Shown: piece after piece, positions 1-64,000 of the stretch
Layout of the letters: each line of letters begins with the position of its first letter
Position numbering within the stretch: position 1 is the first letter of the stretch
DNA from: Mustelus asterias
Lineage: Eukaryota
Direction of reading: 5' to 3'
Length of the DNA stretch: 64,000 bases
Assembly: GCF_964213995.1 (NCBI RefSeq)
Contig: NW_027590141.1
Coordinates: 1,302,001 to 1,366,000, forward strand
Made by a program: the position numbers and the translations under genes
The notes under the pieces: model-generated
The model's input: the letters and a program-made list of their open reading frames with translations, nothing else
Databases searched by the model: none
Told to the model about the DNA's origin: nothing

Positions 1-604
1 AAACCAGAGCACCCGGAGGAAACCCACGCAGACACGGGGAGAACGTGCAAACGCCACACAGACAGTGACCCAAACCAGGAATTGAACCCAGGTCCCTGGC
101 GTTTTGAGGCAGCAGTGCTAACCACTGTGCTATCGTGCCACCCCGACAAAACAGCAGCTTCTCACTGGGGAGAGACCATTCAGCTGCCCCGAATGACAGA
201 TGGGATTCACTTAGTGTCATTTCAGCAGAAAGGACACTGAGTTCCCACTGGAGAAACCTTTGAAATGATCTACAAGCAACGTATTCTGACCAATGAGAGA
301 CTTCTCAGACTAGGTTTAGGAAATTGAAAATAAATGTCAAATAAATCAACTATGTATTAAATACAATGCCAACTCTTCAATATCTCTGAAACAAGTTAGT
401 TTTTTTTGAAGGGCTCTCCCTCTCCCCTGTCTCCTCCATCCTCACCTCCAACAAGTGTGAGGAGCTCATGGAGCTTCTTCGTTACTAAGATTGAGACAAT
501 CTGATCAGATTCCTCTGCTGTTTCCCTCCCTTCCGCTAGACCACTGGATCAAGTTCCCAGTTTCCCTAACCCTGAATCCACATCTCTGAACCTGCAGTCA
601 ATCG

Positions 605-732
605 GCTCTGAGGAAGGGTCATCTAGACTCAAAACGTTGGCTTGCCACAGATGCTGTCAGACCTGCTGAGATTTTCCAGCATTTTCTGTTTTTGTTTGAA
701 ATTCCAGCATCCGCAGTATTTTGCTTTTATCT
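605..732 (+). mobile_element. Penelope-type pLTR remnant (family 1) with a degenerate hammerhead ribozyme
   Basis: ctgaggaagggtcatctagactcaaaacgttgg...gatgctgtcagacctgctgagattttccagc. The same ~130-bp unit recurs near 16975, 17510, 18140, 33270, 35460, 36090, 38262, 52115, 54492 and 62360. Confidence 0.65.
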
Positions 733-876
733 ATCTGGGCGGGTTGTGTGGGTGGCTGGCGGAGGGAGCTGCTTTCTTTGTTGGAGATTGTGGGAAGAAG
801 CCGGAAGCAGCAGATCACCGTTCAGCTGCTCACAGTGTGGGAAGAGTTTCAGGACATAACCCCACCTTCAGACACG

Positions 877-1520
<644 letters not shown>

Positions 1521-2532
1521 TTACAGAAGTTATATTTTGCAGGTATTGGTGCTGTTAATCCCATCCAGGACTGAAACATGTTCATTCTGACAGTTGAAGC
1601 TGATCTCTAATGTCAGTTACCCATGTTAGACTGAGCATGTACCCCACCGCATCTCTCAAACAATAGATCGTCATGTCTGCAAACCTCATTTTAAATTTAT
1701 ATCATTTAGAAACCGTGTTGAAATAAAGATGAACAATAAACAGATCACAGTCCAATCTTGCAGCTCTAGGATGAGACTGTGTTAGCTCTGAATGTTGGTA
1801 ATCACATGTTGTTTTGAGCTGTTTGACAGGTTGTTCAAAGTTATTAACTTGTCAGATATTGAAGGAATTATTCTGAAAGTAAATTTAACAGTTTATATCC
1901 TCAGACTCTGGTCCCTGCTGTAATGAATACTCAGCATCCATTAGGGCTGACTTACAGTGAATCACTGACTATCCTGTAGGACCTTGGTTACTTGTTTTGT
2001 GAACTAGTTCTCCCCATTAGTTTTGAACTGCAGGATAACTCTGATTACATTTAGACATGTCTAGAAAGGGTCTGTGTGCCAAATTTAACTGCAATTTGTA
2101 ACCAACAAATAATGTTCATGTCCTGACGTATAGTCTGATGTCTTGGTAATTTGTGAAAGAAGATTAACTTCACTCACTCAGCAGTTTGAGGGGAACCAGA
2201 CTGAGGGTTAATCTTTTTTTATTCGTCCATGGGATGTGAGGGTCACTGGCTGGGCCAGCATTTGTTGCCCATCTCTGAGGGCATTTAAGAGTCGACCACA
2301 TTGCTGAGGATCTGGAGTCACATTGTAGGCCAGACCGGGTAAGGATGGCAGATTTCCTTCCCTAAAGGATCAGATGGTGAACCAGATGGGTTTTTACAAC
2401 AATTGACAATGGTTTCATGGTCATCATCAGACATTTAATTCCATATTGTGCTGCTCGGGCTGCAGTGGAGAGTGACAGTTGGGGAAGTGTGGGGAAGTTT
2501 TTTTTTTTTGTTTTCTTTTTTTCTTGCTGGTA

Positions 2533-3462
2533 ATGGCTTCAGGGATGGCAGTTCAGGCAGTATGCTGCATCTCCTGTGGGATGTATGTGGTGAGGAAATC
2601 CAGTAGTGTTTCAGGAGATTTTAGTTGTAAGAAGTGCATTAGATTGCAGCTTCTGGAGGAGCGTGTAAAGGAGCTGGAGGGGGAGGTAGAGGAACTCCGC
2701 ATAATTCGGGAGGCGGAGGTGGAAGTTGATAGGAGTTATAGAGAAATAGTAACTCCTAGAAATGAGGCTTGGGTCAATGCCAGGAGGAGGGGTAAGAAGC
2801 AATCGGGAAGACAATCCCCTGGGGCGGTTCCCCTCCATAATAGGTTTTCGGTGCTGGAGGCTACAGTTGAGGAGGAATCAACTGAGCATAGAGAGCAGAT
2901 CTCTGGGGGTGAGCCGAGTGAGAAAGCTCAGGTGGTTAGGGGCTGTAAAAGACTGGGCCTTGTGATTGGGGACTCCACAATTAAGGGGACAGATAGGAGG
3001 GTCGGAACTAAAGGTAGGGACTCAGGGTTGGTGTGTTGCCTACCAGGGGCTGGGGTCCGGGATGTGTCTGACAGGGTATTCAGGATTCTTAGGGGGGAGG
3101 GAGATAAACCACAAGTTATTGTACATGTGGGGACACACGACATAGGGAGGATAGGGGAAGGGGATATTAGGCAGGGATTTATGGAGTTGGGGTGGAAACT
3201 AAAGGCCAAGACTGACAGAGTGGTTATCTCTGGACTCTTGCCTGTACCACGGGATAGTTTAGAGAGGAATAGGGAGAGGGAAGGTTTGAATTCATGGCTG
3301 AGGGGATGGTGCAAGAGGGAGGGGTTCAGGTACTTAAGCAATTGGGGCTCGTACTGGGGAAGGTGTGACCTCTATGAGAAGGATGGTCTACACCTTAATC
3401 AGAAGGGGACCAATATCCTGGGGGGTAAATTTGCTAAGGCCATGCAAGGAGGTTTAAACTGA
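2533..3462 (+). CDS. CR1 ORF1p: N-terminal CxxC...CxxC zinc finger, coiled coil, SGNH/GDSL-esterase-like domain
   Basis: CISC...CKKC, heptad stretch LLEERVKELEGEVEELR, and motifs IGDS, HVGTHD, DGLHL. Confidence 0.9.
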   Translation: MASGMAVQAVCCISCGMYVVRKSSSVSGDFSCKKCIRLQLLEERVKELEGEVEELRIIREAEVEVDRSYREIVTPRNEAWVNARRRGKKQSGRQSPGAVPLHNRFSVLEATVEEESTEHREQISGGEPSEKAQVVRGCKRLGLVIGDSTIKGTDRRVGTKGRDSGLVCCLPGAGVRDVSDRVFRILRGEGDKPQVIVHVGTHDIGRIGEGDIRQGFMELGWKLKAKTDRVVISGLLPVPRDSLERNREREGLNSWLRGWCKREGFRYLSNWGSYWGRCDLYEKDGLHLNQKGTNILGGKFAKAMQGGLN

Positions 3463-3512
3463 TTCGGGGGGGGGGAGGGATCCTGAGTAGTGGGGCTGAA
3501 AGTGAGGGATGC

Positions 3513-6332
3513 ATGGATGCGGACTGCAATGCACGGCATTGCAGAGGTGGGGTGGAGCAGGGTTTGAAATGTGTATACTTCAATGCCAGGAGTATTCGCA
3601 ATAAAGTGGGTGAACTTGCAGCGTGGATCAGTACCTGGGACTTCGATGTTGTGGCTATTTCAGAGACATGGATAGAGCAGGGGCAGGAATGGATGCTGCA
3701 GGTCCCGGGGTTCAAATGTTTTAGTCGAAGTAGGGAAGGAGGTAGAAGAGGGGGAGGGGTAGCATTATTGGTCAGAGATTGTATCACAGTGTCAGAGAGG
3801 AGGTTTGATGAGGACTTATCTGTTGAGGTAGTATGGGCGGAGATTAGAAATAGGAGAGGAGAGGTCACCCTGTTGGGAGTCTTTTATAGACCTCCTAAAA
3901 GTTCTAGAGAGGTTGAGGAAAGGATTGCGGAGTCAATCCTGCTTAGGAGTGAAAGTAATAGGGCAATTGTTATGGGGGATTTTAACTTGACTAATATTGA
4001 CTGGAATTGTTATAGCTCTAGCTCGTTAGAGGGGTCAGTTTTTGTTCAAAGCGTGCAGGAAGGTTTTTTGACTCAGTATGTAGACAGGCCAACTAGAGGT
4101 GAGGCTATATTGGATCTGGTGCTGGGAAATGAGCCAGACCAGGTGCTAGACTTGGAAGTTGGTGTGCATTTTGGTGATAGTGACCACAATTCGGTTACGT
4201 TCACCTTAGTGATGGAAAGGGATAGGCATGAACCTCGGGCCAGTGGTTTTAGCTGGGGGAAGGGTAATTATGAGGCTATTAGGAGAGAATTAGGAAACAT
4301 AGGTTGGACTAGGAGATTACAGGGACTGGGAACGTCCGACATGTGGAGTTTTTTCAAGGAGCAGCTACTGCGAGTCTGTGATAGGTATGTCCCTGTCAGG
4401 CAAGGAGGAATTGGTAGGGCTAGGGAACCGTGGTGCACCAAAAAAGTTTCTTTGTTGGTTAAAAAGAAAAAGGAGGCTTATGTTCGGATGAGACGTGAGC
4501 ACTCGGGTAGTGCACTAGAAAGCTTTAGATTGGCTAAGAGGGAGTTGAAGAGCGAGCTTAGAAGGGCTAAAAGGGGACATGAGAAGACTTTGGCGGATAG
4601 GGTTAAAGAGAATCCTAAGGCGTTCTATAGGTATGTCAAGAACAGAAGGTTGGTTAGGGCAAGTTTAGGGCCAGTTATAGATGGCAGAGGGAAGTTATGT
4701 GTGGAACCGGAGGAGATTGGTGAAGCATTGAACCAATATTTCTCTTCGGTGTTCACGCAAGGGGACATGAATATAGCTGAGGAGGACACTGGGTTGCAAG
4801 GGAGTAGAATAGACAGTATTACAGTTGATAAGGAGGATGTGCAGGATATTCTGGAGGGTCTGAAAATAGATAAATCCCCTGGTCCGGATGGGATTTATCC
4901 AAGGATTCTCTGGGAGGCAAGAGAAGTGATTGCAGAGCCTCTGGCTCTGATCTTCAGGTCGTCGTTGGCCTCTGGTATAGTACCAGAAGATTGGAGGTTA
5001 GCGAATGTTGTCCCATTGTTTAAGAAGGGGAACAGAGACTTCCCCGGGAATTATAGACCGGTGAGTCTCACTTCTGTTGTCGGCAAGATGTTGGAAAAAA
5101 TTATAAGGGATAGGATTTATAGTTATTTGGAGAGTAATGAATTGATAGGTGATAGTCAGCATGGTTTTGTGGCAGGTAGGTCGTGCCTTACTAACCTTAT
5201 TGAGTTTTTTGAGAAAGTGACCAAGGAGGTGGATGGGGGCAAGGCAGTGGACGTGGTATATATGGATTTTAGTAAGGCGTTTGATAAGGTTCACCATGGT
5301 AGGCTTCTGCAGAAAATGCAGATGTATGGGATTGGGGGTGATCTAGGAAATTGGATCAGGAATTGGCTAGCGGATAGGAAACAGAGGGTGGTGGTTGATA
5401 GTAAATATTCATCATGGAGTGCGGTTACAAGTGGTGTACCTCAGGGATCTGTTTTGGGGCCACTGCTGTTTGTAATATTTATTAATGATCTGGATGAGGG
5501 TATAGTTGGGTGGATTAGCAAATTTGCTGATGACACCAAAGTCGGTGGTGTGGTAGACAGTGAGGAAGGGTGTCGTAGTTTGCAGGAAGACTTAGACAGG
5601 TTGCAAAGTTGGGCCGAGAGGTGGCGGATGGAGTTTAATGCGGAGAAGTGTGAGGTAATTCACTTTGGTAGGAATAACAGATGTGTTGAGTATAGGGCTA
5701 ACGGGAGGACTTTGAATAGTGTGGAGGAGCAGAGGGATCTAGGTGTATGTGTGCATAGATCCCTGAAAGTTGGGAATCAAGTAGATAAGGTTGTTAAGAA
5801 GGCATATGGTGTCTTGGCGTTTATTGGTAGGGGGATTGAATTTAGGAGTCGTAGCGTTATGTTGCAACTGTACACAACTCTGGTGCGGCCGCACTTGGAG
5901 TACTGTGTGCAGTTCTGGTCCCCACATTACAGGAAGGATGTGGAGGCTTTGGAGAGGGTGCAGAGGAGGTTTACCAGGATGTTGCCTGGTATGGAGGGGA
6001 GATCCTATGAGGAGAGGCTGAGGGATTTGGGATTGTTTTCGCTGGAAAGGCGGCGGCTAAGAGGGGATCTTATTGAAACATATAAGATGATTAGAGGTTT
6101 AGATAGGGTGGATAGTGATAGCCTTTTTCCTCTGATGGAGAAATCCAGCACGAGGGGGCATGGCTTTAAATTGAGGGGGGGTAGTTATAGAACCGATGTC
6201 AGGGGTAGGTTCTTTACCCAGAGGGTGGTGAGGGATTGGAATGCCCTGCCAGCATCAGTAGTAAATGCGCCTAGTTTGGGGGCGTTTAAGAGATCCGTAG
6301 ATAGGTTCATGGACGAAAAGAAATTGGTTTAG
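3513..6332 (+). CDS. CR1 ORF2p: APE endonuclease plus reverse transcriptase (939 aa)
   Basis: Endonuclease motifs YFNARS, ISETW, GDFN, SDHN. RT motifs [33 protein letters not shown]. Confidence 0.97.
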   Translation: MDADCNARHCRGGVEQGLKCVYFNARSIRNKVGELAAWISTWDFDVVAISETWIEQGQEWMLQVPGFKCFSRSREGGRRGGGVALLVRDCITVSERRFDEDLSVEVVWAEIRNRRGEVTLLGVFYRPPKSSREVEERIAESILLRSESNRAIVMGDFNLTNIDWNCYSSSSLEGSVFVQSVQEGFLTQYVDRPTRGEAILDLVLGNEPDQVLDLEVGVHFGDSDHNSVTFTLVMERDRHEPRASGFSWGKGNYEAIRRELGNIGWTRRLQGLGTSDMWSFFKEQLLRVCDRYVPVRQGGIGRAREPWCTKKVSLLVKKKKEAYVRMRREHSGSALESFRLAKRELKSELRRAKRGHEKTLADRVKENPKAFYRYVKNRRLVRASLGPVIDGRGKLCVEPEEIGEALNQYFSSVFTQGDMNIAEEDTGLQGSRIDSITVDKEDVQDILEGLKIDKSPGPDGIYPRILWEAREVIAEPLALIFRSSLASGIVPEDWRLANVVPLFKKGNRDFPGNYRPVSLTSVVGKMLEKIIRDRIYSYLESNELIGDSQHGFVAGRSCLTNLIEFFEKVTKEVDGGKAVDVVYMDFSKAFDKVHHGRLLQKMQMYGIGGDLGNWIRNWLADRKQRVVVDSKYSSWSAVTSGVPQGSVLGPLLFVIFINDLDEGIVGWISKFADDTKVGGVVDSEEGCRSLQEDLDRLQSWAERWRMEFNAEKCEVIHFGRNNRCVEYRANGRTLNSVEEQRDLGVCVHRSLKVGNQVDKVVKKAYGVLAFIGRGIEFRSRSVMLQLYTTLVRPHLEYCVQFWSPHYRKDVEALERVQRRFTRMLPGMEGRSYEERLRDLGLFSLERRRLRGDLIETYKMIRGLDRVDSDSLFPLMEKSSTRGHGFKLRGGSYRTDVRGRFFTQRVVRDWNALPASVVNAPSLGAFKRSVDRFMDEKKLV

Positions 6333-6779
6333 GTTGGAGGGTCACAGTTTTTTTTTTTTTTTAACTGGTCGGTGCAACATCGTGGGCCGAAGGGCCTGTT
6401 CTGCGCTGTAATGTTCTATGTTCTATGTTCTATGTTCTATATTTTTATTGAATTCAAATTTCACCATCTGCCGCGCTGGAATTTGAACCTGGGTTCCCAG
6501 AGGATCACCCTGGGTCTCTGGATTGCTAGTCCAGTGACGATACCACTATACCACCGCGTCCCCTGACAGGCGGGGATACTAACCTCTACACTAATGAGGA
6601 AGTTGCTGATTAAACATAAGAAATAGAAGCAGGAAGAGGCCATTCAGCCCTTCAGGCCTGCTCTGCTACTCAATAAGATCATGCCTGATCTTCACCCTCC
6701 CCATAATGCTAAATTCCCTTTGTATCCGATATCAATCTTTGTCTTAAATAACTCCCAACCCCACACTCTTCCCAATAAG

Positions 6780-7598
6780 ACCATAAGACATAGGAGCAGA
6801 ATTAGGCCACTTGGCCCATTGCGTCTGCTCCACCATTCAATCATGGCTGATATTTTTCTCATCCCCATTCTCCTACCTTTTCCCAATAACCGCTGATCCC
6901 CTTATTAATCAAGAACCTATCGACCTCTGTCTTAAAGACACTCAATGACCTGGCCTCAACAGCCTCCTGCGGCAAAGACTTCCACAGATTCACCACTCTC
7001 TGGCTGAAGAAATTCCTCATCTCTGTTTTAAAGGATCATCCCTTTAGCCTGAGGTTGTGTTCCCTCTGGTTCTAGTTTTTCCTACTAGTGGAAACATCCT
7101 CTCCACATCCACACTATCCAGGCCTCGCAGTATCCTGTAAGTTTCAATAAGATCCCCCCTCATCCTTCTAAACTCCAACCAGTACAGACCCAGAGTCCTC
7201 AACCGTTCCTCATACGACAAGCTCTTCATTCCAGGGATCATTCTTGTGAACCTCCTCTGGACCCTTTCCAAGGCCAGCACATCCTTCCTTAGATACGAGG
7301 CCCAAAACTGCTCATAATAGTCCAAATGGAGCCTGACCAGAGCCTTAGACAGCTTCAGAAGTACATCCCTGCTCTTGTATTCTAGCCCTCTCGACATGAA
7401 TGCTAACATTGCATTTTCCTTCCTAACTGCCAACTGAACCTGCAGGTTAACCTTAAGAGAATCTTGAACACGGACTCCCAAGTCCTTTTGTGTTTCTGAT
7501 TTCCTAAGCATTTTCCCATTTAGAAAATAGTCTACGCCTCCATTCCTCCTTCCAAAGTGCATAACCTCACACTTCTCCACATTGTCTTCCATCTTCAA
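6780..7598 (-). mobile_element. 5'-truncated CR1 3' fragment
   Basis: ORF 7044-7598 encodes the CR1 ORF2 C-terminus (KCEVMHFG...LERVQRRFTRMIPG), followed by the 3' UTR and tail. Confidence 0.9.
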
Positions 7599-8330
7599 TG
7601 TGAACTTGCTGGTGGGTCAGCAGGTGGGATGACTGAATGAATCCCTTCCTGCGCACAGAGCAAGTGAATGGTTTCTCCCCAGTGTGACTGCGGCGATGTA
7701 TTTCCAGCAGCGAAGGGTAACTGAATCCCTTCCCACAGTCCCCACATTTCCGTGGTTTCCTTGGGTGTCCTTGTGTCCGTCGAGGTTAAACAATCTGTTC
7801 AAGCCTTGTCCACACAAAGAACGTGTGTATTATTTCTCAGTAAAGGAATCAAGGGTCATGGGGATAAGGCAGGAAAGTGGAATTCAGGATTATATCAGAT
7901 CAGTGAATAGTGAGCAGACTGAATGGGCCCAATGGCCTAATTCTGCTCCAAGATCTTCTCATCCTTTGGCTCTCTGCTGTGAATAGTGAGTTTTTAAAAA
8001 AAATCAGGCTGTGTAACTGGTTAAAGCTCTTTCCTCAGTCAGTTTACTGGAACACTCTCACCCAGGTGTGTGTGTATGTCTTGGTGCTTTTCCAGTCACA
8101 CTGATGTTTGAAATCTTTCCTCACCGCCAAAAGAGAAAAACATTTCTCCTTCCACATTTAAAGGTCGATGATATTCAGGTTCTGATGAATTGAGGGACTC
8201 TGTCAGCTCTTGATGTGATGTTTGGTTTCAGTTTCCCATCAGCAATTCATCGCCCTCGTGGACCTTGTAAAAGATATTGACAGAGTCAGTATCGCTGTCA
8301 GCACAGGATAGAAAGTCAGAACAGACAATT
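7599..8330 (-). pseudogene. C2H2 zinc-finger pseudogene (5' part), truncated at the CR1
   Basis: Minus strand reads [50 protein letters not shown] and then joins the CR1. The upstream region matches the ZNF last-exon cassette near 59960-60200. Confidence 0.8.
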
Positions 8331-9139
8331 CTAGTTTCCATGGAATATTCTTTTATCTTTTGTTTCCCCAATCTTGTGGTCCAATCAAACTTCCATCTCA
8401 ACTAAACCAGAACTTTGTTTCCAGTGTCTATGAGACACTCTGTACCCTGAGTTGTGGGAGGTATCGAGTGTTCCAGTCGACACTGCACGGTTCTTCTCCA
8501 GGACCACACGAGCATGGACAAGACCGTGGGAGAGAGGCCGACAGCCAAGTTACCCCATGCAGATCTACAAATCACTGTTTTAACCAGCCCCAAGAGCAGA
8601 TCCAGGAAAAGATCCTCTGACCTCCCAAGCCTCCTCCACATGGGCAGCCAATGATTAGGAGCGTGGGGCAGAATAGAAGTGGAACTAAAAGTGGAGAAGC
8701 AGCTCCTTCAGGGACTGCAACCTCTCACACTGAATATGTACATGGTTCATGGACTTCTGCAAACATCAGCTGCAGGCTGGGAGCGGGTGAAACTGTTTAG
8801 ACACCTGTTGCCCAGTTTGCTGGGAGGCACGGTGACACAGTGGTTAGACCTGGCTTCAGTTCCCGGATTGGGTCACTGTCTGTGTAGAGTTTGCACATTA
8901 TCCCTGTGTCTGTGTGGGTTTCCTTCAGGTGCTCAGGTTTCCTCCCACAGTCCGAAAGATGTGCTGGTTAGGTGCACTGGCCGTGCTAAATTCTCTCTGT
9001 GTACCTGAACAGGTGTCGGAGTGTGGCGACTGGGGGATTTTCACAGTAACTTCATTGTAGTGTCAATGTAAACCTCCTTCTGACACTAATCAATAATATT
9101 CACGCTGATGTGCTGGAAACTGGGACCCGGGAGGAACTG

Positions 9140-9520
9140 TAAAACCTAAGCCCCGCCCTCACTGTTGCGTCATGAAGACCCTGGCGCATGCGCCTCTCGC
9201 TGATCCAAGATGGTGGCCGTTGGACTGGACTTGGGTTTCGGGGGGAAAAAAGATCCGGAGCTGCAAACACGAATCTCAATCGGGGTTTGAGGCACCCGCC
9301 AGGTGTTTAGAAACTCTTCTTCTCCAGAGCCGGCTCCATCGCTCCCTCAGAGTTTCCGTTTCCTTCCCCGTGGCAAAGAGACAAAAAGAGAGACTCACCC
9401 CATCGCCATGACTGACAGTGCGCATGCTCCAATACTGAGCGATACTGCGGCTGCGCAGTACCTTCCTCTGGTGTAAATAGGGGACATTCACCACCGCGGC
9501 GAATGCTGGGTAAACCCTCC
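9140..9520. promoter_or_regulatory. CpG-rich putative bidirectional ZNF promoter
   Basis: GC box, GCGCATGCGC (NRF1-type) at 9184, CAAGATGGtGGC (YY1-type). Minus-strand donor GG|gtgagt at ~9398 and plus-strand donor G|gtaaac at ~9510. It lies between divergent ZNF loci. Confidence 0.6.
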
Positions 9521-9649
9521 GTCATTGAAAGTCGTTATTATTGACTGGTGATTTTTTTGCTGTGATGTGGAGATTGGGAGGAGGGTCGAAAAAGCTGTGC
9601 ACAGATCCTTCATTCATCAGAAAGAACAGAAGTGGGAACTGGTGGATAA

Positions 9650-10345
9650 TTTTGATTTATTATTGTCACGTTATGGTTTACAGTGAAAATTATTATTTCT
9701 TGCGCACTGTACAGACAAAGCATTCCATTCATAGAGCAGATAGGAGAGAAGGAAAGAAAAGGGTGCAGAATGTAGTGTTACAGTCATATCCAGGGTGTAG
9801 CAAAAGATCAACTTAATATAAGTCAGCTCCATTCAAAATTCTGATGGCAGTAGGGATTAAGCTGTTTTTGAGTCAGTTGGTACCTGATCTCAGACTTTTT
9901 TATCCTTTTTCCCGATGGAAGAAGGTGGAAGAGAGTGTGTCCGGAGTGTGTGGGGTTCTTTTTTGATTTGATTTATTATTGTCACATGTATTAGTGTACA
10001 GTGAAAAGCATTGTTCCTTGTGCACTGTACAGACAAAGCATACTGTACATAGGGAAGGAAAGGAGAGAGTGCAGAATGTAGTATTACAGTCACAGTTGGG
10101 CTGTAGAGAAAGATCAAATTAATGAGAAGTAGGTCTATTCAAAAGTCTGATGGCAGCAGGGAAGAAGGTGTTCTTGAATCGGTTGGTACATGATCTCAGA
10201 CTTTTGTACCTTTTTCTTGTCAGAAGAAGGTTGAAGAGAGTATGTCCGGGGTGTGTGACATTCTCGATTATGTTGGCTGCTTTTCCGAGGCAGCGGGAAG
10301 TGTAGATGGAGTCAATGGATGGGAGGCTAGTTTGCGTAATGGACT
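9650..10345 (-). mobile_element. Two adjacent 3' fragments of a Rex1/Babar-like LINE
   Basis: C-terminus SLPSIDSIYTSRCLGKAANII...HPGHTLFNLL...RYKSLRSCTNRFKNTFFPAAIRLLN, with an aataaatcaaatcaaa tail. The 3' part is present twice. Confidence 0.7.
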
Positions 10346-10519
10346 GCGCAAATGTCCCAAAGTTTTCCACAAACAACAGCAAAATCCAACTATTTCAGTC
10401 AAATATAAACTCAGAAGCTGGTGTGACTGAGTGAAGTATTTATTTGAGTAACTGTCAGGATTGTTTTCTGATGGATATTCCAAGTCATTTTTTAAATTGT
10501 TCAATTGATTCTAGTCGTT

Positions 10520-10780
10520 GGCTAGACTAGCATTTATTGGCCATCCTTAATTGCCTTTGAAAAGGTGGTGGTGAGCTGCCTTCTTGAATCGCTGCAGTCT
10601 ATGTGGTGTAGGTACATCCACAGTGTTGTTAGGGAGGGAATTCCAGGATTTTGATCCAATGACATTGAAGGAACAGTGACATATTTCCAAGTCAAGATGC
10701 TGAGTGGCTTGGGGGGGGACTTCCAGGTAGTGGTTTTCCCCACCTGTCCACTGTCCTTGTCCTCCTGGATTGTAGCGGTC
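10520..10780 (-). mobile_element. LINE (L2/CR1-clade) 3' end sharing its tail with the DeuSINE-like SINE
   Basis: SKSWNSLPNNTVDVPTPHRLQRFKKAAHHHL, then ...aaggcaattaaggatggccaataaatgc. Related pieces near 11130-11350, 38000-38480 and 50685-50775. Confidence 0.6.
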
Positions 10781-11732
10781 ATTGGTTTTGTTTCCTTGTT
10801 TTCCTTTCATCTGTGGAATTTGCTACCCCAAAGTGCGGTGGATGCTGGGCAGTGAGTAATTTAAGGAGGAGTTAGACAGATTTTTAATTGGTTATGGGTT
10901 GAAAGGTTATGGGGAGAAGGCAGGAAAATGGGGATGAGAAGCATATCAGCCATGATTGAATGGCGGAGCGGACTCGAGGGGCCGAATGGTCTAATTCTGC
11001 TCCTATATCTTATGAAATTGCAGGTTTCATACAGATTTGCAAAAGAACAAAAAAGGCCCAGGTATTTGTCCTGAATTACTATCACAGACAGCGATACGTT
11101 ACCAATCACCAATTGTCCTTTGTGATGGTGATAGTTGGCCTTCTTCTTCTTGAACCTCTGCAGTCCATATAGTAAAGGTGCTCCCACAATGCAAGAGTAT
11201 TAGAATTTTAACCCAGTCACGTTGAAGGGACAGTGATATTTGTCCAAGTCAGGAAGTTGTTTGGTTTGCCCATGTCCCAGCTGCTCTGGTACTTCCAGGT
11301 GGGGAAGATTGTGGGTTGAGGAGATTCTGCCAAAATCCTGGTTGAGTTGCTGATGTATAAAGTCTCTCTCCGTCACCCTCCTCCCGACCTCTCCCTCTTC
11401 ACGCATAAAGGCTGGATTCTTGTTGTTGGCTCTGAAGAGGTGGAGGGCTCCTTTCCCTCAGTGCATTGGTGAACAGTTTGAGGCTTTGTCACAATCCAGC
11501 AGCTTTCATATCCACTATGTCCTCGTCCGAATCCCACAATTTACCAGATTAGTTCAACTCAATTTCACATTTTGTCTTTGTATATTTATGGCTTGTCTCT
11601 CTTTCTGTTTTCAATTCATTTTTCAGCGGATTAGAAGGTGAGGAATTACAGAAAATTGTAAATCAAGGATCACATCACGATCAGACAGGGAGCTTTGATT
11701 CATCAGGATCTAAACATCATCGGCCTTTGAAC

Positions 11733-12938
11733 ATGGAAGAAAAAAGCACCATTCACAGAGAGGAGACACTGTACAAGTGTTCTGTATGTGGACAAGGCTT
11801 CAATCGATCATCTGGCCTGTCGAGACACAAGCGCAGTCACACCAGGGAGAGACCGTATAAATGTGGAGACTGTGGGAAAGGATTCAATTATCCAGTTGAC
11901 CTGCAAAATCACCAACGCACTCACACTGGAGAGAGACCTTTTACCTGCTCTGTGTGTGGGAAGGGATTCACTCAGACAGCTGGCCTGTTGATTCACCAGC
12001 GCATTCACAGCAGGGAGAGGCAGTTCACCTGCTCCGAATGTGGAAAAGGATTTACTCAGTCATCGGCCCTGCTGATACATTGGCACATTCACACAGGGGA
12101 GAGGCCTTTCACCTGCTCTGAGTGCGGGAAGGGATTCACAGATTTCTCTGCCCTGCAGAGACACCAGCGGGTTCACACCGACAGGAGAGAGTTTAAATGC
12201 ACTGAGTGTGGAAAGAGTTTTAAAACTCCACGCACACTCCGGGAGCACCAGTACATTCACACCGGTTCCACACCGTTCAGCTGCTCCCACTGCCAGAAGG
12301 GGTTCAGGACATCATTCCACCTTGTGGCACATGAGCGCATTCACACTGGAGAGAGGCCATTCACCTGCTCTGAATGTGGGAAGGGATTTAACCGATCATC
12401 CAACCTGCAGAAACACCAACGAGTTCACAGTGAAGAGAGACCGTTTAAATGTCCAGACTGCGGGAAGGGCTATAAAAGTTCTGAGGAACTACGTCACCAT
12501 CAACGTGTTCACTCTGACGAGAGACCATTCACGTGTTCTCACTGCGGGACTGGCTTCAGGCGATCAGGCGACCTCTCTGTACACCAGCGAATTCACACTG
12601 GGGAGAGGCCGTTCACCTGCCCTGTGTGTGGGAAGGGATTCACTTGTTTATCCTCTCTCACTTCACACCAACTTGTTCACACAAATGAGAGACCGTTCAA
12701 ATGTTCTGACTGTGAGAAGAGCTTTAAAAGCAGAAAACTTCTGCTCGCACACCAGCGAAATCACTCTGAGGACAAACCGTTCACCTGCACTGAGTGTGGG
12801 AAAGGATTCACCCGGTCATCTATTCTGCTGAGACACCAACAAGTTCACAGTGAGGAGAAGCCGTTCCCTTGTTCAATGTGTGGAAAGAGATTCACCCAGT
12901 CATACAACCTGGTGAGACACCAGCGAGTTCACCAGTGA
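11733..12938 (+). CDS. C2H2 zinc-finger protein (ZNF-A), 14 intact tandem fingers, no effector domain
   Basis: 14 CxxC...HxxxH units with TGERP-type linkers. ATG at 11733, with a splice-acceptor cassette ~100 bp upstream. Confidence 0.92.
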
Positions 12939-15169
12939 TCACAGGGGTGTGATTCTGCTGTTATTGCTGCTGTTAATTACATCCCAACTAAATAATGTTT
13001 ATACTGATAGTTGGAGTTTATCTGATGTAAATCAGCCCTGTTGGACTTGTAGAATACCCCACAGCATCTCTCATTCATGTGTCAATAAATCTTCACGCCT
13101 GCAGACCTTGTTTTAAATTTAAATCACTCAGAAACTGTATTGAACTAAAGATGAATAATAAACAGATGACAGTCCAATCCACCCCTGTGTGAATGTGCCG
13201 ATGTATCAGCAGGCCGATGACTAAAGTCTGTTTTGTAACTTCAGGATAAGGATTTGAAAGCTCTGAATGTTGGCCCTCTCATATGTAGACTGGAGCTATT
13301 TGATAGGCAGGATGTTAATAGCTGTAAACTTGTCAGATGTCGAAAGAATTACTATTGGAGTAAACTCACCCATTTATAACCTCAGACTCTGGTCCCTATT
13401 GTAATGAATAAGTAACACAGTGGAATAGCGGGATAAATATGTGGGGCTACGGGGATAGGGCCTGGGTAAGATGCTCTGTTGGAGAGTCTGTGCAGACTCG
13501 ATGGGCCCTGTACCCTTGTGCATTTACCCTGCTAACCCCCCTAACCTACACATCTTTGGACGCAAACAGATAATTTAACATGGCCAATCCACCTAACCTG
13601 CACATCTTTGGACTGTAGGAGGAAACTGAAGTACCCAGAGGAAACTCAGACACAGGGAGAAGGTGCAAACTCCACACAGAAACCCAAGGCTGGATTCAAA
13701 CCCAGTGCTGTTAGGCAGCAGTGTTAACCACTGTTCCACCGTGCAGCCCTTCATCTGCTGCTGAAGCCCACATCCACACATTACCGTCAGACTTGACAAT
13801 TTCAACACATTTCTGACTGGTCTCCCATATTCTGTAATTTTGAGATAATCCAAAATGTCCCCATGTCTTGCAGACACTTCCTCCATCTTCACAACCCCCT
13901 CTTCTAATTCTGGGCCTCTGTGGAGCCCCTTTGCAATTCCTGCAGCATTGCTGGCCTGCGGACTAATGTCTGGTTCAATCCCCATTCCAGCTGAGGTCGG
14001 TGTCGGAGCTGTCTCCTCACCCTGCCCAAGAGTGGATGGTAACGGCAGCCTGCTACTGACACAAACTGCCAGGAAAACAGCTCTGGATGACACATCAGCA
14101 GACAATGAGCCAAGGAGCTGCCTATGGGATAAATTCTGCATTACTAGCTATGTGGTGGGTCATTGCTTATTTAGTCACTGCTATAAACAGCGGAATTTTC
14201 ACTTTGTAAACCTCAGCTTGAAGGAATAAAGTGAATAAATTGGGATATTCACTTTTACCATTATCCATCTGAAGCCAATGGACTCCTTTTTCCCCGTCCT
14301 GATGTGACACTGAATCTTCTTTGATTTGAAGAAGAAACTTAACCTTAGAGCACTGGGTGGTACAGTGGCCCAGTGGTTAGCACTGCTGCCTCACAGCACC
14401 AGGGGTTTGGATTCGATTCCCGGCTGGGTCACTGTGTGGAGTTTGCACATTTTCCACGTGTCTGTGTGGATTTGCTCCAGTTTCCTCCCACAGTTCAAAA
14501 GACAGGCTGGTTAGGTGCATTGGCCATGCTGAATTCTCCCTCAGTGTACCCGAACAGGTGCCGGAGTGTGGCAACAAAGTGATTTTCACAGTGACTTCAT
14601 TACAGTGTGAATGTAAACCTAGTTGTGACACATAAATAAACTTTACTATTGGCCTCAGTACCCGAGACCTGGCAGGATGGCAAGAATGGCCTGGGGCTCC
14701 AGTGAGGTGTACTGGAGGGGCTGGAGTGGGCAAGTGGTGACACTGGGAGGAGCAGCAGCTGGGAGGCATATAGCGACCCCTGGTGGACAGGAGGCGAAAC
14801 AGCAGCAGCACAGTCTGTGCAAAAGCTTCCCCAGTTCAGCTGGAGACTGGAGATCAGAGAGACTGGGAACCTCCTCAAATGTAAACTTCAGCTTTTCACA
14901 TTCTCCCCCATTCATCCCTCTCTCCCTCCATCCACCTCACACTCCCTCCCTTTCTCCATCCCTCCCTCTCACCATCCATCCCTCTCTCCCTCCTCCCATC
15001 CCTCCCTCCAATAAGAACCATTCACTGAGCACAGCAGTTTCAGCCTCATTCCCACAGTCTGTATTCCAGCCTTTATCACATCCACTCTGCTCCCAGATAC
15101 TTTACACCATTAGATATTACAATTCAAACTTTATAATCTCAACAATTTACTATTTGTTCTGGAAGATGA

Positions 15170-15497
15170 GGGCGGCATGGTGGCACAGTGGTTAGCACTA
15201 CTGCCTCACAGCGCCAGGGACCTGAGTTCAATTCCCGGCTTGGGTCACTGTCTGTGCAGAGTCTGCACATTCTCCCCGTGTCTGTGTGGGTTTCCTCCGG
15301 GTGCTCCGGTTTCCTTCCACAGTCCAAAGATGTGCTGCTTAGGTTGACTGGCCATGCAAAATTGACCTTAGTGTCAGGAGGATTAGCAGGTTAAATATGT
15401 GGAGTTACGGGGATAGGGCCTGGGTGGGATTGTGGTTGGTGCAGACTCGATGGGCTGAATGTCCTTCTTCTGCACTGTAAGATTCTACGTTTCTATG
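15170..15497 (+). mobile_element. HE1 SINE (V-SINE with CR1-derived tail)
   Basis: ggcggcatggtggcacagtggttagc...ttctgcactgtaagattctac. Further copies at 1-145(-), 13510-13745(-), 16045-16363(-), 42955-43277(-), 47885-48320(-), 51690-51993(+), 56805-57125(-), 61674-61997(+) and 63328-63637(-). Confidence 0.85.
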
Positions 15498-16360
15498 AGA
15501 TCACAAAATTCAAGTTAAAAGTTAAAGTTTATTTATTAGTCACAAGTAAGGCTTACATTAACACTGCAATTAACACTGTGAAATTCCCCTTGTCACCACA
15601 GTCTGGCAACTGTTCGGGTCAATGCACCTAAACAGTGCATTTTTCAGACCATGGGAGGAAACCAGAGCACCTGGGGGGAACCCACACAGACACGGGGAGA
15701 ACATGCAGACTCTGCACAGACAGTGACCCAAGCCGGGAATTAAATCAGGTCCCTGGCACTATGAGGCAGCAGTGCAGACAGACAGTCAAGAAATCATCAA
15801 TTCCACTCCCACCCGGAGCGATGGGGATATATTTATACATTATCTCATTTCACAATAAAACACACACACTGAGTTTCAGATTGGCTTCTGTTATTATTTT
15901 GGTGCCCAGCAGTTGGATTAGACTGAGACTGACATCAACCCGTGTGTGCGGGTGCGTGCGTGCGCGCATGCGCGTGCGTCCCGAAAGCCCGTGATACCAA
16001 ATAAACCTGTTGGATTTTAACCTGGTGTTGTGAGACTTCTAACTAGAATCATAGAATCCAACAGTGCAGAAGGAGGCCATTCGGCCCATTGAGTCTGCAC
16101 CGACCACAATCCTATCCAGGCCCCACCCCCTTAATGCCATGCATTTACCCTAGCTAATTCCCCCTGAAACTAAGGGGCAATTTAGTATGGCCAATCCACA
16201 TAACCCGCCCATCTTTGGACTGTGGGAGGAAACTGGAGCACCCGGAGGAAACACATGCAGACACGGGGAGAATGTGCAAACTCAACACAGACAGTGACCC
16301 AAAACTTGAATCGAACCCGGGTCCCTGGCGCTGTGAGGCAGCAGTGCTAACCACTATGCC

Positions 16361-16535
16361 ACAGAGCAGAAATCCAGGGGAACTGGATTAATTGTTGGAT
16401 TACACAGTGATATGTTACAGAGTAGAAATCCAGGAGAACTGGATTAATTGTTGGATTACACAGTGATATGTTACAGAGTAGAAATCCAGGAGAACTGGAT
16501 TAATTGTTGGATTACGCAGTGATACGTTACAGAGT
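16361..16535. repeat. Minisatellite, 56-bp unit x ~3.1
   Basis: Unit acagagtagaaatccaggagaactggattaattgttggattacacagtgatatgtt starts at 16361, 16417, 16473 and 16529. Confidence 0.92.
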
Positions 16536-16536
16536 C

Positions 16537-19500
16537 TTAAAATCTGAAATAAAACAGTCAATGCCACAAATAGTCAACAGGCCCAGCAGCTTCTATGAAG
16601 GCAGAAACAGAGTGAAACATACAGCCAAACATCCATATGAATGAGGAGCAGCAGTGGACCATTGGGCCCCTCTGCTGCAGCATTTGACAAGATCCCAACT
16701 GATCTGATTGTGGCCAGAACTCAATTTTTCTGTCTCCGCCCCCCCCCCCCCCCCCCCGTCCCCTCTCCCCTCCCCCCACCCCCAAATCCTCTGACTCTCT
16801 TGTCAATCAGGAATCCATTTATTCAGTCTTAAAAATATTCAATGACTCTGTCTACACTGCTCTCTGGCGAAGAGAATTCCACAGACCAAAGACCCCCTGA
16901 GAGAGAGAGAAAAATCTCGTTCTCTCTGTCCCTAACGTCTCAAGCGCTCCCCAGAGCCACACAGGGAAAATCAGGATAAAAGCAAATTACAGTGAATGCT
17001 GGAATCTGAAACCAAAAGAGAAAATGCTGGAAAATCTCAGCAGGTCTGGCAGCATCTGTCAGGAGAGAAAAGTGCTGACGTTTCGAGTCCAGATGACCCT
17101 TTGTCAAAGACTGACCTCTGAAGAATTGAGAGAGGGAGGTGGAGAAGAACAAAATGTAAGATCCGCAAACTGACAAAATGATTCATGGCCCAAGACCAAA
17201 GCGAGTGGTAATGGGACAAGTAAAGACACAAAAGATGTTCTGGATGAGGTGTGAATAGCCGGTGAGCGATAGTCTGAATGTAAAGTAAACAAGAGGGAAA
17301 TGAGGTGAAAAAAGCAGCAACGAAACACAGAACACAATGGGGGCAGAGATTGTGGTGTAAAATTGTTGAGCTCAGTTTTGTTCTGAAGGCTGTAAAGTGT
17401 CTCTTTCAGTTGCGAGAAATAATATTATATTTCCCAGTTCCGATGACAGGTCACATTCAGTCTGTTTCTCGCTCCACAGAGGCTGCCTGACTTGTTGAGT
17501 ATTTCCAGCCAAAAGAGAAAACGCTGGAAAATCTCAGCAGGTCTGGCAGCATCTGTAAGGAGACAAAAAGATCTGAGGTTTCGAGTCCAGGTGACCCTTT
17601 TGACGAAAGCAACAACTTGCTTTCATTCATGAGTATTTCCAGCATTTTCCGTTTTATGTCAAGCAGAGAATGTGTAAGAATTGTCACATCTGGAACAGAT
17701 GTCTCTTACACAGGACACCCCAGCTCGGGTCTTGGGGGATTAACCGGAGAAGCTTTTTAAACTGAGGAAAGTAACTGCATTTGGGCGCTGACTTTAAACA
17801 ACATTAACAAGCCCGGGCTGCTGGAGAAACATTTTGGGATTTGTGAGCAGTCAGTTCCGGCTGGTTTGAAGTGAAATCCTGTCGGTGCTGCGGCAAATCT
17901 GAACTCAAACCAGACAAACTGGAACCGCTGGGTTAGAGATTCCGGGTGTTGGGATGTGGAGGCTGGGGGAGGGGGAGATGGCGGTAAAACTCTGAGCCTG
18001 AGTTTCGAGCGGGATGTGAGCGGGGTAAAGGGGAGGAATGACAGAGTTAATGTGGGAGTCAGGGACAATAGCAGAAGGTGGGAAGCTCTGGAAAGGAGCA
18101 TTGAGGATAAAGGCCACCAAAGAATGCTTGTTTAAATGAAGATAAAAGCAAAATACTGCAGATGCTGGAATCTGAAACAGAAACAGAAAATGCTGGAAAT
18201 CTCAGCGTCTGTGGAGAGAATAGAGTTAATGCTTCCAGTCTGGATGATCACAGATGCTGTCAGACCTGCTGAGGTTTTCCAGCACTTTCTGTTTTTGATT
18301 AACTGAAGGTTCAGCTCAGCAGGGAAAGAAGCACCGAACTGAACACACTGAACCCAGGGAGAGGGGGTGACCGAGGATAAGGGACAGGCGCAGCTCAGTG
18401 AGGCTCTGCAACGTCCATCAACACATCCACATTCAGACCTTAGAGCGCCAAGGGGGAGGGGAAGGAGAAACTATTTGGGACACAGCAGGAGGTCACCCCT
18501 CCCCCCACTCTGGGGTTCCACATCCCTCCCACACCTGGGCAAGGTTGGCTCAAGGTGCAGGAAGCTGCAAGCTGAGAGGCTGAGCTGTGAACTGGGCCGG
18601 GTTGGGGGTTTGAGTGACAGTCCTGGGGCTATTTCAGGACAGGAACTGCCACAGATTCCCTCTTTTTCCTGGGACGTTTCAGTGGAGCTGTGTTGGTGAG
18701 TGTTTGTAATCTCTGTCTCACTGTCTCGGTAATGGGGGTGGGTTGTAGATTGCTGTGAGTGTTAGACTAAATAACCTCTCCTCATGCTGCCAGTTCCAGT
18801 CTGCAGATTCCATTTCTCAGTCCAGTCTGCTGCTCTGTCTCTCTGTACTTTGCTGCAGTGCTCCACATTCTGAGCAACATCCAGCCCATTGTTATCACCC
18901 CAAATTTGCGGCAAACTCTCTTCACTGTGGCACAGTGGTTCACACTGCTGCCTCACTGAGTCAGGGTTCGACTCCAGCCGTGGGTGTGTGACTGTCTGTG
19001 TGGAGTTTGCACAGTAAGGGTACAGAATAAAATTTTTGCGGTTGCAGGCAGGATGAAGAAAAAGGTCAGGATGGGGATTAGCAGAGTAAGTGCGTGGGGT
19101 TACTGGGATAGGAGGTGAGCCTGGGAAAGATGCTCTCAGAGTCAGCAGAGACTCGATGGGTAAAATGGCCTCTTTCTGCACTGGAAGGATTCTGTGATTA
19201 GTGAATTACGGTGAACAACTTTTGAATGGAGGGATTTCTGAGGCGCAGAGCATTGTGGGAAATGTGACCGCCATTAGTCAATGCCTGACTCTAGATGTTT
19301 CATTATAGACTGAGGGCAAGTCAGCAAACTGAGCCCTCAATTCTGTTTGTGACTCTGACAGGTTGCCTGGCCTGTTGAATATCTCGAGGATTTGTTCTTT
19401 TTGTCCCAGATACAGTCTCTACAGAGTTTCCTGTGTTATTGTTTTATAGCTTCGAATTTGGAAACACAGTTAGGAGCCGGTTTGAATCAGGCTGCGTGTT

Positions 19501-20877
19501 GGATGCAGAACTCAGTTCCTGGCCTCCTGCGTGTTTTTTTTTACTGTTGCTTCGGTCTGGACTCTGTTCATCATCTGTCTCTATAGGTTCTCTCTCAATC
19601 CCCTTTTTTCTGTTTTAAATCAGTTTCACAGGGACTAGAAGGGGACGATTTGCAGTCAGGAAACTGAAAGTAAATATCATATCAGGAACTGCCATCATAA
19701 CTGAATATCAGTGGATTTTGAACATGGAAGGAAAAAGCACCGTTCACAGTGGAGAGAAACCGTACACGGGTTCTGTGTGTGGACGAGGCTTCAGCCGATC
19801 CTCTGGTCTGGCAAAACATAAGTGCAGCCACTCCATGGAAAAACTGTGGAAATGTGTGGACTGTGGGAAGGAATTTAATTACCCATCCCAGCTGGAAACT
19901 CATCGGCGCAGTCACACTGGGGAGAGACCGTTCACCTGCTCTGAGTGTGGGAAGAGATTCACTCAGTCATCCAACCTACTTACTCATCAGCGAGTTCACA
20001 CTGATGAGAGACCTTTTAAATGCTCAGACTGTGGGAAGTGCTTCAAAAGTTCTTGGGAACTGATGTCCCATCAACGTGTTCACACTGATGAGAGACCTTT
20101 TAAATGCTCAGACTGTGGGAAGTGCTTCAAAAGTTCTTGGGGACTGATGTCCCATCAACGTGTTCACACTGATGAGAGACCGTTCAGGTGCTCTCACTGT
20201 GGAATTGGGTTCCAGCATTCACATAACCTTACTGTACACCAGCGAATTCACACTGGGGAGAGGCCATTCACCTGCTCCGAGTGTGGAAAAGGATTCACTC
20301 GGTCATCCCAACTATTGATACACCAGCGTATTCACAATGGGGAGAGACCTTTTAAATGCTCTGACTGTGTGAAGTGCTATAAAAGTTCTGGTGAACTGAT
20401 GTCCCATCAACGTGTTCACACTGATGAGAGACCGTTCAGGTGCTCTCACTGTGGGACTGGGTTCAGGCGATCATATGATCTCATTCTACACCAGCGCACC
20501 CACACTGGGGAAAGGCCATTCACCTGCTCTGAATATGGGAAGGGATTCATTCAGTCCTCCAGTCTGCTGAGACACAAGCGAGCTCATGCTGGGGAGAGAC
20601 CATTCAGCTGCTCTGAGAGTGGGAAGAGATTCACTCAGTCATCCTACCTGCTTAGACACCAAAGAATTCACCAGTAACCACAGTGATTGGAATCTGCTGT
20701 TAATCCTATCCAGGACTGTAATATGTTCATTGCGTTTGTTTTTGTTGATGTTAATGAACTCCAGCCAGTTATACGGTTTAATATTCTGAATAAAAGTCAA
20801 ATCAATTATCTTTGTGTTCAGTACTGTGAATCTTTTTAATATCATCAGCACAACTGAATTCCTTCTGAGTTGCTCTC
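16537..20877 (+). repeat. Segmental duplication unit A (inverted partner at ~28058-36685)
   Basis: Collinear reverse-complement identity, e.g. 17757-18100 vs 34940-35260, 18300-18700 vs 32330-33260, and ZNF-B vs ZNF-D with their 3' flanks. Confidence 0.9.
19724..20677 (+). CDS. C2H2 zinc-finger protein (ZNF-B), 11 units (8 intact, 3 lacking a Cys)
   Basis: Open array. Finger 1 YTGSVC and the last two (CSEYG, CSESG) are degenerate. There is an 84-bp tandem finger duplication (KSSWEL/KSSWGL). Confidence 0.85.
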
Positions 20878-21594
20878 CCTTTGTCCCTCTTCCAGCTTCA
20901 CTTCCCCACAAGTGCTCATTGGGAATAAAACTCACAATCTTCTTTGTCACTAAGTTTGAGACAATCCAATCAGCTCCCTCTACTGCTTCCCTCCTACCCC
21001 TAACCCACTGGAACAAACCTCCTCTAACGCTGCCCTTTGTCTGAGCTCTGAACTCTCATCTTTCTGCAGTTTCTCTCCTGCCTCCCCTCATGTCCTCTTA
21101 GCGCTCATCTTGCCCATGAGACCCATCTCTTGATCCCTCAATCCTATTCCCACTGTCCTACTGACAGCACAACTTCTCCATATCAGCTGATATTGTCAAT
21201 ATCTTCCTCTCCTTCAAATCCGATATCATCACCCACTTCTCAATAAAATATCTTTGACACATGCCCTTGTAAACTACCATCCCATCTCCCTTTCCTCTCT
21301 AAAGCCCTTGAATGTTTTACCTTCCACATATTGTAACTTGTTTTCCCTTTCTCACTGTGTGTAGTAAAGTTTAATTTGTTTGTGCAGAATCTGTGGAATC
21401 TTTTGCCTTTATTCACTTGTTAAGTGTTTGAATCTCCACCTTTGTCAATTTTATACAAACTCACCCAAATCTAAAAACTATTTTGTGGGAATTGGGGGAA
21501 TAGAACAGAAGATGGGTTTCTGCTGCTAAGTTACAATCTCAGCTGATGTTACTTCTGGGCAGGAAGGTCCCAGAATAAAACCCTGGCTCAATTG

Positions 21595-21665
21595 ACCGTA
21601 ACTTTCCCCACGATCCCCACCTTCTTGGTGCGTTTGGCCATCTTCCCGGATGGAGCAGAGAGGGC
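21595..21665 (-). pseudogene. RPL37A: 5' fragment of ribosomal protein L37a mRNA
   Basis: Minus strand: pyrimidine-rich leader, then ATG at 21641 encoding MAKRTKKVGIVGK, followed by TAC GGT (YG) after a 2-nt shift. This matches the eL43/RPL37A N-terminus. Confidence 0.85.
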
Positions 21666-22084
21666 GGACATGAAAATACTGACAATAACACAAGATTCCT
21701 TCATTCCACACAATCACAGTGGCGAAGTGAGGTAAATGGCCTCTGCCTGGGAGATCACTGAATCCTCAGGCTACTGAAGGGTAATTTTCAAACATAGAAA
21801 CGTTGGAGGATTGTGCTGCTGGATTTTTCTTGTTCCTATTTTTTTCATATTAACGCAGACGAATCTATTTAGAGAATTGAAACTTGCCTCAGAAATAGCA
21901 ACAGGCGAACTCGAAGACAAACACATTCACAGAAATGCACTCTCAGACAGACACAGGCAAACTCGCACACACAGACATGCAGACAAAAAAACACTCTGAC
22001 TTCACAAATACACACACACTCACAACACAGAGACAGGCTGAGACCAATTTCAGTCCAAATAATCTGCTGGGCACTAAAATAATG

Positions 22085-23344
22085 TGAGAAGTCTCACAAC
22101 ACCAGGTTAAATTCCAACAGGTTTATTTGGTAGCACAAGCTACTAGCTTTCGGAGCGCTGCTCCTTCATCAGGTGACTGGGAGTTCTGTTCACAAACAGG
22201 GCATATAAAGACACAAACTCAATTTACAAAATAATTTACATAATTTACATAATCCTGTTCATAAGAGCAGGATATGGTGCTCGACTCAACGATCGACAGT
22301 TCTGACGCGCCACAGCGAAAAACCGCACCCACCTCCTCAGAAGACAAACACGGGACATTGTGGAAAGAGTACCCTTCATCGTCCAGTACTTCTCTGGAGC
22401 AGAGAAGCTACGACATCGTATCCGGAGCCTTCAACATGTCATTGATGAAGACGAACATCTCGCCAAGGCCATCCGCACACCCTCATTTCTTGCCTTCAAA
22501 CAACCGCACAATCTCAAACAGACCATTGTCCGCAGCAAACTACCCAGCCTTCAGGAGAACAGTGACCACGACACCACACAACCCTGCCACAGCAACCTCT
22601 GCACAACGTGCCGGATCATCGACACGGATGCCATCATCTCACGTGAGAACACCATCCACCAGGTGCACGATACATACACTTGCAACTCGGCCAACATTGT
22701 CTACCTGATACGCTGCAGGGAAGGATGTCCCGAGGCATGGTACATTGGGGAAACCATGCAGACGCTACAACAATGGATGAATGAACACCGCTTGACAATC
22801 ACCAGGCAAGAGTTTTCTGTTCCTGTTGGGGAGCACTTCAGCGGTCACGGGCATTCGGCCTCTGATCTTTGGGTAAGCGTTCTCCAAGGTGGCCTTCAAG
22901 ACACACGGCAGTGCAGAGTCGCTGAGCAGAGACTGATAGCCAAGTTCCGCACACATGAGGATGGCCTCAACTGGGATCTTGGGTTCATGTCACACTATCC
23001 GTGACCCCCACGACTTGCCTGGGCTTGTAAAATCTCGCTAACTGTTCTGTCTGGAGACAATACACATCTCTTTAACCTGTGCTTAACCCTCTCTCCACTC
23101 ACATTGTCTGTACCTTTAAGACTTGATTACCTGTAAAGACTCGCATTCCAACCATTATTTTGTAAATTGAGTTTGTGTCTTTATATGCCCTCTTTGTGAA
23201 CAGAATTCCCACTCACCTGATGAAGGGGCAGTGCTCCGAAAGCAAATGGCTTTTGCTACCAAATAAACCTGTTGGACTTTAACCTGGTGTTGTGAGACTT
23301 CTTACTGTGTTTACCCCAGTCCAACACCGGCATCTCCACATCAT
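22085..23344 (+). mobile_element. 5'-truncated Penelope-like (Neptune-type) element with inverted 5' pLTR and 13-bp TSD
   Basis: ORF 22360-23004 has a Cys-rich linker (PCHSNLCTTC) and a GIY-YIG endonuclease (VYLIRC...WYIGET...EH...EHF). Inverted pLTR at 22085-22240. TSD cactaaaataatg at 22072-22084 and 23345-23357. Confidence 0.9.
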
Positions 23345-23869
23345 CACTAAAATAATGACAGAAGCAAATTTGAAACTCAGTGCGTGGGTTTTATTGTGAA
23401 ATGAGAAAATGTATAAATATATCCTCTCGCTCGGGTTGGTTTGGAATTGATGATTTCTCTGCTGTCTATAAGGTTACTGAACAAATATTAAATTGTAGAG
23501 ACTGTGAAGTTTGAATTGTAATATCTATTGGTCTAAAATATCTGGGAGCAGCGTGGATGTGATGAAGGCTGGAATACAGACTGGGGGAATGAGGGTGAAA
23601 CTGCTGTGCAGAGTGAATGGTTCTTGGTGTCGGGAAGGATGGATGGAGAGAGGGAGGGATGGTGAGATGGATGGAAGGAGGGGTGGATGGAGGGAGAGGG
23701 ATGGATGGAGAGAGGGAGGGATGGTGAGATGGATGGAGGAAGGGATGGATAGGTGAATGTGAGAAGCTGAAGTTTACATTTGAAGAGGTTCTCAGAGTCT
23801 TTGAGCAGCTGAACTGCGGAAGCCTTCGTGCAGAGACTGTGCTGCTGCTGTTTCCCCTCCAGTCCACCA

Positions 23870-24110
23870 GGGTTCGCTGTAACCCTCTCGGCTGCTGCTC
23901 TCGCTGGTGTCACCTCTTGCCTGCTCCGGCCCGGCCGCTGTTCCTTGGCGGATGGGAGATCGGAGAGGAATTGGAGAAAGAGGTGGAACAGTAGGGCGCA
24001 TGCGTAGCCGCCATGTTTGTGAGGGGCAATGTTTTGAAATTCTTCCCAGTGACAGAATTTGAACATCTTGTCCATCAAACTGCTTCACTCTTTCACTTCC
24101 AATTTCTTAC
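23870..24110 (+). promoter_or_regulatory. CpG-rich NRF1/YY1-type module upstream of ZNF-C
   Basis: gggcgcatgcgtagccgccatgttt. The downstream sequence is homologous to 54320-54450. Confidence 0.5.
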
Positions 24111-24780
24111 TGATGAGCAGAACAACAAAATCAGGGCAGCGAAGATAATTTGTATTCATACTGTGTCTTTAACAAAATAAAATAGTCCCAGACATTTCAC
24201 AAAATTGTTCCAGTTCTTTGAAAAAGGGTAGCACAGTGGTTAGCACTGCTGCCTCACAGCTCCAGTGACCCAGGTTCAACTCGAGCCTCGGGTGACTGTG
24301 TCTCCCCGTGTCTGTGAGGGTTTTCATCTGGGTGCTCCTGTTTCCTCTCACAGTCCAATGACGTACAGGCTTGGTGGATTGGCCATGATAAATTGCCCCT
24401 TAGTGCCCCAAGATGTGTAGGTTCGGGGAAGTAACAGGATATGTGGGGCTCCGGGGATAGGACCTGGGTGCAGAGTCCAGACAAGTTGGCAGGTTTCTTT
24501 CCCTGAAGGACCATGAGTGAATCAATTGAATCCAGCAGTTTTCATGGTCACATTTTCCTGGTGCCGGCCCCACAAATGACCAGATTCATTCAGCTCAATT
24601 TCACAACCTGTCTTTGTGCTTTTGTGGGTTCTCTCTCACTCCCTTTTTTCTGTTTTAAATCAATTTCACAGGATTTTAGAAGGGGACGATTTGCAGTTGG
24701 GAAACTGAAACCAAACATCACATCAGGGAATGATACAGTCGGCTAATTTATCGTAACCTGAATATTGTCATATTTTAAAC

Positions 24781-25482
24781 ATGGAAGAAAAAAGCACCGT
24801 TCACAGCGGAGAGAAACCCTACTCGTGTTCTGTGTGTGGTCAGGGATTCAATCGATCATCTGACCTGTCAAAACATAAATGCAGTTATGATGGGGACAAG
24901 CTGTGGAAATGTGAGGACTGTGGGAAGGGATTCAATTACCCATCCCAGCTGGAAACTCATCAGCGTGGTCACACCAGGGAGAGGCCGTTCACCTGCTCGG
25001 ACTGCGGGAAAGGATTCATTAAGTCATCCACCCTGCTGACACACCAGCGCACACACACTGGGCAGAGGCCATTCACCTGCTCTATGTGTGGGATGGGATT
25101 CACTCAGTCACCCACGCTGCTAACACACCAGCAAATTCACACTGGGGAGAGGCCATTCACCTGCTCTGACTGTGGGCAGGGATTCACTCACCAATCCACC
25201 CTGCTGACACACCAGCGAGTTCACACTGGACAGAGACCATTCACTTGCTCTAGGTGTGGGAAGAGATTCACTCAATCATCAGCACTGCTCAGACACCAGC
25301 GAGTTCACACTGGGGAGAGACTGTTCATCTGCAATGATTGTGGGAAGAGATTCACTCAGTCATCCAACCTGCTGACACACCAGCGAGTTCACACTGGGAA
25401 GAAACCATTCACGTGTTCTGAGTGTGGGATGGGATTTACTCAGACATCCAACCTGCTGAGACACCAGCAAATTCACAATTAA
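24781..25482 (+). CDS. C2H2 zinc-finger protein (ZNF-C), 8 units
   Basis: [14 protein letters not shown]... Finger 1 lacks its last His and seven fingers are intact. Acceptor ttcacag at ~24670. Confidence 0.88.
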
Positions 25483-26865
25483 CTCCAGAGATTGGATTGT
25501 GTTGTCAATCAGATTGAGAACTGAGCTATATCCATTAGGATCTGATTCTGCTGATGTTAATAAACTTCAGGTCAGTTATAGAGGCTAATATTCTGGACAA
25601 AAATCAAATAATTTGTCTTTGATTTGATTTGATTTGTCTTTGAACCCACACAGACATGGAGGAAAGCTGCTGAATTGTCATAAAAACCTAAGTGGTATGC
25701 TGATGTCTGTCAAGAAAGGAAATCTGACACCTGGTCTAGAGTGGAGACAGCGAGAAGTAGAAGGGGCCGGGGTGAAGGAGAGGGATTTTATACATCTAGA
25801 ACTCAATGAGAACTTTGACAGCATCTCCCAAATCCTCAACCTCCACCACCTAGAAGGACCAAGGTAGCAGGTAGATGTGAACGCCATCACCTCCGAGTTT
25901 CTCTCCCCCAACTCGCACACAATCCTGACTTGTCTGATATCCAGTACTAAAAGGATTGTATTTGTCGGGTTCTCCGGTTCTCTTTTTGTTTGGGACCGAT
26001 GTATCTCGTTCTGTCATTCCGCCTCGGTTTCTCTATCTCCCTTTGTCCTGCTTCTGACCGTCTCTGTCTTCACACTGGCTCTATGTTCTTCTGTTTCTCC
26101 CCTTTTCCCTAAAGTTCAGGGTTGAGACAATCCGATTTCTTCCACTCTCTCATTTCAACGAGTCCACTCAATTACTCATTATATTATCGCAGCAATAATT
26201 GATAACGTTAATAACCAGAACTTAAGGGGTAACATTACGATGGAAAGATTTAAATGCAAATAACTAAAGAATATAGGAAATGAATGTGAATCCAGGGTCA
26301 TGTTTGCATCTTGTGTTGTTATTTTAGACTAGGCATCTTATCGGAATCTTGGTGGCTCCTTCTTGTTTAAAATGGGCGTTTATAACCACTATTAATTGAA
26401 TAAAGCGAATCGCCAGCAACAAAATAAAGTTGGGATTATCTCTCATGCATACGTTCAACTGCATCAAATTACATTGCAATAGTAAAAGTACTGCAAGAAT
26501 AATCCGACATCGTGGCACAGTGGTTAGCCGTGCTGCGTTACAGCGCTGGGGACCTGGGTTCAGTCACTGTCTGTGTGGAGTCTGAAAATTCTCCCTGTGT
26601 CTGTGTGAGTTTCCTCCGGGTGCTCCGGTTTCCTCCCGCAGTCCGAAAGATGTGCTGGTAATGTGCATTGGCCATGCTAAAATTTCCCTAAGTGTATCCG
26701 AACAGGCGCCAGAGTATGGCGACTAGGGGATTTTCACATTAACTTCATTGAAGTGTTGATGTGACTGAAAATTTCCAGCATTAAGCCGATGTTTGAATGA
26801 TCAGTGTCTGTTCCATGGGCTCTCTTCGCTCTGAGATATTTAATATCTTCTGTGTTTTGTTACAG

Positions 26866-27169
26866 GGATAAATGTTGAAGCTTCAGTGTTTCAAGATCGA
26901 TCTAAATGAAGCGTTCTGGAAGGACAGAGCATATTGTTGGACTGTAAATACTCGACAGCTGCTTTTCAAACTGTGTTCTGGTGCATCCACTATCCCGGGC
27001 AAGCTCTGAGATATTTGATGAAGATATATAGCTCGGGCAATACCGATACGTCTCCGGATTTGTCAGATAGGTTCTCGGCTGCTTTGCACAAAGGAAACAA
27101 CACTGTTCCTTTAAAAATCGCCAGGGCTCTTCTGCCTGACAGCGCCGTGTATTTCTGTGCCATGGAGTT
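26866..27169 (+). pseudogene. T-cell receptor alpha/delta-like V gene segment (V exon), pseudogene
   Basis: Acceptor ttacag|, then GINVEASVFQDRSK*SVLEGQSILLDCKYS...VFWCIHYPGQALRYLMK...DRFSAAL...VPLKIARALLPDSAVYFCAME. It has the Ig-V Cys/Trp/Cys and DSAVYFCA motifs, with an in-frame TGA at 26907. Confidence 0.88.
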
Positions 27170-27209
27170 CACACTGGTGCAGAAATACAGCGAACTCCGC
27201 CCAAAAACC
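27170..27209 (+). promoter_or_regulatory. V(D)J recombination signal sequence (23-type)
   Basis: Heptamer CACACTG at 27170-27176, 24-bp spacer, nonamer CCAAAAACC at 27201-27209 (8/9 match to ACAAAAACC), directly after the V exon. Confidence 0.8.
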
Positions 27210-28256
27210 CCAGACTGGGGGTTCCGGTTAGAGATCAGCAGAGGGCGCTCCCGCACCGATAAACAGAAACAATTATATCGTGTCCACAGAAAGAGTCACA
27301 AGATCATAAATGAAATATCAAATCAAAACAGAACACTCAACCTGAACAGCTGTGCCGCAGTTGGGTTTTTAACTTGCAACTATACTAAAAATACAGTTAT
27401 GCTTCGTTCACTCATGCTCAGTCCTTTGATGATATTTCCTTGCTCGTGTAATTACTGTGTAGCACTTTCCCCATCTTGACTGTCCGTTTCGAGGTCGCTT
27501 TGCTCAAAGGGTCTGTTTGGTCAGAGTATTTTGCTGCCTAACGGACAGTTTATAGAACATATGCATTTCGCAAGGTTGCCATTGTGCTATTTAAAACAAT
27601 CCCTGGGAACAAGTTACCATCAATGTTCATTCTCATTTTGTATATCTGTGAAATGTTTTCTGACACAATTCGTAAGCCAGGGCTTCCGCCTGACAATAAC
27701 AAGACCAGGGAATTCATTCCCACCCGTGCCCTTAACAATAAAGTGATTTTCCTAATGGGCACATTGATTAAATCCCAGATTGGGATATTTCTGCTCACTG
27801 AAAGGCAGGTCTCCAACATTGGCAAACATGTAAATGACGTGAGAGAATGCAATGACACTAGAACAGATTAATGAGAGTGCAGATTAGATTGAGACTCCTC
27901 TGTTTCATCTTCCCTTTTACAGAACGTACAGCAACAATGCGGGAAGGCAGAAGTTGGGTGTTCTGGGGAATTTCAGAGAAGCAATTGTGGAATAAACACA
28001 TTTAATCTAATTTCCCAATCGCAATTTCAACCTAAAGTTTAAAAGTATTCCGACATGAGAGAGCACTTCAAAAAGGAATTCAGATATGTTGATGATGTGA
28101 AAAAGATTCAACACAGTATTAAACACAAAGCTGGTTTATTTTGACTTCTATTCAGAATATTAAACCACACAACTGGCTGGAGTTCATTATCAGCAAAAAT
28201 CCAATTAACACATTACAGTCATGGATAGGATTAACAGCAGATTCCAATCACTGTGG

Positions 28257-28958
28257 TTACTTGTGAATTATTTGGTGTCTAAGCAGGTGGAATGCCTGAG
28301 TGAATCCCTTCCCACATTCAGAGCAGATGAATGGCCTCTCCCCAGTGTGAACTCGCTGGTGTGTCAGCAGATTGGAGGACTGACTGAATCCCTTCCCACA
28401 CTGAGAGCAGGTGAATGGCCTTTCCCCAGTGTGGGTGCGCTGGTGTACAATGAGGTTACATGAATGCCTGAACCTAGTCCCACAGTGAGAGCACCTGAAT
28501 GGTCTCTCGTCAGTGTGAATACGTTGATGGGACATGAGTGCATCAGAACTTTTGTAGCACTTCCCACAGTCTGAGCATTTAAAAGGCCTCTCATCAGTGT
28601 GAACCCGCTGATGTGTCAGCAGGTTGGATGACCGAGTGAAGCCCTTCCCACACTCTGAGCAGATGAATGGCCTTTCCCCAGTGTGAATGCGCTGGTGTGA
28701 CACCAGATTTCCTGACTCAGTAAATCCTTTGCCACACTCAGAGCAGGTGAATGGCCTCTCCCCAGTGTGAATGCGCCAATGAATTTTCAGCTGGAATGGG
28801 TAATTGAATTCCTTTCCACAGTCCACACATTTCCACAGTTTTTCCATGGAGTGACTGCACTTGTGTCTCGATAGGCCAGATGATCGGCTGAAGTCTCGTC
28901 CACACACAGAACACATGTATGGTTTCTCTCCACTGTGAACGGTGCGTTTTCCTTCCAT
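28257..28958 (-). CDS. C2H2 zinc-finger protein (ZNF-D), 8 fingers; inverted paralogue of ZNF-B
   Basis: [19 protein letters not shown]..., 8 intact units, with flanks homologous to those of ZNF-B. Confidence 0.9.
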
Positions 28959-29165
28959 GTTCAAAATCCACTGATATTCAGTTACGATAAATGAGATGAC
29001 TGTCAGATTCTGATATGATATTTATTTCTTGTTTCCTCACTGCAAATCGTCTCATCCTAGTTCCTGTGAAATTGATTTGAAACAGAGAAAAAGTGGATTG
29101 AGAGAGAGCCCACAGAGACAGGTTATAAATAGAGTTCAGACTGAAGCAACAATAACAAAAACACT

Positions 29166-30185
29166 CAAAGAACAATACAGCACAGGAACAGGCCCTTCGG
29201 CCCTCCAAGCCCGCGCCGCTCCCCGGTCCAGGATTGAATCCTGAATCCAGGATCCCCGCCCAATTTTCCAGCCTATCTACATCCTAATATCCTATCCACC
29301 GAGCTGTCCCTCACAGCTACGATGCTTTGTTCATCACAACCTATTAACTCACCCCCACCCCCCCATTCCAGACCATGTGATCTCCAGGGAGAGGCGAAAA
29401 CCCAGAGTGAAAACCCCAGGGCCAATATGGGGAAAAAAATCTGGGAAATTCCTCTCCGACCCCCTGAGGCGATCGAAACGAGTCCAGGAGATCACACTGG
29501 CCCTGATCAGAAAATGCTTCCCAACCCTATTCATTTCCACTTCTGTTTTACAAACACCATATGAATTCCCTGCCCCCGAGACAGGTTCCCAACTATCCGC
29601 AGTCTCGCTCTGTACTGGCACCAGCAAGATGATCATAGAATGAAGCCTTGAAATGAGAAACAAAGAACAATTAGCCCGCGCCGCTCCCTGGTCCAAACTA
29701 GACCACTCTTTTGTATCCCTCCATTCCCACTCCGTTCATATAGCTGTCTAGATAAGTCTTAAACGTTCCCAGTGTGTCCGCCTCCACCACCTTGCCCGGC
29801 AACACATTCCAGGCCCCCACAACCCTCTGTGTAAAATATGTCCTTCTGATATCTGTGTTAAACCTCCCCCCCTTCACCTTGAACCTATGACCCCTCGTGA
29901 ACGTCACCACCGACCCGGGGAAAAGCTTCCCACCGTTCACCCTATCTATGCCTTTCATAATTTTATACACCTCTATTAAGTCTCCCCTCATCCTCCGTCT
30001 TTCCAAGGAAAACAACCCCAGTTTCCCCAATCTCTCCTCATAACCAAGCCCCTCCATACCAGGCAACATCCTGGTAAACCTCCTCTGTACTCTCTCCAAA
30101 GCCTCCACGTCCTTCTGGTAGTGTGGCGACCAGAACTGGATGCAGTCTTCCAAATGCGGCCGACTGCGTCCAGTTCTGGTCGCCA
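29166..30185 (-). mobile_element. 5'-truncated CR1 with a long (~530 bp) structured 3' UTR and a fold-back 5' end
   Basis: ORF2 C-terminus ends at 29698 and the CR1 terminus is near 29170-29210. It is absent from the paralogous site near 19530. Confidence 0.88.
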
Positions 30186-30481
30186 TAGGAGGCCAGGGAC
30201 TGAGTTCTGCATCCAACACGCAGCCTGATTCAAACTGGCTCCGAACTAGTCAGCCTGTGTTTCTAATCTCGATACAATAAAACAATAGAACATAGAAACC
30301 CTACAGTGCAGAAAGAGGCCATTTGGCCCATCAAGTCTGCACCGACCACAATCCCACCCAGGCCCTACCCCATATCCCTCCATATTTACACACTAATCCC
30401 CCTAACCTACATGTACTGGAACAAAACTCTGTAGAGATTGTATCTGGAATAAAGAGAATAAATCTTGGAGATATTCAGCAG

Positions 30482-31390
30482 TGATGTGGAGATGCTGGCA
30501 TTGGACTGGGGTAAACAGTGTAAGAAGTCTCACAACACCAGGTTAAAGTCCAACAGGTTTATTTGGTAAAAAAATCCATTAGCTTTCGGAGTGCTGCTCC
30601 TTCATCAGGTGAGTGGGAGTTTTTCACAAACAGGGCATATAAAGACACAAACTCAATTTACAAAATAATGATTGGAATGCGAGACTTTACAGGGGATCAA
30701 GTCTTAAAGGTACAGACAATGTGAGTGGAGAGAGGGTTAAGCACAGGTTAAAGAGATGTGTATTGTCTCCAGACAGGACAGTTCATGAGATTTTGCAAGT
30801 CCAGGCAAGTCGTGGGGATTACAGATAGTGTGACATGACCCCAAGATCCCGGTTGGGGCCGTCCTCATGTGTGCGGAACTTGGCTATCAGTCTCTTCTCA
30901 GTGACTCTGCGCTGTCGTGTGTCGTGAAGGCCGCCTTGGAGAATGCTTACCTGAAGATCATCGGCCTCTGATCTTCGGGTAAGCGTTCTCCAAGGTGGCC
31001 TTCATGACACATGACAGCGCAGAGTCACTGAGCAGAGACTGATAGCCAAGTTCCGCACACATGAGGACGGCCTCACCCAGGATCTTGGGGTCATGTCACA
31101 CTATCTGTAATCCCCACGACTTGCCTGGACTTACAAAATCTCATGAACTGTCCTGTCTGGAGACAATACACACCTCTTTAACCTGTGCTTAACCCTCTCT
31201 CCACTCACATTGTCTGTACCTTTAAGACTTGATTACCTGTAAAGACTCGCATTCCAATAATTATTTTGTAAATTGAGTTTATGAAAAGAACTCCCACTCA
31301 CCTGACGAAGGAGCAGCGCTCCGAAAGCTAGTGGATTTTGCTACCAAATAAATCTGTTGGACTTTAATCTGGTGTTGTGAGACTTCTTAT
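30482..31390. mobile_element. Penelope-like insertion made of two inverted 3' ends (~430-bp arms), 12-bp TSD
   Basis: Arms 30530-30960(-) and 30970-31390(+). TSD gatattcagcag at 30470-30481 and 31391-31402. The empty paralogous site is at ~19365-19390. Confidence 0.9.
31299..31333 (+). ncRNA. Minimal type I hammerhead ribozyme in a Penelope pLTR
   Basis: CAC-CUGACGA-A-GGAGC-agc-GCUCC-GAAA-GCUA|GUG. Related copies at 22141-22175(-), 30577-30611(-), 32842-32878(+) and 52856-52890(+). Confidence 0.8.
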
Positions 31391-32395
31391 GATATTCAGC
31401 AGGCCAGGCAGTCTCTGAGGAGTGACAAACAGAATTGAGGGCTCAGGTTGCTGACTTGCCCTCAGACTGCAATGAAACATTTAGAGTCAGGCACTGACTA
31501 ATGGCGGTCACAATTCCCACAATGCTCTGCGCCCCAGAAACCCCTCTATTCAATGGTTGTTCACCGTAATTCACTAATCACAGAATCCTTACAACACAGA
31601 AGGAGGCCATTGGACCCATTGAGTGTGGACTGAACTTACGGCTGAGCACCTTTCCCAAGCACGCCCCCTATCCCTGTAACCTCACGCATTTTCCCTGTTA
31701 ATCCCCCGACTGACCTTTCTCTTCACCCTACCGGTAACTGCAACAATATGTTCTGCACCCTACGTTTTTCCTTTCCCCCATGTACTTTCTCAACGTACGT
31801 TTTGCCTGCATAGTACGGAAGAAATATTACTTCTCACTCTATTCCAGTACATGTGACAATAATAAATCAGATTAGAACCTATACATGGTGGGACACTAAG
31901 GGACAATTGTAAGCATGGTCAATCCACTTAACCTGCACATCTTTGGACGGTGGAAGGAAACCGGAGCACCCGGAGGAAACCCACGCAGACACGGGGACAA
32001 TGCACAAACTCCACACAGACAGTGACCCGAGGCTGGCATTGAACCCGGGTCCCTGGCGCTGTGAGGCAAAAATGTTAACCAGTGAAGGCAGTTTGCCGCT
32101 TTTTCCAGGCGATAACAATGGGCTGGATGTTGCTCAGAACGTGGAGCACTGCAGCAAAGTACAGAGAGAGACAGAGCAGCAGACTGGGCTGAGAAATGGA
32201 ATCTGCAGACCGAAACTAGCTGAGGACAGGTTATCTCGTCAACACGCACAGCAATGTACAACCCACCCCCATTACCAAGACAGCGAGACAGAGGTTACAC
32301 TAAAATATTTATAGGATCAAGAGAAACCAGAGTGCACCAACACTCACCAACACAGCTCCACGGAAAAAAGGGAGAATCTGTGGCAGTTCCTGTCC

Positions 32396-32940
32396 GTCAC
32401 GGGCATTCGGCCTCTGATATTCGGGTAAGCGTTCTCCAAGGCGGCCTTCGCGACACACGACAGCGCAGAGTCGCTGAGCAGAAACTGATAGCCAGGTTCC
32501 GCACACACAAGGACGGCCTCAACCGGGATATTGGGTTTATGTCACACTATTTCACATAAATATTTCTGCTTTTTTCCTCCTGAGTCTTTATCATGCGATC
32601 CTAGAATCAGAATTTATGTCACACTATTTGTAACTCCCACAGTTGCGTGGACCTGCAGAGTTTCACTGGCTGTCTTGTCTGGAGACAATACACATCTTTT
32701 TAGCCTGTCTTGATGCTCTCTCCACTCCCATTGTTTTGTTTCTTAAAGACTGGATTAGTTGTAAGTATTCGCATTCCAACCATTATTCATGTAAATTGAG
32801 TCTGTGTCTTATAAGTTCTGTTTGTGAACAGAATTCCCACTCACCTGAAGAAGGGGCTCAGAGCCTCGAAAGCTTGTGTGGCTTTTGCTACCAAATAAAC
32901 CTGTTGGACTTTAACCTGGTGTTGTTAAACTTCTTACTGA
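32396..32940 (+). mobile_element. Penelope-like 3' fragment (GIY-YIG C-terminus plus pLTR with hammerhead)
   Basis: GHSASDIRVSVLQGGLRDTRQRRVAEQKLIARFRTHKDGLNRDIGFMSHY, then the pLTR. Confidence 0.85.
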
Positions 32941-33504
32941 TATAGCCCCAGGGCTGTCACTCAAAGCCCCAACCCCGTCCAGTTCACAGCTCAGCCTCTC
33001 AGCTTGCAGCTTCCTGCACCTTGAGCCAACCCTGTCCAGGTGTGGGAGGGATGTGGAACCACAGAGTGGGGGGAGGGGTGACCTCCTGCTGTGTCCCAAA
33101 TAGTCTCTCCTTCCCCTCCCCCTTGGCGCTCTAAGCTCTCAATGTGGATGTGTTGATGGACATTGCAGAGCCTCACTGAGCTGCGCCTGTCCCTTATCCT
33201 GGGTCACCCCCTCCCCCTGGGTTCAGTGTGTGAACTCGCTGCTTGTTTACCTGCTGAACCTTCAGTTAATCAAAAACAGAAAGTGCTGGAAAACCTCAGC
33301 AGGTCTGATCACATCTGTGATCATCCAGACTGGAAGCATTAACTCTATTCTCTCTCCACAGATGCTGTCAAACCTGCTGAGATTTTCCAGCATTTTCTGT
33401 TTATGTTTCAGATTCCAGCATCCGCAGTGTTTTGCTTTTATCTTCATTTAAACAAACATTCTGTGAAGGCCTTTACCCCCATTGCTCCTTTCCAGAGATT
33501 CCCA

Positions 33505-34938
33505 CATAGAACATAGAACATAGAACATTACAGCGCAGAACAGGCCCTTCGGCCCACGATGTTGCACCGACCAGTTAAAAAAAAAAACTGTGACCCTCCA
33601 ACCTAAACCAATTTCTTTTCGTCCATGAACCTATCTACGGATCTCTTAAACGCCCCCAAACTAGGCGCATTTACTACTGATGCTGGCAGGGCATTCCAAT
33701 CCCTCACCACCCTCTGGGTAAAGAACCTACCCCTGACATCGGTTCTATAACTACCCCCCCTCAATTTAAAGCCATGCCCCCTCGTGCTGGATTTCTCCAT
33801 CAGAGGAAAAAGGCTATCACTATCCACCCTATCTAAACCTCTAATCATCTTATATGTTTCAATAAGATCCCCTCTTAGCCGCCGCCTTTCCAGCGAAAAC
33901 AATCCCAAATCCCTCAGCCTCTCCTCATAGGATCTCCCCTCCATACCAGGCAACATCCTGGTAAACCTCCTCTGCACCCTCTCCAAAGCCTCCACATCCT
34001 TCCTGTAATGTGGGGACCAGAACTGCACACAGTACTCCAAGTGCGGCCGCACCAGAGTTGTGTACAGTTGCAACATAACGCTACGACTCCTAAATTCAAT
34101 CCCCCTACCAATAAACGCCAAGACACCATATGCCTTCTTAACAACCTTATCTACTTGATTCCCAACTTTCAGGGATCTATGCACACATACACCTAGATCC
34201 CTCTGCTCCTCCACACTATTCAAAGTCCTCCCGTTAGCCCTATACTCAACACATCTGTTATTCCTACCAAAGTGAATTACCTCACACTTCTCCGCATTAA
34301 ACTCCATCCGCCACCTCTCGGCCCAACTTTGCAACCTGTCTAAGTCTTCCTGCAAACTACGACACCCTTCCTCACTGTCTACCACACCACCGACTTTGGT
34401 GTCATCAGCAAATTTGCTAATCCACCCAACTATACCCTCATCCAGATCATTAATAAATATTACAAACAGCAGTGGCCCCAAAACAGATCCCTGAGGTACA
34501 CCACTTGTAACCGCACTCCATGATGAATATTTACTATCAACCACCACCCTCTGTTTCCTATCCGCTAGCCAATTCCTGATCCAATTTCCTAGATCACCCC
34601 CAATCCCATACATCTGCATTTTCTGCAGAAGCCTACCATGGTGAACCTTATCAAACGCCTTACTAAAATCCATATATACCACGTCCACTGCCTTGCCCCC
34701 ATCCACCTCCTTGGTCACTTTCTCAAAAAACTCAATAAGGTTAGTAAGGCACGACCTACCTGCCACAAAACCATGCTGACTATCACCTATCAATTCATTA
34801 CTCTCCAAATAACTATAAATCCTATCCCTTATAATTTTTTCCAACATCTTGCCGACAACAGAAGTGAGACTCACCGGTCTATAATTCCCGGGGAAGTCTC
34901 TGTTCCCCTTCTTAAACAATGGGACAACATTCGCTAAC
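33505..34938 (-). mobile_element. 5'-truncated copy of the intact CR1 at 2448-6440
   Basis: Its translation from LANVVPLFKKG to DEKKLV is the same as the 3513-6332 ORF2, and it has the same 3' tail. It sits at a site that is empty in the paralogue (~18078). Confidence 0.95.
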
Positions 34939-37050
34939 CACCTTCTGCTATTGCCCCTGAATCCCACATTAACCCTGTCATTCCTCCCCTTTACCCCGCT
35001 CACCCTGTCTAAACTCAGGCTCAGAGTTTTCCCGCCATCTCCCCCTCCCCCAGCCTCCACATCCCAACACCCGGAATCTCTAACCCAGCGGTTCCAGTTT
35101 ATCTGGTTTGAGTTCAGATTTGCCGCAGCACCGACAGGATTTCACTTCAAACCAGCCGGAACTGACTGCTCACAAATCCCTAAATGTTTCTCCAGCAGCC
35201 CGGGCTGGTTAACGTTGTTTAAAGTCAGCGCCCAAATGCAGTTACTCTCCTCAGTTTAAAAAACTTCTCCATTTAATCTAAGGTATTATTCGCGCCAGAC
35301 ACAAATATAAAACAGTGAACTTTATCCCCCCACCCTGACCCGAGCTGGAGTGTCCCGAGGAAGCGACATCTGTTCCGGGTGTGACAATTCTTACACATTC
35401 TCTGTGACATAAAGCAGAAAACGCTGGAAATACTCATGAATGAAAGCAAATTGTTGCTTTTGTCAAGAGAGTCATCTGGACTCGAAACGGCAGCTCTTTT
35501 CTCTATTTACAGATGCTGCCAGACCTGCTGAGATTTTCCAGCATTTTCTGTTTTGGCTGGAAACACTCAACAAGTCAGGCAGCCTCTGTGGAGAGAGAAA
35601 CAGACTGACTGTGACCTGTCATCGAACTGGGAAATATATTTCCCGCAACTGAAAGAGGTATCTTACAACCTTCGGAACAAAACTGAGTTCAACAATTTTA
35701 CACCACATTCTCTGCCCCCTTTGCGTTCTGTGTTTCGTTGTTGCTTTTTTCACCTCTTGTTTTCTTTACTTCGTATTCAGACTGCTGCTATTCACACCTC
35801 ATCCAGAACATCTTTTGTGACTTTACTTGTCCCATTACCACTCGCTTTGGTATTGAGCCGTGAATCATTTTGTCAGTTTGCAGACCTTTCATTTTGTTCT
35901 TCTCCATCTCCCTCTCTCCCTCCTTCACAGGCCTGGCTTTCTCTGGGTGGCACTGGAGAGCGAACTAGACTTGAGATGTTTGAGACAGAGAGATTGAAAT
36001 GTTTTTTTCTCTCAGAGGGTCTTTGGTTTCTCTTCCCCAGAGAGCAGTGAAGACAGAGTCATTGAATGTTTTTAAGACTGAGTAAATGGATAAAAGCAAA
36101 TTACTGCGGATGCTGGAATCTGAAACCAAAAGAGAAAATGCTGGAAAATCTCAGCAGATCTGGCAGCATCTATAAAGTGAGAAAAGAGTGGACGTTTCGA
36201 CTCCAGATGACCCTTTGTCAAAGCTAAAAGGCATAGAAAGTGGGAGATATTTATACTGCAGGGTGAGGGAATGAAAAATGAGTCACAGCCACAGAAACTC
36301 GGGTAAAGAGCTGCTAATGGCAGTCCATCGAGAGAATAAAGGGTGTGAATGGCCAACGGCAGAGAAGCTGAAATCAGCTGTGACAGATGAAGATGTGGGG
36401 GGAGGGGGAGAGGGAATGGGAAGAAGAGAGGTAAAATGGGAAAAGGGGGGAAGGGAAATAAAAGGGGGAGAAAAGGTAAGGAAAGGATGGAGGTAGACAG
36501 GAAAGTGGAGTTGTGGTCGCAATCAGATCAGCCAGGATCTTATCAAATGCTGGAGCAGAGGGGCCACTGCTGCTCCGGATTCATGTGGGTGTTTGACTGT
36601 ATGTTTCACTCTGTTTCTGTCTCCACAGAAGCTGCCGGGTCTGTTCACTATTTGGGGCTTTGACTATTTTTATTTCAGATTTGAAGCATCTGCAGGATAT
36701 TCTGTCCATGCAAACCCAACACACCTTTCATTGTTTAATGCAGAGCAGTGCATGTGCACGGTGCTCCCTGTCAACAGGAGAGAATGTTGTGAATTCCTAT
36801 CCTGGATTGACTGGGATGGATTTTGTAAATTAATTTTATCTGGGTTAGAAGGGAAGGATTTACACACACAAAATTCAAAACCCTGTTTCTTATTTCAATA
36901 TTGGATATATGAGTCGCTGGTAAGGTCGCTGCATTTCAAACAGAGCTTGCGAGTGTTTTGAAGTGTTTTCTTTAAAAGTCCCCTTCACTCCTGTGCTACT
37001 CAGGAGAAGATTTCACATTCACATTCTCCAGGATAGAGGGGCAAGAGAAC

Positions 37051-37640
37051 GGGCGGCACAGTGGCACAGTGTTCAGCACCACTGCCTCACAGCACCAGGG
37101 AAATCATAGAAGCCCTACAGTACAGAAAGAGGCCATTTGGCCCATCGAGTCTGCACCAACCACAATCCCACCCCACCCCTACCCCCTTATCCCTACATAT
37201 TTACCCGCTAATCCCTCTAACCTACGCATCTCAGGACACTAAGGGGCAATTTTAGCATGGCCAATCAACCTAACCCGCACATTTTTGGACTGTGGGAGGA
37301 AACCGGAACACCCGGAGGAAACCCACGCAGACACAAGGAGAATGTGCAAACTCCACACACAGGGGTCCCAGGTTCAATTCTGGCCTCGGGTCACTGTCTG
37401 TGTGGAGTTTGCACATTCTCCCCGTGTCTGCGTGGGTTTCCTCCAGGTGCCCTGGTTTCCTCCCACAGTCCAAAGATGTGTGGGCTAGGTTGATTGGCTG
37501 TGCTAAATTGCCCCTTAGTGTCAGGGGGATTAGCAGGGTAAATATGTGGCGTTACAGGAATAGGGCCTGGGTGGGATTGTGGTCGGTACACACTCGATGG
37601 GTCAAATGGCCTCCTTCTGCACTGTAGGGATTCTATGATT
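37051..37640. mobile_element. HE1 SINE (+) containing an inverted HE1 SINE fragment (37101-37360, -)
   Basis: The head at 37051-37100 resumes at ~37361, around a minus-strand body and tail. Confidence 0.8.
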
Positions 37641-38481
37641 CAGACCAATTGCAGGTGTAGCTTTCTTCCCACCTCACTCTCACAGACTCCAGTGAAGACA
37701 GTGTGGAAAGGCTTTGGGACAAGATCAGATCTGTGATGCAGTGAACACCCACTCAGCTCATCGGGTTTGAATTGCTCAGGCCGTCACACTGGCTCAACAA
37801 GAATGACAAAGAAATGAGCAAAATCAGAAAGTGTCTCTGGATTGAATGGAGTAGTATTCCTCCTATTGAACCATTCACACTGATGTATCACTGACTGTAC
37901 CTGTACCAGCTCTCTAACCTGACACATAGTCATATTATATGGATAAGTGGGCATAGCCTTTAGGTGTTGGTCTGTTAACTACAAGGGAACCATTTTCTTT
38001 AATTGATTCATGGACATGGGCAGCGCTGGCTGGCCAGCATTTATCGCCCATCCCCAGCTGCCCTTGAGAAGGTGGCGGTGAGCTGCCTTCTTGAAACCCT
38101 GCAGTCCATGTGCTGTGGGTTCACCCACAATGCCGTTAGGGAGGGAATTCCAGGATTATGACCCGGTGACTGTGAAGGAACAGTGATACATTTCCAATTT
38201 AGGATGGTGAATGGCTTGGAGGGAACTTGCAGGTGGTGGTATTCCCATGTATTTTCTGCCCTTCCGATGAAGGGTCATCTGGACTCAAAGCATTGGGTCT
38301 ATTCACTCCCCCCAGGTGCTGTCCGACCTGCTGAGATTTTCCACCATATTCTGTTTTTGTTTCACATTCCTGCATCGGCAGTATTTTGCTTTTATCTTCT
38401 GTCCTTGTCCTTTTAGATGGAAGTGGTTGTGGCTTTGGAAGGTGCTGCCTCAGGAGCCTTGGTGAATTGCTGCAGTGCATC

Positions 38482-39800
38482 TTCCTTTAGCAATATACTA
38501 TATCATCTCTCTGGCTTGTTCCACCAACCAAGATCCATACATTATACATTCAGTAGATTCACTTAATACAATTTTACTTTCTTTAATAATTTGATTGATC
38601 ATTTGTACGTGAGACTTTAGGGCCTGACCATATGTTGTAAATGTGTGGTTAAGTTCCGACCTTAAGAGTGGCTAAGTTAATGGTATTAACAACCCTGGTG
38701 TTAAAAGCTGTTGCAGCATCATTCATTATACTCCGTTACCTGTCTGACATTTTGGATATCATTCCCCTTCCTAATGTGGTTTTGGATAACATCCAGATGA
38801 AGATGCTGAGGGGGATTGAGCTTCCATCTTAACGTCCTCCTGATACAATAGCCGTGGTACAGGTGCACTTTTCACTTCTTTTTCATCATTGTCCCAGGTC
38901 CGCAGCATATTCTTCACCGTGTACGTAACAGTCCTGATCCTTCTCAGCTTCTTCCGTTATCTGGGACTCTGAGCTTCACCGAGTTATGAGAAAACCATTT
39001 GACTTTTTAGCAAAAACGTTTATTATTTTATTTGTGCCACAAATAGGCTTATATTAACACTGCAATGAAGTTCCTGTGAAAATCCGTGCCTGTTCAGGTA
39101 CACTGGGGGAGAATTTAGTATGGCTAATTCAACTAACCAGCACGTCTTTCGGACTTTGGGAGGAAACTGGAGCACCCGGAGGAAACCCACGCAGACACGC
39201 GGTGAAAGTGCAAACTCCGCATATAGTACCCAAGCCAGGAATTGAACCCGGGTCCCTGGCGCTGTGAAGCAGCAATGCTAACCACTGTGCCCCACCATGC
39301 CGCCCGTTTGCATATTCAATACAACTGACCTTATCCACTGTAGTGTATGGTCCCTTATACAGGGGTCCAAACACATCTCCCTTTGCACAATTTCTTACCC
39401 TCACTTGGTCTCCACACTCATGTGGTTCGATGGGGCTAATAGGGACCTACTCCAGATACTCATGAGAACCAGTGGAAGTTCTTCAATCCACTTTGTGCTG
39501 TTCCATCCAGTTATTTTCTGAGAACGAGCTTCATGTGCGGTTCATTCTTTCGACAATTCCCAGCAATTGGTGTGAGTTATTTGCCATCTCCCTCCTTTCA
39601 ATTTTCCAATTAAACAAAAGCACGGAGGAACAAACTGTTCTCTGGAGCATTCCACATTGCAATGACTCAGCCAAAGTCAACTTCCCAACCCATCAGCAAC
39701 TTCTTTTCATACAGAATAAATTGTTGTTCCCTTTGAAATTTGCTATTCTTGTATCTGTCATGTAAAGTGAAAAAGCTTCTGCAGCATGTCTCATTTTATT
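38482..39800 (-). mobile_element. Decayed LTR retroelement/endogenous retrovirus: integrase followed by env-like segment
   Basis: Minus strand: HQLLGIVERMNRT, KWIEELPLVLMSIWS and GPLYKGPYTTVDKVS (integrase motifs). Downstream: R*RSIMNDAATAFNT...CIMYGSWLVEQAREMI. Split by a SINE at 39020-39305. Confidence 0.7.
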
Positions 39801-39802
39801 TG

Positions 39803-42242
39803 ACTCAAGTTGGAAGGGGTGGGATGGAGGAAGAGTTCTTCGAATGCTGTCGGGATAGTTACCTTGAACAGTATGTTACAGAACCGACGAGGGAACGAGT
39901 TATCTTAGATCTGGTAATGTGTAACGAGGTAGGTAGAACTAAGGATGTTCTTGTGAAGGATCCTCTTGGGTCAAGTGATCACAATATGGTCGAATTTCTG
40001 ATATAAATGGAAGAGGAGAAAGTTTGGTCCCACACCACTGTCCTCTGTTTGAACAGAGGGAAGTACGATAGGATGAGGGCTGAATTGGCTAAGGTGGACT
40101 GGGAGAGCAGACTGGTAGGTAGGACAGCTGAGGAACAGTGGAGGATTTTTAAGGAGATCCTTTTCAGTACTCAGCAACAATATATTCCGGTGATAAAAAA
40201 GGGCTGTAAAAAAAGGGATAACCAGCCGTGGATAACGAAGGAAATTAAGGAGAGTATTAAATTAAAGACCGATGCGTACAGAGTGGCCAAAAATAGTGGA
40301 GAATTGGAAGATTGGGAAAACTTTCAGAAACAACAAAGAACGACTAAGAAAGTGATAAAGAAAGGAAAGATAGGTTATGGAGCTAGGCTAGCTCTAAATA
40401 TAAAAAATGATAGTAAAAGCTTTTACAAATATATAAAAAGGAATAGAGTGGCAAGAGTGAATGTTAGACGCTTGGAGGATGAGAGGGGGGATTTAATAGT
40501 GGGAAATGAGGAAATGGCTGAAACTTTAAATAAGTTTTTTGTGTCGGTCTTAACGGTGGAAGACACAAATAGTTTACCGAATATTAACGATAGAGGGTTG
40601 GTAGGAGGAGAGGTACTCAATAAAATTAATGTTACCAGGGAGGCAGTGCTTGGTAGACTAACAGGACTGAAGGTGGACAAGTCCCCGGGCCCGGATGGAA
40701 TGCATCCCAGGGTACTGAAAGAAATGTCAGAGGTAATAGTGGATGCGTTAGGGGTTATTTATCAAATTTCGTTGGATTCTGGGGTAGTGCCGGCGGATTG
40801 GAAAACGGCTAATGTTACGCTGCTGTTTAAAAAAGGAAATAGACAAAAGGCGGGTAACTACAGGCCGGTTAGCTTAACGTCTGTAGTTGGGAAAATGCTG
40901 GAATCCATCATTAAAGAGGAAATAGCAGGCCATCTGGATAAGAATGGTTCAATTAAGCAGACGCAGCATGGATTCATGAGGGGAAAGTCGTGCTTGACGA
41001 ACTTGTTGGATTTTTATGAAGATGTGACTAGTGCGGTTGACGGAGGGGAACCGGTGGATGCGGTGTTTTTGGATTTCCAAAAGGTGTTTGATAAGGTGCC
41101 TCACAAAAGGTTGCTGAAGAAGATTGGGTCACACGGAGTGGGGGGTAGGGTGTTAGCGTGGATTGGAGATTGGCTATCAGACAGGAAGCAGAGAGTCGGA
41201 ATAAATGGGTGCTTTTCTGGTTGGCAGACGGTAACTAGTGGCGTGCCGCAGGGATCGGTACTGGGGCCTCAACTATTTACCATTTATATAGACGATCTGG
41301 AGGAGGGGACTGAGTGTAGGGTAACAAAGTTTGCAGACGACACAAAGTTAAGTGGAAAAGTGAATCGTGTGGAGGGCGGAGAAGGGCTGCAGAGAGATTT
41401 GGACAGGCTGAGTGAGTGGACGAGGATCTGGCAGATGTGAGGTTATTCTCTTTGGAGGAAATAATAGCAAATTGGATTATTATCTAAATGGAAAAAAATT
41501 ACAACATGCTGCTGTGCAAAGGGACCTGGGGGTCCTTGTGCATGAGACGCAACAACCCAGTCTGCAGGTGCAACAGGTGATCAAGAAGGCAAATGGGATG
41601 TTGGCCTATATCGCAAGGGGGATAGGATATAAAAGCAGAGATGTCTTGCTGCATCTGTGCAGGGCATTGGTGAGGCCGCAGCTGGAATACTGTGTGCAGT
41701 ATTGGTCCCCTTATTTGCGGAAGGCTATATTGGCCTTGGAGGGAGTGCAGAGAAGGTTCACCAGGTTGATACCAGAGATGAGGGGTGTTGATTATGAGGA
41801 GAGACTGAACAGATTGGGTTTGTACTCGTTGGAATTTAGAAGGCTGAGGGGGGATCTTATAGAGACCTATAAGATAATGAAGGGGCTGGATAGGGGAGAG
41901 GTGGAGAGATTCTTTCCACTTAGAAAGGAAGCTAGAACTGGAGGGCACAGCCTCAAAATAAAGGGGGGTCAGCTTAGGACAGAGTTGAGGAGGAACTTCT
42001 TCTCTCAGAGGGTGGCGAATCTCTGGAATTCTCTTCCCACTGAAGTGGTGGAGGTTACCTCGTTGAATATGTTTAAATCACGGATAGATGGATTCCTGAT
42101 CGGTAAGGGAATTAGGGGTTATGGGGATCAGGCGGGTAAGTGGAACTGATCCACTTCAGATCAGCCATGATCTTATTGAATGGCGGGGCAGGAGCGTGGG
42201 GCTAGATGGCCTACTCCTGCTCCTATTTCTTATGTTCTTATG
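39803..42242 (+). mobile_element. 5'-truncated CR1 (second subfamily), ORF2 disrupted
   Basis: Endonuclease C-terminus and RT motifs (QGSVLGP, FADD). Stop at ~40004 and frameshifting deletion at ~41437. Ends in a ttatgttcttatg tail. Confidence 0.92.
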
Positions 42243-42420
42243 AACAAACAATTCTAGTTTCTCTGGAACATTTTTTCCGCTTGTTCCCCCAAATCTGCAT
42301 CTCCTCGTCCCACACACTCTCCCTCCTCCCTGGGCTGAAGTCCAAATCTATCTCACCATCTCCACCATTCTTTTCCTCCACTCCCAGTTTTCTCCCTCCC
42401 TTTCCTCTGTCTGGGTTCAG

Positions 42421-42659
42421 TTCTGATGTGGAAATGCCGGCATTGGACTGGGGTAAACCCAGTAAGGAGTCTAACACCACCAGGTTAAAGTACAACAGGT
42501 TTATTTGGTAGCAAATGCCACTAGCTTTTGGAGTGCTGCTCCTTCGTCAGATGGAGTGGAAATCTGCTCTCAAACAGGGCACAGAGCCCTCCGAAAGCTA
42601 ATGGTATTTGCTACCAAATAAACCTGTTGGACTTTAACCTGGTTTTGTTAGACTCCTTA
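42421..42659. mobile_element. Short inverted Penelope pLTR pair with 10-bp TSD
   Basis: TSD ctgggttcag at 42411-42420 and 42660-42669, with inverted pLTR ends between. Confidence 0.8.
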
Positions 42660-43329
42660 CTGGGTTCAGGTCTCCAGCTCCTGTCTGCAGACTGACAATA
42701 ATACCAATGGGTCTTATTGGGGGTGTTGGGGCCTCCAGAGGGTGTTTGTGAATCCTCCCCGCCCACCTCCCAGGGTTTCCTTCCTTCCCAGAGATCAGAG
42801 TCCTCATTGATTTGAGGCCAAAGTGTAACCTCTTATTTATTGTCCCCCTCCCCCATCCTCTGATGTGAACCATCCTCCAGTTGGCTGAGCCAGGATGGGG
42901 CCGTTAACCTGGGCCTGTTCCCGGGAGGGAGGGAAAAGCCCCGCAGAAATCAAATGAAATCATAGAAACCCTGCAGTGCAGAAGGAGGCCATTCGGCCCA
43001 TCGAGTCTGCACCGACCACAATCCCACCCAGGCCCTACCCCCACATATTTACCCACTAATCCCTCTAACCTACACATCTCAGGACTCTAAGGGGCAATTT
43101 TTAACCTGGCCAATCAACCTAACCCGCACATCTTTGGACTGTGGGAGGAAACCGGAGCACCTGGAGGAAACCCACGCAGACACGAGGAGAATGTGCAAAC
43201 TCCACACAGACAGTGACCCAATCCGGGAATCGAACCCAGGTCCCTGGAGCTGTGAAGCAGCAGTGCTAAGCACTGTGAAACCAGGGAGCTGACAATGATT
43301 CTGAAGGGTTTGCGGATCCACAAAGTGTT

Positions 43330-43810
43330 TCCAAATCCTCCCAGCCACCGCCGAACGCTGACTCCGCTTCTCCGGGACAAACAAGCGCCAAGGACAGCAA
43401 TGACACTGCGCATGCTCCACATCACATTGCCCGGGGACTGATTGACGGCAGCTCCGGACCAATAGGAAGAGTTCCCTATCCACTGCAGGGAGGAGGTGCG
43501 CATGGGCAGTAAGCAACGACGTTCGCCGTGTGGGTGACAGCAACTGGAGAGAAGTTCCTGTGTCTCATCAGCAGCCGGTAAGGATGCAGAAACATAGAGG
43601 GGGCAATGGAACCGGCGGATGGACGTAGAAGGTTTCTAAATATCTTTTGAAGGCCTCAAATATCGAATATGAGCCCGTAGGTCCCGGATTTGCAGCTTCA
43701 GGTCTTTTTCCCGAGACAAAGCTCAGGTTAGCGGCCGCCATCTTGATTCAGCGGGGAGCAGAGCGCATGCCCTGGTGTCTTGGTGACGCAACCGTGAGTG
43801 GGCGGGTCTT
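43330..43810. promoter_or_regulatory. CpG-rich ZNF promoter and first exon (likely bidirectional)
   Basis: TGCGCATG twice, CCAAT/ATTGA pair, donor ccg|gtaagg at ~43578, and downstream gcggccgccatcttg...gcgcatgc. Confidence 0.6.
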
Positions 43811-43984
43811 TGTGTTTCTGCTCCCACCGGGTCCTAATGCACCCATCGTGGCCTTTTGCATACCAACAATGAGCAATAGATTTTCAAACAGCTTCACCCA
43901 CTCCCAGGCTGCACCTCACGTTTGCAGCTGAGAGAAGTTTATGGGTCATGTACATATTCAGTATGAGAGGTTGAATCCCTGTGT

Positions 43985-45285
43985 AGTTACCTGAAGCGGT
44001 TACACGGCTTTTGTACTCGTTGGAGTTTCGAAGGTTGAAGAGGAACTTATTGAATCTTACAGGATACGGCGAGGCCTGGACAGAGTGGACGTGGAGAGGA
44101 TGTTTCCACTCGTAGGAAAAACTAGAACCAGAGGCACAACCTCAGACTAAAGGGACGATCCTTTCAAACAGAGATGAGGAGGAATTTCTTCAGCCAGAGT
44201 CATTGAGGTTTACAGCATGGAAACAGGCCCTTCGGCCCAACTTGTCTATGCCGCCCTTTTTTAAAAAAAACCTTTTTTTTTAAAACCCCTAAGCTAATCG
44301 CAATTGCCCGCATTTGGCCCATATCCCTCTATTCCCATCATACCCATGTAACTATCTAAATGCTTTTTAAAAGATACAATTGTGTCCGCCTCTACTACTA
44401 CCTCTGGCAGCTTGTTCCAGACAGTCACCACCTTCTGTGTGAAAAAATTGCTCCTCTGGACACTTTTGTATCTCTCCCCTCTCACCTTTAACCTATGCCC
44501 TCTAGTTTTAGACTCTCCTACCTTTGGGAAAAGATATTGACTATCTACCTTGTCTATGCCCCTCATTATTTTATAGACCTCTATAAGATCACCCCTCAGC
44601 CTCCTACGCTCCAGAGAAAAAAGTCCCAGTCTGTTCAGCCTCTCCTTATAACTCAATCCATCAAGTCCCGGTAGCATCCTAGTAAGTCTTTTCTGCACTC
44701 TTTCTAGTTTAATAATATCATTTCTATAATAGGGTGACAAGAACTGCACACAGTATTCCAAGTGTGGCCTTACCAATGTCTTGTACAACTTCAACAAGAG
44801 ATCCCAACTCCTGTATTCAATGTTCTGACCGATGAAACCAAGCATGCCGAATGCCTTCTTCACCACTCTGTCCACCTGTGACTCCACTTTCAAGGAGCTA
44901 TGAACCTGTACCCCTAGATCTCTTTGTTCTGTAACTCTCCCCAATGCCCTACCATTAACTGAGTAAGTCCTGCCCTGGTTCAATCTACCAAAATGCATCA
45001 CCTCGCATTTGTCTAAATTAAACTCCATCTGCCATTTGTCAGCCCACTGGCCCACCAGAGAGTGGTGAATCTGTGGAACTCTTTGCTGCAGAAGGCTGTG
45101 GAGGCCAGGTCATTGAGTATCTTTAAGACAGAGATAGATAGGTTCTTGATTAATAAGTGGATCAGGAGTTATGGGGAAAAGGTAGGAGAATGGGGATGAG
45201 AAAAATATCAGCCCATGACTGAATGGTGAAGCAGACTCGATGGGCCGAGTGGCCTAATTCTGCTCCTATGTCTTATGGCCTTTTG
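43985..45285. mobile_element. CR1 3' fragment (+) with a nested minus-strand CR1 fragment (44200-45055)
   Basis: Host CR1 breaks at ...cagccagag and resumes at ccagagagtggtgaat. The nested ORF 44294-45055 is a CR1 ORF2 C-terminus. Confidence 0.85.
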
Positions 45286-45614
45286 GTTACCCTTCAGCCC
45301 CAAGCTCCTCATGTTTACATAGAAACATGCATAGAAAATAGAAGCGGAAGGAGACCATTCAGCCCTGCCATTCATTATGGTCATGGCTGATCCTCAAATT
45401 CAATACTCTTGTCCCACCCATCCCCCCATAATATCCCTTTAGCCCCAAGAGATATATATCTAATTGAAATCAATCTCTACTCCCACCTTAGAGGAATGGA
45501 GATCCAAAGATTCACGACCCACTGAGAGAAAAATATCTAATCTCTGTCTCTATGGGCAACACTTGTTTAAACAGTGACCCCGAGATTCTCCCATAAGAGT
45601 AAACAACAGTTCCA

Positions 45615-46945
45615 ACAAGTTGTTAGAAGGTATTTTGAGAGACAGGATCTACAGGCATGTAGAGAGGCAAGGACTGATTAGGGACACTCAGCATGGCTTT
45701 GTGAGTGGAAAATAATGTTTCACAAATTCAATTGAGTTTTTTGAATGGGTAACCAAGAAGGTAGATGAGGGCAGTGCAGTTGATGTTCTTTACATGGACT
45801 TTAGCAAGGCCTTTGACAAGGTATCAAATGGTAAGTTGTTGCATAAGGTAATCTCACGGGATCCAGGATGAGGTAGCCAAATAGGTACAAAATTGGCTTG
45901 ATGACAGAAGACAGAGGGTGGTTGTAGATGGTTGTTTTTCAAACTGGAGGCCTGTGACCAGCCGTGTGCCTCAGGGATCGGTGTTGGGTCCACTGTTATT
46001 TGTCATTTATATTCATGATGTGGATGAGAATTTAGTAGGCATGGTTAGTAAGTTTGCAGTATGGTTAGTAAGTTTGCAGATGACACCAGGATTGGTGGCA
46101 TAGTGGACAGTGAAGAAGGTTACCTAGGATTGCATCGGGAATCCAGTGGGCTGGTGAATGGCAGATGGAGTTTAATTTTGATAAATGCGAGGTGATGCAT
46201 TTTGGTAGATTGAACCAGGACAGGACTTACTCAGTTAATGGTAGGGCAATTGGGGAGAGTTACAGAACAAAGAGATCTAGGGGTACAGGTTCATAGGTAG
46301 AGTGGTGAAGAAGGCATTCGGCATGCTTGGTTTCATTGGTCAGAACATTAAATACAGGAGTTGGGACGTCTTGTTGAAGTTGTACAAGACTTGTGTAAGG
46401 CCACACTTGGAATACTGCGTGCAGTTCTGGTCACCCTATTATAGAAAGGTTGTTATTAAACGAGAAAGAGTGCAGAAAAGATTTACGAGGATGCTACTGG
46501 GATTTGATGGTTATAAGGAGAGACTGGATAGACTGGGAATTTTTTTTCTGGAGCGCAGGAGGCATAGGGGTGATCTTATAGCGGTCTATAAAATAATGAG
46601 GGCCATAGATCAGCTAGATAGTCAATATCCTTTTGCAAAGGTAGGGGAGTCTAAAACTAGAGGGCATAGATTTCAGGTGAGAAGGGAGAGATACAAAGGG
46701 TCCAGAGGGGCAATATTTTCATACAGAGGGTGGAGAGTGTCTTGAGCAAACTGCCAGAGGTAGTAGTAGAGGCGGGTACAATTTTTTCTTTTGAAAAGCA
46801 TTTAGATAGTTACACGGGTATGATGGGTATAGAGGGATATGGGCCAAATGCGGGCAATTGGGACTAGTTTCGGGGTTAAAAAAAGGGGCAGCATGGACAA
46901 GTTGGGCTGAAGGCCTGTTTCCATGCTATAAACCTCGATGACTCC
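45615..46945 (+). mobile_element. Degenerate CR1 RT/3' fragment
   Basis: Frameshifted RT motifs ([16 protein letters not shown]). Same subfamily as 44200-45055. Confidence 0.85.
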
Positions 46946-48531
46946 TCTCCACATCCAAGACCTTTCAGGATCTGAAAGGTTTAAATTAAGTTGCCTCTTA
47001 CTCTTTTAAACTCGAGCAGAGACTGTCTCACTGCTCCTCATCAGACTATCCACCTATTCCAGGTGTTAGTCGACTAAACCTTCTATGAACTTCTCATGCA
47101 TTTATATTTTTCCTTAAATAAGGAAATCGATAATGTAGACATTGCTCCAGATACAGACTCACTGTGTGCAACTGAAACATAACTTCCCTGCTTTTACTCC
47201 ATTCCCCTCATAACAAACAATAGCTTTCTGAATTACTTGTACCTGGATTTTCTATCGTGATGGATTTTGGATATTTTTTGTTACAGGGGGTTAGAAATTG
47301 AGGATTTACACACAAGCTCAAACCAAGAGAAAAATGTTGTCTCTTCTGATACGGACTTTCTGAATGGGATAAGTAGGGGGATGTGAATGGAATGTTTCCA
47401 CTTGTTGGTTCTTCCATTACTGGGAACCATGAACAGACAACAAATAAATCAAACAGGAAAATAGGAGATGTTTCTTTCTTCAGACGTTGTTAGAATATGG
47501 AACTCACTGCGACTGGAAGTGGTTGACTCAAATACTTTAGATGCTTTCAAAAGGAAAATATATGAGCCTATGAGAGAAAAGGGATTGGAAAAATCAACTG
47601 AAAAGCTGAGATGTGGTGATCAGAATGAGAGGAGACTCATGTGGAGGATAAACTCCAGTACAGACTCGATAAACCGAATGGCCTGTTTGTGTATTGTCAC
47701 AGACAGAACAAACAATTCTCCTTCCCTGTTCAAAGACAATAACAATCAGCTCCTAATGATCCGAGTGACTGTCAGATCTCAACGTGATGTTTGGTTTGTG
47801 TTTTCTTGCTGTAAATCCTCCTTTCCAATATCCTGCAAAGGGAATTTACAAAAGTCATCACTGTCAGTCCAGGATAGATATATTCATAGAATTCCACAGT
47901 TCAGAAGGAGGCTATTTGGCCCATCAAGTCAACTCTCCGACAGAGCATCCCACCAAGGCCCCAACAACATAACCCAACTTATTTACCCCACTAATCTCCC
48001 TAACCTACACACCATGGGGGGAAAATGGATAATTTAGCATGGCCAGTCCACCTAACCTGAATATCTTTGGACTGTGGGAGAAAACCGGAGCACCTGGAGG
48101 AAACCCACGCAAACAAGTGGAGAATATGCAAACTCCACACAGCAGCGCTCCGAAAGCAAGTGGCGTTTGCTACCAAATAAACCTGTTGGACTTTAACCTG
48201 GTGTTGTTAAACTCCTTACTGTGTAAACTCTACACAGACAGGTAACCACGGCCGGAATCGAACCCAGGTCCCTGGTGCTGTGAGGCAGGAGGACTAACCA
48301 CTGTGCCACCGTGCCAGCCACGTAATTCTTTGTAAACTTATTTTACAGGAAATAGAAGAGGAGGATTTGCAGTCTGGACAATCAAATCTCACGTCAGACA
48401 GAGTCAATCGGTTCATTGGGATTTGAAGATTTGTGCATCTGAAGGGATTTAATTGACCATCTCAGTTGGAAACTGGTGAGAATCTGTTTCCTTGCTCCTC
48501 CTGTGGGGAGGGATTGATACAGCTGGAAAAC

Positions 48532-49737
48532 ATGCTGACACGACAGCGAGCTCGCAATAGTGAGAGTTCATTCACCTGCTCCGTGTGTGGGAAGAAATTC
48601 ATGTGTTCGTCCAACCTGCTGGCTCACCAACTCGATCACATTATTCAGAAGCCTCTTCAAAGCTCTGACTCTGGGCAAAGCATTGAAACCTCTGAGGAAC
48701 AGGCCCAACACCAGCTCCTTCACACTGACGAGAGACCGTTCAGCTGCTCCCACTGCGGGAAGAGGTTCAGCCAGTCCTCCCGCCTTGCAGAGCACCAGCT
48801 CCTTCACACACACGAGAGACCGTTCAGCTGCTCTCACTGTGGAGAGTCATTCAGCGACTCAGTGCATCTCACTGAGCACCAACAAGTTCACACCAAGGAC
48901 AGGCCATTCAGCTGCTCCCAGTGTGGGAAGAGATTCACTCAGTCCTCCCACTGCACCGTTCACCAACAGATTCATTTTCAGAAGAGACATTTTAAATGCT
49001 TTAAATGTGAGAAGACCTTCAAAAGAAGGATTAGTCTGCTGAGACACCAGGGCACTCACACTGGGGAGAGGCCATACGTTTGCCCTGTGTGTGGGAAAAC
49101 ATTTACTTGTTTGCAGCATCTGCTGAGTCACCGGCCTATTCACACCGGGGAGAAGGCATTCATCTGCTCCGTGTGTGGGAAGGCTTTCACGGAGTCATCC
49201 AGCCTCCGGAGACACCGCCGCATTCACACAGGGGAGAAGCCGTTCTCCTGCTCCATTTGCGGCAAAAGATTTGCTCAGTTTTCCTACTGCAATCAACACC
49301 AACACATTCACTCTGACAAGAGACCTTTTCAATGCTCAGAATGCAATAAGACCTTTAAAAGAAGTGATGATCTGCTGAAACACAATCGCATTCACACCGG
49401 GGAGAGGCCGTTCCTGTGCTCTGTGTGTGGAAAGGGATTCGCTCAGTCGTCTGGCCTGCTGAGACACCAACGCATTCACACTGGGGAGAAGCCGTTCACC
49501 TGCTCTGTGTGTGGGAAGGGATTCACTGATTCATCCTTTATGCTGAAACACCAGCGAGCTCACACTGGGACAGAACCGTTCACCTGCTCCCTGTGTGGGA
49601 AGGGATTCACTGATCCATCCCGCCTGCAGAGGCACCAGCGAGTTCACACTGGGGCAAAACCTTTCAACTGCTCCATGTGTGGGAAGGGATTTAATCAGTA
49701 TTACAGCCTGCTGAAACATAGACGACTTCATGTGTGA
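48532..49737 (+). CDS. C2H2 zinc-finger protein (ZNF-E), 13 intact fingers plus degenerate N-terminal units
   Basis: Open frame 48457-49737, first ATG at 48532, acceptor ttttacag at ~48348. Start codon is uncertain. Confidence 0.85.
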   Translation: MLTRQRARNSESSFTCSVCGKKFMCSSNLLAHQLDHIIQKPLQSSDSGQSIETSEEQAQHQLLHTDERPFSCSHCGKRFSQSSRLAEHQLLHTHERPFSCSHCGESFSDSVHLTEHQQVHTKDRPFSCSQCGKRFTQSSHCTVHQQIHFQKRHFKCFKCEKTFKRRISLLRHQGTHTGERPYVCPVCGKTFTCLQHLLSHRPIHTGEKAFICSVCGKAFTESSSLRRHRRIHTGEKPFSCSICGKRFAQFSYCNQHQHIHSDKRPFQCSECNKTFKRSDDLLKHNRIHTGERPFLCSVCGKGFAQSSGLLRHQRIHTGEKPFTCSVCGKGFTDSSFMLKHQRAHTGTEPFTCSLCGKGFTDPSRLQRHQRVHTGAKPFNCSMCGKGFNQYYSLLKHRRLHV

Positions 49738-52158
49738 CCGGCACAGTTGGATTCTGTTGTTTCCGCACCCTGAGATAAACAATAACAATTGGATCAATAG
49801 GGGAGGCAGTGGTACAGTGGAATTATCACTGGACTCAGGGTAAGGCTCTGGGGACCCAGGTTCGAATCCCACCACAGTCGATGGTGAAATTTGTATTCAA
49901 TTAAAATCTTCAATTAAAAGTCTAATGACAAACCTCAACCTTTAATCAATTGTCGTAAAAACCCATTTGATTCAGTAACGCCCTTTAGAAAAGGAAACCT
50001 GCCGTCCTTACTTGGTCAGGCCTACATGTGACTCCAGACCAGCAATGTGGTTGACTCTCAAATGCCCTCTGAAATGGAGGGCAGTTAGGGATGGGAAAGA
50101 AATGCTGGCCCAGCAAGTGACGCCTACATTCCGTAAAAATGAACTTTAAAAAGTACCTCAGTATCTCAGTAACCTCCTCCAGCCCCACAACACTCTGTGT
50201 AAATACAAGTTGTTGATGATTATGTCCTGAGATAGATAACGTGAACCCGATTCCCCTCGTCCGCCAACTCGGCAACTTCTTCACAAAAAGTAAAGCACAT
50301 GGGATTGGGGCTGTTGTACTGAGATGGGTAGAAAACTGATTGGCAGACAGGAGACAAAGAGTAGGATTAAACGGGTCTTTTTCCAACTGGCAGGCAGTGA
50401 CTATTTGGGTAACGCAGGATCAGTGCTGGGGCCTCAGTTACTCACCTGCCATAGGTCTTGTTTTTTTTTCCCCTGTTTATTATGCATCATTTTTAAATTG
50501 TTGCTTCCTAATAATCTAATTTAAAACCATGGATAAGCTCAAACCACTTTTGGAAAATCTGTGACTCTTTAATCAAGAATCTTCCTGACCACTGCATACC
50601 ATTCTGGTCACCGTATTATTAACAAAGATATCCAGGCACTGGAAAGGGTGCAGAGAAGATTTTAATGATGAGATTTTAATGTAGAAGGCAGCTCACCACC
50701 ACCTTCTCAAGGGCAATCAGGGATTAGCCATAAATGCTGGCCAAGCCAGCAATGCCCACATCCCATAAATGATTTTCAAAACGTGTGTGGTTTTTTTTAT
50801 CAGGAAAGGATTGACAGGCTAGTTCTTCTTTCTTGAGAAATGAAGGCTGAGGGGTAACCTGAGCAGAGGTCCTCAAAATTATAAAGGGTTTAGATACAGA
50901 AATAGTGTTTCCTCTTGTGGGGAAGAGCAAAAAGTAAAGTTTTTATTTATTCGTCACAAGTAGGCTTAGATTAACACTGCAATGAAGTTACTGGGAAACT
51001 GGAGACAATCAATGTAAAACAGTCACTAAGAAACCCAATAGGAAATCCAGGATAAATTTCTCTACACAAAGAGTGGCGAGAATATGGAAATCACAACTAC
51101 AGGGAGTGAAATGAACAGTATCGATGTCTTTCAGGGGAATCTCAACAAGTACTTATGAATGATTTTATAGTTCATTCAGGATTTATTTCAAAACGACTAA
51201 AAACAATAAAGTGACAGGAGATAATTTGCAGGGTGTGAGACTCTGTGTGTGAGGGTGTCTGTGAGTGTGTGTGTTGCTTTTCATTGGTGTCACAGAAACC
51301 TTCCTCTTTCTGAGCAGACAATCTGGCCCCTGAATGATGTGAATTGTACAACTCAGAGATTCTCCATTCAGAATGACCATGTGCTGTGTAAAACCTGACA
51401 TCTCCACAACCAGACGCCACTTCTCCTGGAACAACGTGAAGTGACTACAATTTTCTAGATTGATTTCTTTGCTCTCACATATTTTCTCAGTTCATAAATT
51501 CCATCACGACCTTTAAACACACCGATGGTCTCCACTTTAAATACTTCCCTCAGTCTTACCAACATATAGCAATTGGATTGCTGATATTACAGGAATCCAT
51601 TCTGAAATTCTGTAAATCTGATTCCCACCTAACACCAACCCATATCCCCATCTGAGTTCCAGATTTTAATGAGATTTCTTAAAACACAGGCAGCCTGGCA
51701 GCACAGTGGTCAGCATTGCTGCCTCACAGCGCCAGGAACCCGGGTTCAATTCATGCCTCAGCTGACTGTGTGGAGTCTGCACATTCTCCCTGTATCTGTG
51801 TGGGTTTCCTCCGGGTGCTCTTATTTACTTCCACACTCCAAAAATGTGCAGATTAGATTGATTGGCCATGCTAAATTGGCCCTTAGTGTCGGGGATTAGC
51901 AGGATAACTACATGGGTGACGGGGATAGGGCTGGGGGTGAGATCGTTGTTGGTATAGGCTCAGTGACCTCCTTCTGCACTGTAGGGATTCTATACTGTCT
52001 GCCCTATCATTACATTGGATCCAATACTGTGTTCACTGACACACTGCAGTCTGACTTATATTTGGAATAAACACTATGTTTGTTAAATCCAGAGTAAGTA
52101 AACTAAGCCAATCCATGACGAAGGGTCATCCAGACTCGAAATGTTGGCTAGAATCTCT

Positions 52159-52987
52159 TTGTAAGTCTCACAAACTCCCCAGCCTTCAGGAGAACAGTGA
52201 CCACGACACCACACAACCCTGCCACAGCAACCTCTGCAAGACGTGCCGGATCATCAACACGGCTGCCATCATCTCACGTGAGAACACCATCCACCAGGTA
52301 CACGGTACATACACTTGCAACTCAGCCAACGTTGTCTGCCTGATACGTTGCAGGAAAGGATGTCCCGAGGCATGGTACATTGGGGAGACTATGCAGACGA
52401 GACGACCACGGATGAATGAACAGCGCTCGACAATCACCAGGCAAGAGTGTTCTCTTCCTGTTGGGGAACACTTCAACAGTCACAGGCATTCATAGAATTC
52501 GGCCTCTGATCTTCGGGTAAGCGTTCTCCAAGACGGCCTTCATGACACACAACAACGCAGAGTCGCTGAGCAGGGACTGATAGCTAAGTTCCGCACACAT
52601 GAGGACGGCCTCAACCAGGATCTTGGGTTCATGTCACACTATCTGTAACCCCCACAACTTGCCTGGACTTGCAAAATCTCACTTTCTGTCCTGGCTGGAG
52701 GCAAAACACATCTCTAACCTGTGCTTAATGCTCTCTCCACTCACGTTGTCTGTACCATTAAGACTTGATTACCTGTAAAGACTTGCATTCCAACCATTAT
52801 TTTGTAAATTGGGTTTGTGTCTTTATATGCCCTGTTTGTGAACAGAACTCCCACTCATCTGATGAAGGGGCAGCGCTCCGAAAGCTTATGGCTTGTGCTA
52901 CCAAATAAACCTGTTGGACTTTAACCTGGTGTTGTGAGACTTCTTACTGGGCCTACCCCAGTCGAACGCCGGCATCTCCACTTCATG
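52159..52987 (+). mobile_element. Penelope-like GIY-YIG 3' fragment inserted in a family-1 pLTR remnant
   Basis: PCHSNLCKTC...VCLIRCRKGCPEAWYIGET. Candidate TSD gaatctct at 52151-52158 and 52988-52995. Confidence 0.85.
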
Positions 52988-53046
52988 GAATCTCTCTCCA
53001 CAGTTGCTGTCAGACTTGCTGAGGTTTTGCAGCATTTTCTGTTTTG

Positions 53047-53219
53047 AAGTCAGTGCTTTGCTGTGTTGTCTCTGTGCTCCATCCCCACTCTGATTGTATT
53101 GGAGCCTGTGTGTGTCATTGTTACACTGAGAGTAAGTCAGTGCTTTGCTGTGTTGTCTCTGTGCTCCATCCCCACTCTGATTGTATTGGAGCCTGTGTGT
53201 GTCATTGTAACACTGAGAC
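53047..53219. repeat. 87-bp tandem duplication
   Basis: aagtcagtgctttgctgtg... starts at 53047 and 53134. Confidence 0.9.
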
Positions 53220-53254
53220 TCTGTCACTTATTATTGGACAAGCAGCAAGTCACC

Positions 53255-53460
53255 GTCACAATGCCCGGCTGATTGACGGCAGCGTGGACCAATGGGGAGA
53301 CAAGGGGCGCGGTTGGAGGTCCGAGTGGGAGAGGCTGGTCCTCCAACCAATCACAGTGAATGAGGGGCGGGGCCCGCTCTGACTGGGGCATGCGCAGTGT
53401 GGGTAATGGCGACGGAGACGGGGCTGTTTTTTCGGCTCGGAGATAGGTTAGCGGTGATTG
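53255..53460 (+). promoter_or_regulatory. CpG-rich ZNF promoter and first exon
   Basis: Two CCAAT boxes, GGGGCGGGGC GC box, GCATGCGCA, ATGGCG and a candidate donor ag|gttag. Confidence 0.6.
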
Positions 53461-53564
53461 ACGGTACGGAGGGGGCGAGGGATCTCGCGGGTGGACGGAA
53501 ACGCTGCGTAAGCAGGTTGTGTCAGCCGTGAACCTCGGTAAAGAGCTTCACGGACCCAGTTTGT

Positions 53565-54227
53565 CCTCTTTTTGGGTCAAACCAAACCAAGTAAACAAAC
53601 TCAGATTAATTCAGGACAAAGTAAAAGGGGCAGCTCCCCAAAAAGGAGGGGGAACAGCCCGAACAGAAATCAAAGTACAAAGGAAACTTAAAAACATCAA
53701 ATTAAAATGTGATTATTAGGGTCAATAATGCACCCCAACCCCTGCGGTGCCCAGCGGGCGCGGAAAGCGTCAACCTCGCCCGTGGACACCGCATGCTCCC
53801 TCTCCAGGGACACCTGGCCGTGAACGTAGCCGCGGTAGAGGGGAAGACAGTCAGGATGGATGGCCCCCTCGATCGCCCGCAGCCTGGACCAGTAAATGGC
53901 GCGTTTCGCCAGGCCCAGGAGCAGGTTCACGAGGAGGTCGCCATCCCGACCCTCCCCTCTCCGCACCAGGTGTCCGTAGATCAGGAGCGTGGGACTGAAA
54001 TGCAGACAAAACATCAACAAAAGGCTCTTTAGGAAAACATAAAGGGAGTGCAGCCTAAGACACTCAACATAGACATAGTCCATGGACTCCACAAGGCCGC
54101 AGAAAGGGCAGTCTTCGGAGCCCGTGAACCAGTGAATCCTACGGTTGTGCGGAACTGCTGCATGCATCACCCTCCACCCCAGGTCCCCGACGTAATTGGG
54201 GGAGATCCCTCCGTAGAGGGACCTCCA
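53565..54227 (-). mobile_element. Tx1-like L1-clade 3' fragment with 15-bp TSD
   Basis: zf-RVT-type C-terminus (CPFCGLVESMDYVYVEC...LVNLLLGLAKRAIY). TSD acggacccagtttgt at 53550-53564 and 54228-54242. Confidence 0.82.
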
Positions 54228-55070
54228 ACGGACCCAGTTTGTACCGAGCGGTACCGCAGCTCCTCATGTTCGGGCCGCGCTCACGGCCGCCATCTTTATT
54301 GGGGGCAATATGCAAGAAGGCGCATGCGCAGCCGTCATCCTTTTAGGGGGCAATGTTGTCATTGAGTGGGAGGAGCTTGTTCCCCATTGTTCAGAATGGA
54401 GACAACTTGTCCATCAAACTGCATCAACCCTCTGAGTCCCAATGTCTTATTGATGAGGCAGAGCGGTGGCAGAGAAGGAAAGAAAGGGAAATAGCTTTGA
54501 CAAAGGGTCATCCGGCCTCAATGTCAGCTCTTTTCTCTCCTCACAGATGCTGCCAGACCTGCAGAGATTTTCCAGCATTTTCTCTTTTGGAAAGGGAAAT
54601 AAATTCTGCTTTCCAGATCCCACTATATCATGAGATGTATTTCCCATTCATCTTCTGTTCCACCATCCTTATAGGCAGCGAGTTCCAGATCATGTGCTCT
54701 CCCTACCCAAGTATAAATCTTCCTCAAATCCCTGCTCTGTCACTATTCAAATAATGTCCTGTATATTACACTTTTATCCAGTATTATAGACATCTGTCTG
54801 GCAGCCTGCATGGAGATTTTCAGCTCCCTGTGTCCAGGACAGGAAGCAGTGAGCATGGATCTGTCAATCAGCCTCAATTAGCATCTTTAGGAGAATTAGG
54901 AGGGTGAATATTAGATACAGCAGAGTGAGAATGGAGAGAGAGTGTGTGGGATGGAGATTTACAGCTTTTGGGGAATGAGAGAGGAAAGAATGTTCCATAG
55001 AAACTTGAACTGTCTGTTCTGAATTTCTATCTTGTACTGACATTGATGACTTTTGTAAATTCCTTTTACA

Positions 55071-55351
55071 GGATACTAGAAGGTGAGGATTTACAGACAG
55101 AAATCTCAAACCAAACGTCACATCAATATCTGACAGAGTCCTCAATTCGTCGGGACCTGAATATTATCGACCTTTGAATCCAGATTGGAAATGTTTCTCT
55201 GTTCAGTCTGCTTCAGGAGATTTTAAATTTCAGTGTGACTGGAAAAGCACCGAGACACACACCCGAGTGAGAGTGTTCCAGTGCACTGAGTGTGGAAAGA
55301 GCTTTAACCAGTTACACAGCCTGAAAATACATCGCAGCATTCACAGCGGGG
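55071..55351 (+). pseudogene. ZNF last-exon fragment (one finger) fused to a CR1 3' end (55352-55561)
   Basis: Acceptor ttttacag|gatactagaagg, [28 protein letters not shown], then CR1 3' sequence. Confidence 0.75.
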
Positions 55352-56099
55352 AGTGGTGGGTGCCTGGAACTCGGGGGAGGTAGTGGAAGCAGGTACGGTA
55401 GTGACTTTTAAGGGGCGTCTTGACAAGTACATGAATACGATGGGAATAGAGTGATATGGTTCCCAGAAGGGTAGGGGGTTTTACTTAAATCGGGCAGCAT
55501 GGTCGGTGCAGGCTTGGAGGGCCAAAGGGCCTGTTCCTGTGCTGTAATTTTCTTTGTTCTTAGTACACAGGCCAATTTATCTTTCTAGGGGTGAGTGTGT
55601 CTGAGAGGTGTGCAACTGGAAAACATTTTCCATTCACCTCCTGCACTGCTGCAGTATATAGATATTGTTCTCACTCTGCCAGCAAGGCTGTGGGATTAAT
55701 TGGATAGATCTTAAAGACAGCCCGATTGGGCAGGATGAGCAAAATGGTTTCCATCTGTGATGTATCATTCCATAAAACAGAATATTCAGCATCAGGGGAA
55801 AGAAAGTGAAAGAAACCAGTCTCTGTGGGATTTACCCAACCAGTATGAGCACCTTCAGGAGAGCAGAGAGGGGAAGAAATCAGTGGGAAAAGTTTTTAAA
55901 ACTCGGGGTATTCCCACAGGAGAGCACTGGTTTAAATCAATTTTAGAAATGGAGAATGGCAGTGCACAAATTCCGAGGAATACATTTTTTAAAATTATTT
56001 GATCTTAATTGCACAAGATAATTTTCTATTATCGTCTTTGACAATGACGCCGTTAATTCCCAGCTGCCCCTGCGGGTGTGACAGTGTCCTATTCATTCC

Positions 56100-56500
56100 A
56101 CAGGAGCCTATTGCGCAGGCGCAGTGCTATATCTGGAGCGTGCGCAATGTCACTTTGCTCGGAGTCTTGCGAGTGCGGGAGTTGGCACATTTTTCTGCGG
56201 GTGAGTCGGTTGGGCTGTGGGAGAAATGGAGCCGGGAGTCGGGATAGGGAGGGAGGTATGGCTTCGAAACACCCGCTGTAGGCCGCACGGCCCGAATAGA
56301 CCCTGCAGGTCCCGAGTTTACAGCTCCCAGGCTTTTATCCCTGGAACAGGCCCCGGTTATCGGCCGCCATCTTGTTTCAGCGGAGACGGAGGGCGCATGC
56401 GCTGCTGTCTGTGACGGGTCATAATGGGCGTGGTTTCAGGGGTTTGTTCAGAACCTCGATCTTCAGAGGGACAATAGGTAGCAGGGCGCATGCGCAGCTA
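56100..56500 (+). promoter_or_regulatory. CpG-rich ZNF promoter and first exon
   Basis: TGCGCAGGCGCA, donor gcgg|gtgagt at 56201, then cggccgccatcttg...gcgcatgcgc and a further GCGCATGCGCA. Confidence 0.62.
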
Positions 56501-57949
56501 TCCAAGAACAGGAGCCAGTCATTGGGCCCATCGAGCCTGCTGCATCATTCAATAAGATCATGTCTACTTTGCTACCCCCACCCCGTCCATACCCTTGGCT
56601 TTCTTGTGGATCAAAACCTCAGCTTTGAATATATTCAATGACCTGCCTCCAATCCTCACTGGTGAAGACAGAGTTCCAAAGATCAACAACCCGCTGAGAG
56701 AAAAGATCTCTCTTCATCTTAAATTTGAGATCCTTTATTTTTACTAGATTTCCACACCAGAGGAAACATCCTCTCAGCATCTACCTTGTCAAGCACCTTA
56801 TATCATATGAATCATAGAATCCCTACAGTGCAGAATGAGGCCATTTGGCCCATCAGGTCTGTACCGACCACAATCCCACCCAGGCCCCAGCCCCACAACC
56901 CCATGCATTTACCCTGCTAATCCCCCTGACACTAGGGTCAATTTAGCATAGCCAATCCACCTAACCCACACATCTTTGAACTGTGGGAGGAAACCAGAGC
57001 ACCCGGAGGAAACCCACGCAGACATGGGGAGAATGTGCAAACTCCATACAGACAGTGACCCAAGGCCGGAATTGAACCTGGGACCCTGGTGCTGTGAGGC
57101 AGCAGTGCTAACCACTGTTCCGCCCTTAAATTCCCAGATGTTTCATTAAGATTACTTCTCAGTCTTCTGAACTCCAAAGAGTAGAGGCCCAAGCTGCTCA
57201 ACCTGAAAGATAAAACTCCTCATTTCAGGAATCAACCAACTGGATCTTCTCTGAACTGCCTCCACTGCAATTTTGTCCCAGCTGAAGTAATTCTGTGCCA
57301 GGTTAAAGGAGGAGTGAATGTTTTGAATCTCTATCCTGGACAGATGCTGATGGATTTTGGAAACTCCTTTTACAGGGGATTAGAAGGGAAAGATTTACAC
57401 ACAGCAAACTCAGACCAAAAGAAATGTTTGTCTGTCTTGAATTTCTAACCTTGAATTACACCTATAACTTTCATCATTTACAGGGAGAAGATTTGAAGAT
57501 TGCAACATTTTTCCCGGACATCAATCTCTCTGAGATCTTTTCAGCTGCTGCAGATTTTAAAATGTGAAAACAGTGAAATTGTTTTGAGGTGAGTGTTAGT
57601 GAGCATTAATTTAAATTTAGCGCATGCTCTGATTCCATGGATCTCGGGCTATTGTGACTCCTTTACCATGGATGGGGAGGCAATGGTGCAGTGATAGTGT
57701 TATTGGATTAGTAATACAGGGATCCAGGTCAATGCACTGTGAACCCTGGGTTCGAATCCCACAACGGCAGATGTTGAAATTTGAATTCAGTAAAAATCTA
57801 GACTTAGAAGTCCATTGATGACAATTGTTGTAAAAATCCATCCAATTTAATAATGTCCTTTAAAGAAGGAAATTACCACATCCCCCAGCAATGCAAACCA
57901 CTCAGTTCAAGGGCAATGAGTTATGGGCAATAGATGCTGATGCAGCCAA

Positions 57950-59190
57950 CACATAGAGTCATAGAGCAATATAGCACGGAAACTGGCCCTTGGGCCCAAC
58001 TGATCCATGCCAACCATGGTGCCCTCCCAGCTAGTCCCAGTTGTCCATGTTTGGCTCATATCCCTCTAATCCTTTCCAATTCATGTAATTATCCAAATGC
58101 TTTTAAAAATGTTTAAACCTGCTGTTTGAACCTGCCTCAACCACTTTCTCTGGCAGCTCATTCCATGTACACACCACCCTTTGCATGAAGAAGTTGCCCC
58201 TCAGGTCCCTTTTAATCTTTCCCCTCTCATCTTAAACCCATTCCCTCTAATTTTCAATTCTCTTACCCTGGCAAAAAGACAATGTGGGTTCATCCTATCT
58301 ATGCCCCTCATGATTTAATACACCTCAATATAGTCACCCCACATTCTCCTACATTCAAAGGAATAAAGCCCTAGCCTATCCAACCTCACACGATCATTCA
58401 GGCCCATTAGTCCCGGCAACATCCTCATAAATCTTCTTTGCACTCTTTCCAGTTTATCAATGTCTTTCCTGTAACAGGGTTACAAAAACTGTACACAGTA
58501 CTCCAAGTGCAGCCTCACCAATGACTTATACAACTATAACATAATGTCCCAACTCCTATACTCAGTGCCCTGACTGATGAAGGCCAGTGTGCTAAATGCC
58601 TTCTTCACCACTCTGTTTACCTGTGCCGCCACTTTCAATGAACTATGTACTTGTATTCCTGTGTTCCTCTGTTCCTCAACACTCCCCAGTGCCTTACCAT
58701 TCACTGTACAAGTCCTACCCTGGTTTGACTTTCCAAAATGCAACACTCACACTTAAGACCATAAGAGATAGGAGCAGAAATAGGCCACTCGGCCCATCGA
58801 GTTTGCTCCGCCCTTCAAACATGGCTGATATTTTTCTCATCCCCATTTCCTGCCTTTTTCCCATAACCCCAGATCTCCTTATTAATCAAGAACCTATATA
58901 TCTCTGTCTTAAAGACAGTCAATGACCTGGCCTCCACAGCCTTCTGCGGCAAAGAGTTCCACAAATTCACCACTCTCTGGCTGAAGAAATTCCTCCTTAT
59001 CTCTGTTTTAAAGGATCGTCCCTTTAGCCTGAGGTTGTGCCTCTGTACTCTGTATTATCTGTACTGAAATCCATTTGCCAATCATTGGCCCACTTTCCTA
59101 ACCGAACAACTGATCAAGATCCCCCTGTAATTTTTGATAACCTTCTTCACTATCAGCGATTCCTCCTAATTTAGTATCGTCTGCAAACTT
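57950..59190 (-). mobile_element. Decayed CR1 fragments (nested)
   Basis: LHFGKSNQGRTCTVNGKALGSVEEQR..., with a second CR1 3' end inserted at ~58755-59045. Confidence 0.75.
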
Positions 59191-60313
59191 GCTAACCATG
59201 CTTTTTATGAATTTTTAAACGACCATCCATTTCTCTGTTTCACCTCTGCCCTCCCTGATCAGCTCTCTGCCATTGTCTACCTTCCTCTGCCTCTAATAAT
59301 GGGTGTATTTTAACTATTATTTCCACAAGCTATGTCTTGATGAGGTTTTTACCACTTCACAACTCTATTCACTGCTGAGTGACCAGCTTAGTCTTACAAT
59401 GTTCAGGAACAGTTTCTCTTCCACTGGAGATCATTTCCCTTCCACTTCTGAGCTTATATTGACCAACAAAATCTGATACATTTTTATTCCCTGTAATTCA
59501 TTCTGCCCACCCTGAAACGTTAATCTTCTTTCTGTCTAAAAGGATGGTCTCTTTCCAAATGTTCACAATTAAAGAGCAGGAGATGGCTGATATTTAAGGG
59601 GACAGTAAATTAATATAGGACAGAGATATGTCTAGTGTTATTATATGGTACCCAGATTAGATAAATTATTTATGTTTCTGTAATAAAATACATTTATTAT
59701 TATTTCTTGCATTGTAATATAATGCTGTAGCGATGTTATACATTTCCAGTCATAAAGTCATTACAGCACAGAAGGAATCCATTTGGTAACTCGAGTCCAT
59801 GCTGACTCTCTGTATAACATTCCAGTCCCATTCCCACTCTACATCCCCATTCTCCTGAAAGTTTATTTCCTTCAAGTGCCCATCCACTTTCATTTTTAAA
59901 TAGAATCCTGTTCTGACTTTCTATCCTGTACTGACACTGATGACTTTTGTAAACTAATTTCACAGGACATTGAAAGAGGAATCACAGCCCGAAATCTCAA
60001 ACGTCGTGTCAGATCTGACAGAGTCATATTCCTTGGGAACTCAATATCATCGGCCTTTGAATCTAGAAGGAGAAATGATTGTCCGGTCTGTTGATTTGAA
60101 AAGATTTCAAACATCAGTGTGACTGGAAAAGCAGCAACACACTGCCACACTCGAGTGAGAGTGTTCCAGTGCACTGACTAAAGAGCTTTAACCAGTTACA
60201 CAGCCTGAATAAATATCACACCATTCACAGCGGGGAGAGACTACCCGTGTTGTGTGTGTGGACGAGGCTTCAACGGATTGTCCACACAAGAGAGAGGCAA
60301 GGACACCTGCACC

Positions 60314-60904
60314 ATGGAGAAACCATGGAAATGTGCAGACTGTGGGAAGAGATACAGATACCCAAATGAGCTGGAAGCTCATCGGCGCAACCACACTGGG
60401 GAGAGACCATTCATGTGCTCTCAGTGTGGGGAGGGATTCACTCAGTCATTCAACCTGCAGAGACACCAGTGAGTTCACACTGGGGAGAGACCGTTCATGT
60501 GTTCTCAGTGTGGGAAGGGATTCATTCAGTCATTCAACCTGCTGACACACCAGCGAGTTCACACTGGGGAGAGGCTGTTCACGTGTTTTCAGTGTGGGGA
60601 GGGATTCAGTCATTTATCCAGCCTGCGGAGGCACCAGCGAGTTCACACTGGGGAGAAGCCATTCACCTGCTCTCAGTGTGGGAAGGGATTCACTCGGTCA
60701 TCTGACCTGCGGATACACCAGCGAGTTCACACTGGGGAGAGGCCATTCATCTGCTCTCAGTGTGGGAAGGGATTCGCTTGTTCATCCAACCTGCGGGCAC
60801 ATGAGCACATTCATACTGGGGAGAGGCCATTCACCTGCCCTCAGTGTGGGAAGGGATTCGCTCAGTCATCCCACCTGTTGAGACACCAGCGAGTTCACGA
60901 GTGA
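60314..60904 (+). pseudogene. C2H2 zinc-finger gene (ZNF-F), 7 units, one premature stop
   Basis: accATGG at 60314 starts MEKPWKCADCGKRYRYPNELEAH. TGA at 60470-60472 in HQ*VH, where the other fingers have CGA. Confidence 0.85.
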
Positions 60905-62357
60905 TTCCAGAGGTTGGATTCTGCTGTTATTGTTTCTGCTCTCAATTACATCCAGGACTGCATTTTGTTCATTCTCACAGTTGGTCAATGGGGAGGGTCG
61001 GAGGGTGACCCCCCTGCATCTCTGACCCAAAACCATAAATCTGTGACCCCCTCATCCTTGTCCCATCAGCGAATGGGAACAGCTTTTCTTTGTCCACCTT
61101 ATCTAAACCTGTCAGAATCTTGTCCACCTCTATCAAATCTCCCCTCAACCTCCTTTGCTCCAAGAGGAACAACCCCAGCCTGCCATTGACAATAAAGAAC
61201 AAACTAACAGAATATGTTAATACCTGAAATCAAATGGGAATGTTTAATTTCTGTTTTAAAGATTTTGTAAATATCTTGTCCTGGACAATAAAGGAATTGG
61301 AATAACTCACCTTGGGTGTGGTTGAATGGAATATATCAATCTGGTATCCACCTACAGTCTAGTGAAAGTCTGGAATGTGTAGCTGGAAATCCCTCCCTAA
61401 CAGCACTGTGGGTGTACTTACACCTCAGGCATTGTAGCAGTTCAGGAAGGCAGTGTTGGGGTTGACCATGGCCGAGGCAGCTACATACAGCCACATATTC
61501 TGTTATAATTGAAGGACTGCAGATTGAATGTGAAGCATTATGGGACTGGACTATCTTGACCACATTCCTGTGACTGCTCAGTTTCTGCAATCACGGACCA
61601 TTAAAGCTGCTTAGCAGGGCCCCGACAGAGGACCTGGTGAGAATATTTACTCAGAATGAGTTAGAATTAAACTGGGGTGGCACGTGGCACAGTGATTAGC
61701 ACTGCTGCCTCACAGCGCCAGGAACCCGGGTTCGATTCCCAGCTTGGGTCACAGTCTGTGTGGAGTTTGCACATTCTCCCCGTGTCTGTGTAGGTTTCCT
61801 CCAGGTGCTCCGGTTTCCTCCCACAGTCCAAAGAAGTGCAGGTTAGATGGATTGGCCATGCTAAATTGCCCCTTAGTGTCAGGGGGACTAGCTAGGGTAA
61901 ATGAATGGGATTATGGGGATAGGGTTGGTGGGACTGTGGTTGGTGCAAACTTGATGGGCCGAATGGCCTCCTTCTGCACTGTAGAGATTCTATGAGATTA
62001 TTGCGGGACCGGCTGGTGTTCAGCAGCTGAGATCCTGGAATCTGTAAAAAAGGGGGCTGACTAATCAATAAACAGTGGTAGGTAGCTAAGAAGTGAAGCG
62101 TTTTCAGGCATGTTTATATTATTTTATCATAAATTTGTGATAAGAACTGTGAAGGTCTTGTGACCCGGTAGTCGGTGAAGTGACGGTACACTCCAAGTAG
62201 CACTGGACTGAAAAGTGGACCTCTAAGAGTGGATTCTAATGGTTATAATCTTACCCAAGCATGGCCAGTGACAAATCAGAGCTCGAGTGGGCACCAGACA
62301 GATTTCTTACCTGTCTTTTGGAAACTAAGAACAAGAAACTTAACGATAAAACGATTT

Positions 62358-62505
62358 GAGAATAGAGCCAACATTTTGAGTCTGGATGACACTTCATAGG
62401 AGCTCTGATGAAGGGTCATCCAGACTTGAAACGTTGGCTCTATTCTCTCCCTACAGATGCTGTCAGATCTGCTGGGATTTTCCAGCATTTTCTGTTTTTG
62501 TTTTA
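62358..62505. mobile_element. Palindromic family-1 pLTR remnant with an intact hammerhead core (62400-62440)
   Basis: GAGCU-CUGAUGA-A-GGGUC-aucca-GACUU-GAAAC-GUU|GGCUC, preceded by an inverted copy centred on gagctc. Confidence 0.75.
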
Positions 62506-64000
62506 CTTTTATAATAAATGATTCGGTCTGATTGGAATCCCCACGATCCTCCCGCAAAACAGAGAGAAAGTGGTGGCAAAAGGAGAATAAGGATATGGAT
62601 GATAGAGTCCAGGTTCTGATTCTCCGAGCCCGTGTAGAATTAACAAACTGAGTGAACCAGTTTATAAAGAACAGAAATTACCCATCCCTAACAAAAACTG
62701 ATCAAATTAAAATAGGTTGAGAATATAACAAAAAAATTCATAGATGAAGTTTAAAATCAAGTTTCTTTTGTTGTTAGAGAGGGGATTTTTTACAGTAACT
62801 TCATTGCAGTGTTAATGTAAGCTTACTTGAGACTAATTATAAACTTTAAATTTTTTAAAGTTATTTTGTTAGAGGGGTTCAGAATACCTTGAGATTAAAA
62901 ACTAATAAAGGCTATTGAAACAGGGTGGACTGACTTAGACTAATGTAGAATAAGGACCACAATGTGCCTTATTTATATTATACAAAGGTACTGTCTGCAT
63001 AGAGACACATATAACCACTGGTAGAGAATTTAAACATGTATTTCAGATTTAAATATGTACTTTTTGTACTAAAATGTATACCTTGGCCAAACTGCAGACT
63101 GCCCTAAAGCATAATGGGATAAAAGCTGAGTGAGACAGGCCACATTCTTTCAGAACGGTGAAGCCACAGAACACAGTTTTTATCAGTATGAGTTATAAAA
63201 GTAAACGCTTCCCAGACATTAGAATGAATAGAATTATTCATTTTTTACTGATAAGGGATGGCTCAGCAGACAGTGGAAAGGAACTTTTGAACCCTATAAG
63301 CTCTGTAATAGAAGTTATCACAGAGTTACAGAATCCTACAGTGCAGAAGGAGGCCATTTGGCCCATCAAATCTGCACCAACCAGAATCCCACCCAGGCCC
63401 TATCCCCATTTACCCTAGCTAGTCCGCCTGACACTAAGGGGCAATTTAGCATGTCTAATCCACTTAACCGGCACATCTTTGGATTGTGGGAGAAAACCTG
63501 AGCACCCAGAGGAAAGCCACGCAGACACGGGGAGAATGTGCAAACTCCACACAGACAGTGACCCAAGCCGGGAATCGAACTCCGGTCCCTGACGCTGTGA
63601 GGCAGCAGTGCTAACCACTGTGCCACTGTGTCGCCCGTGCTGAGAGTCAGTTAGAAAGCAACCTTTGAACCCTCTGGACCTACGTAAGTGAATGTTGCAA
63701 AGTAACAGTGGGCAGGAACTTTCAGATTCTACAGACCAATGAATTCCCATTCTTCCAGAAGATAGGATGTTATTGGCCAAGGTAAATATTGTGCATGAAC
63801 ATGATTGGAGCATCCAGTTAGGATGGCAGAGTGGGAGGATGAAATGAACTTTCAAAATAGTATAACTACACGGCCAATGTATTGTAACTTTAGAAAGGAA
63901 TTGGACTACCCAGCTGCCTTTCTCAATAAGTAATGCCTTTAACCAGTATACTGTCTTTTGCAAATCTTTGTATTAACTGGGTTCAGCTCAATACTTAGCC

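Follow-up and report, generated by a model that had tools for sequence, protein, structure and literature searches.

A head finger with a conserved outer face and diversifying, putatively DNA-reading positions at the front of shark zinc-finger arrays

Zinc-finger genes of the window

The window analysed here (that is, the whole stretch of 64,000 nt at NW_027590141.1:1,302,001-1,366,000, forward strand, of the Mustelus asterias assembly GCF_964213995.1) holds zinc-finger (ZNF) genes, their relics and associated elements. Class A genes carry the head finger described below as their second finger; in class B proteins, which would start with a near-invariant MEKPWK, only four residues stand ahead of it.

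1100..1520, +: broken 3' fragment of a further ZNF array
7600..8100, -: class B pseudogene; head finger at 7684-7752, LINE-like sequence past finger 2
9120..9509, +: predicted first exon (non-coding) of the 11733 gene together with a shared bidirectional promoter, likewise predicted; donor-like site at 9510
11627..11732, +: array-exon acceptor and leader, family-wide; open in the 11733 gene, closed in most
11733..12938, +: intact class A ZNF gene with 14 fingers (intact finger 0, then the head finger)
11856..11924, +: head finger of the 11733 gene, divergent (YPVDLQN, Gln at +5)
19724..20677, +: ZNF gene of class A, intact; Cys1 missing from finger 0, second ATG (MEKLWK) at 19835
19847..19915, +: head finger of the 19724 gene, typical
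24781..25482, +: ZNF gene of class A, intact; last His missing from finger 0
24904..24972, +: head finger of the 24781 gene
28257..28958, -: intact class A ZNF gene (the 28958 gene), paralogue of the 19724 gene
28767..28835, -: head finger of the 28958 gene, divergent (Lys at +5)
48445..49737, +: family member without a head; remnant of a broken head near 48445, array ORF intact from 48532
55072..55350, +: relic of a class B leader with acceptor and fossil fingers; array absent behind
59990..60904, +: class B pseudogene; leader with fossil fingers, ATG at 60314, head finger at 60326-60394, stop in finger 2

The initial annotation had described six fingers with Tyr-Pro at helix positions -1/+1 ('YP fingers'). 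All six lie in the window with the pair at those positions, their first Cys being at 11862 (NYPVDL), 19853 (NYPSQL), 24910 (a second NYPSQL), 28829 on the - strand (NYPFQL), 60332 (RYPNEL) and 7746 on the - strand (SYPSLL); the coordinates given earlier for the four intact genes and 60314 are those of upstream ATGs rather than of finger starts. The MEK(L/P)WKC start reported ahead of the finger in three loci was recovered at 19835, in the 28958 gene and at 60314, and KRAB, SCAN and BTB domains are absent among the Pfam families listed for five ZNF ORFs (the best 25 families for two of them). The statement that the preceding finger often loses a zinc ligand holds in part: such loss occurs in two of the four intact window genes, but with four of 16 sampled class A genes affected, 'often' amounts to about a quarter, and at 60314 and 7746 the preceding finger is a non-coding relic. 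The 60314 locus, listed among the six, carries a stop in finger 2 and is a pseudogene. Of the four intact genes in the window, the 11733 gene and the 28958 gene lack Glu at +5 and have Gln and Lys there, respectively. Missing from the earlier list is the gene at 48532-49737, which is intact apart from its destroyed head finger.

Definition and position of the head finger

Genome-wide, YP fingers form one variant within a broader type of head finger, which stands at the start of almost all family members sampled and has the signature W-K-C-x-D-C-G-K-x-F-x-x-P-S-x-L-E-x-H-R-R-x-H. Pattern searches returned 4,250 WKC-type starts, 3,223 PSxLE helices and 581 exact matches to the tight YP pattern, the last against none for the reversed-pattern control, a recurrence far beyond chance; the family runs to multi-thousand gene copies without any known effector domain. 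Tyr-Pro itself does not make up the constant part: among 60 intact genes that were not selected for YP, Tyr-1 occurs in only 13 of the position-defined heads, Pro+1 in 57 and Glu+5 in 55, and Pro+1 together with Glu+5 marks 52/60 heads as opposed to 0/510 downstream fingers. The head has the form of a classical C2H2 finger (C-x2-C-x12-H-x3-H, aromatic/Leu core) and is joined to finger 2, which begins 84 bases on, by the canonical TGERP linker. An AlphaFold2 model gave a normal three-finger fold (pLDDT 88).

The restriction to the front of the array that the initial annotation anticipated is borne out, as YP fingers cluster at the array start: in 86 ORFs, 64/66 lie within the first three fingers and 63/66 within the first two, and genome-wide YP was found in only three internal TC-type fingers, as compared with 18,458 internal FTC fingers. 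Exceptions are a class A subfamily (L094 and L104), in which the head position is taken by an ordinary helix, and the 48532 gene and its paralogue L038, which have intact arrays without a head (a comparison of such head-less genes was marred by internal duplications, and we draw nothing on selection from it).

Beyond this genome, named elasmobranch proteins (sharks and rays from 12 genera, with no chimaera protein among those retrieved) have exactly one head finger in 19/19 cases, first or second in the array and with Glu+5 in all, and a head-type finger was seen in none of 14 non-chondrichthyan proteins. A representative-protein search, which favoured long arrays, found 21 head-like fingers among 3,508 in 150 proteins. 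These are spread over 11 proteins, of which eight are named Carcharodon or Heterodontus and two (Latimeria and Athene) are weak and without PSxLE; internal heads in this set probably reflect fused gene models, judging from the class B leader sequence that precedes each. Searches of the ESM Atlas returned generic C2H2 clusters only, and a PDB profile search returned generic ZNF arrays, among them ZFP568 with an xPSQL helix in ZF1. In the literature on shark ZNFs and first fingers that was covered (most subscription journals lie outside it), we found no description of the head finger.

Leader and upstream exon

The acceptor was located in 58 of 131 genes, to which the leader test is limited. Ahead of the array the leader is closed in 55 of these 58 (45/45 class B and 10/13 class A), leaving no room for another domain; the initial annotation had raised an upstream coding exon as the finding that would overturn its proposal, and no such exon can be joined through the shared acceptor in those 55 genes. 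ATGs six codons ahead of Cys1 have a strong start context in 65/73 cases, and an in-frame stop lies 13 codons upstream of them in 47/73.

The element at 9120..9509 is homologous to elements upstream of the paralogues L047, L029, L034, L044 and L050 and has no array-frame ATG past its last stop; it contains what we take to be GC box, NRF1 and YY1 motifs. Inspection of twenty promoter/first-exon elements revealed no shared ORF. A genome search with the KRAB profile PF01352 scored 76 candidates with no match, but as its control gave none either, this search by itself carries little weight. Contigs from four sequence runs over 8500-15200 give the predicted first exon low coverage (three of the runs we guess to be RNA of other organisms), and the joint between exon 1 and the array of the 11733 gene is absent among the contig rows listed for the same runs, which we count neither for nor against the predicted splicing.

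A PxVxL-like peptide (that is, a candidate HP1-box) that starts the ray models P0033 and P0034 was considered and rejected. It was not found in the shark genome (0 candidates in the protein search), in which a PxVxL-like pattern gave three hits against three for the control, none near an array, and the orthologue pattern none; longer homologues of the ray N-terminus were not found. As this N-terminus aligns to a shark first-exon element from which the motif is missing, the ray peptide is probably translated UTR.

Selection on the head finger

Selection was estimated in 63 intact genes with heads assigned by position alone and a tree built from leader DNA only; the position rule mis-assigned three of the 63 rows, which were kept here and dropped from the 60-gene signature count. 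Omega, taken from parsimony or pairwise counts among paralogues and thus open to bias from gene conversion and CpG effects, is 2.05 at -1/+3/+6 of the head and 1.79 and 1.86 in the next two fingers (head versus downstream, Fisher p = 0.43); for these base-contact positions in the array exon, values of 1.5-2.0 were obtained overall. At +1/+5/+8/+9, by contrast, it is 0.44 in the head as opposed to 1.12 and 0.93 downstream (Fisher p = 3.6e-5). Twenty independent close pairs gave the same split, with 2.02 and 0.31 for the head and 1.69 and 1.28 for the next finger at the two sets of positions, respectively. Position +8 alone is barely constrained (0.87), and zinc ligands and core lie at 0.04-0.07. 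On a helical wheel, +1/+5/+8/+9 fall at 40-140 degrees and -1/+3/+6 at 200-320 degrees.

These data support purifying selection on a part of the head finger that is not seen downstream. A constant module that takes in the whole finger and makes no DNA contact is not supported: -1/+3/+6 diversify like those of the downstream fingers.

Interpretation of the head finger

Given its position, its signature, the closed leader, the split selection and its presence in sharks and rays, our tentative preference is for a first finger that reads DNA and keeps a fixed face for a cofactor. As fast change at -1/+3/+6 is combined with a fixed opposite side, the head likely reads DNA and docks a shared partner at once: the -1/+3/+6 face would contact DNA, and the outer surface (that is, Trp and Lys before Cys1, Asp between the cysteines, Pro+1, Glu+5 and Arg+9) would dock one shared cofactor, probably a repressive one. 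The DNA contact, the protein partner, repression and transposon targets are all steps that we infer. The residues at -1/+3/+6 of the head are mostly small or hydrophobic, and such residues are reported to make loose rather than base-specific contacts (PMC12264921). This counts against our preferred reading, as do the two intact window genes without Glu+5, the L094/L104 subfamily, the head-less 48532 and L038 genes and the weak constraint at +8.

The main rival, which we regard as possible though unlikely, is a structural end cap, in which the fixed residues stabilise or orient a first finger that has no preceding linker, without any cofactor; in a variant of it, inter-finger or backbone contacts would set the register of the array on DNA. 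A helix would also be expected to gain stability from Pro+1 and from Glu-Arg pairs at i/i+3 and i/i+4, the residue before Lys-Cys is a core aromatic position, and heads equal downstream fingers in net charge (+2.3 versus +2.2). Few fingers have Pro at the helix start, the spacer finger HIC2 ZF2 being one of them, and ZFP568 ZF1 makes inter-finger contacts (PMC12264921); the latter finger also has the xPSQL helix noted above. However, class A heads, as second fingers, retain the signature (Pro+1 and Arg+9 in 15/15, Glu+5 in 12/15, in a set that includes YP-selected genes), so that being first does not fix it, and the absence of such a finger from the 14 non-chondrichthyan proteins also speaks against an end cap.

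That the fixed N-terminus and surface form a handle for protein fate (for example, nuclear import, turnover or a shared modification) seems improbable: the near-invariant MEKPWK of class B, at which translation would begin, is in its favour, and large ZNF families may need shared control, yet class A and ray proteins have different N-termini and keep the finger surface. Slightly more doubtful still is a homo- or heterodimerisation module like the Drosophila CGx(Phi)-type N-terminal fingers. Single N-terminal C2H2 fingers are reported to dimerise without -1/2/3/6, which fits a free DNA-reading face (PMC12774644); against this, the head lacks the CGx(Phi) motif, its model has no strand at residues 1-4, class B proteins have only four residues ahead of it, and what follows is the canonical linker in place of a 100-residue spacer. 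A homodimer prediction for the head and finger 2, in which the alignment was not used, gave no verdict (score 0.00).

Least probable, and largely refuted, is that the heads have no special function and are alike by recent common descent because edge fingers escape shuffling: synonymous change per site over the tree is indeed lower in heads (9.6) than in later fingers (11.8 and 13.7), as expected if the latter are shuffled more, but after synonymous scaling the outer face is at 0.3-0.4 and -1/+3/+6 at 2 within the same finger, and Glu+5 is kept in all 19 shark and ray proteins.

Comparison with known systems

Like the KRAB-ZNF genes of sarcopterygians, the shark genes are clustered and rapidly duplicating, with many pseudogenes, a single-exon array behind a shared acceptor and fast change at -1/+3/+6; in the shark family, however, no KRAB was found, the upstream exon is non-coding in the genes tested and the constant part lies within the array exon itself, as a surface of one of its fingers. 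The FiNZ-ZNF genes of cyprinids are likewise a KRAB-less expansion in fishes, marked by a conserved N-terminal feature particular to the lineage, but FiNZ is described as an acidic domain of 28 residues that is not a finger and has its own exon (PMC10547256). In the shark, no shared ORF was seen on inspection of the twenty elements, and the leader is closed. The same source counts 3,586 ZNF ORFs in Scyliorhinus canicula, 1,851 in Carcharodon, 1,223 in Amblyraja and 475 in Callorhinchus; the terms 'shark', 'chondrichth' and 'cartilaginous' are all absent from its main text.

As to mode of action, the best working analogue may be Kipferl ZnF4, one finger of a DNA-binding array that recruits a heterochromatin protein, although this is the fourth finger of a single Drosophila ZAD protein and has a demonstrated partner, the Rhino chromodomain (PMC11245307). 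The CGx(Phi)-type C2H2 proteins of dipterans resemble the shark family in having a distinct, family-wide N-terminal finger ahead of a DNA-binding cluster, and differ in its extra strand with CGx(Phi) and its distance of at least 100 residues from the cluster (PMC12774644). HIC2 ZF2 and ZFP568 ZF1/ZF2 share with the head a Pro at the helix start and atypical base-contact residues, but are gene-specific fingers rather than a family-wide fixed head (PMC12264921).

Implications

KRAB gene families are described as absent from cartilaginous fishes (PMC8455134), yet ZNF repertoires there are among the larger ones (PMC10547256), which is why domain-less shark ZNFs matter. The six residues named above, on a 30-residue module, make a short list for bait design, and the split selection predicts that this module still contacts DNA. 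In a more speculative extension, which we hold to be rather unlikely, the thousands of finger-only shark and ray proteins may be a KRAB-equivalent surveillance system with the effector within the first DNA-reading finger, one face of the head co-evolving with targets and the other recruiting a single corepressor. If true, KRAB and FiNZ would be joined by a third solution, independent of both, for which no separate domain would be needed.

A conserved head finger

The head finger, that is, the conserved first or second C2H2 finger of this shark zinc-finger (ZNF) family, is a real feature. All six of the fingers described in the initial annotation were located by a six-frame scan of the window (the coordinates given there were those of ATGs upstream of the fingers), and four of the six genes, named here by window coordinate, are intact:

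11862, plus strand: first Cys, gene 11733, intact
19853, plus strand: first Cys, gene 19724, intact
24910, plus strand: first Cys, gene 24781, intact
28829, minus strand: first Cys, gene 28958, intact
60332, plus strand: first Cys, gene 60314, stop within finger 2
7746, minus strand: first Cys, interrupted locus

Protein searches find close relatives in named sharks and rays, and the reported lack of KRAB, SCAN and BTB domains is borne out among the Pfam families listed for five ORFs (the best 25 for two of them).

Across the 3.68-Gb genome, the tight pattern for the YP finger (the variant with Tyr and Pro at helix positions -1 and +1) has 581 exact matches (control, 0), the WKC start of the head 4,250 and its helix pattern CGKx(F/Y)xxPSxLE 3,223; FTC-type internal fingers number 18,458 and TC-type internal fingers with YP 3, all being matches rather than genes, with pseudogenes and possibly duplicated contigs counted in. 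We sampled 120 stretches of ten kb (60 by YP, 20 by acceptor and 40 by WKC) and 30 further shorter loci by WKC, all of them first listed matches, and a few contigs are therefore over-represented. The proposed N-terminal restriction stands, as the YP finger is first or second in the ORF in 63 of 66 cases (60 YP-chosen stretches plus the window). In three sampled loci (L013, L005 and L006) the head is repeated in tandem or internally, with four consecutive YP fingers in L013.

The head consensus is W-K-C-x-D-C-G-K-x-F-x-x-P-S-x-L-E-x-H-R-R-x-H. Among 60 position-defined heads (63 rows of the position-only set minus three mis-assigned rows, YP-selected genes excluded), Pro+1 occurs in 57 and Glu+5 in 55, as against 10 and 1 of 510 downstream fingers of the same gene set, none of which has both. 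A constant role for Tyr-Pro itself is not supported, Tyr-1 being found in only 13 of the 60; residue -1 may be Tyr, Ser, Ala, Phe, Val or others. Class A genes (those with a finger 0 before the head), which predominate in the window, typically carry YP (14/15 in a partly YP-selected set). Trp (88%) and Lys (94%) precede Cys1 in 33 loci not selected by WKC (score-defined heads), both being invariant by design in WKC-selected loci.

All 19 named elasmobranch proteins (12 genera; sharks, rays and a skate) carry a single head-like finger, in first or second place, with Glu+5 in 19, Pro+1 in 17 and Tyr-1 in 11; as these were retrieved using the head, its presence is circular, its position not. Carcharodon is a thirteenth genus with the finger. 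None of 14 non-chondrichthyan hits of the same searches has it; one further hit, counted in neither group, does. A ray member of the family (gene models P0032, P0033 and P0034; Hypanus, Pristis and Mobula) comprises the head and one more finger only, and two of the models start with a PxVxL-like peptide alignable to the shark first-exon element, from which, as aligned, the motif is absent. Public models from Carcharodon and Heterodontus (P0035, P0040, P0079 and others) appear to merge neighbouring family members into long proteins.

Selection on the head finger

All omega (dN/dS) values are counting estimates between paralogues, not codon-model fits. In the main set (63 intact genes, heads set by position, tree from leader DNA only), the expected slower evolution of the head was found at +1/+5/+8/+9 (0.44 vs 1.12 and 0.93 in the next two fingers; p = 3.6e-5), position +8 taken singly being near neutral (0.87), and not at -1/+3/+6 (2.05 vs 1.79 and 1.86; head vs next, p = 0.43). 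For the Lys that precedes Cys1 together with the inter-cysteine Asp, omega was 0.39 in the head vs 1.19 and 1.32 in the next two fingers. At -1/+3/+6 and +1/+5/+8/+9, respectively, a lower transition weight yielded 1.76 and 0.38 for the head and 1.50 and 0.95 for the next finger. From 20 independent close pairs (score-defined heads, YP-selected genes included), the head values at these two groups of positions were 2.02 (p = 1e-3) and 0.31 (p = 1.5e-4), as against 1.69 and 1.28 one finger further on. The predicted structure of the head is that of an ordinary finger, and a helical wheel puts the two groups of positions on opposite sides; the C2H2 helix sits in the major groove with -1/+3/+6 touching bases (PMC12264921, in part).

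Gene anatomy and predicted protein start

Array exons begin at a common acceptor (tight pattern, 92 exact genome matches). In class A, a short leader is followed by an ATG within LNME(G/E)KS, one finger 0 and the head; the zinc-ligand loss ascribed to the preceding finger does occur, in only 4 of 16 finger 0s rather than often. In class B, the leader is ~350-380 bases long and contains decayed fingers with frameshifts and stops; the predicted start is at MEKPWK, the new start codon sitting at the linker preceding the head. Their leaders (59990-60313, 7760-8100, 55072-55350 and other class B loci) are fossil coding sequence, in which at most three dead fingers accompany an acidic spacer. The family N-terminus appears to have been shed back to the head.

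The view that no coding exon lies upstream agrees with leader closure: in the 58 of 131 de-duplicated genes in which the acceptor was found, the array frame is closed from acceptor to head in 45/45 class B and 10/13 class A genes. An ATG lies six codons ahead of Cys1 in 73 of 97 intact genes; of these 73, 65 have a purine at -3 plus G at +4. An in-frame stop stands 13 codons upstream in 47, another ATG precedes it in frame in 9, and in none does a pyrimidine-tract acceptor lie near the ATG. The 11733 leader is open, and its predicted first exon (~9200-9509), common to paralogues, has no ATG in array frame past its last stop. From the closed leaders, the start-codon pattern and this exon, most family proteins are predicted to consist of fingers only. 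A shared predicted promoter/first-exon element (9120-9600, 43690-43830 and other sites; 20 copies aligned) is apparently bidirectional, serving head-to-head ZNF pairs.

Other features of the cluster

26867-27210, plus strand: immunoglobulin V-set segment (Pfam E 3.7e-13)
2476-6435: LINE-like element with two long ORFs; inverted partial copy at 33504-34942
17106-18081 and 34938-35940: inverted paralogous segments upstream of the 19724 and 28958 genes (85%)
30521-31389: self-inverted stretch (869 bases, 89%)

The V-set segment, which we take to resemble T-cell receptor alpha/delta V, carries a stop in frame close to its beginning; behind it come a heptamer and a nonamer resembling a recombination signal, with a 23-base spacer between them. 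Judged by its sequence, it is an orphan V pseudogene within the ZNF cluster. The LINE-like copies are 99.65% identical across 1,443 bases, which points to a very recent event within the cluster, either retrotransposition or duplication.

Discussion

By their defining tests, the shark family belongs to neither the KRAB-ZNF nor the FiNZ-ZNF families, although it shares the array logic of both, and the head is not a CGx(Phi) finger as described in PMC12774644. Large shark ZNF counts (PMC10547256 supplement, in part) and KRAB absence in cartilaginous fishes (PMC8455134, in part) are already published; literature on shark ZNFs and first fingers, most subscription journals being outside reach, yielded no description of the head.

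We tentatively suggest, as the likeliest reading at a little under an even chance, that the head is a DNA-reading finger that also offers a fixed outer surface to one common cofactor. It would read the end of the target site through residues that diversify as those of the other fingers do, and its fixed outer face would be offered to a single common cofactor in the manner of Kipferl ZnF4, which works with Rhino (PMC11245307, in part). Diversification at -1/+3/+6 argues for a grip on DNA by the head, although the hydrophobic character of the residues there weakens that argument. Repression and transposon targeting by the family would follow by analogy with the KRAB and FiNZ families only (PMC10547256 and PMC11603059, each in part). 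Counting against these two jobs, Glu+5 is missing from two of the four intact window genes and an ordinary helix stands in place of the head in two sampled loci (L094 and L104). It is somewhat unlikely, and still a serious alternative, that the fixed residues merely stabilise or orient the head, a role known from spacer and inter-finger fingers (PMC12264921, in part); xPS helices also occur in ZFP568. Control of nuclear import or turnover by the head seems improbable, its use as a dimerisation module slightly more so, and descent alone is a very improbable explanation of the likeness among heads.

Also counting against the two-job reading, some family members have lost the head:

48445-49737, plus strand: gene 48532, head destroyed, array intact

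The sampled locus L038 is in the same state, and a third head-destroyed member, L033, has a stop. Head-less members with an intact array offer a natural experiment on the need for the head.

Follow-up and report, generated by a model that had tools for sequence, protein, structure and literature searches.

Antigen-receptor genes of elasmobranchs have been described as a complex in which TCR V exons and pseudogenes lie amid IgM clusters, over ~9 Mb in the white shark (Table S1 of PMC12227049). The same source presents TCR alpha/delta as a translocon, with C-delta beside C-alpha in catshark and stingray (Table S1), and its main text contains no mention of zinc finger, ZNF or orphon. The translocon is also the layout given for shark TCR genes in the accessible text of PMC6795676, where miniclusters are attributed to Ig, and passages from the main text of the elephant-shark paper do not give a C-delta count. 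ZNF280A, ZNF280B and PRAME lie between V genes of the human IGL locus according to an excerpt of PMC9282919, and in newts TRA and TRD are separated and TRA is duplicated, a separation called unusual in the accessible part of PMC12698447. A literature search of titles and abstract openings found no report of multiple shark C-delta genes or of ZNF intermixing; key shark papers lie outside that coverage, so that the term "unpublished" is not established.

The window analysed here is a 64-kb stretch of the Mustelus asterias genome (3.68 Gb), namely positions 1302001-1366000 of contig C109, which is 1,376 kb long. It contains a TCR alpha/delta-type V exon, a pseudogene, at 26866-27169 (+ strand), directly preceded by an acceptor AG at 26864-26865. 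In agreement with the original prediction of a complete V exon, the framework residues Cys 26943, Trp 26979 and Cys 27156 are in place and the exon matches the Pfam V-set domain (E 2.7e-13, 50.5 bits, with a cut-off of 26). The exon ends four codons past the second Cys, at the RSS. V-set exon, Cys-Trp-Cys framework, acceptor and RSS directly 3′ are those of a functional V gene, whereas the open frame is broken by the single predicted stop, an in-frame TGA at 26907-26909, 14 codons from the exon start, where intact relatives have Leu, and the leader and upstream promoter are both deleted. No leader exon is found upstream of the V exon. The stop codon and the leader deletion are disabling lesions of the kind that mark a TCR alpha/delta V pseudogene. 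A non-rearranging IgSF V or UrIg-like VJ exon, which has no RSS and includes the G strand, does not fit this exon.

The RSS of the 23 class occupies 27170-27209 (+) and consists of the heptamer CACACTG (27170-27176), a 24-nt spacer and the nonamer CCAAAAACC (27201-27209); the heptamer stands at +14 from the second Cys codon, with the same spacing in intact relatives. The site scores 24.0 bits, the best in the 64-kb window, a value reached by no site in 60 Markov-simulated windows of the same length, in which the best score was 19.9. Among 91 V hits, 39 V genes have both a leader and an open frame, and their 22 distinct RSSs were used for the matrix. Since these belong mostly to the window V's own family, the score is biased towards the window site; three of the 22 intact RSSs score below it. 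The 23-type RSS predicted from the sequence is thus real and stands above the simulated background, but its spacer is 24 rather than 23 nt. A candidate 13-mer at 27236-27248 (+), which we take to be CTCF-like, lies 26 nt past the nonamer and occupies the same fixed spot in 30 of 30 family loci.

As predicted, the V exon lies between convergent ZNF genes, represented by C2H2 zinc-finger open frames of 7 fingers at 24757-25482 (+) and of 8 fingers at 28257-29021 (-), both directed at the V, the downstream one within an arm of the inverted duplication. The edge of this duplication, which had been placed at ~0.9 kb, falls at position 28059, 850 bp beyond the end of the RSS. HMM and motif scans of the window, where this had already been noted, and of 110 kb of flank revealed neither a further V nor any J or TCR C. 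The TCR-derived piece opens with the upstream flank of the parent V gene in inverted orientation (25957-26510, - strand, ~84% identity to intact relatives), followed by a SINE-like repeat within the same inverted block (26505-26762, +), of which there are 19 hits in the window, and by the 3′ remnant of the leader intron (26764-26865, +), which ends at the acceptor AG and has lost the preceding 317 bp. Beyond the RSS, the parent gene's 3′ flank extends over 27210-28058 (+); homology to intact relatives stops at 28058, and ZNF 3′ sequence follows from there. The left end of the piece is abutted by a 310-bp multi-copy element of no assigned kind or strand (25643-25953), which gave 1,461 first-look candidates; the listed matches are mostly on ZNF or Ig contigs, and among them 35 other places show 87-95% identity to the element. 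In 19 of 19 fetched copies outside the V-bearing ones a different sequence follows the element. No empty insertion site for the TCR-derived piece was found, its left neighbour being multi-copy and present elsewhere in other contexts. Separately, a 1.44-kb element found in the window (4993-6435 and 33504-34942), on C71 (13.902 and 13.918 Mb) and on C353, with 99.6-99.9% identity between copies and differing insertion points in otherwise duplicated blocks, is a very young mobile element.

The ancestral order is seen in L036 (C71, 14.797 Mb), where SINE, upstream flank, leader, intron and V follow one another. Compared with L036, the window V shows two changes: ~850 bp, the SINE among them, are inverted, and 317 bp between -188 and +128 of the ATG are deleted, a loss that took the promoter-proximal DNA, the leader exon and its donor; the joints show an overlap of a few bases, and no RSS is present at the breakpoints. 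The lack of a clear leader had been predicted correctly, but the SINE just upstream is no leader replacement: it belongs to the inverted block and has the same place in the un-inverted L036, so that insertion of the SINE in place of the leader was rejected.

The inverted flank lies on the V's strand in 12 of the 40 matches listed, which gives 12 lesion-sharing copies. Seven of these have no ZNF flanks (on C210, C96, C1069, C353, C549 and, at 6.80 and 9.43 Mb, on C71); another TCR V is situated within 4 kb in the six of them that were read far enough, a further SINE lies inside the exon in five, and the 6.80-Mb copy has the same flanks as the others of this group. The remaining five (the window, C71 at 13.905 Mb, C183, C89 and C106) consist of the 2.1-kb piece only (25957-28058) with the same two ZNF genes on either side; the block shared by the window and C71 is ~20 kb long, with 95-99.8% identity. 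Four copies share 99.6-99.8% identity, and some of them may be duplicates created by the assembly. For the five ZNF-flanked copies, carriage by ZNF-cluster duplication, which formed part of the orphon origin originally proposed, is supported.

A genome search with the window V yielded 1,469 candidates, of which the best 150 were scored and 30 fetched. Seven of the 30 are 95-100% identical to the window V and share its TGA and 24-nt spacer; the other 23 have 84-88% amino-acid identity, an open frame, a 22-nt spacer and a perfect nonamer, one of them with an altered heptamer. The TGA is present in 7/7 near-identical copies versus 0/23 intact relatives, and a full-length leader region in 0/7 versus 22/23, the leader exon of these 22 comprising 15 hydrophobic codons with a donor. 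In the maximum likelihood tree (54 rows), the lesioned copies form a clade (100/100) within the intact family (93/93), and this family is separate from the IgH-type, NAR and supporting V genes; the window V was positioned through the protein-identical L142 and by a second placement of its own row. The suggested phylogenetic check accordingly puts it in the TCR alpha/delta family, and by identity, tree position and a relative upstream of J-alpha on C546 the exon descends from rearranging V genes of that type. The sole match to the longer protein was an unnamed Mustelus asterias model, at 88% identity, and annotated TRAV or TRDV of sharks did not appear.

RSS spacers of 22, 23, 24 and 26 nt occur in V genes with leader and open frame (L147-L150, L044). 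A 24-nt spacer is found in 4/39 such genes, one family having 24 nt throughout, and also in L036, so that the expanded subfamily, with its 22-nt spacer, appears to have the derived state; the 24-nt spacer as a lesion was rejected on the same grounds. The family member with the 26-nt spacer, which has a leader and an open frame, lies upstream of the J-alpha array of C546 in joining orientation. The end of the window V has TG at positions 8-9 past the Cys codon, matching the V-alpha signature given in the accessible text of PMC10322711, and this signature together with the relative upstream of J-alpha makes use of the family in alpha chains likely, with use in delta also possible.

When changes are polarised on L044, the pseudogene branch shows 3 silent and 16 replacement changes, for which the neutral expectation is not rejected (p 0.78), and the intact branch 3 silent and 2 replacement changes, the contrast between the two not being significant (Fisher p 0.078). 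Within the intact family, pairwise dN (0.027) is about equal to dS (0.026), and dS between the pseudogene and the intact majority is ~0.10.

Absence of the leader, an intact acceptor and an upstream ZNF gene on the V's strand could be read as an exon leaderless by design, like the supporting V-delta of NAR-TCR, or as one co-opted into a ZNF transcript. Supporting V-delta genes form a leaderless family with a CDR1 cysteine and a NAR V-D-J upstream; their lack of a leader exon was reportedly described by Criscitiello in 2006. The window V resembles them in having no leader exon, but a leader is normal in its family and its own loss is secondary; moreover, supporting V-delta genes of Mustelus asterias belong to a separate clade with the CDR1 Cys, which the window V does not have, and there is neither a NAR V nor a J upstream of it. 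Assignment to supporting V-delta was rejected by the tree position and the leader of the relatives, and a co-opted exon would meet a stop after 14 codons; either version is scarcely credible. With considerable confidence, we regard the window V as a leaderless, stop-bearing pseudogene, derived from a conventional V family of shark TCR alpha/delta, that likely yields no receptor and likely spread passively with ZNF duplications on an antigen-receptor chromosome. The missing leader and the early stop make it likely that no receptor chain is produced.

Contig C109 also carries an IgM-type V-D-D-J cluster with four C exons (1,091-1,107 kb, 222 kb from the window V) and three decayed TCR V pieces (1,031-1,040 kb, ~290 kb away). 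The 20.4-Mb contig C71 contains TCR V hits from 4.7 to 19.4 Mb (among the best 150 of 1,469), many Ig C exons, three C-delta genes and one C-alpha gene. On it, a 99.8% twin of the window V has a C-delta gene 1.63 Mb upstream of it and the first J-alpha 4.47 Mb downstream. The prediction that this ZNF cluster could be intermixed with an antigen-receptor locus is upheld by the IgM cluster and V relics on C109 and by the position of the C71 twin among TCR-delta and J-alpha/C-alpha genes. Intact V genes between ZNF genes exist as well, e.g., L031, L032 and L047. As a side observation, L031-L033 (C71 at 15.165 Mb, C87 and C89) each have a V with an intact frame and a 23-RSS directly between ZNF genes, with a leader in 2/3; there are ~13 near-identical copies (13 equal-score hits) among the matches listed. 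Arrays of C1-set exons or 23-RSSs at C8 50.17-51.09, C13 60.06-61.42, C24 52.55-52.83 and C7 140.65-140.69 Mb are likely light-chain, MHC and TCR beta/gamma loci.

The orphon first proposed is a V located outside the receptor locus, which would here imply that a ZNF cluster outside the antigen-receptor complex had acquired the V through duplication. The 406 kb scanned of the 1,376 kb of C109 yielded no TCR J or C, genome-wide C-alpha and C-delta searches have no hit on this contig, and ~30 finger arrays part the window V from the IgM cluster. An orphon in the strict sense is nevertheless very unlikely given the IgM-type cluster and the three TCR V relics on C109 and the presence of the same 20-kb block on C71, home to the TCR and Ig constant genes given above; the match to the complex of PMC12227049 also makes "orphon" a less likely label. 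The location of C109 on the chromosome of C71 is our inference, because the two contigs are not joined and no TCR J or C was found in the 406 kb. A genome-wide search for the RSS pattern gave no match on C71 or C109 among the matches listed (100 of 675), and hence no help in placing the contig. In the preferred reading of a passively spread pseudogene, the window V on its own is an unremarkable pseudogene belonging to a dispersed V field that is already known, and likely inert debris.

Compatible with this reading, the RSS of a V dead as a gene might still be cut by RAG in thymocytes, with occasional joins to J-alpha or D-delta that delete or invert the intervening ZNF genes. Consistent with such cutting are the score of the site, above that of some intact RSSs, the occurrence of its spacer length in 4 of 39 V genes, retention of the CTCF-like motif and the placement of the C71 twin on the strand of the J-alpha array, i.e., in deletional orientation; the ZNF genes that separate V from J-alpha on C546 are comparable to the passengers described for human IGL in an excerpt of PMC9282919. 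The twin is nonetheless 4.47 Mb from the first J-alpha, where the mouse locus spans 1.8 Mb in all (PMC5859386), and the first nonamer base is altered in the four closest copies of the window V. The 188 bp of promoter-proximal DNA are gone and the DNA further upstream is inverted. V accessibility is promoter-dependent in mammals. We consider continued cutting unlikely; if RAG used the window RSS, the joins would be sterile and would remove ZNF passengers. For a leaderless pseudogene without a receptor, the RSS and the CTCF-like motif would still be kept because the pseudogene is young (dS as above).

The larger surprise is the locus: with the basking-shark C-delta region as a query and all candidates scored (47/47), at least 19 TCR-delta C exons were found in the genome, each with a transmembrane exon, as against the single locus described for sharks. 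They are located on C71 (7.14, 11.04 and 12.27 Mb), on C436, C119, C96, C115, C123, C138, C181 and C106, and on C850, C401, C90, C154, C3311, C110, C173 and C111 (regions L051-L082 and L188-L207). All 12 C-delta exons examined are open, with acceptor, donor and the CLxxxFxP motif, which is the C-delta signature in the accessible text of PMC10322711. Each of these 12 loci (of 19) has its own J segments, 1-4 in number and with 12-RSS, and an RSS-flanked D is present in 10/12; for ten of the 12, the upstream DNA was covered from -25 to -5 kb. The miniclusters are of at least two types, one with the order NAR V, D, supporting V, IgH-like V, D, four J and C, the other with NAR V, D, supporting V, J and C.

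Two features of individual clusters stand apart. In L194-L195, ~21 kb upstream of C-delta on C138, the first J-delta is preceded at ~1 kb by an IgM-type VH that hardly differs from the VH of the C109 IgM cluster, and no D was found between this VH and J-delta. In L079, L188 and L191 (on C436, C119 and C96, respectively), the RSS of the supporting V-delta begins 20 nt past the V match, and its heptamer, 23-nt spacer and nonamer are those of the D-delta 3′ RSS; these are possibly germline-joined V-D genes.

Only two C-alpha genes were found (57/57 candidates scored), with 85% DNA identity to each other. On C71, 33 J-alpha segments at 18.29-18.44 Mb (L083-L097) are preceded by 80 kb of ZNF genes, and on C546 (1-249259; L144-L163, L098-L102) 10 V are followed by ZNF genes (68-93 kb), ~125 J and C-alpha. 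No C-delta is present on all of C546 (249 kb) or in the 84 kb preceding the J-alpha array of C71; among the matches listed, the C-delta on C71 nearest to that array is 6.1 Mb off. Neither J-alpha/C-alpha array has the canonical translocon order 5′-TRDC-(TRAJ)n-TRAC-3′ (PMC10322711), and in the assembly the wider TCR alpha/delta region is not a single translocon.

The copy numbers of both the window V and C-delta could have been inflated by an uncollapsed or mis-joined assembly, given that several copies are 99.6-99.97% identical and located on unplaced contigs. We hold this to be decidedly unlikely. The 12 C-delta loci compared, with identities of 87-99.97%, fall into ~7 groups under 99%, most of which are 87-97.6% identical to one another; their D and J content differs, and three C-delta genes share one contig. 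Public-run contigs span the V-flank/ZNF junction at 28058, which shows presence only, and these runs may derive from the assembly's own sample. A layout with multiple delta clusters and delta-free alpha arrays is present in the assembly, with copy number and expression putative.

In the history that we propose for the window V, the order, read from the nesting of copies, would be a lesion within a V array by a non-RAG mechanism, then transfer of the 2.1-kb piece between ZNF genes, and then segmental duplication. The exon would have persisted through duplication of the ZNF block while evolving neutrally. This mapped lesion history represents one route by which V pieces may enter a ZNF field. 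At the scale of the locus, we tentatively suggest, at a level of belief that approaches but does not reach the halfway mark, that in this shark the TCR alpha/delta translocon became an Ig-like multicluster system. A ZNF field of 20 Mb or more would hold, dispersed together with IgM clusters, two TCR-alpha arrays free of delta and ~19 TCR-delta (D)-J-C miniclusters, the latter all expressed; V genes, live and dead, would ride ZNF duplications there, and RAG joins would delete ZNF blocks in T cells. If real and expressed, these genes would represent shark TCR-delta in the cluster layout of Ig and a shark example of alpha uncoupled from delta. The choice of one among many delta loci in each T cell and the removal of ZNF passengers by V-J joining would then become testable, and the locus would lend itself naturally to modelling how allelic exclusion operates when TCR loci are many and how the alpha/delta lineage is chosen when delta is not deleted.

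Among the systems described, the closest is the elasmobranch complex of PMC12227049, as represented in its main text and Table S1: in Mustelus asterias, too, TCR-type V genes, some of them pseudogenes, are spread in both orientations over megabases among IgM clusters. Unlike in that account, this genome has at least 19 C-delta genes, two C-alpha genes without a directly upstream C-delta and interleaved ZNF genes. The accessible text of PMC9282919 offers a parallel in human IGL, where ZNF genes lie within a rearranging V field and would be lost upon rearrangement; there, however, the V array harbours a few passengers, whereas in the shark the V genes are a minority in a ZNF field and the window V is dead. 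The newt arrangement, in the available portion of PMC12698447, is similar in that C-delta is not embedded upstream of J-alpha and that there are two TRA loci, but newt TRD is on another chromosome, whereas shark C71 carries both, with TRD multiplied in the form of miniclusters like those of shark Ig.
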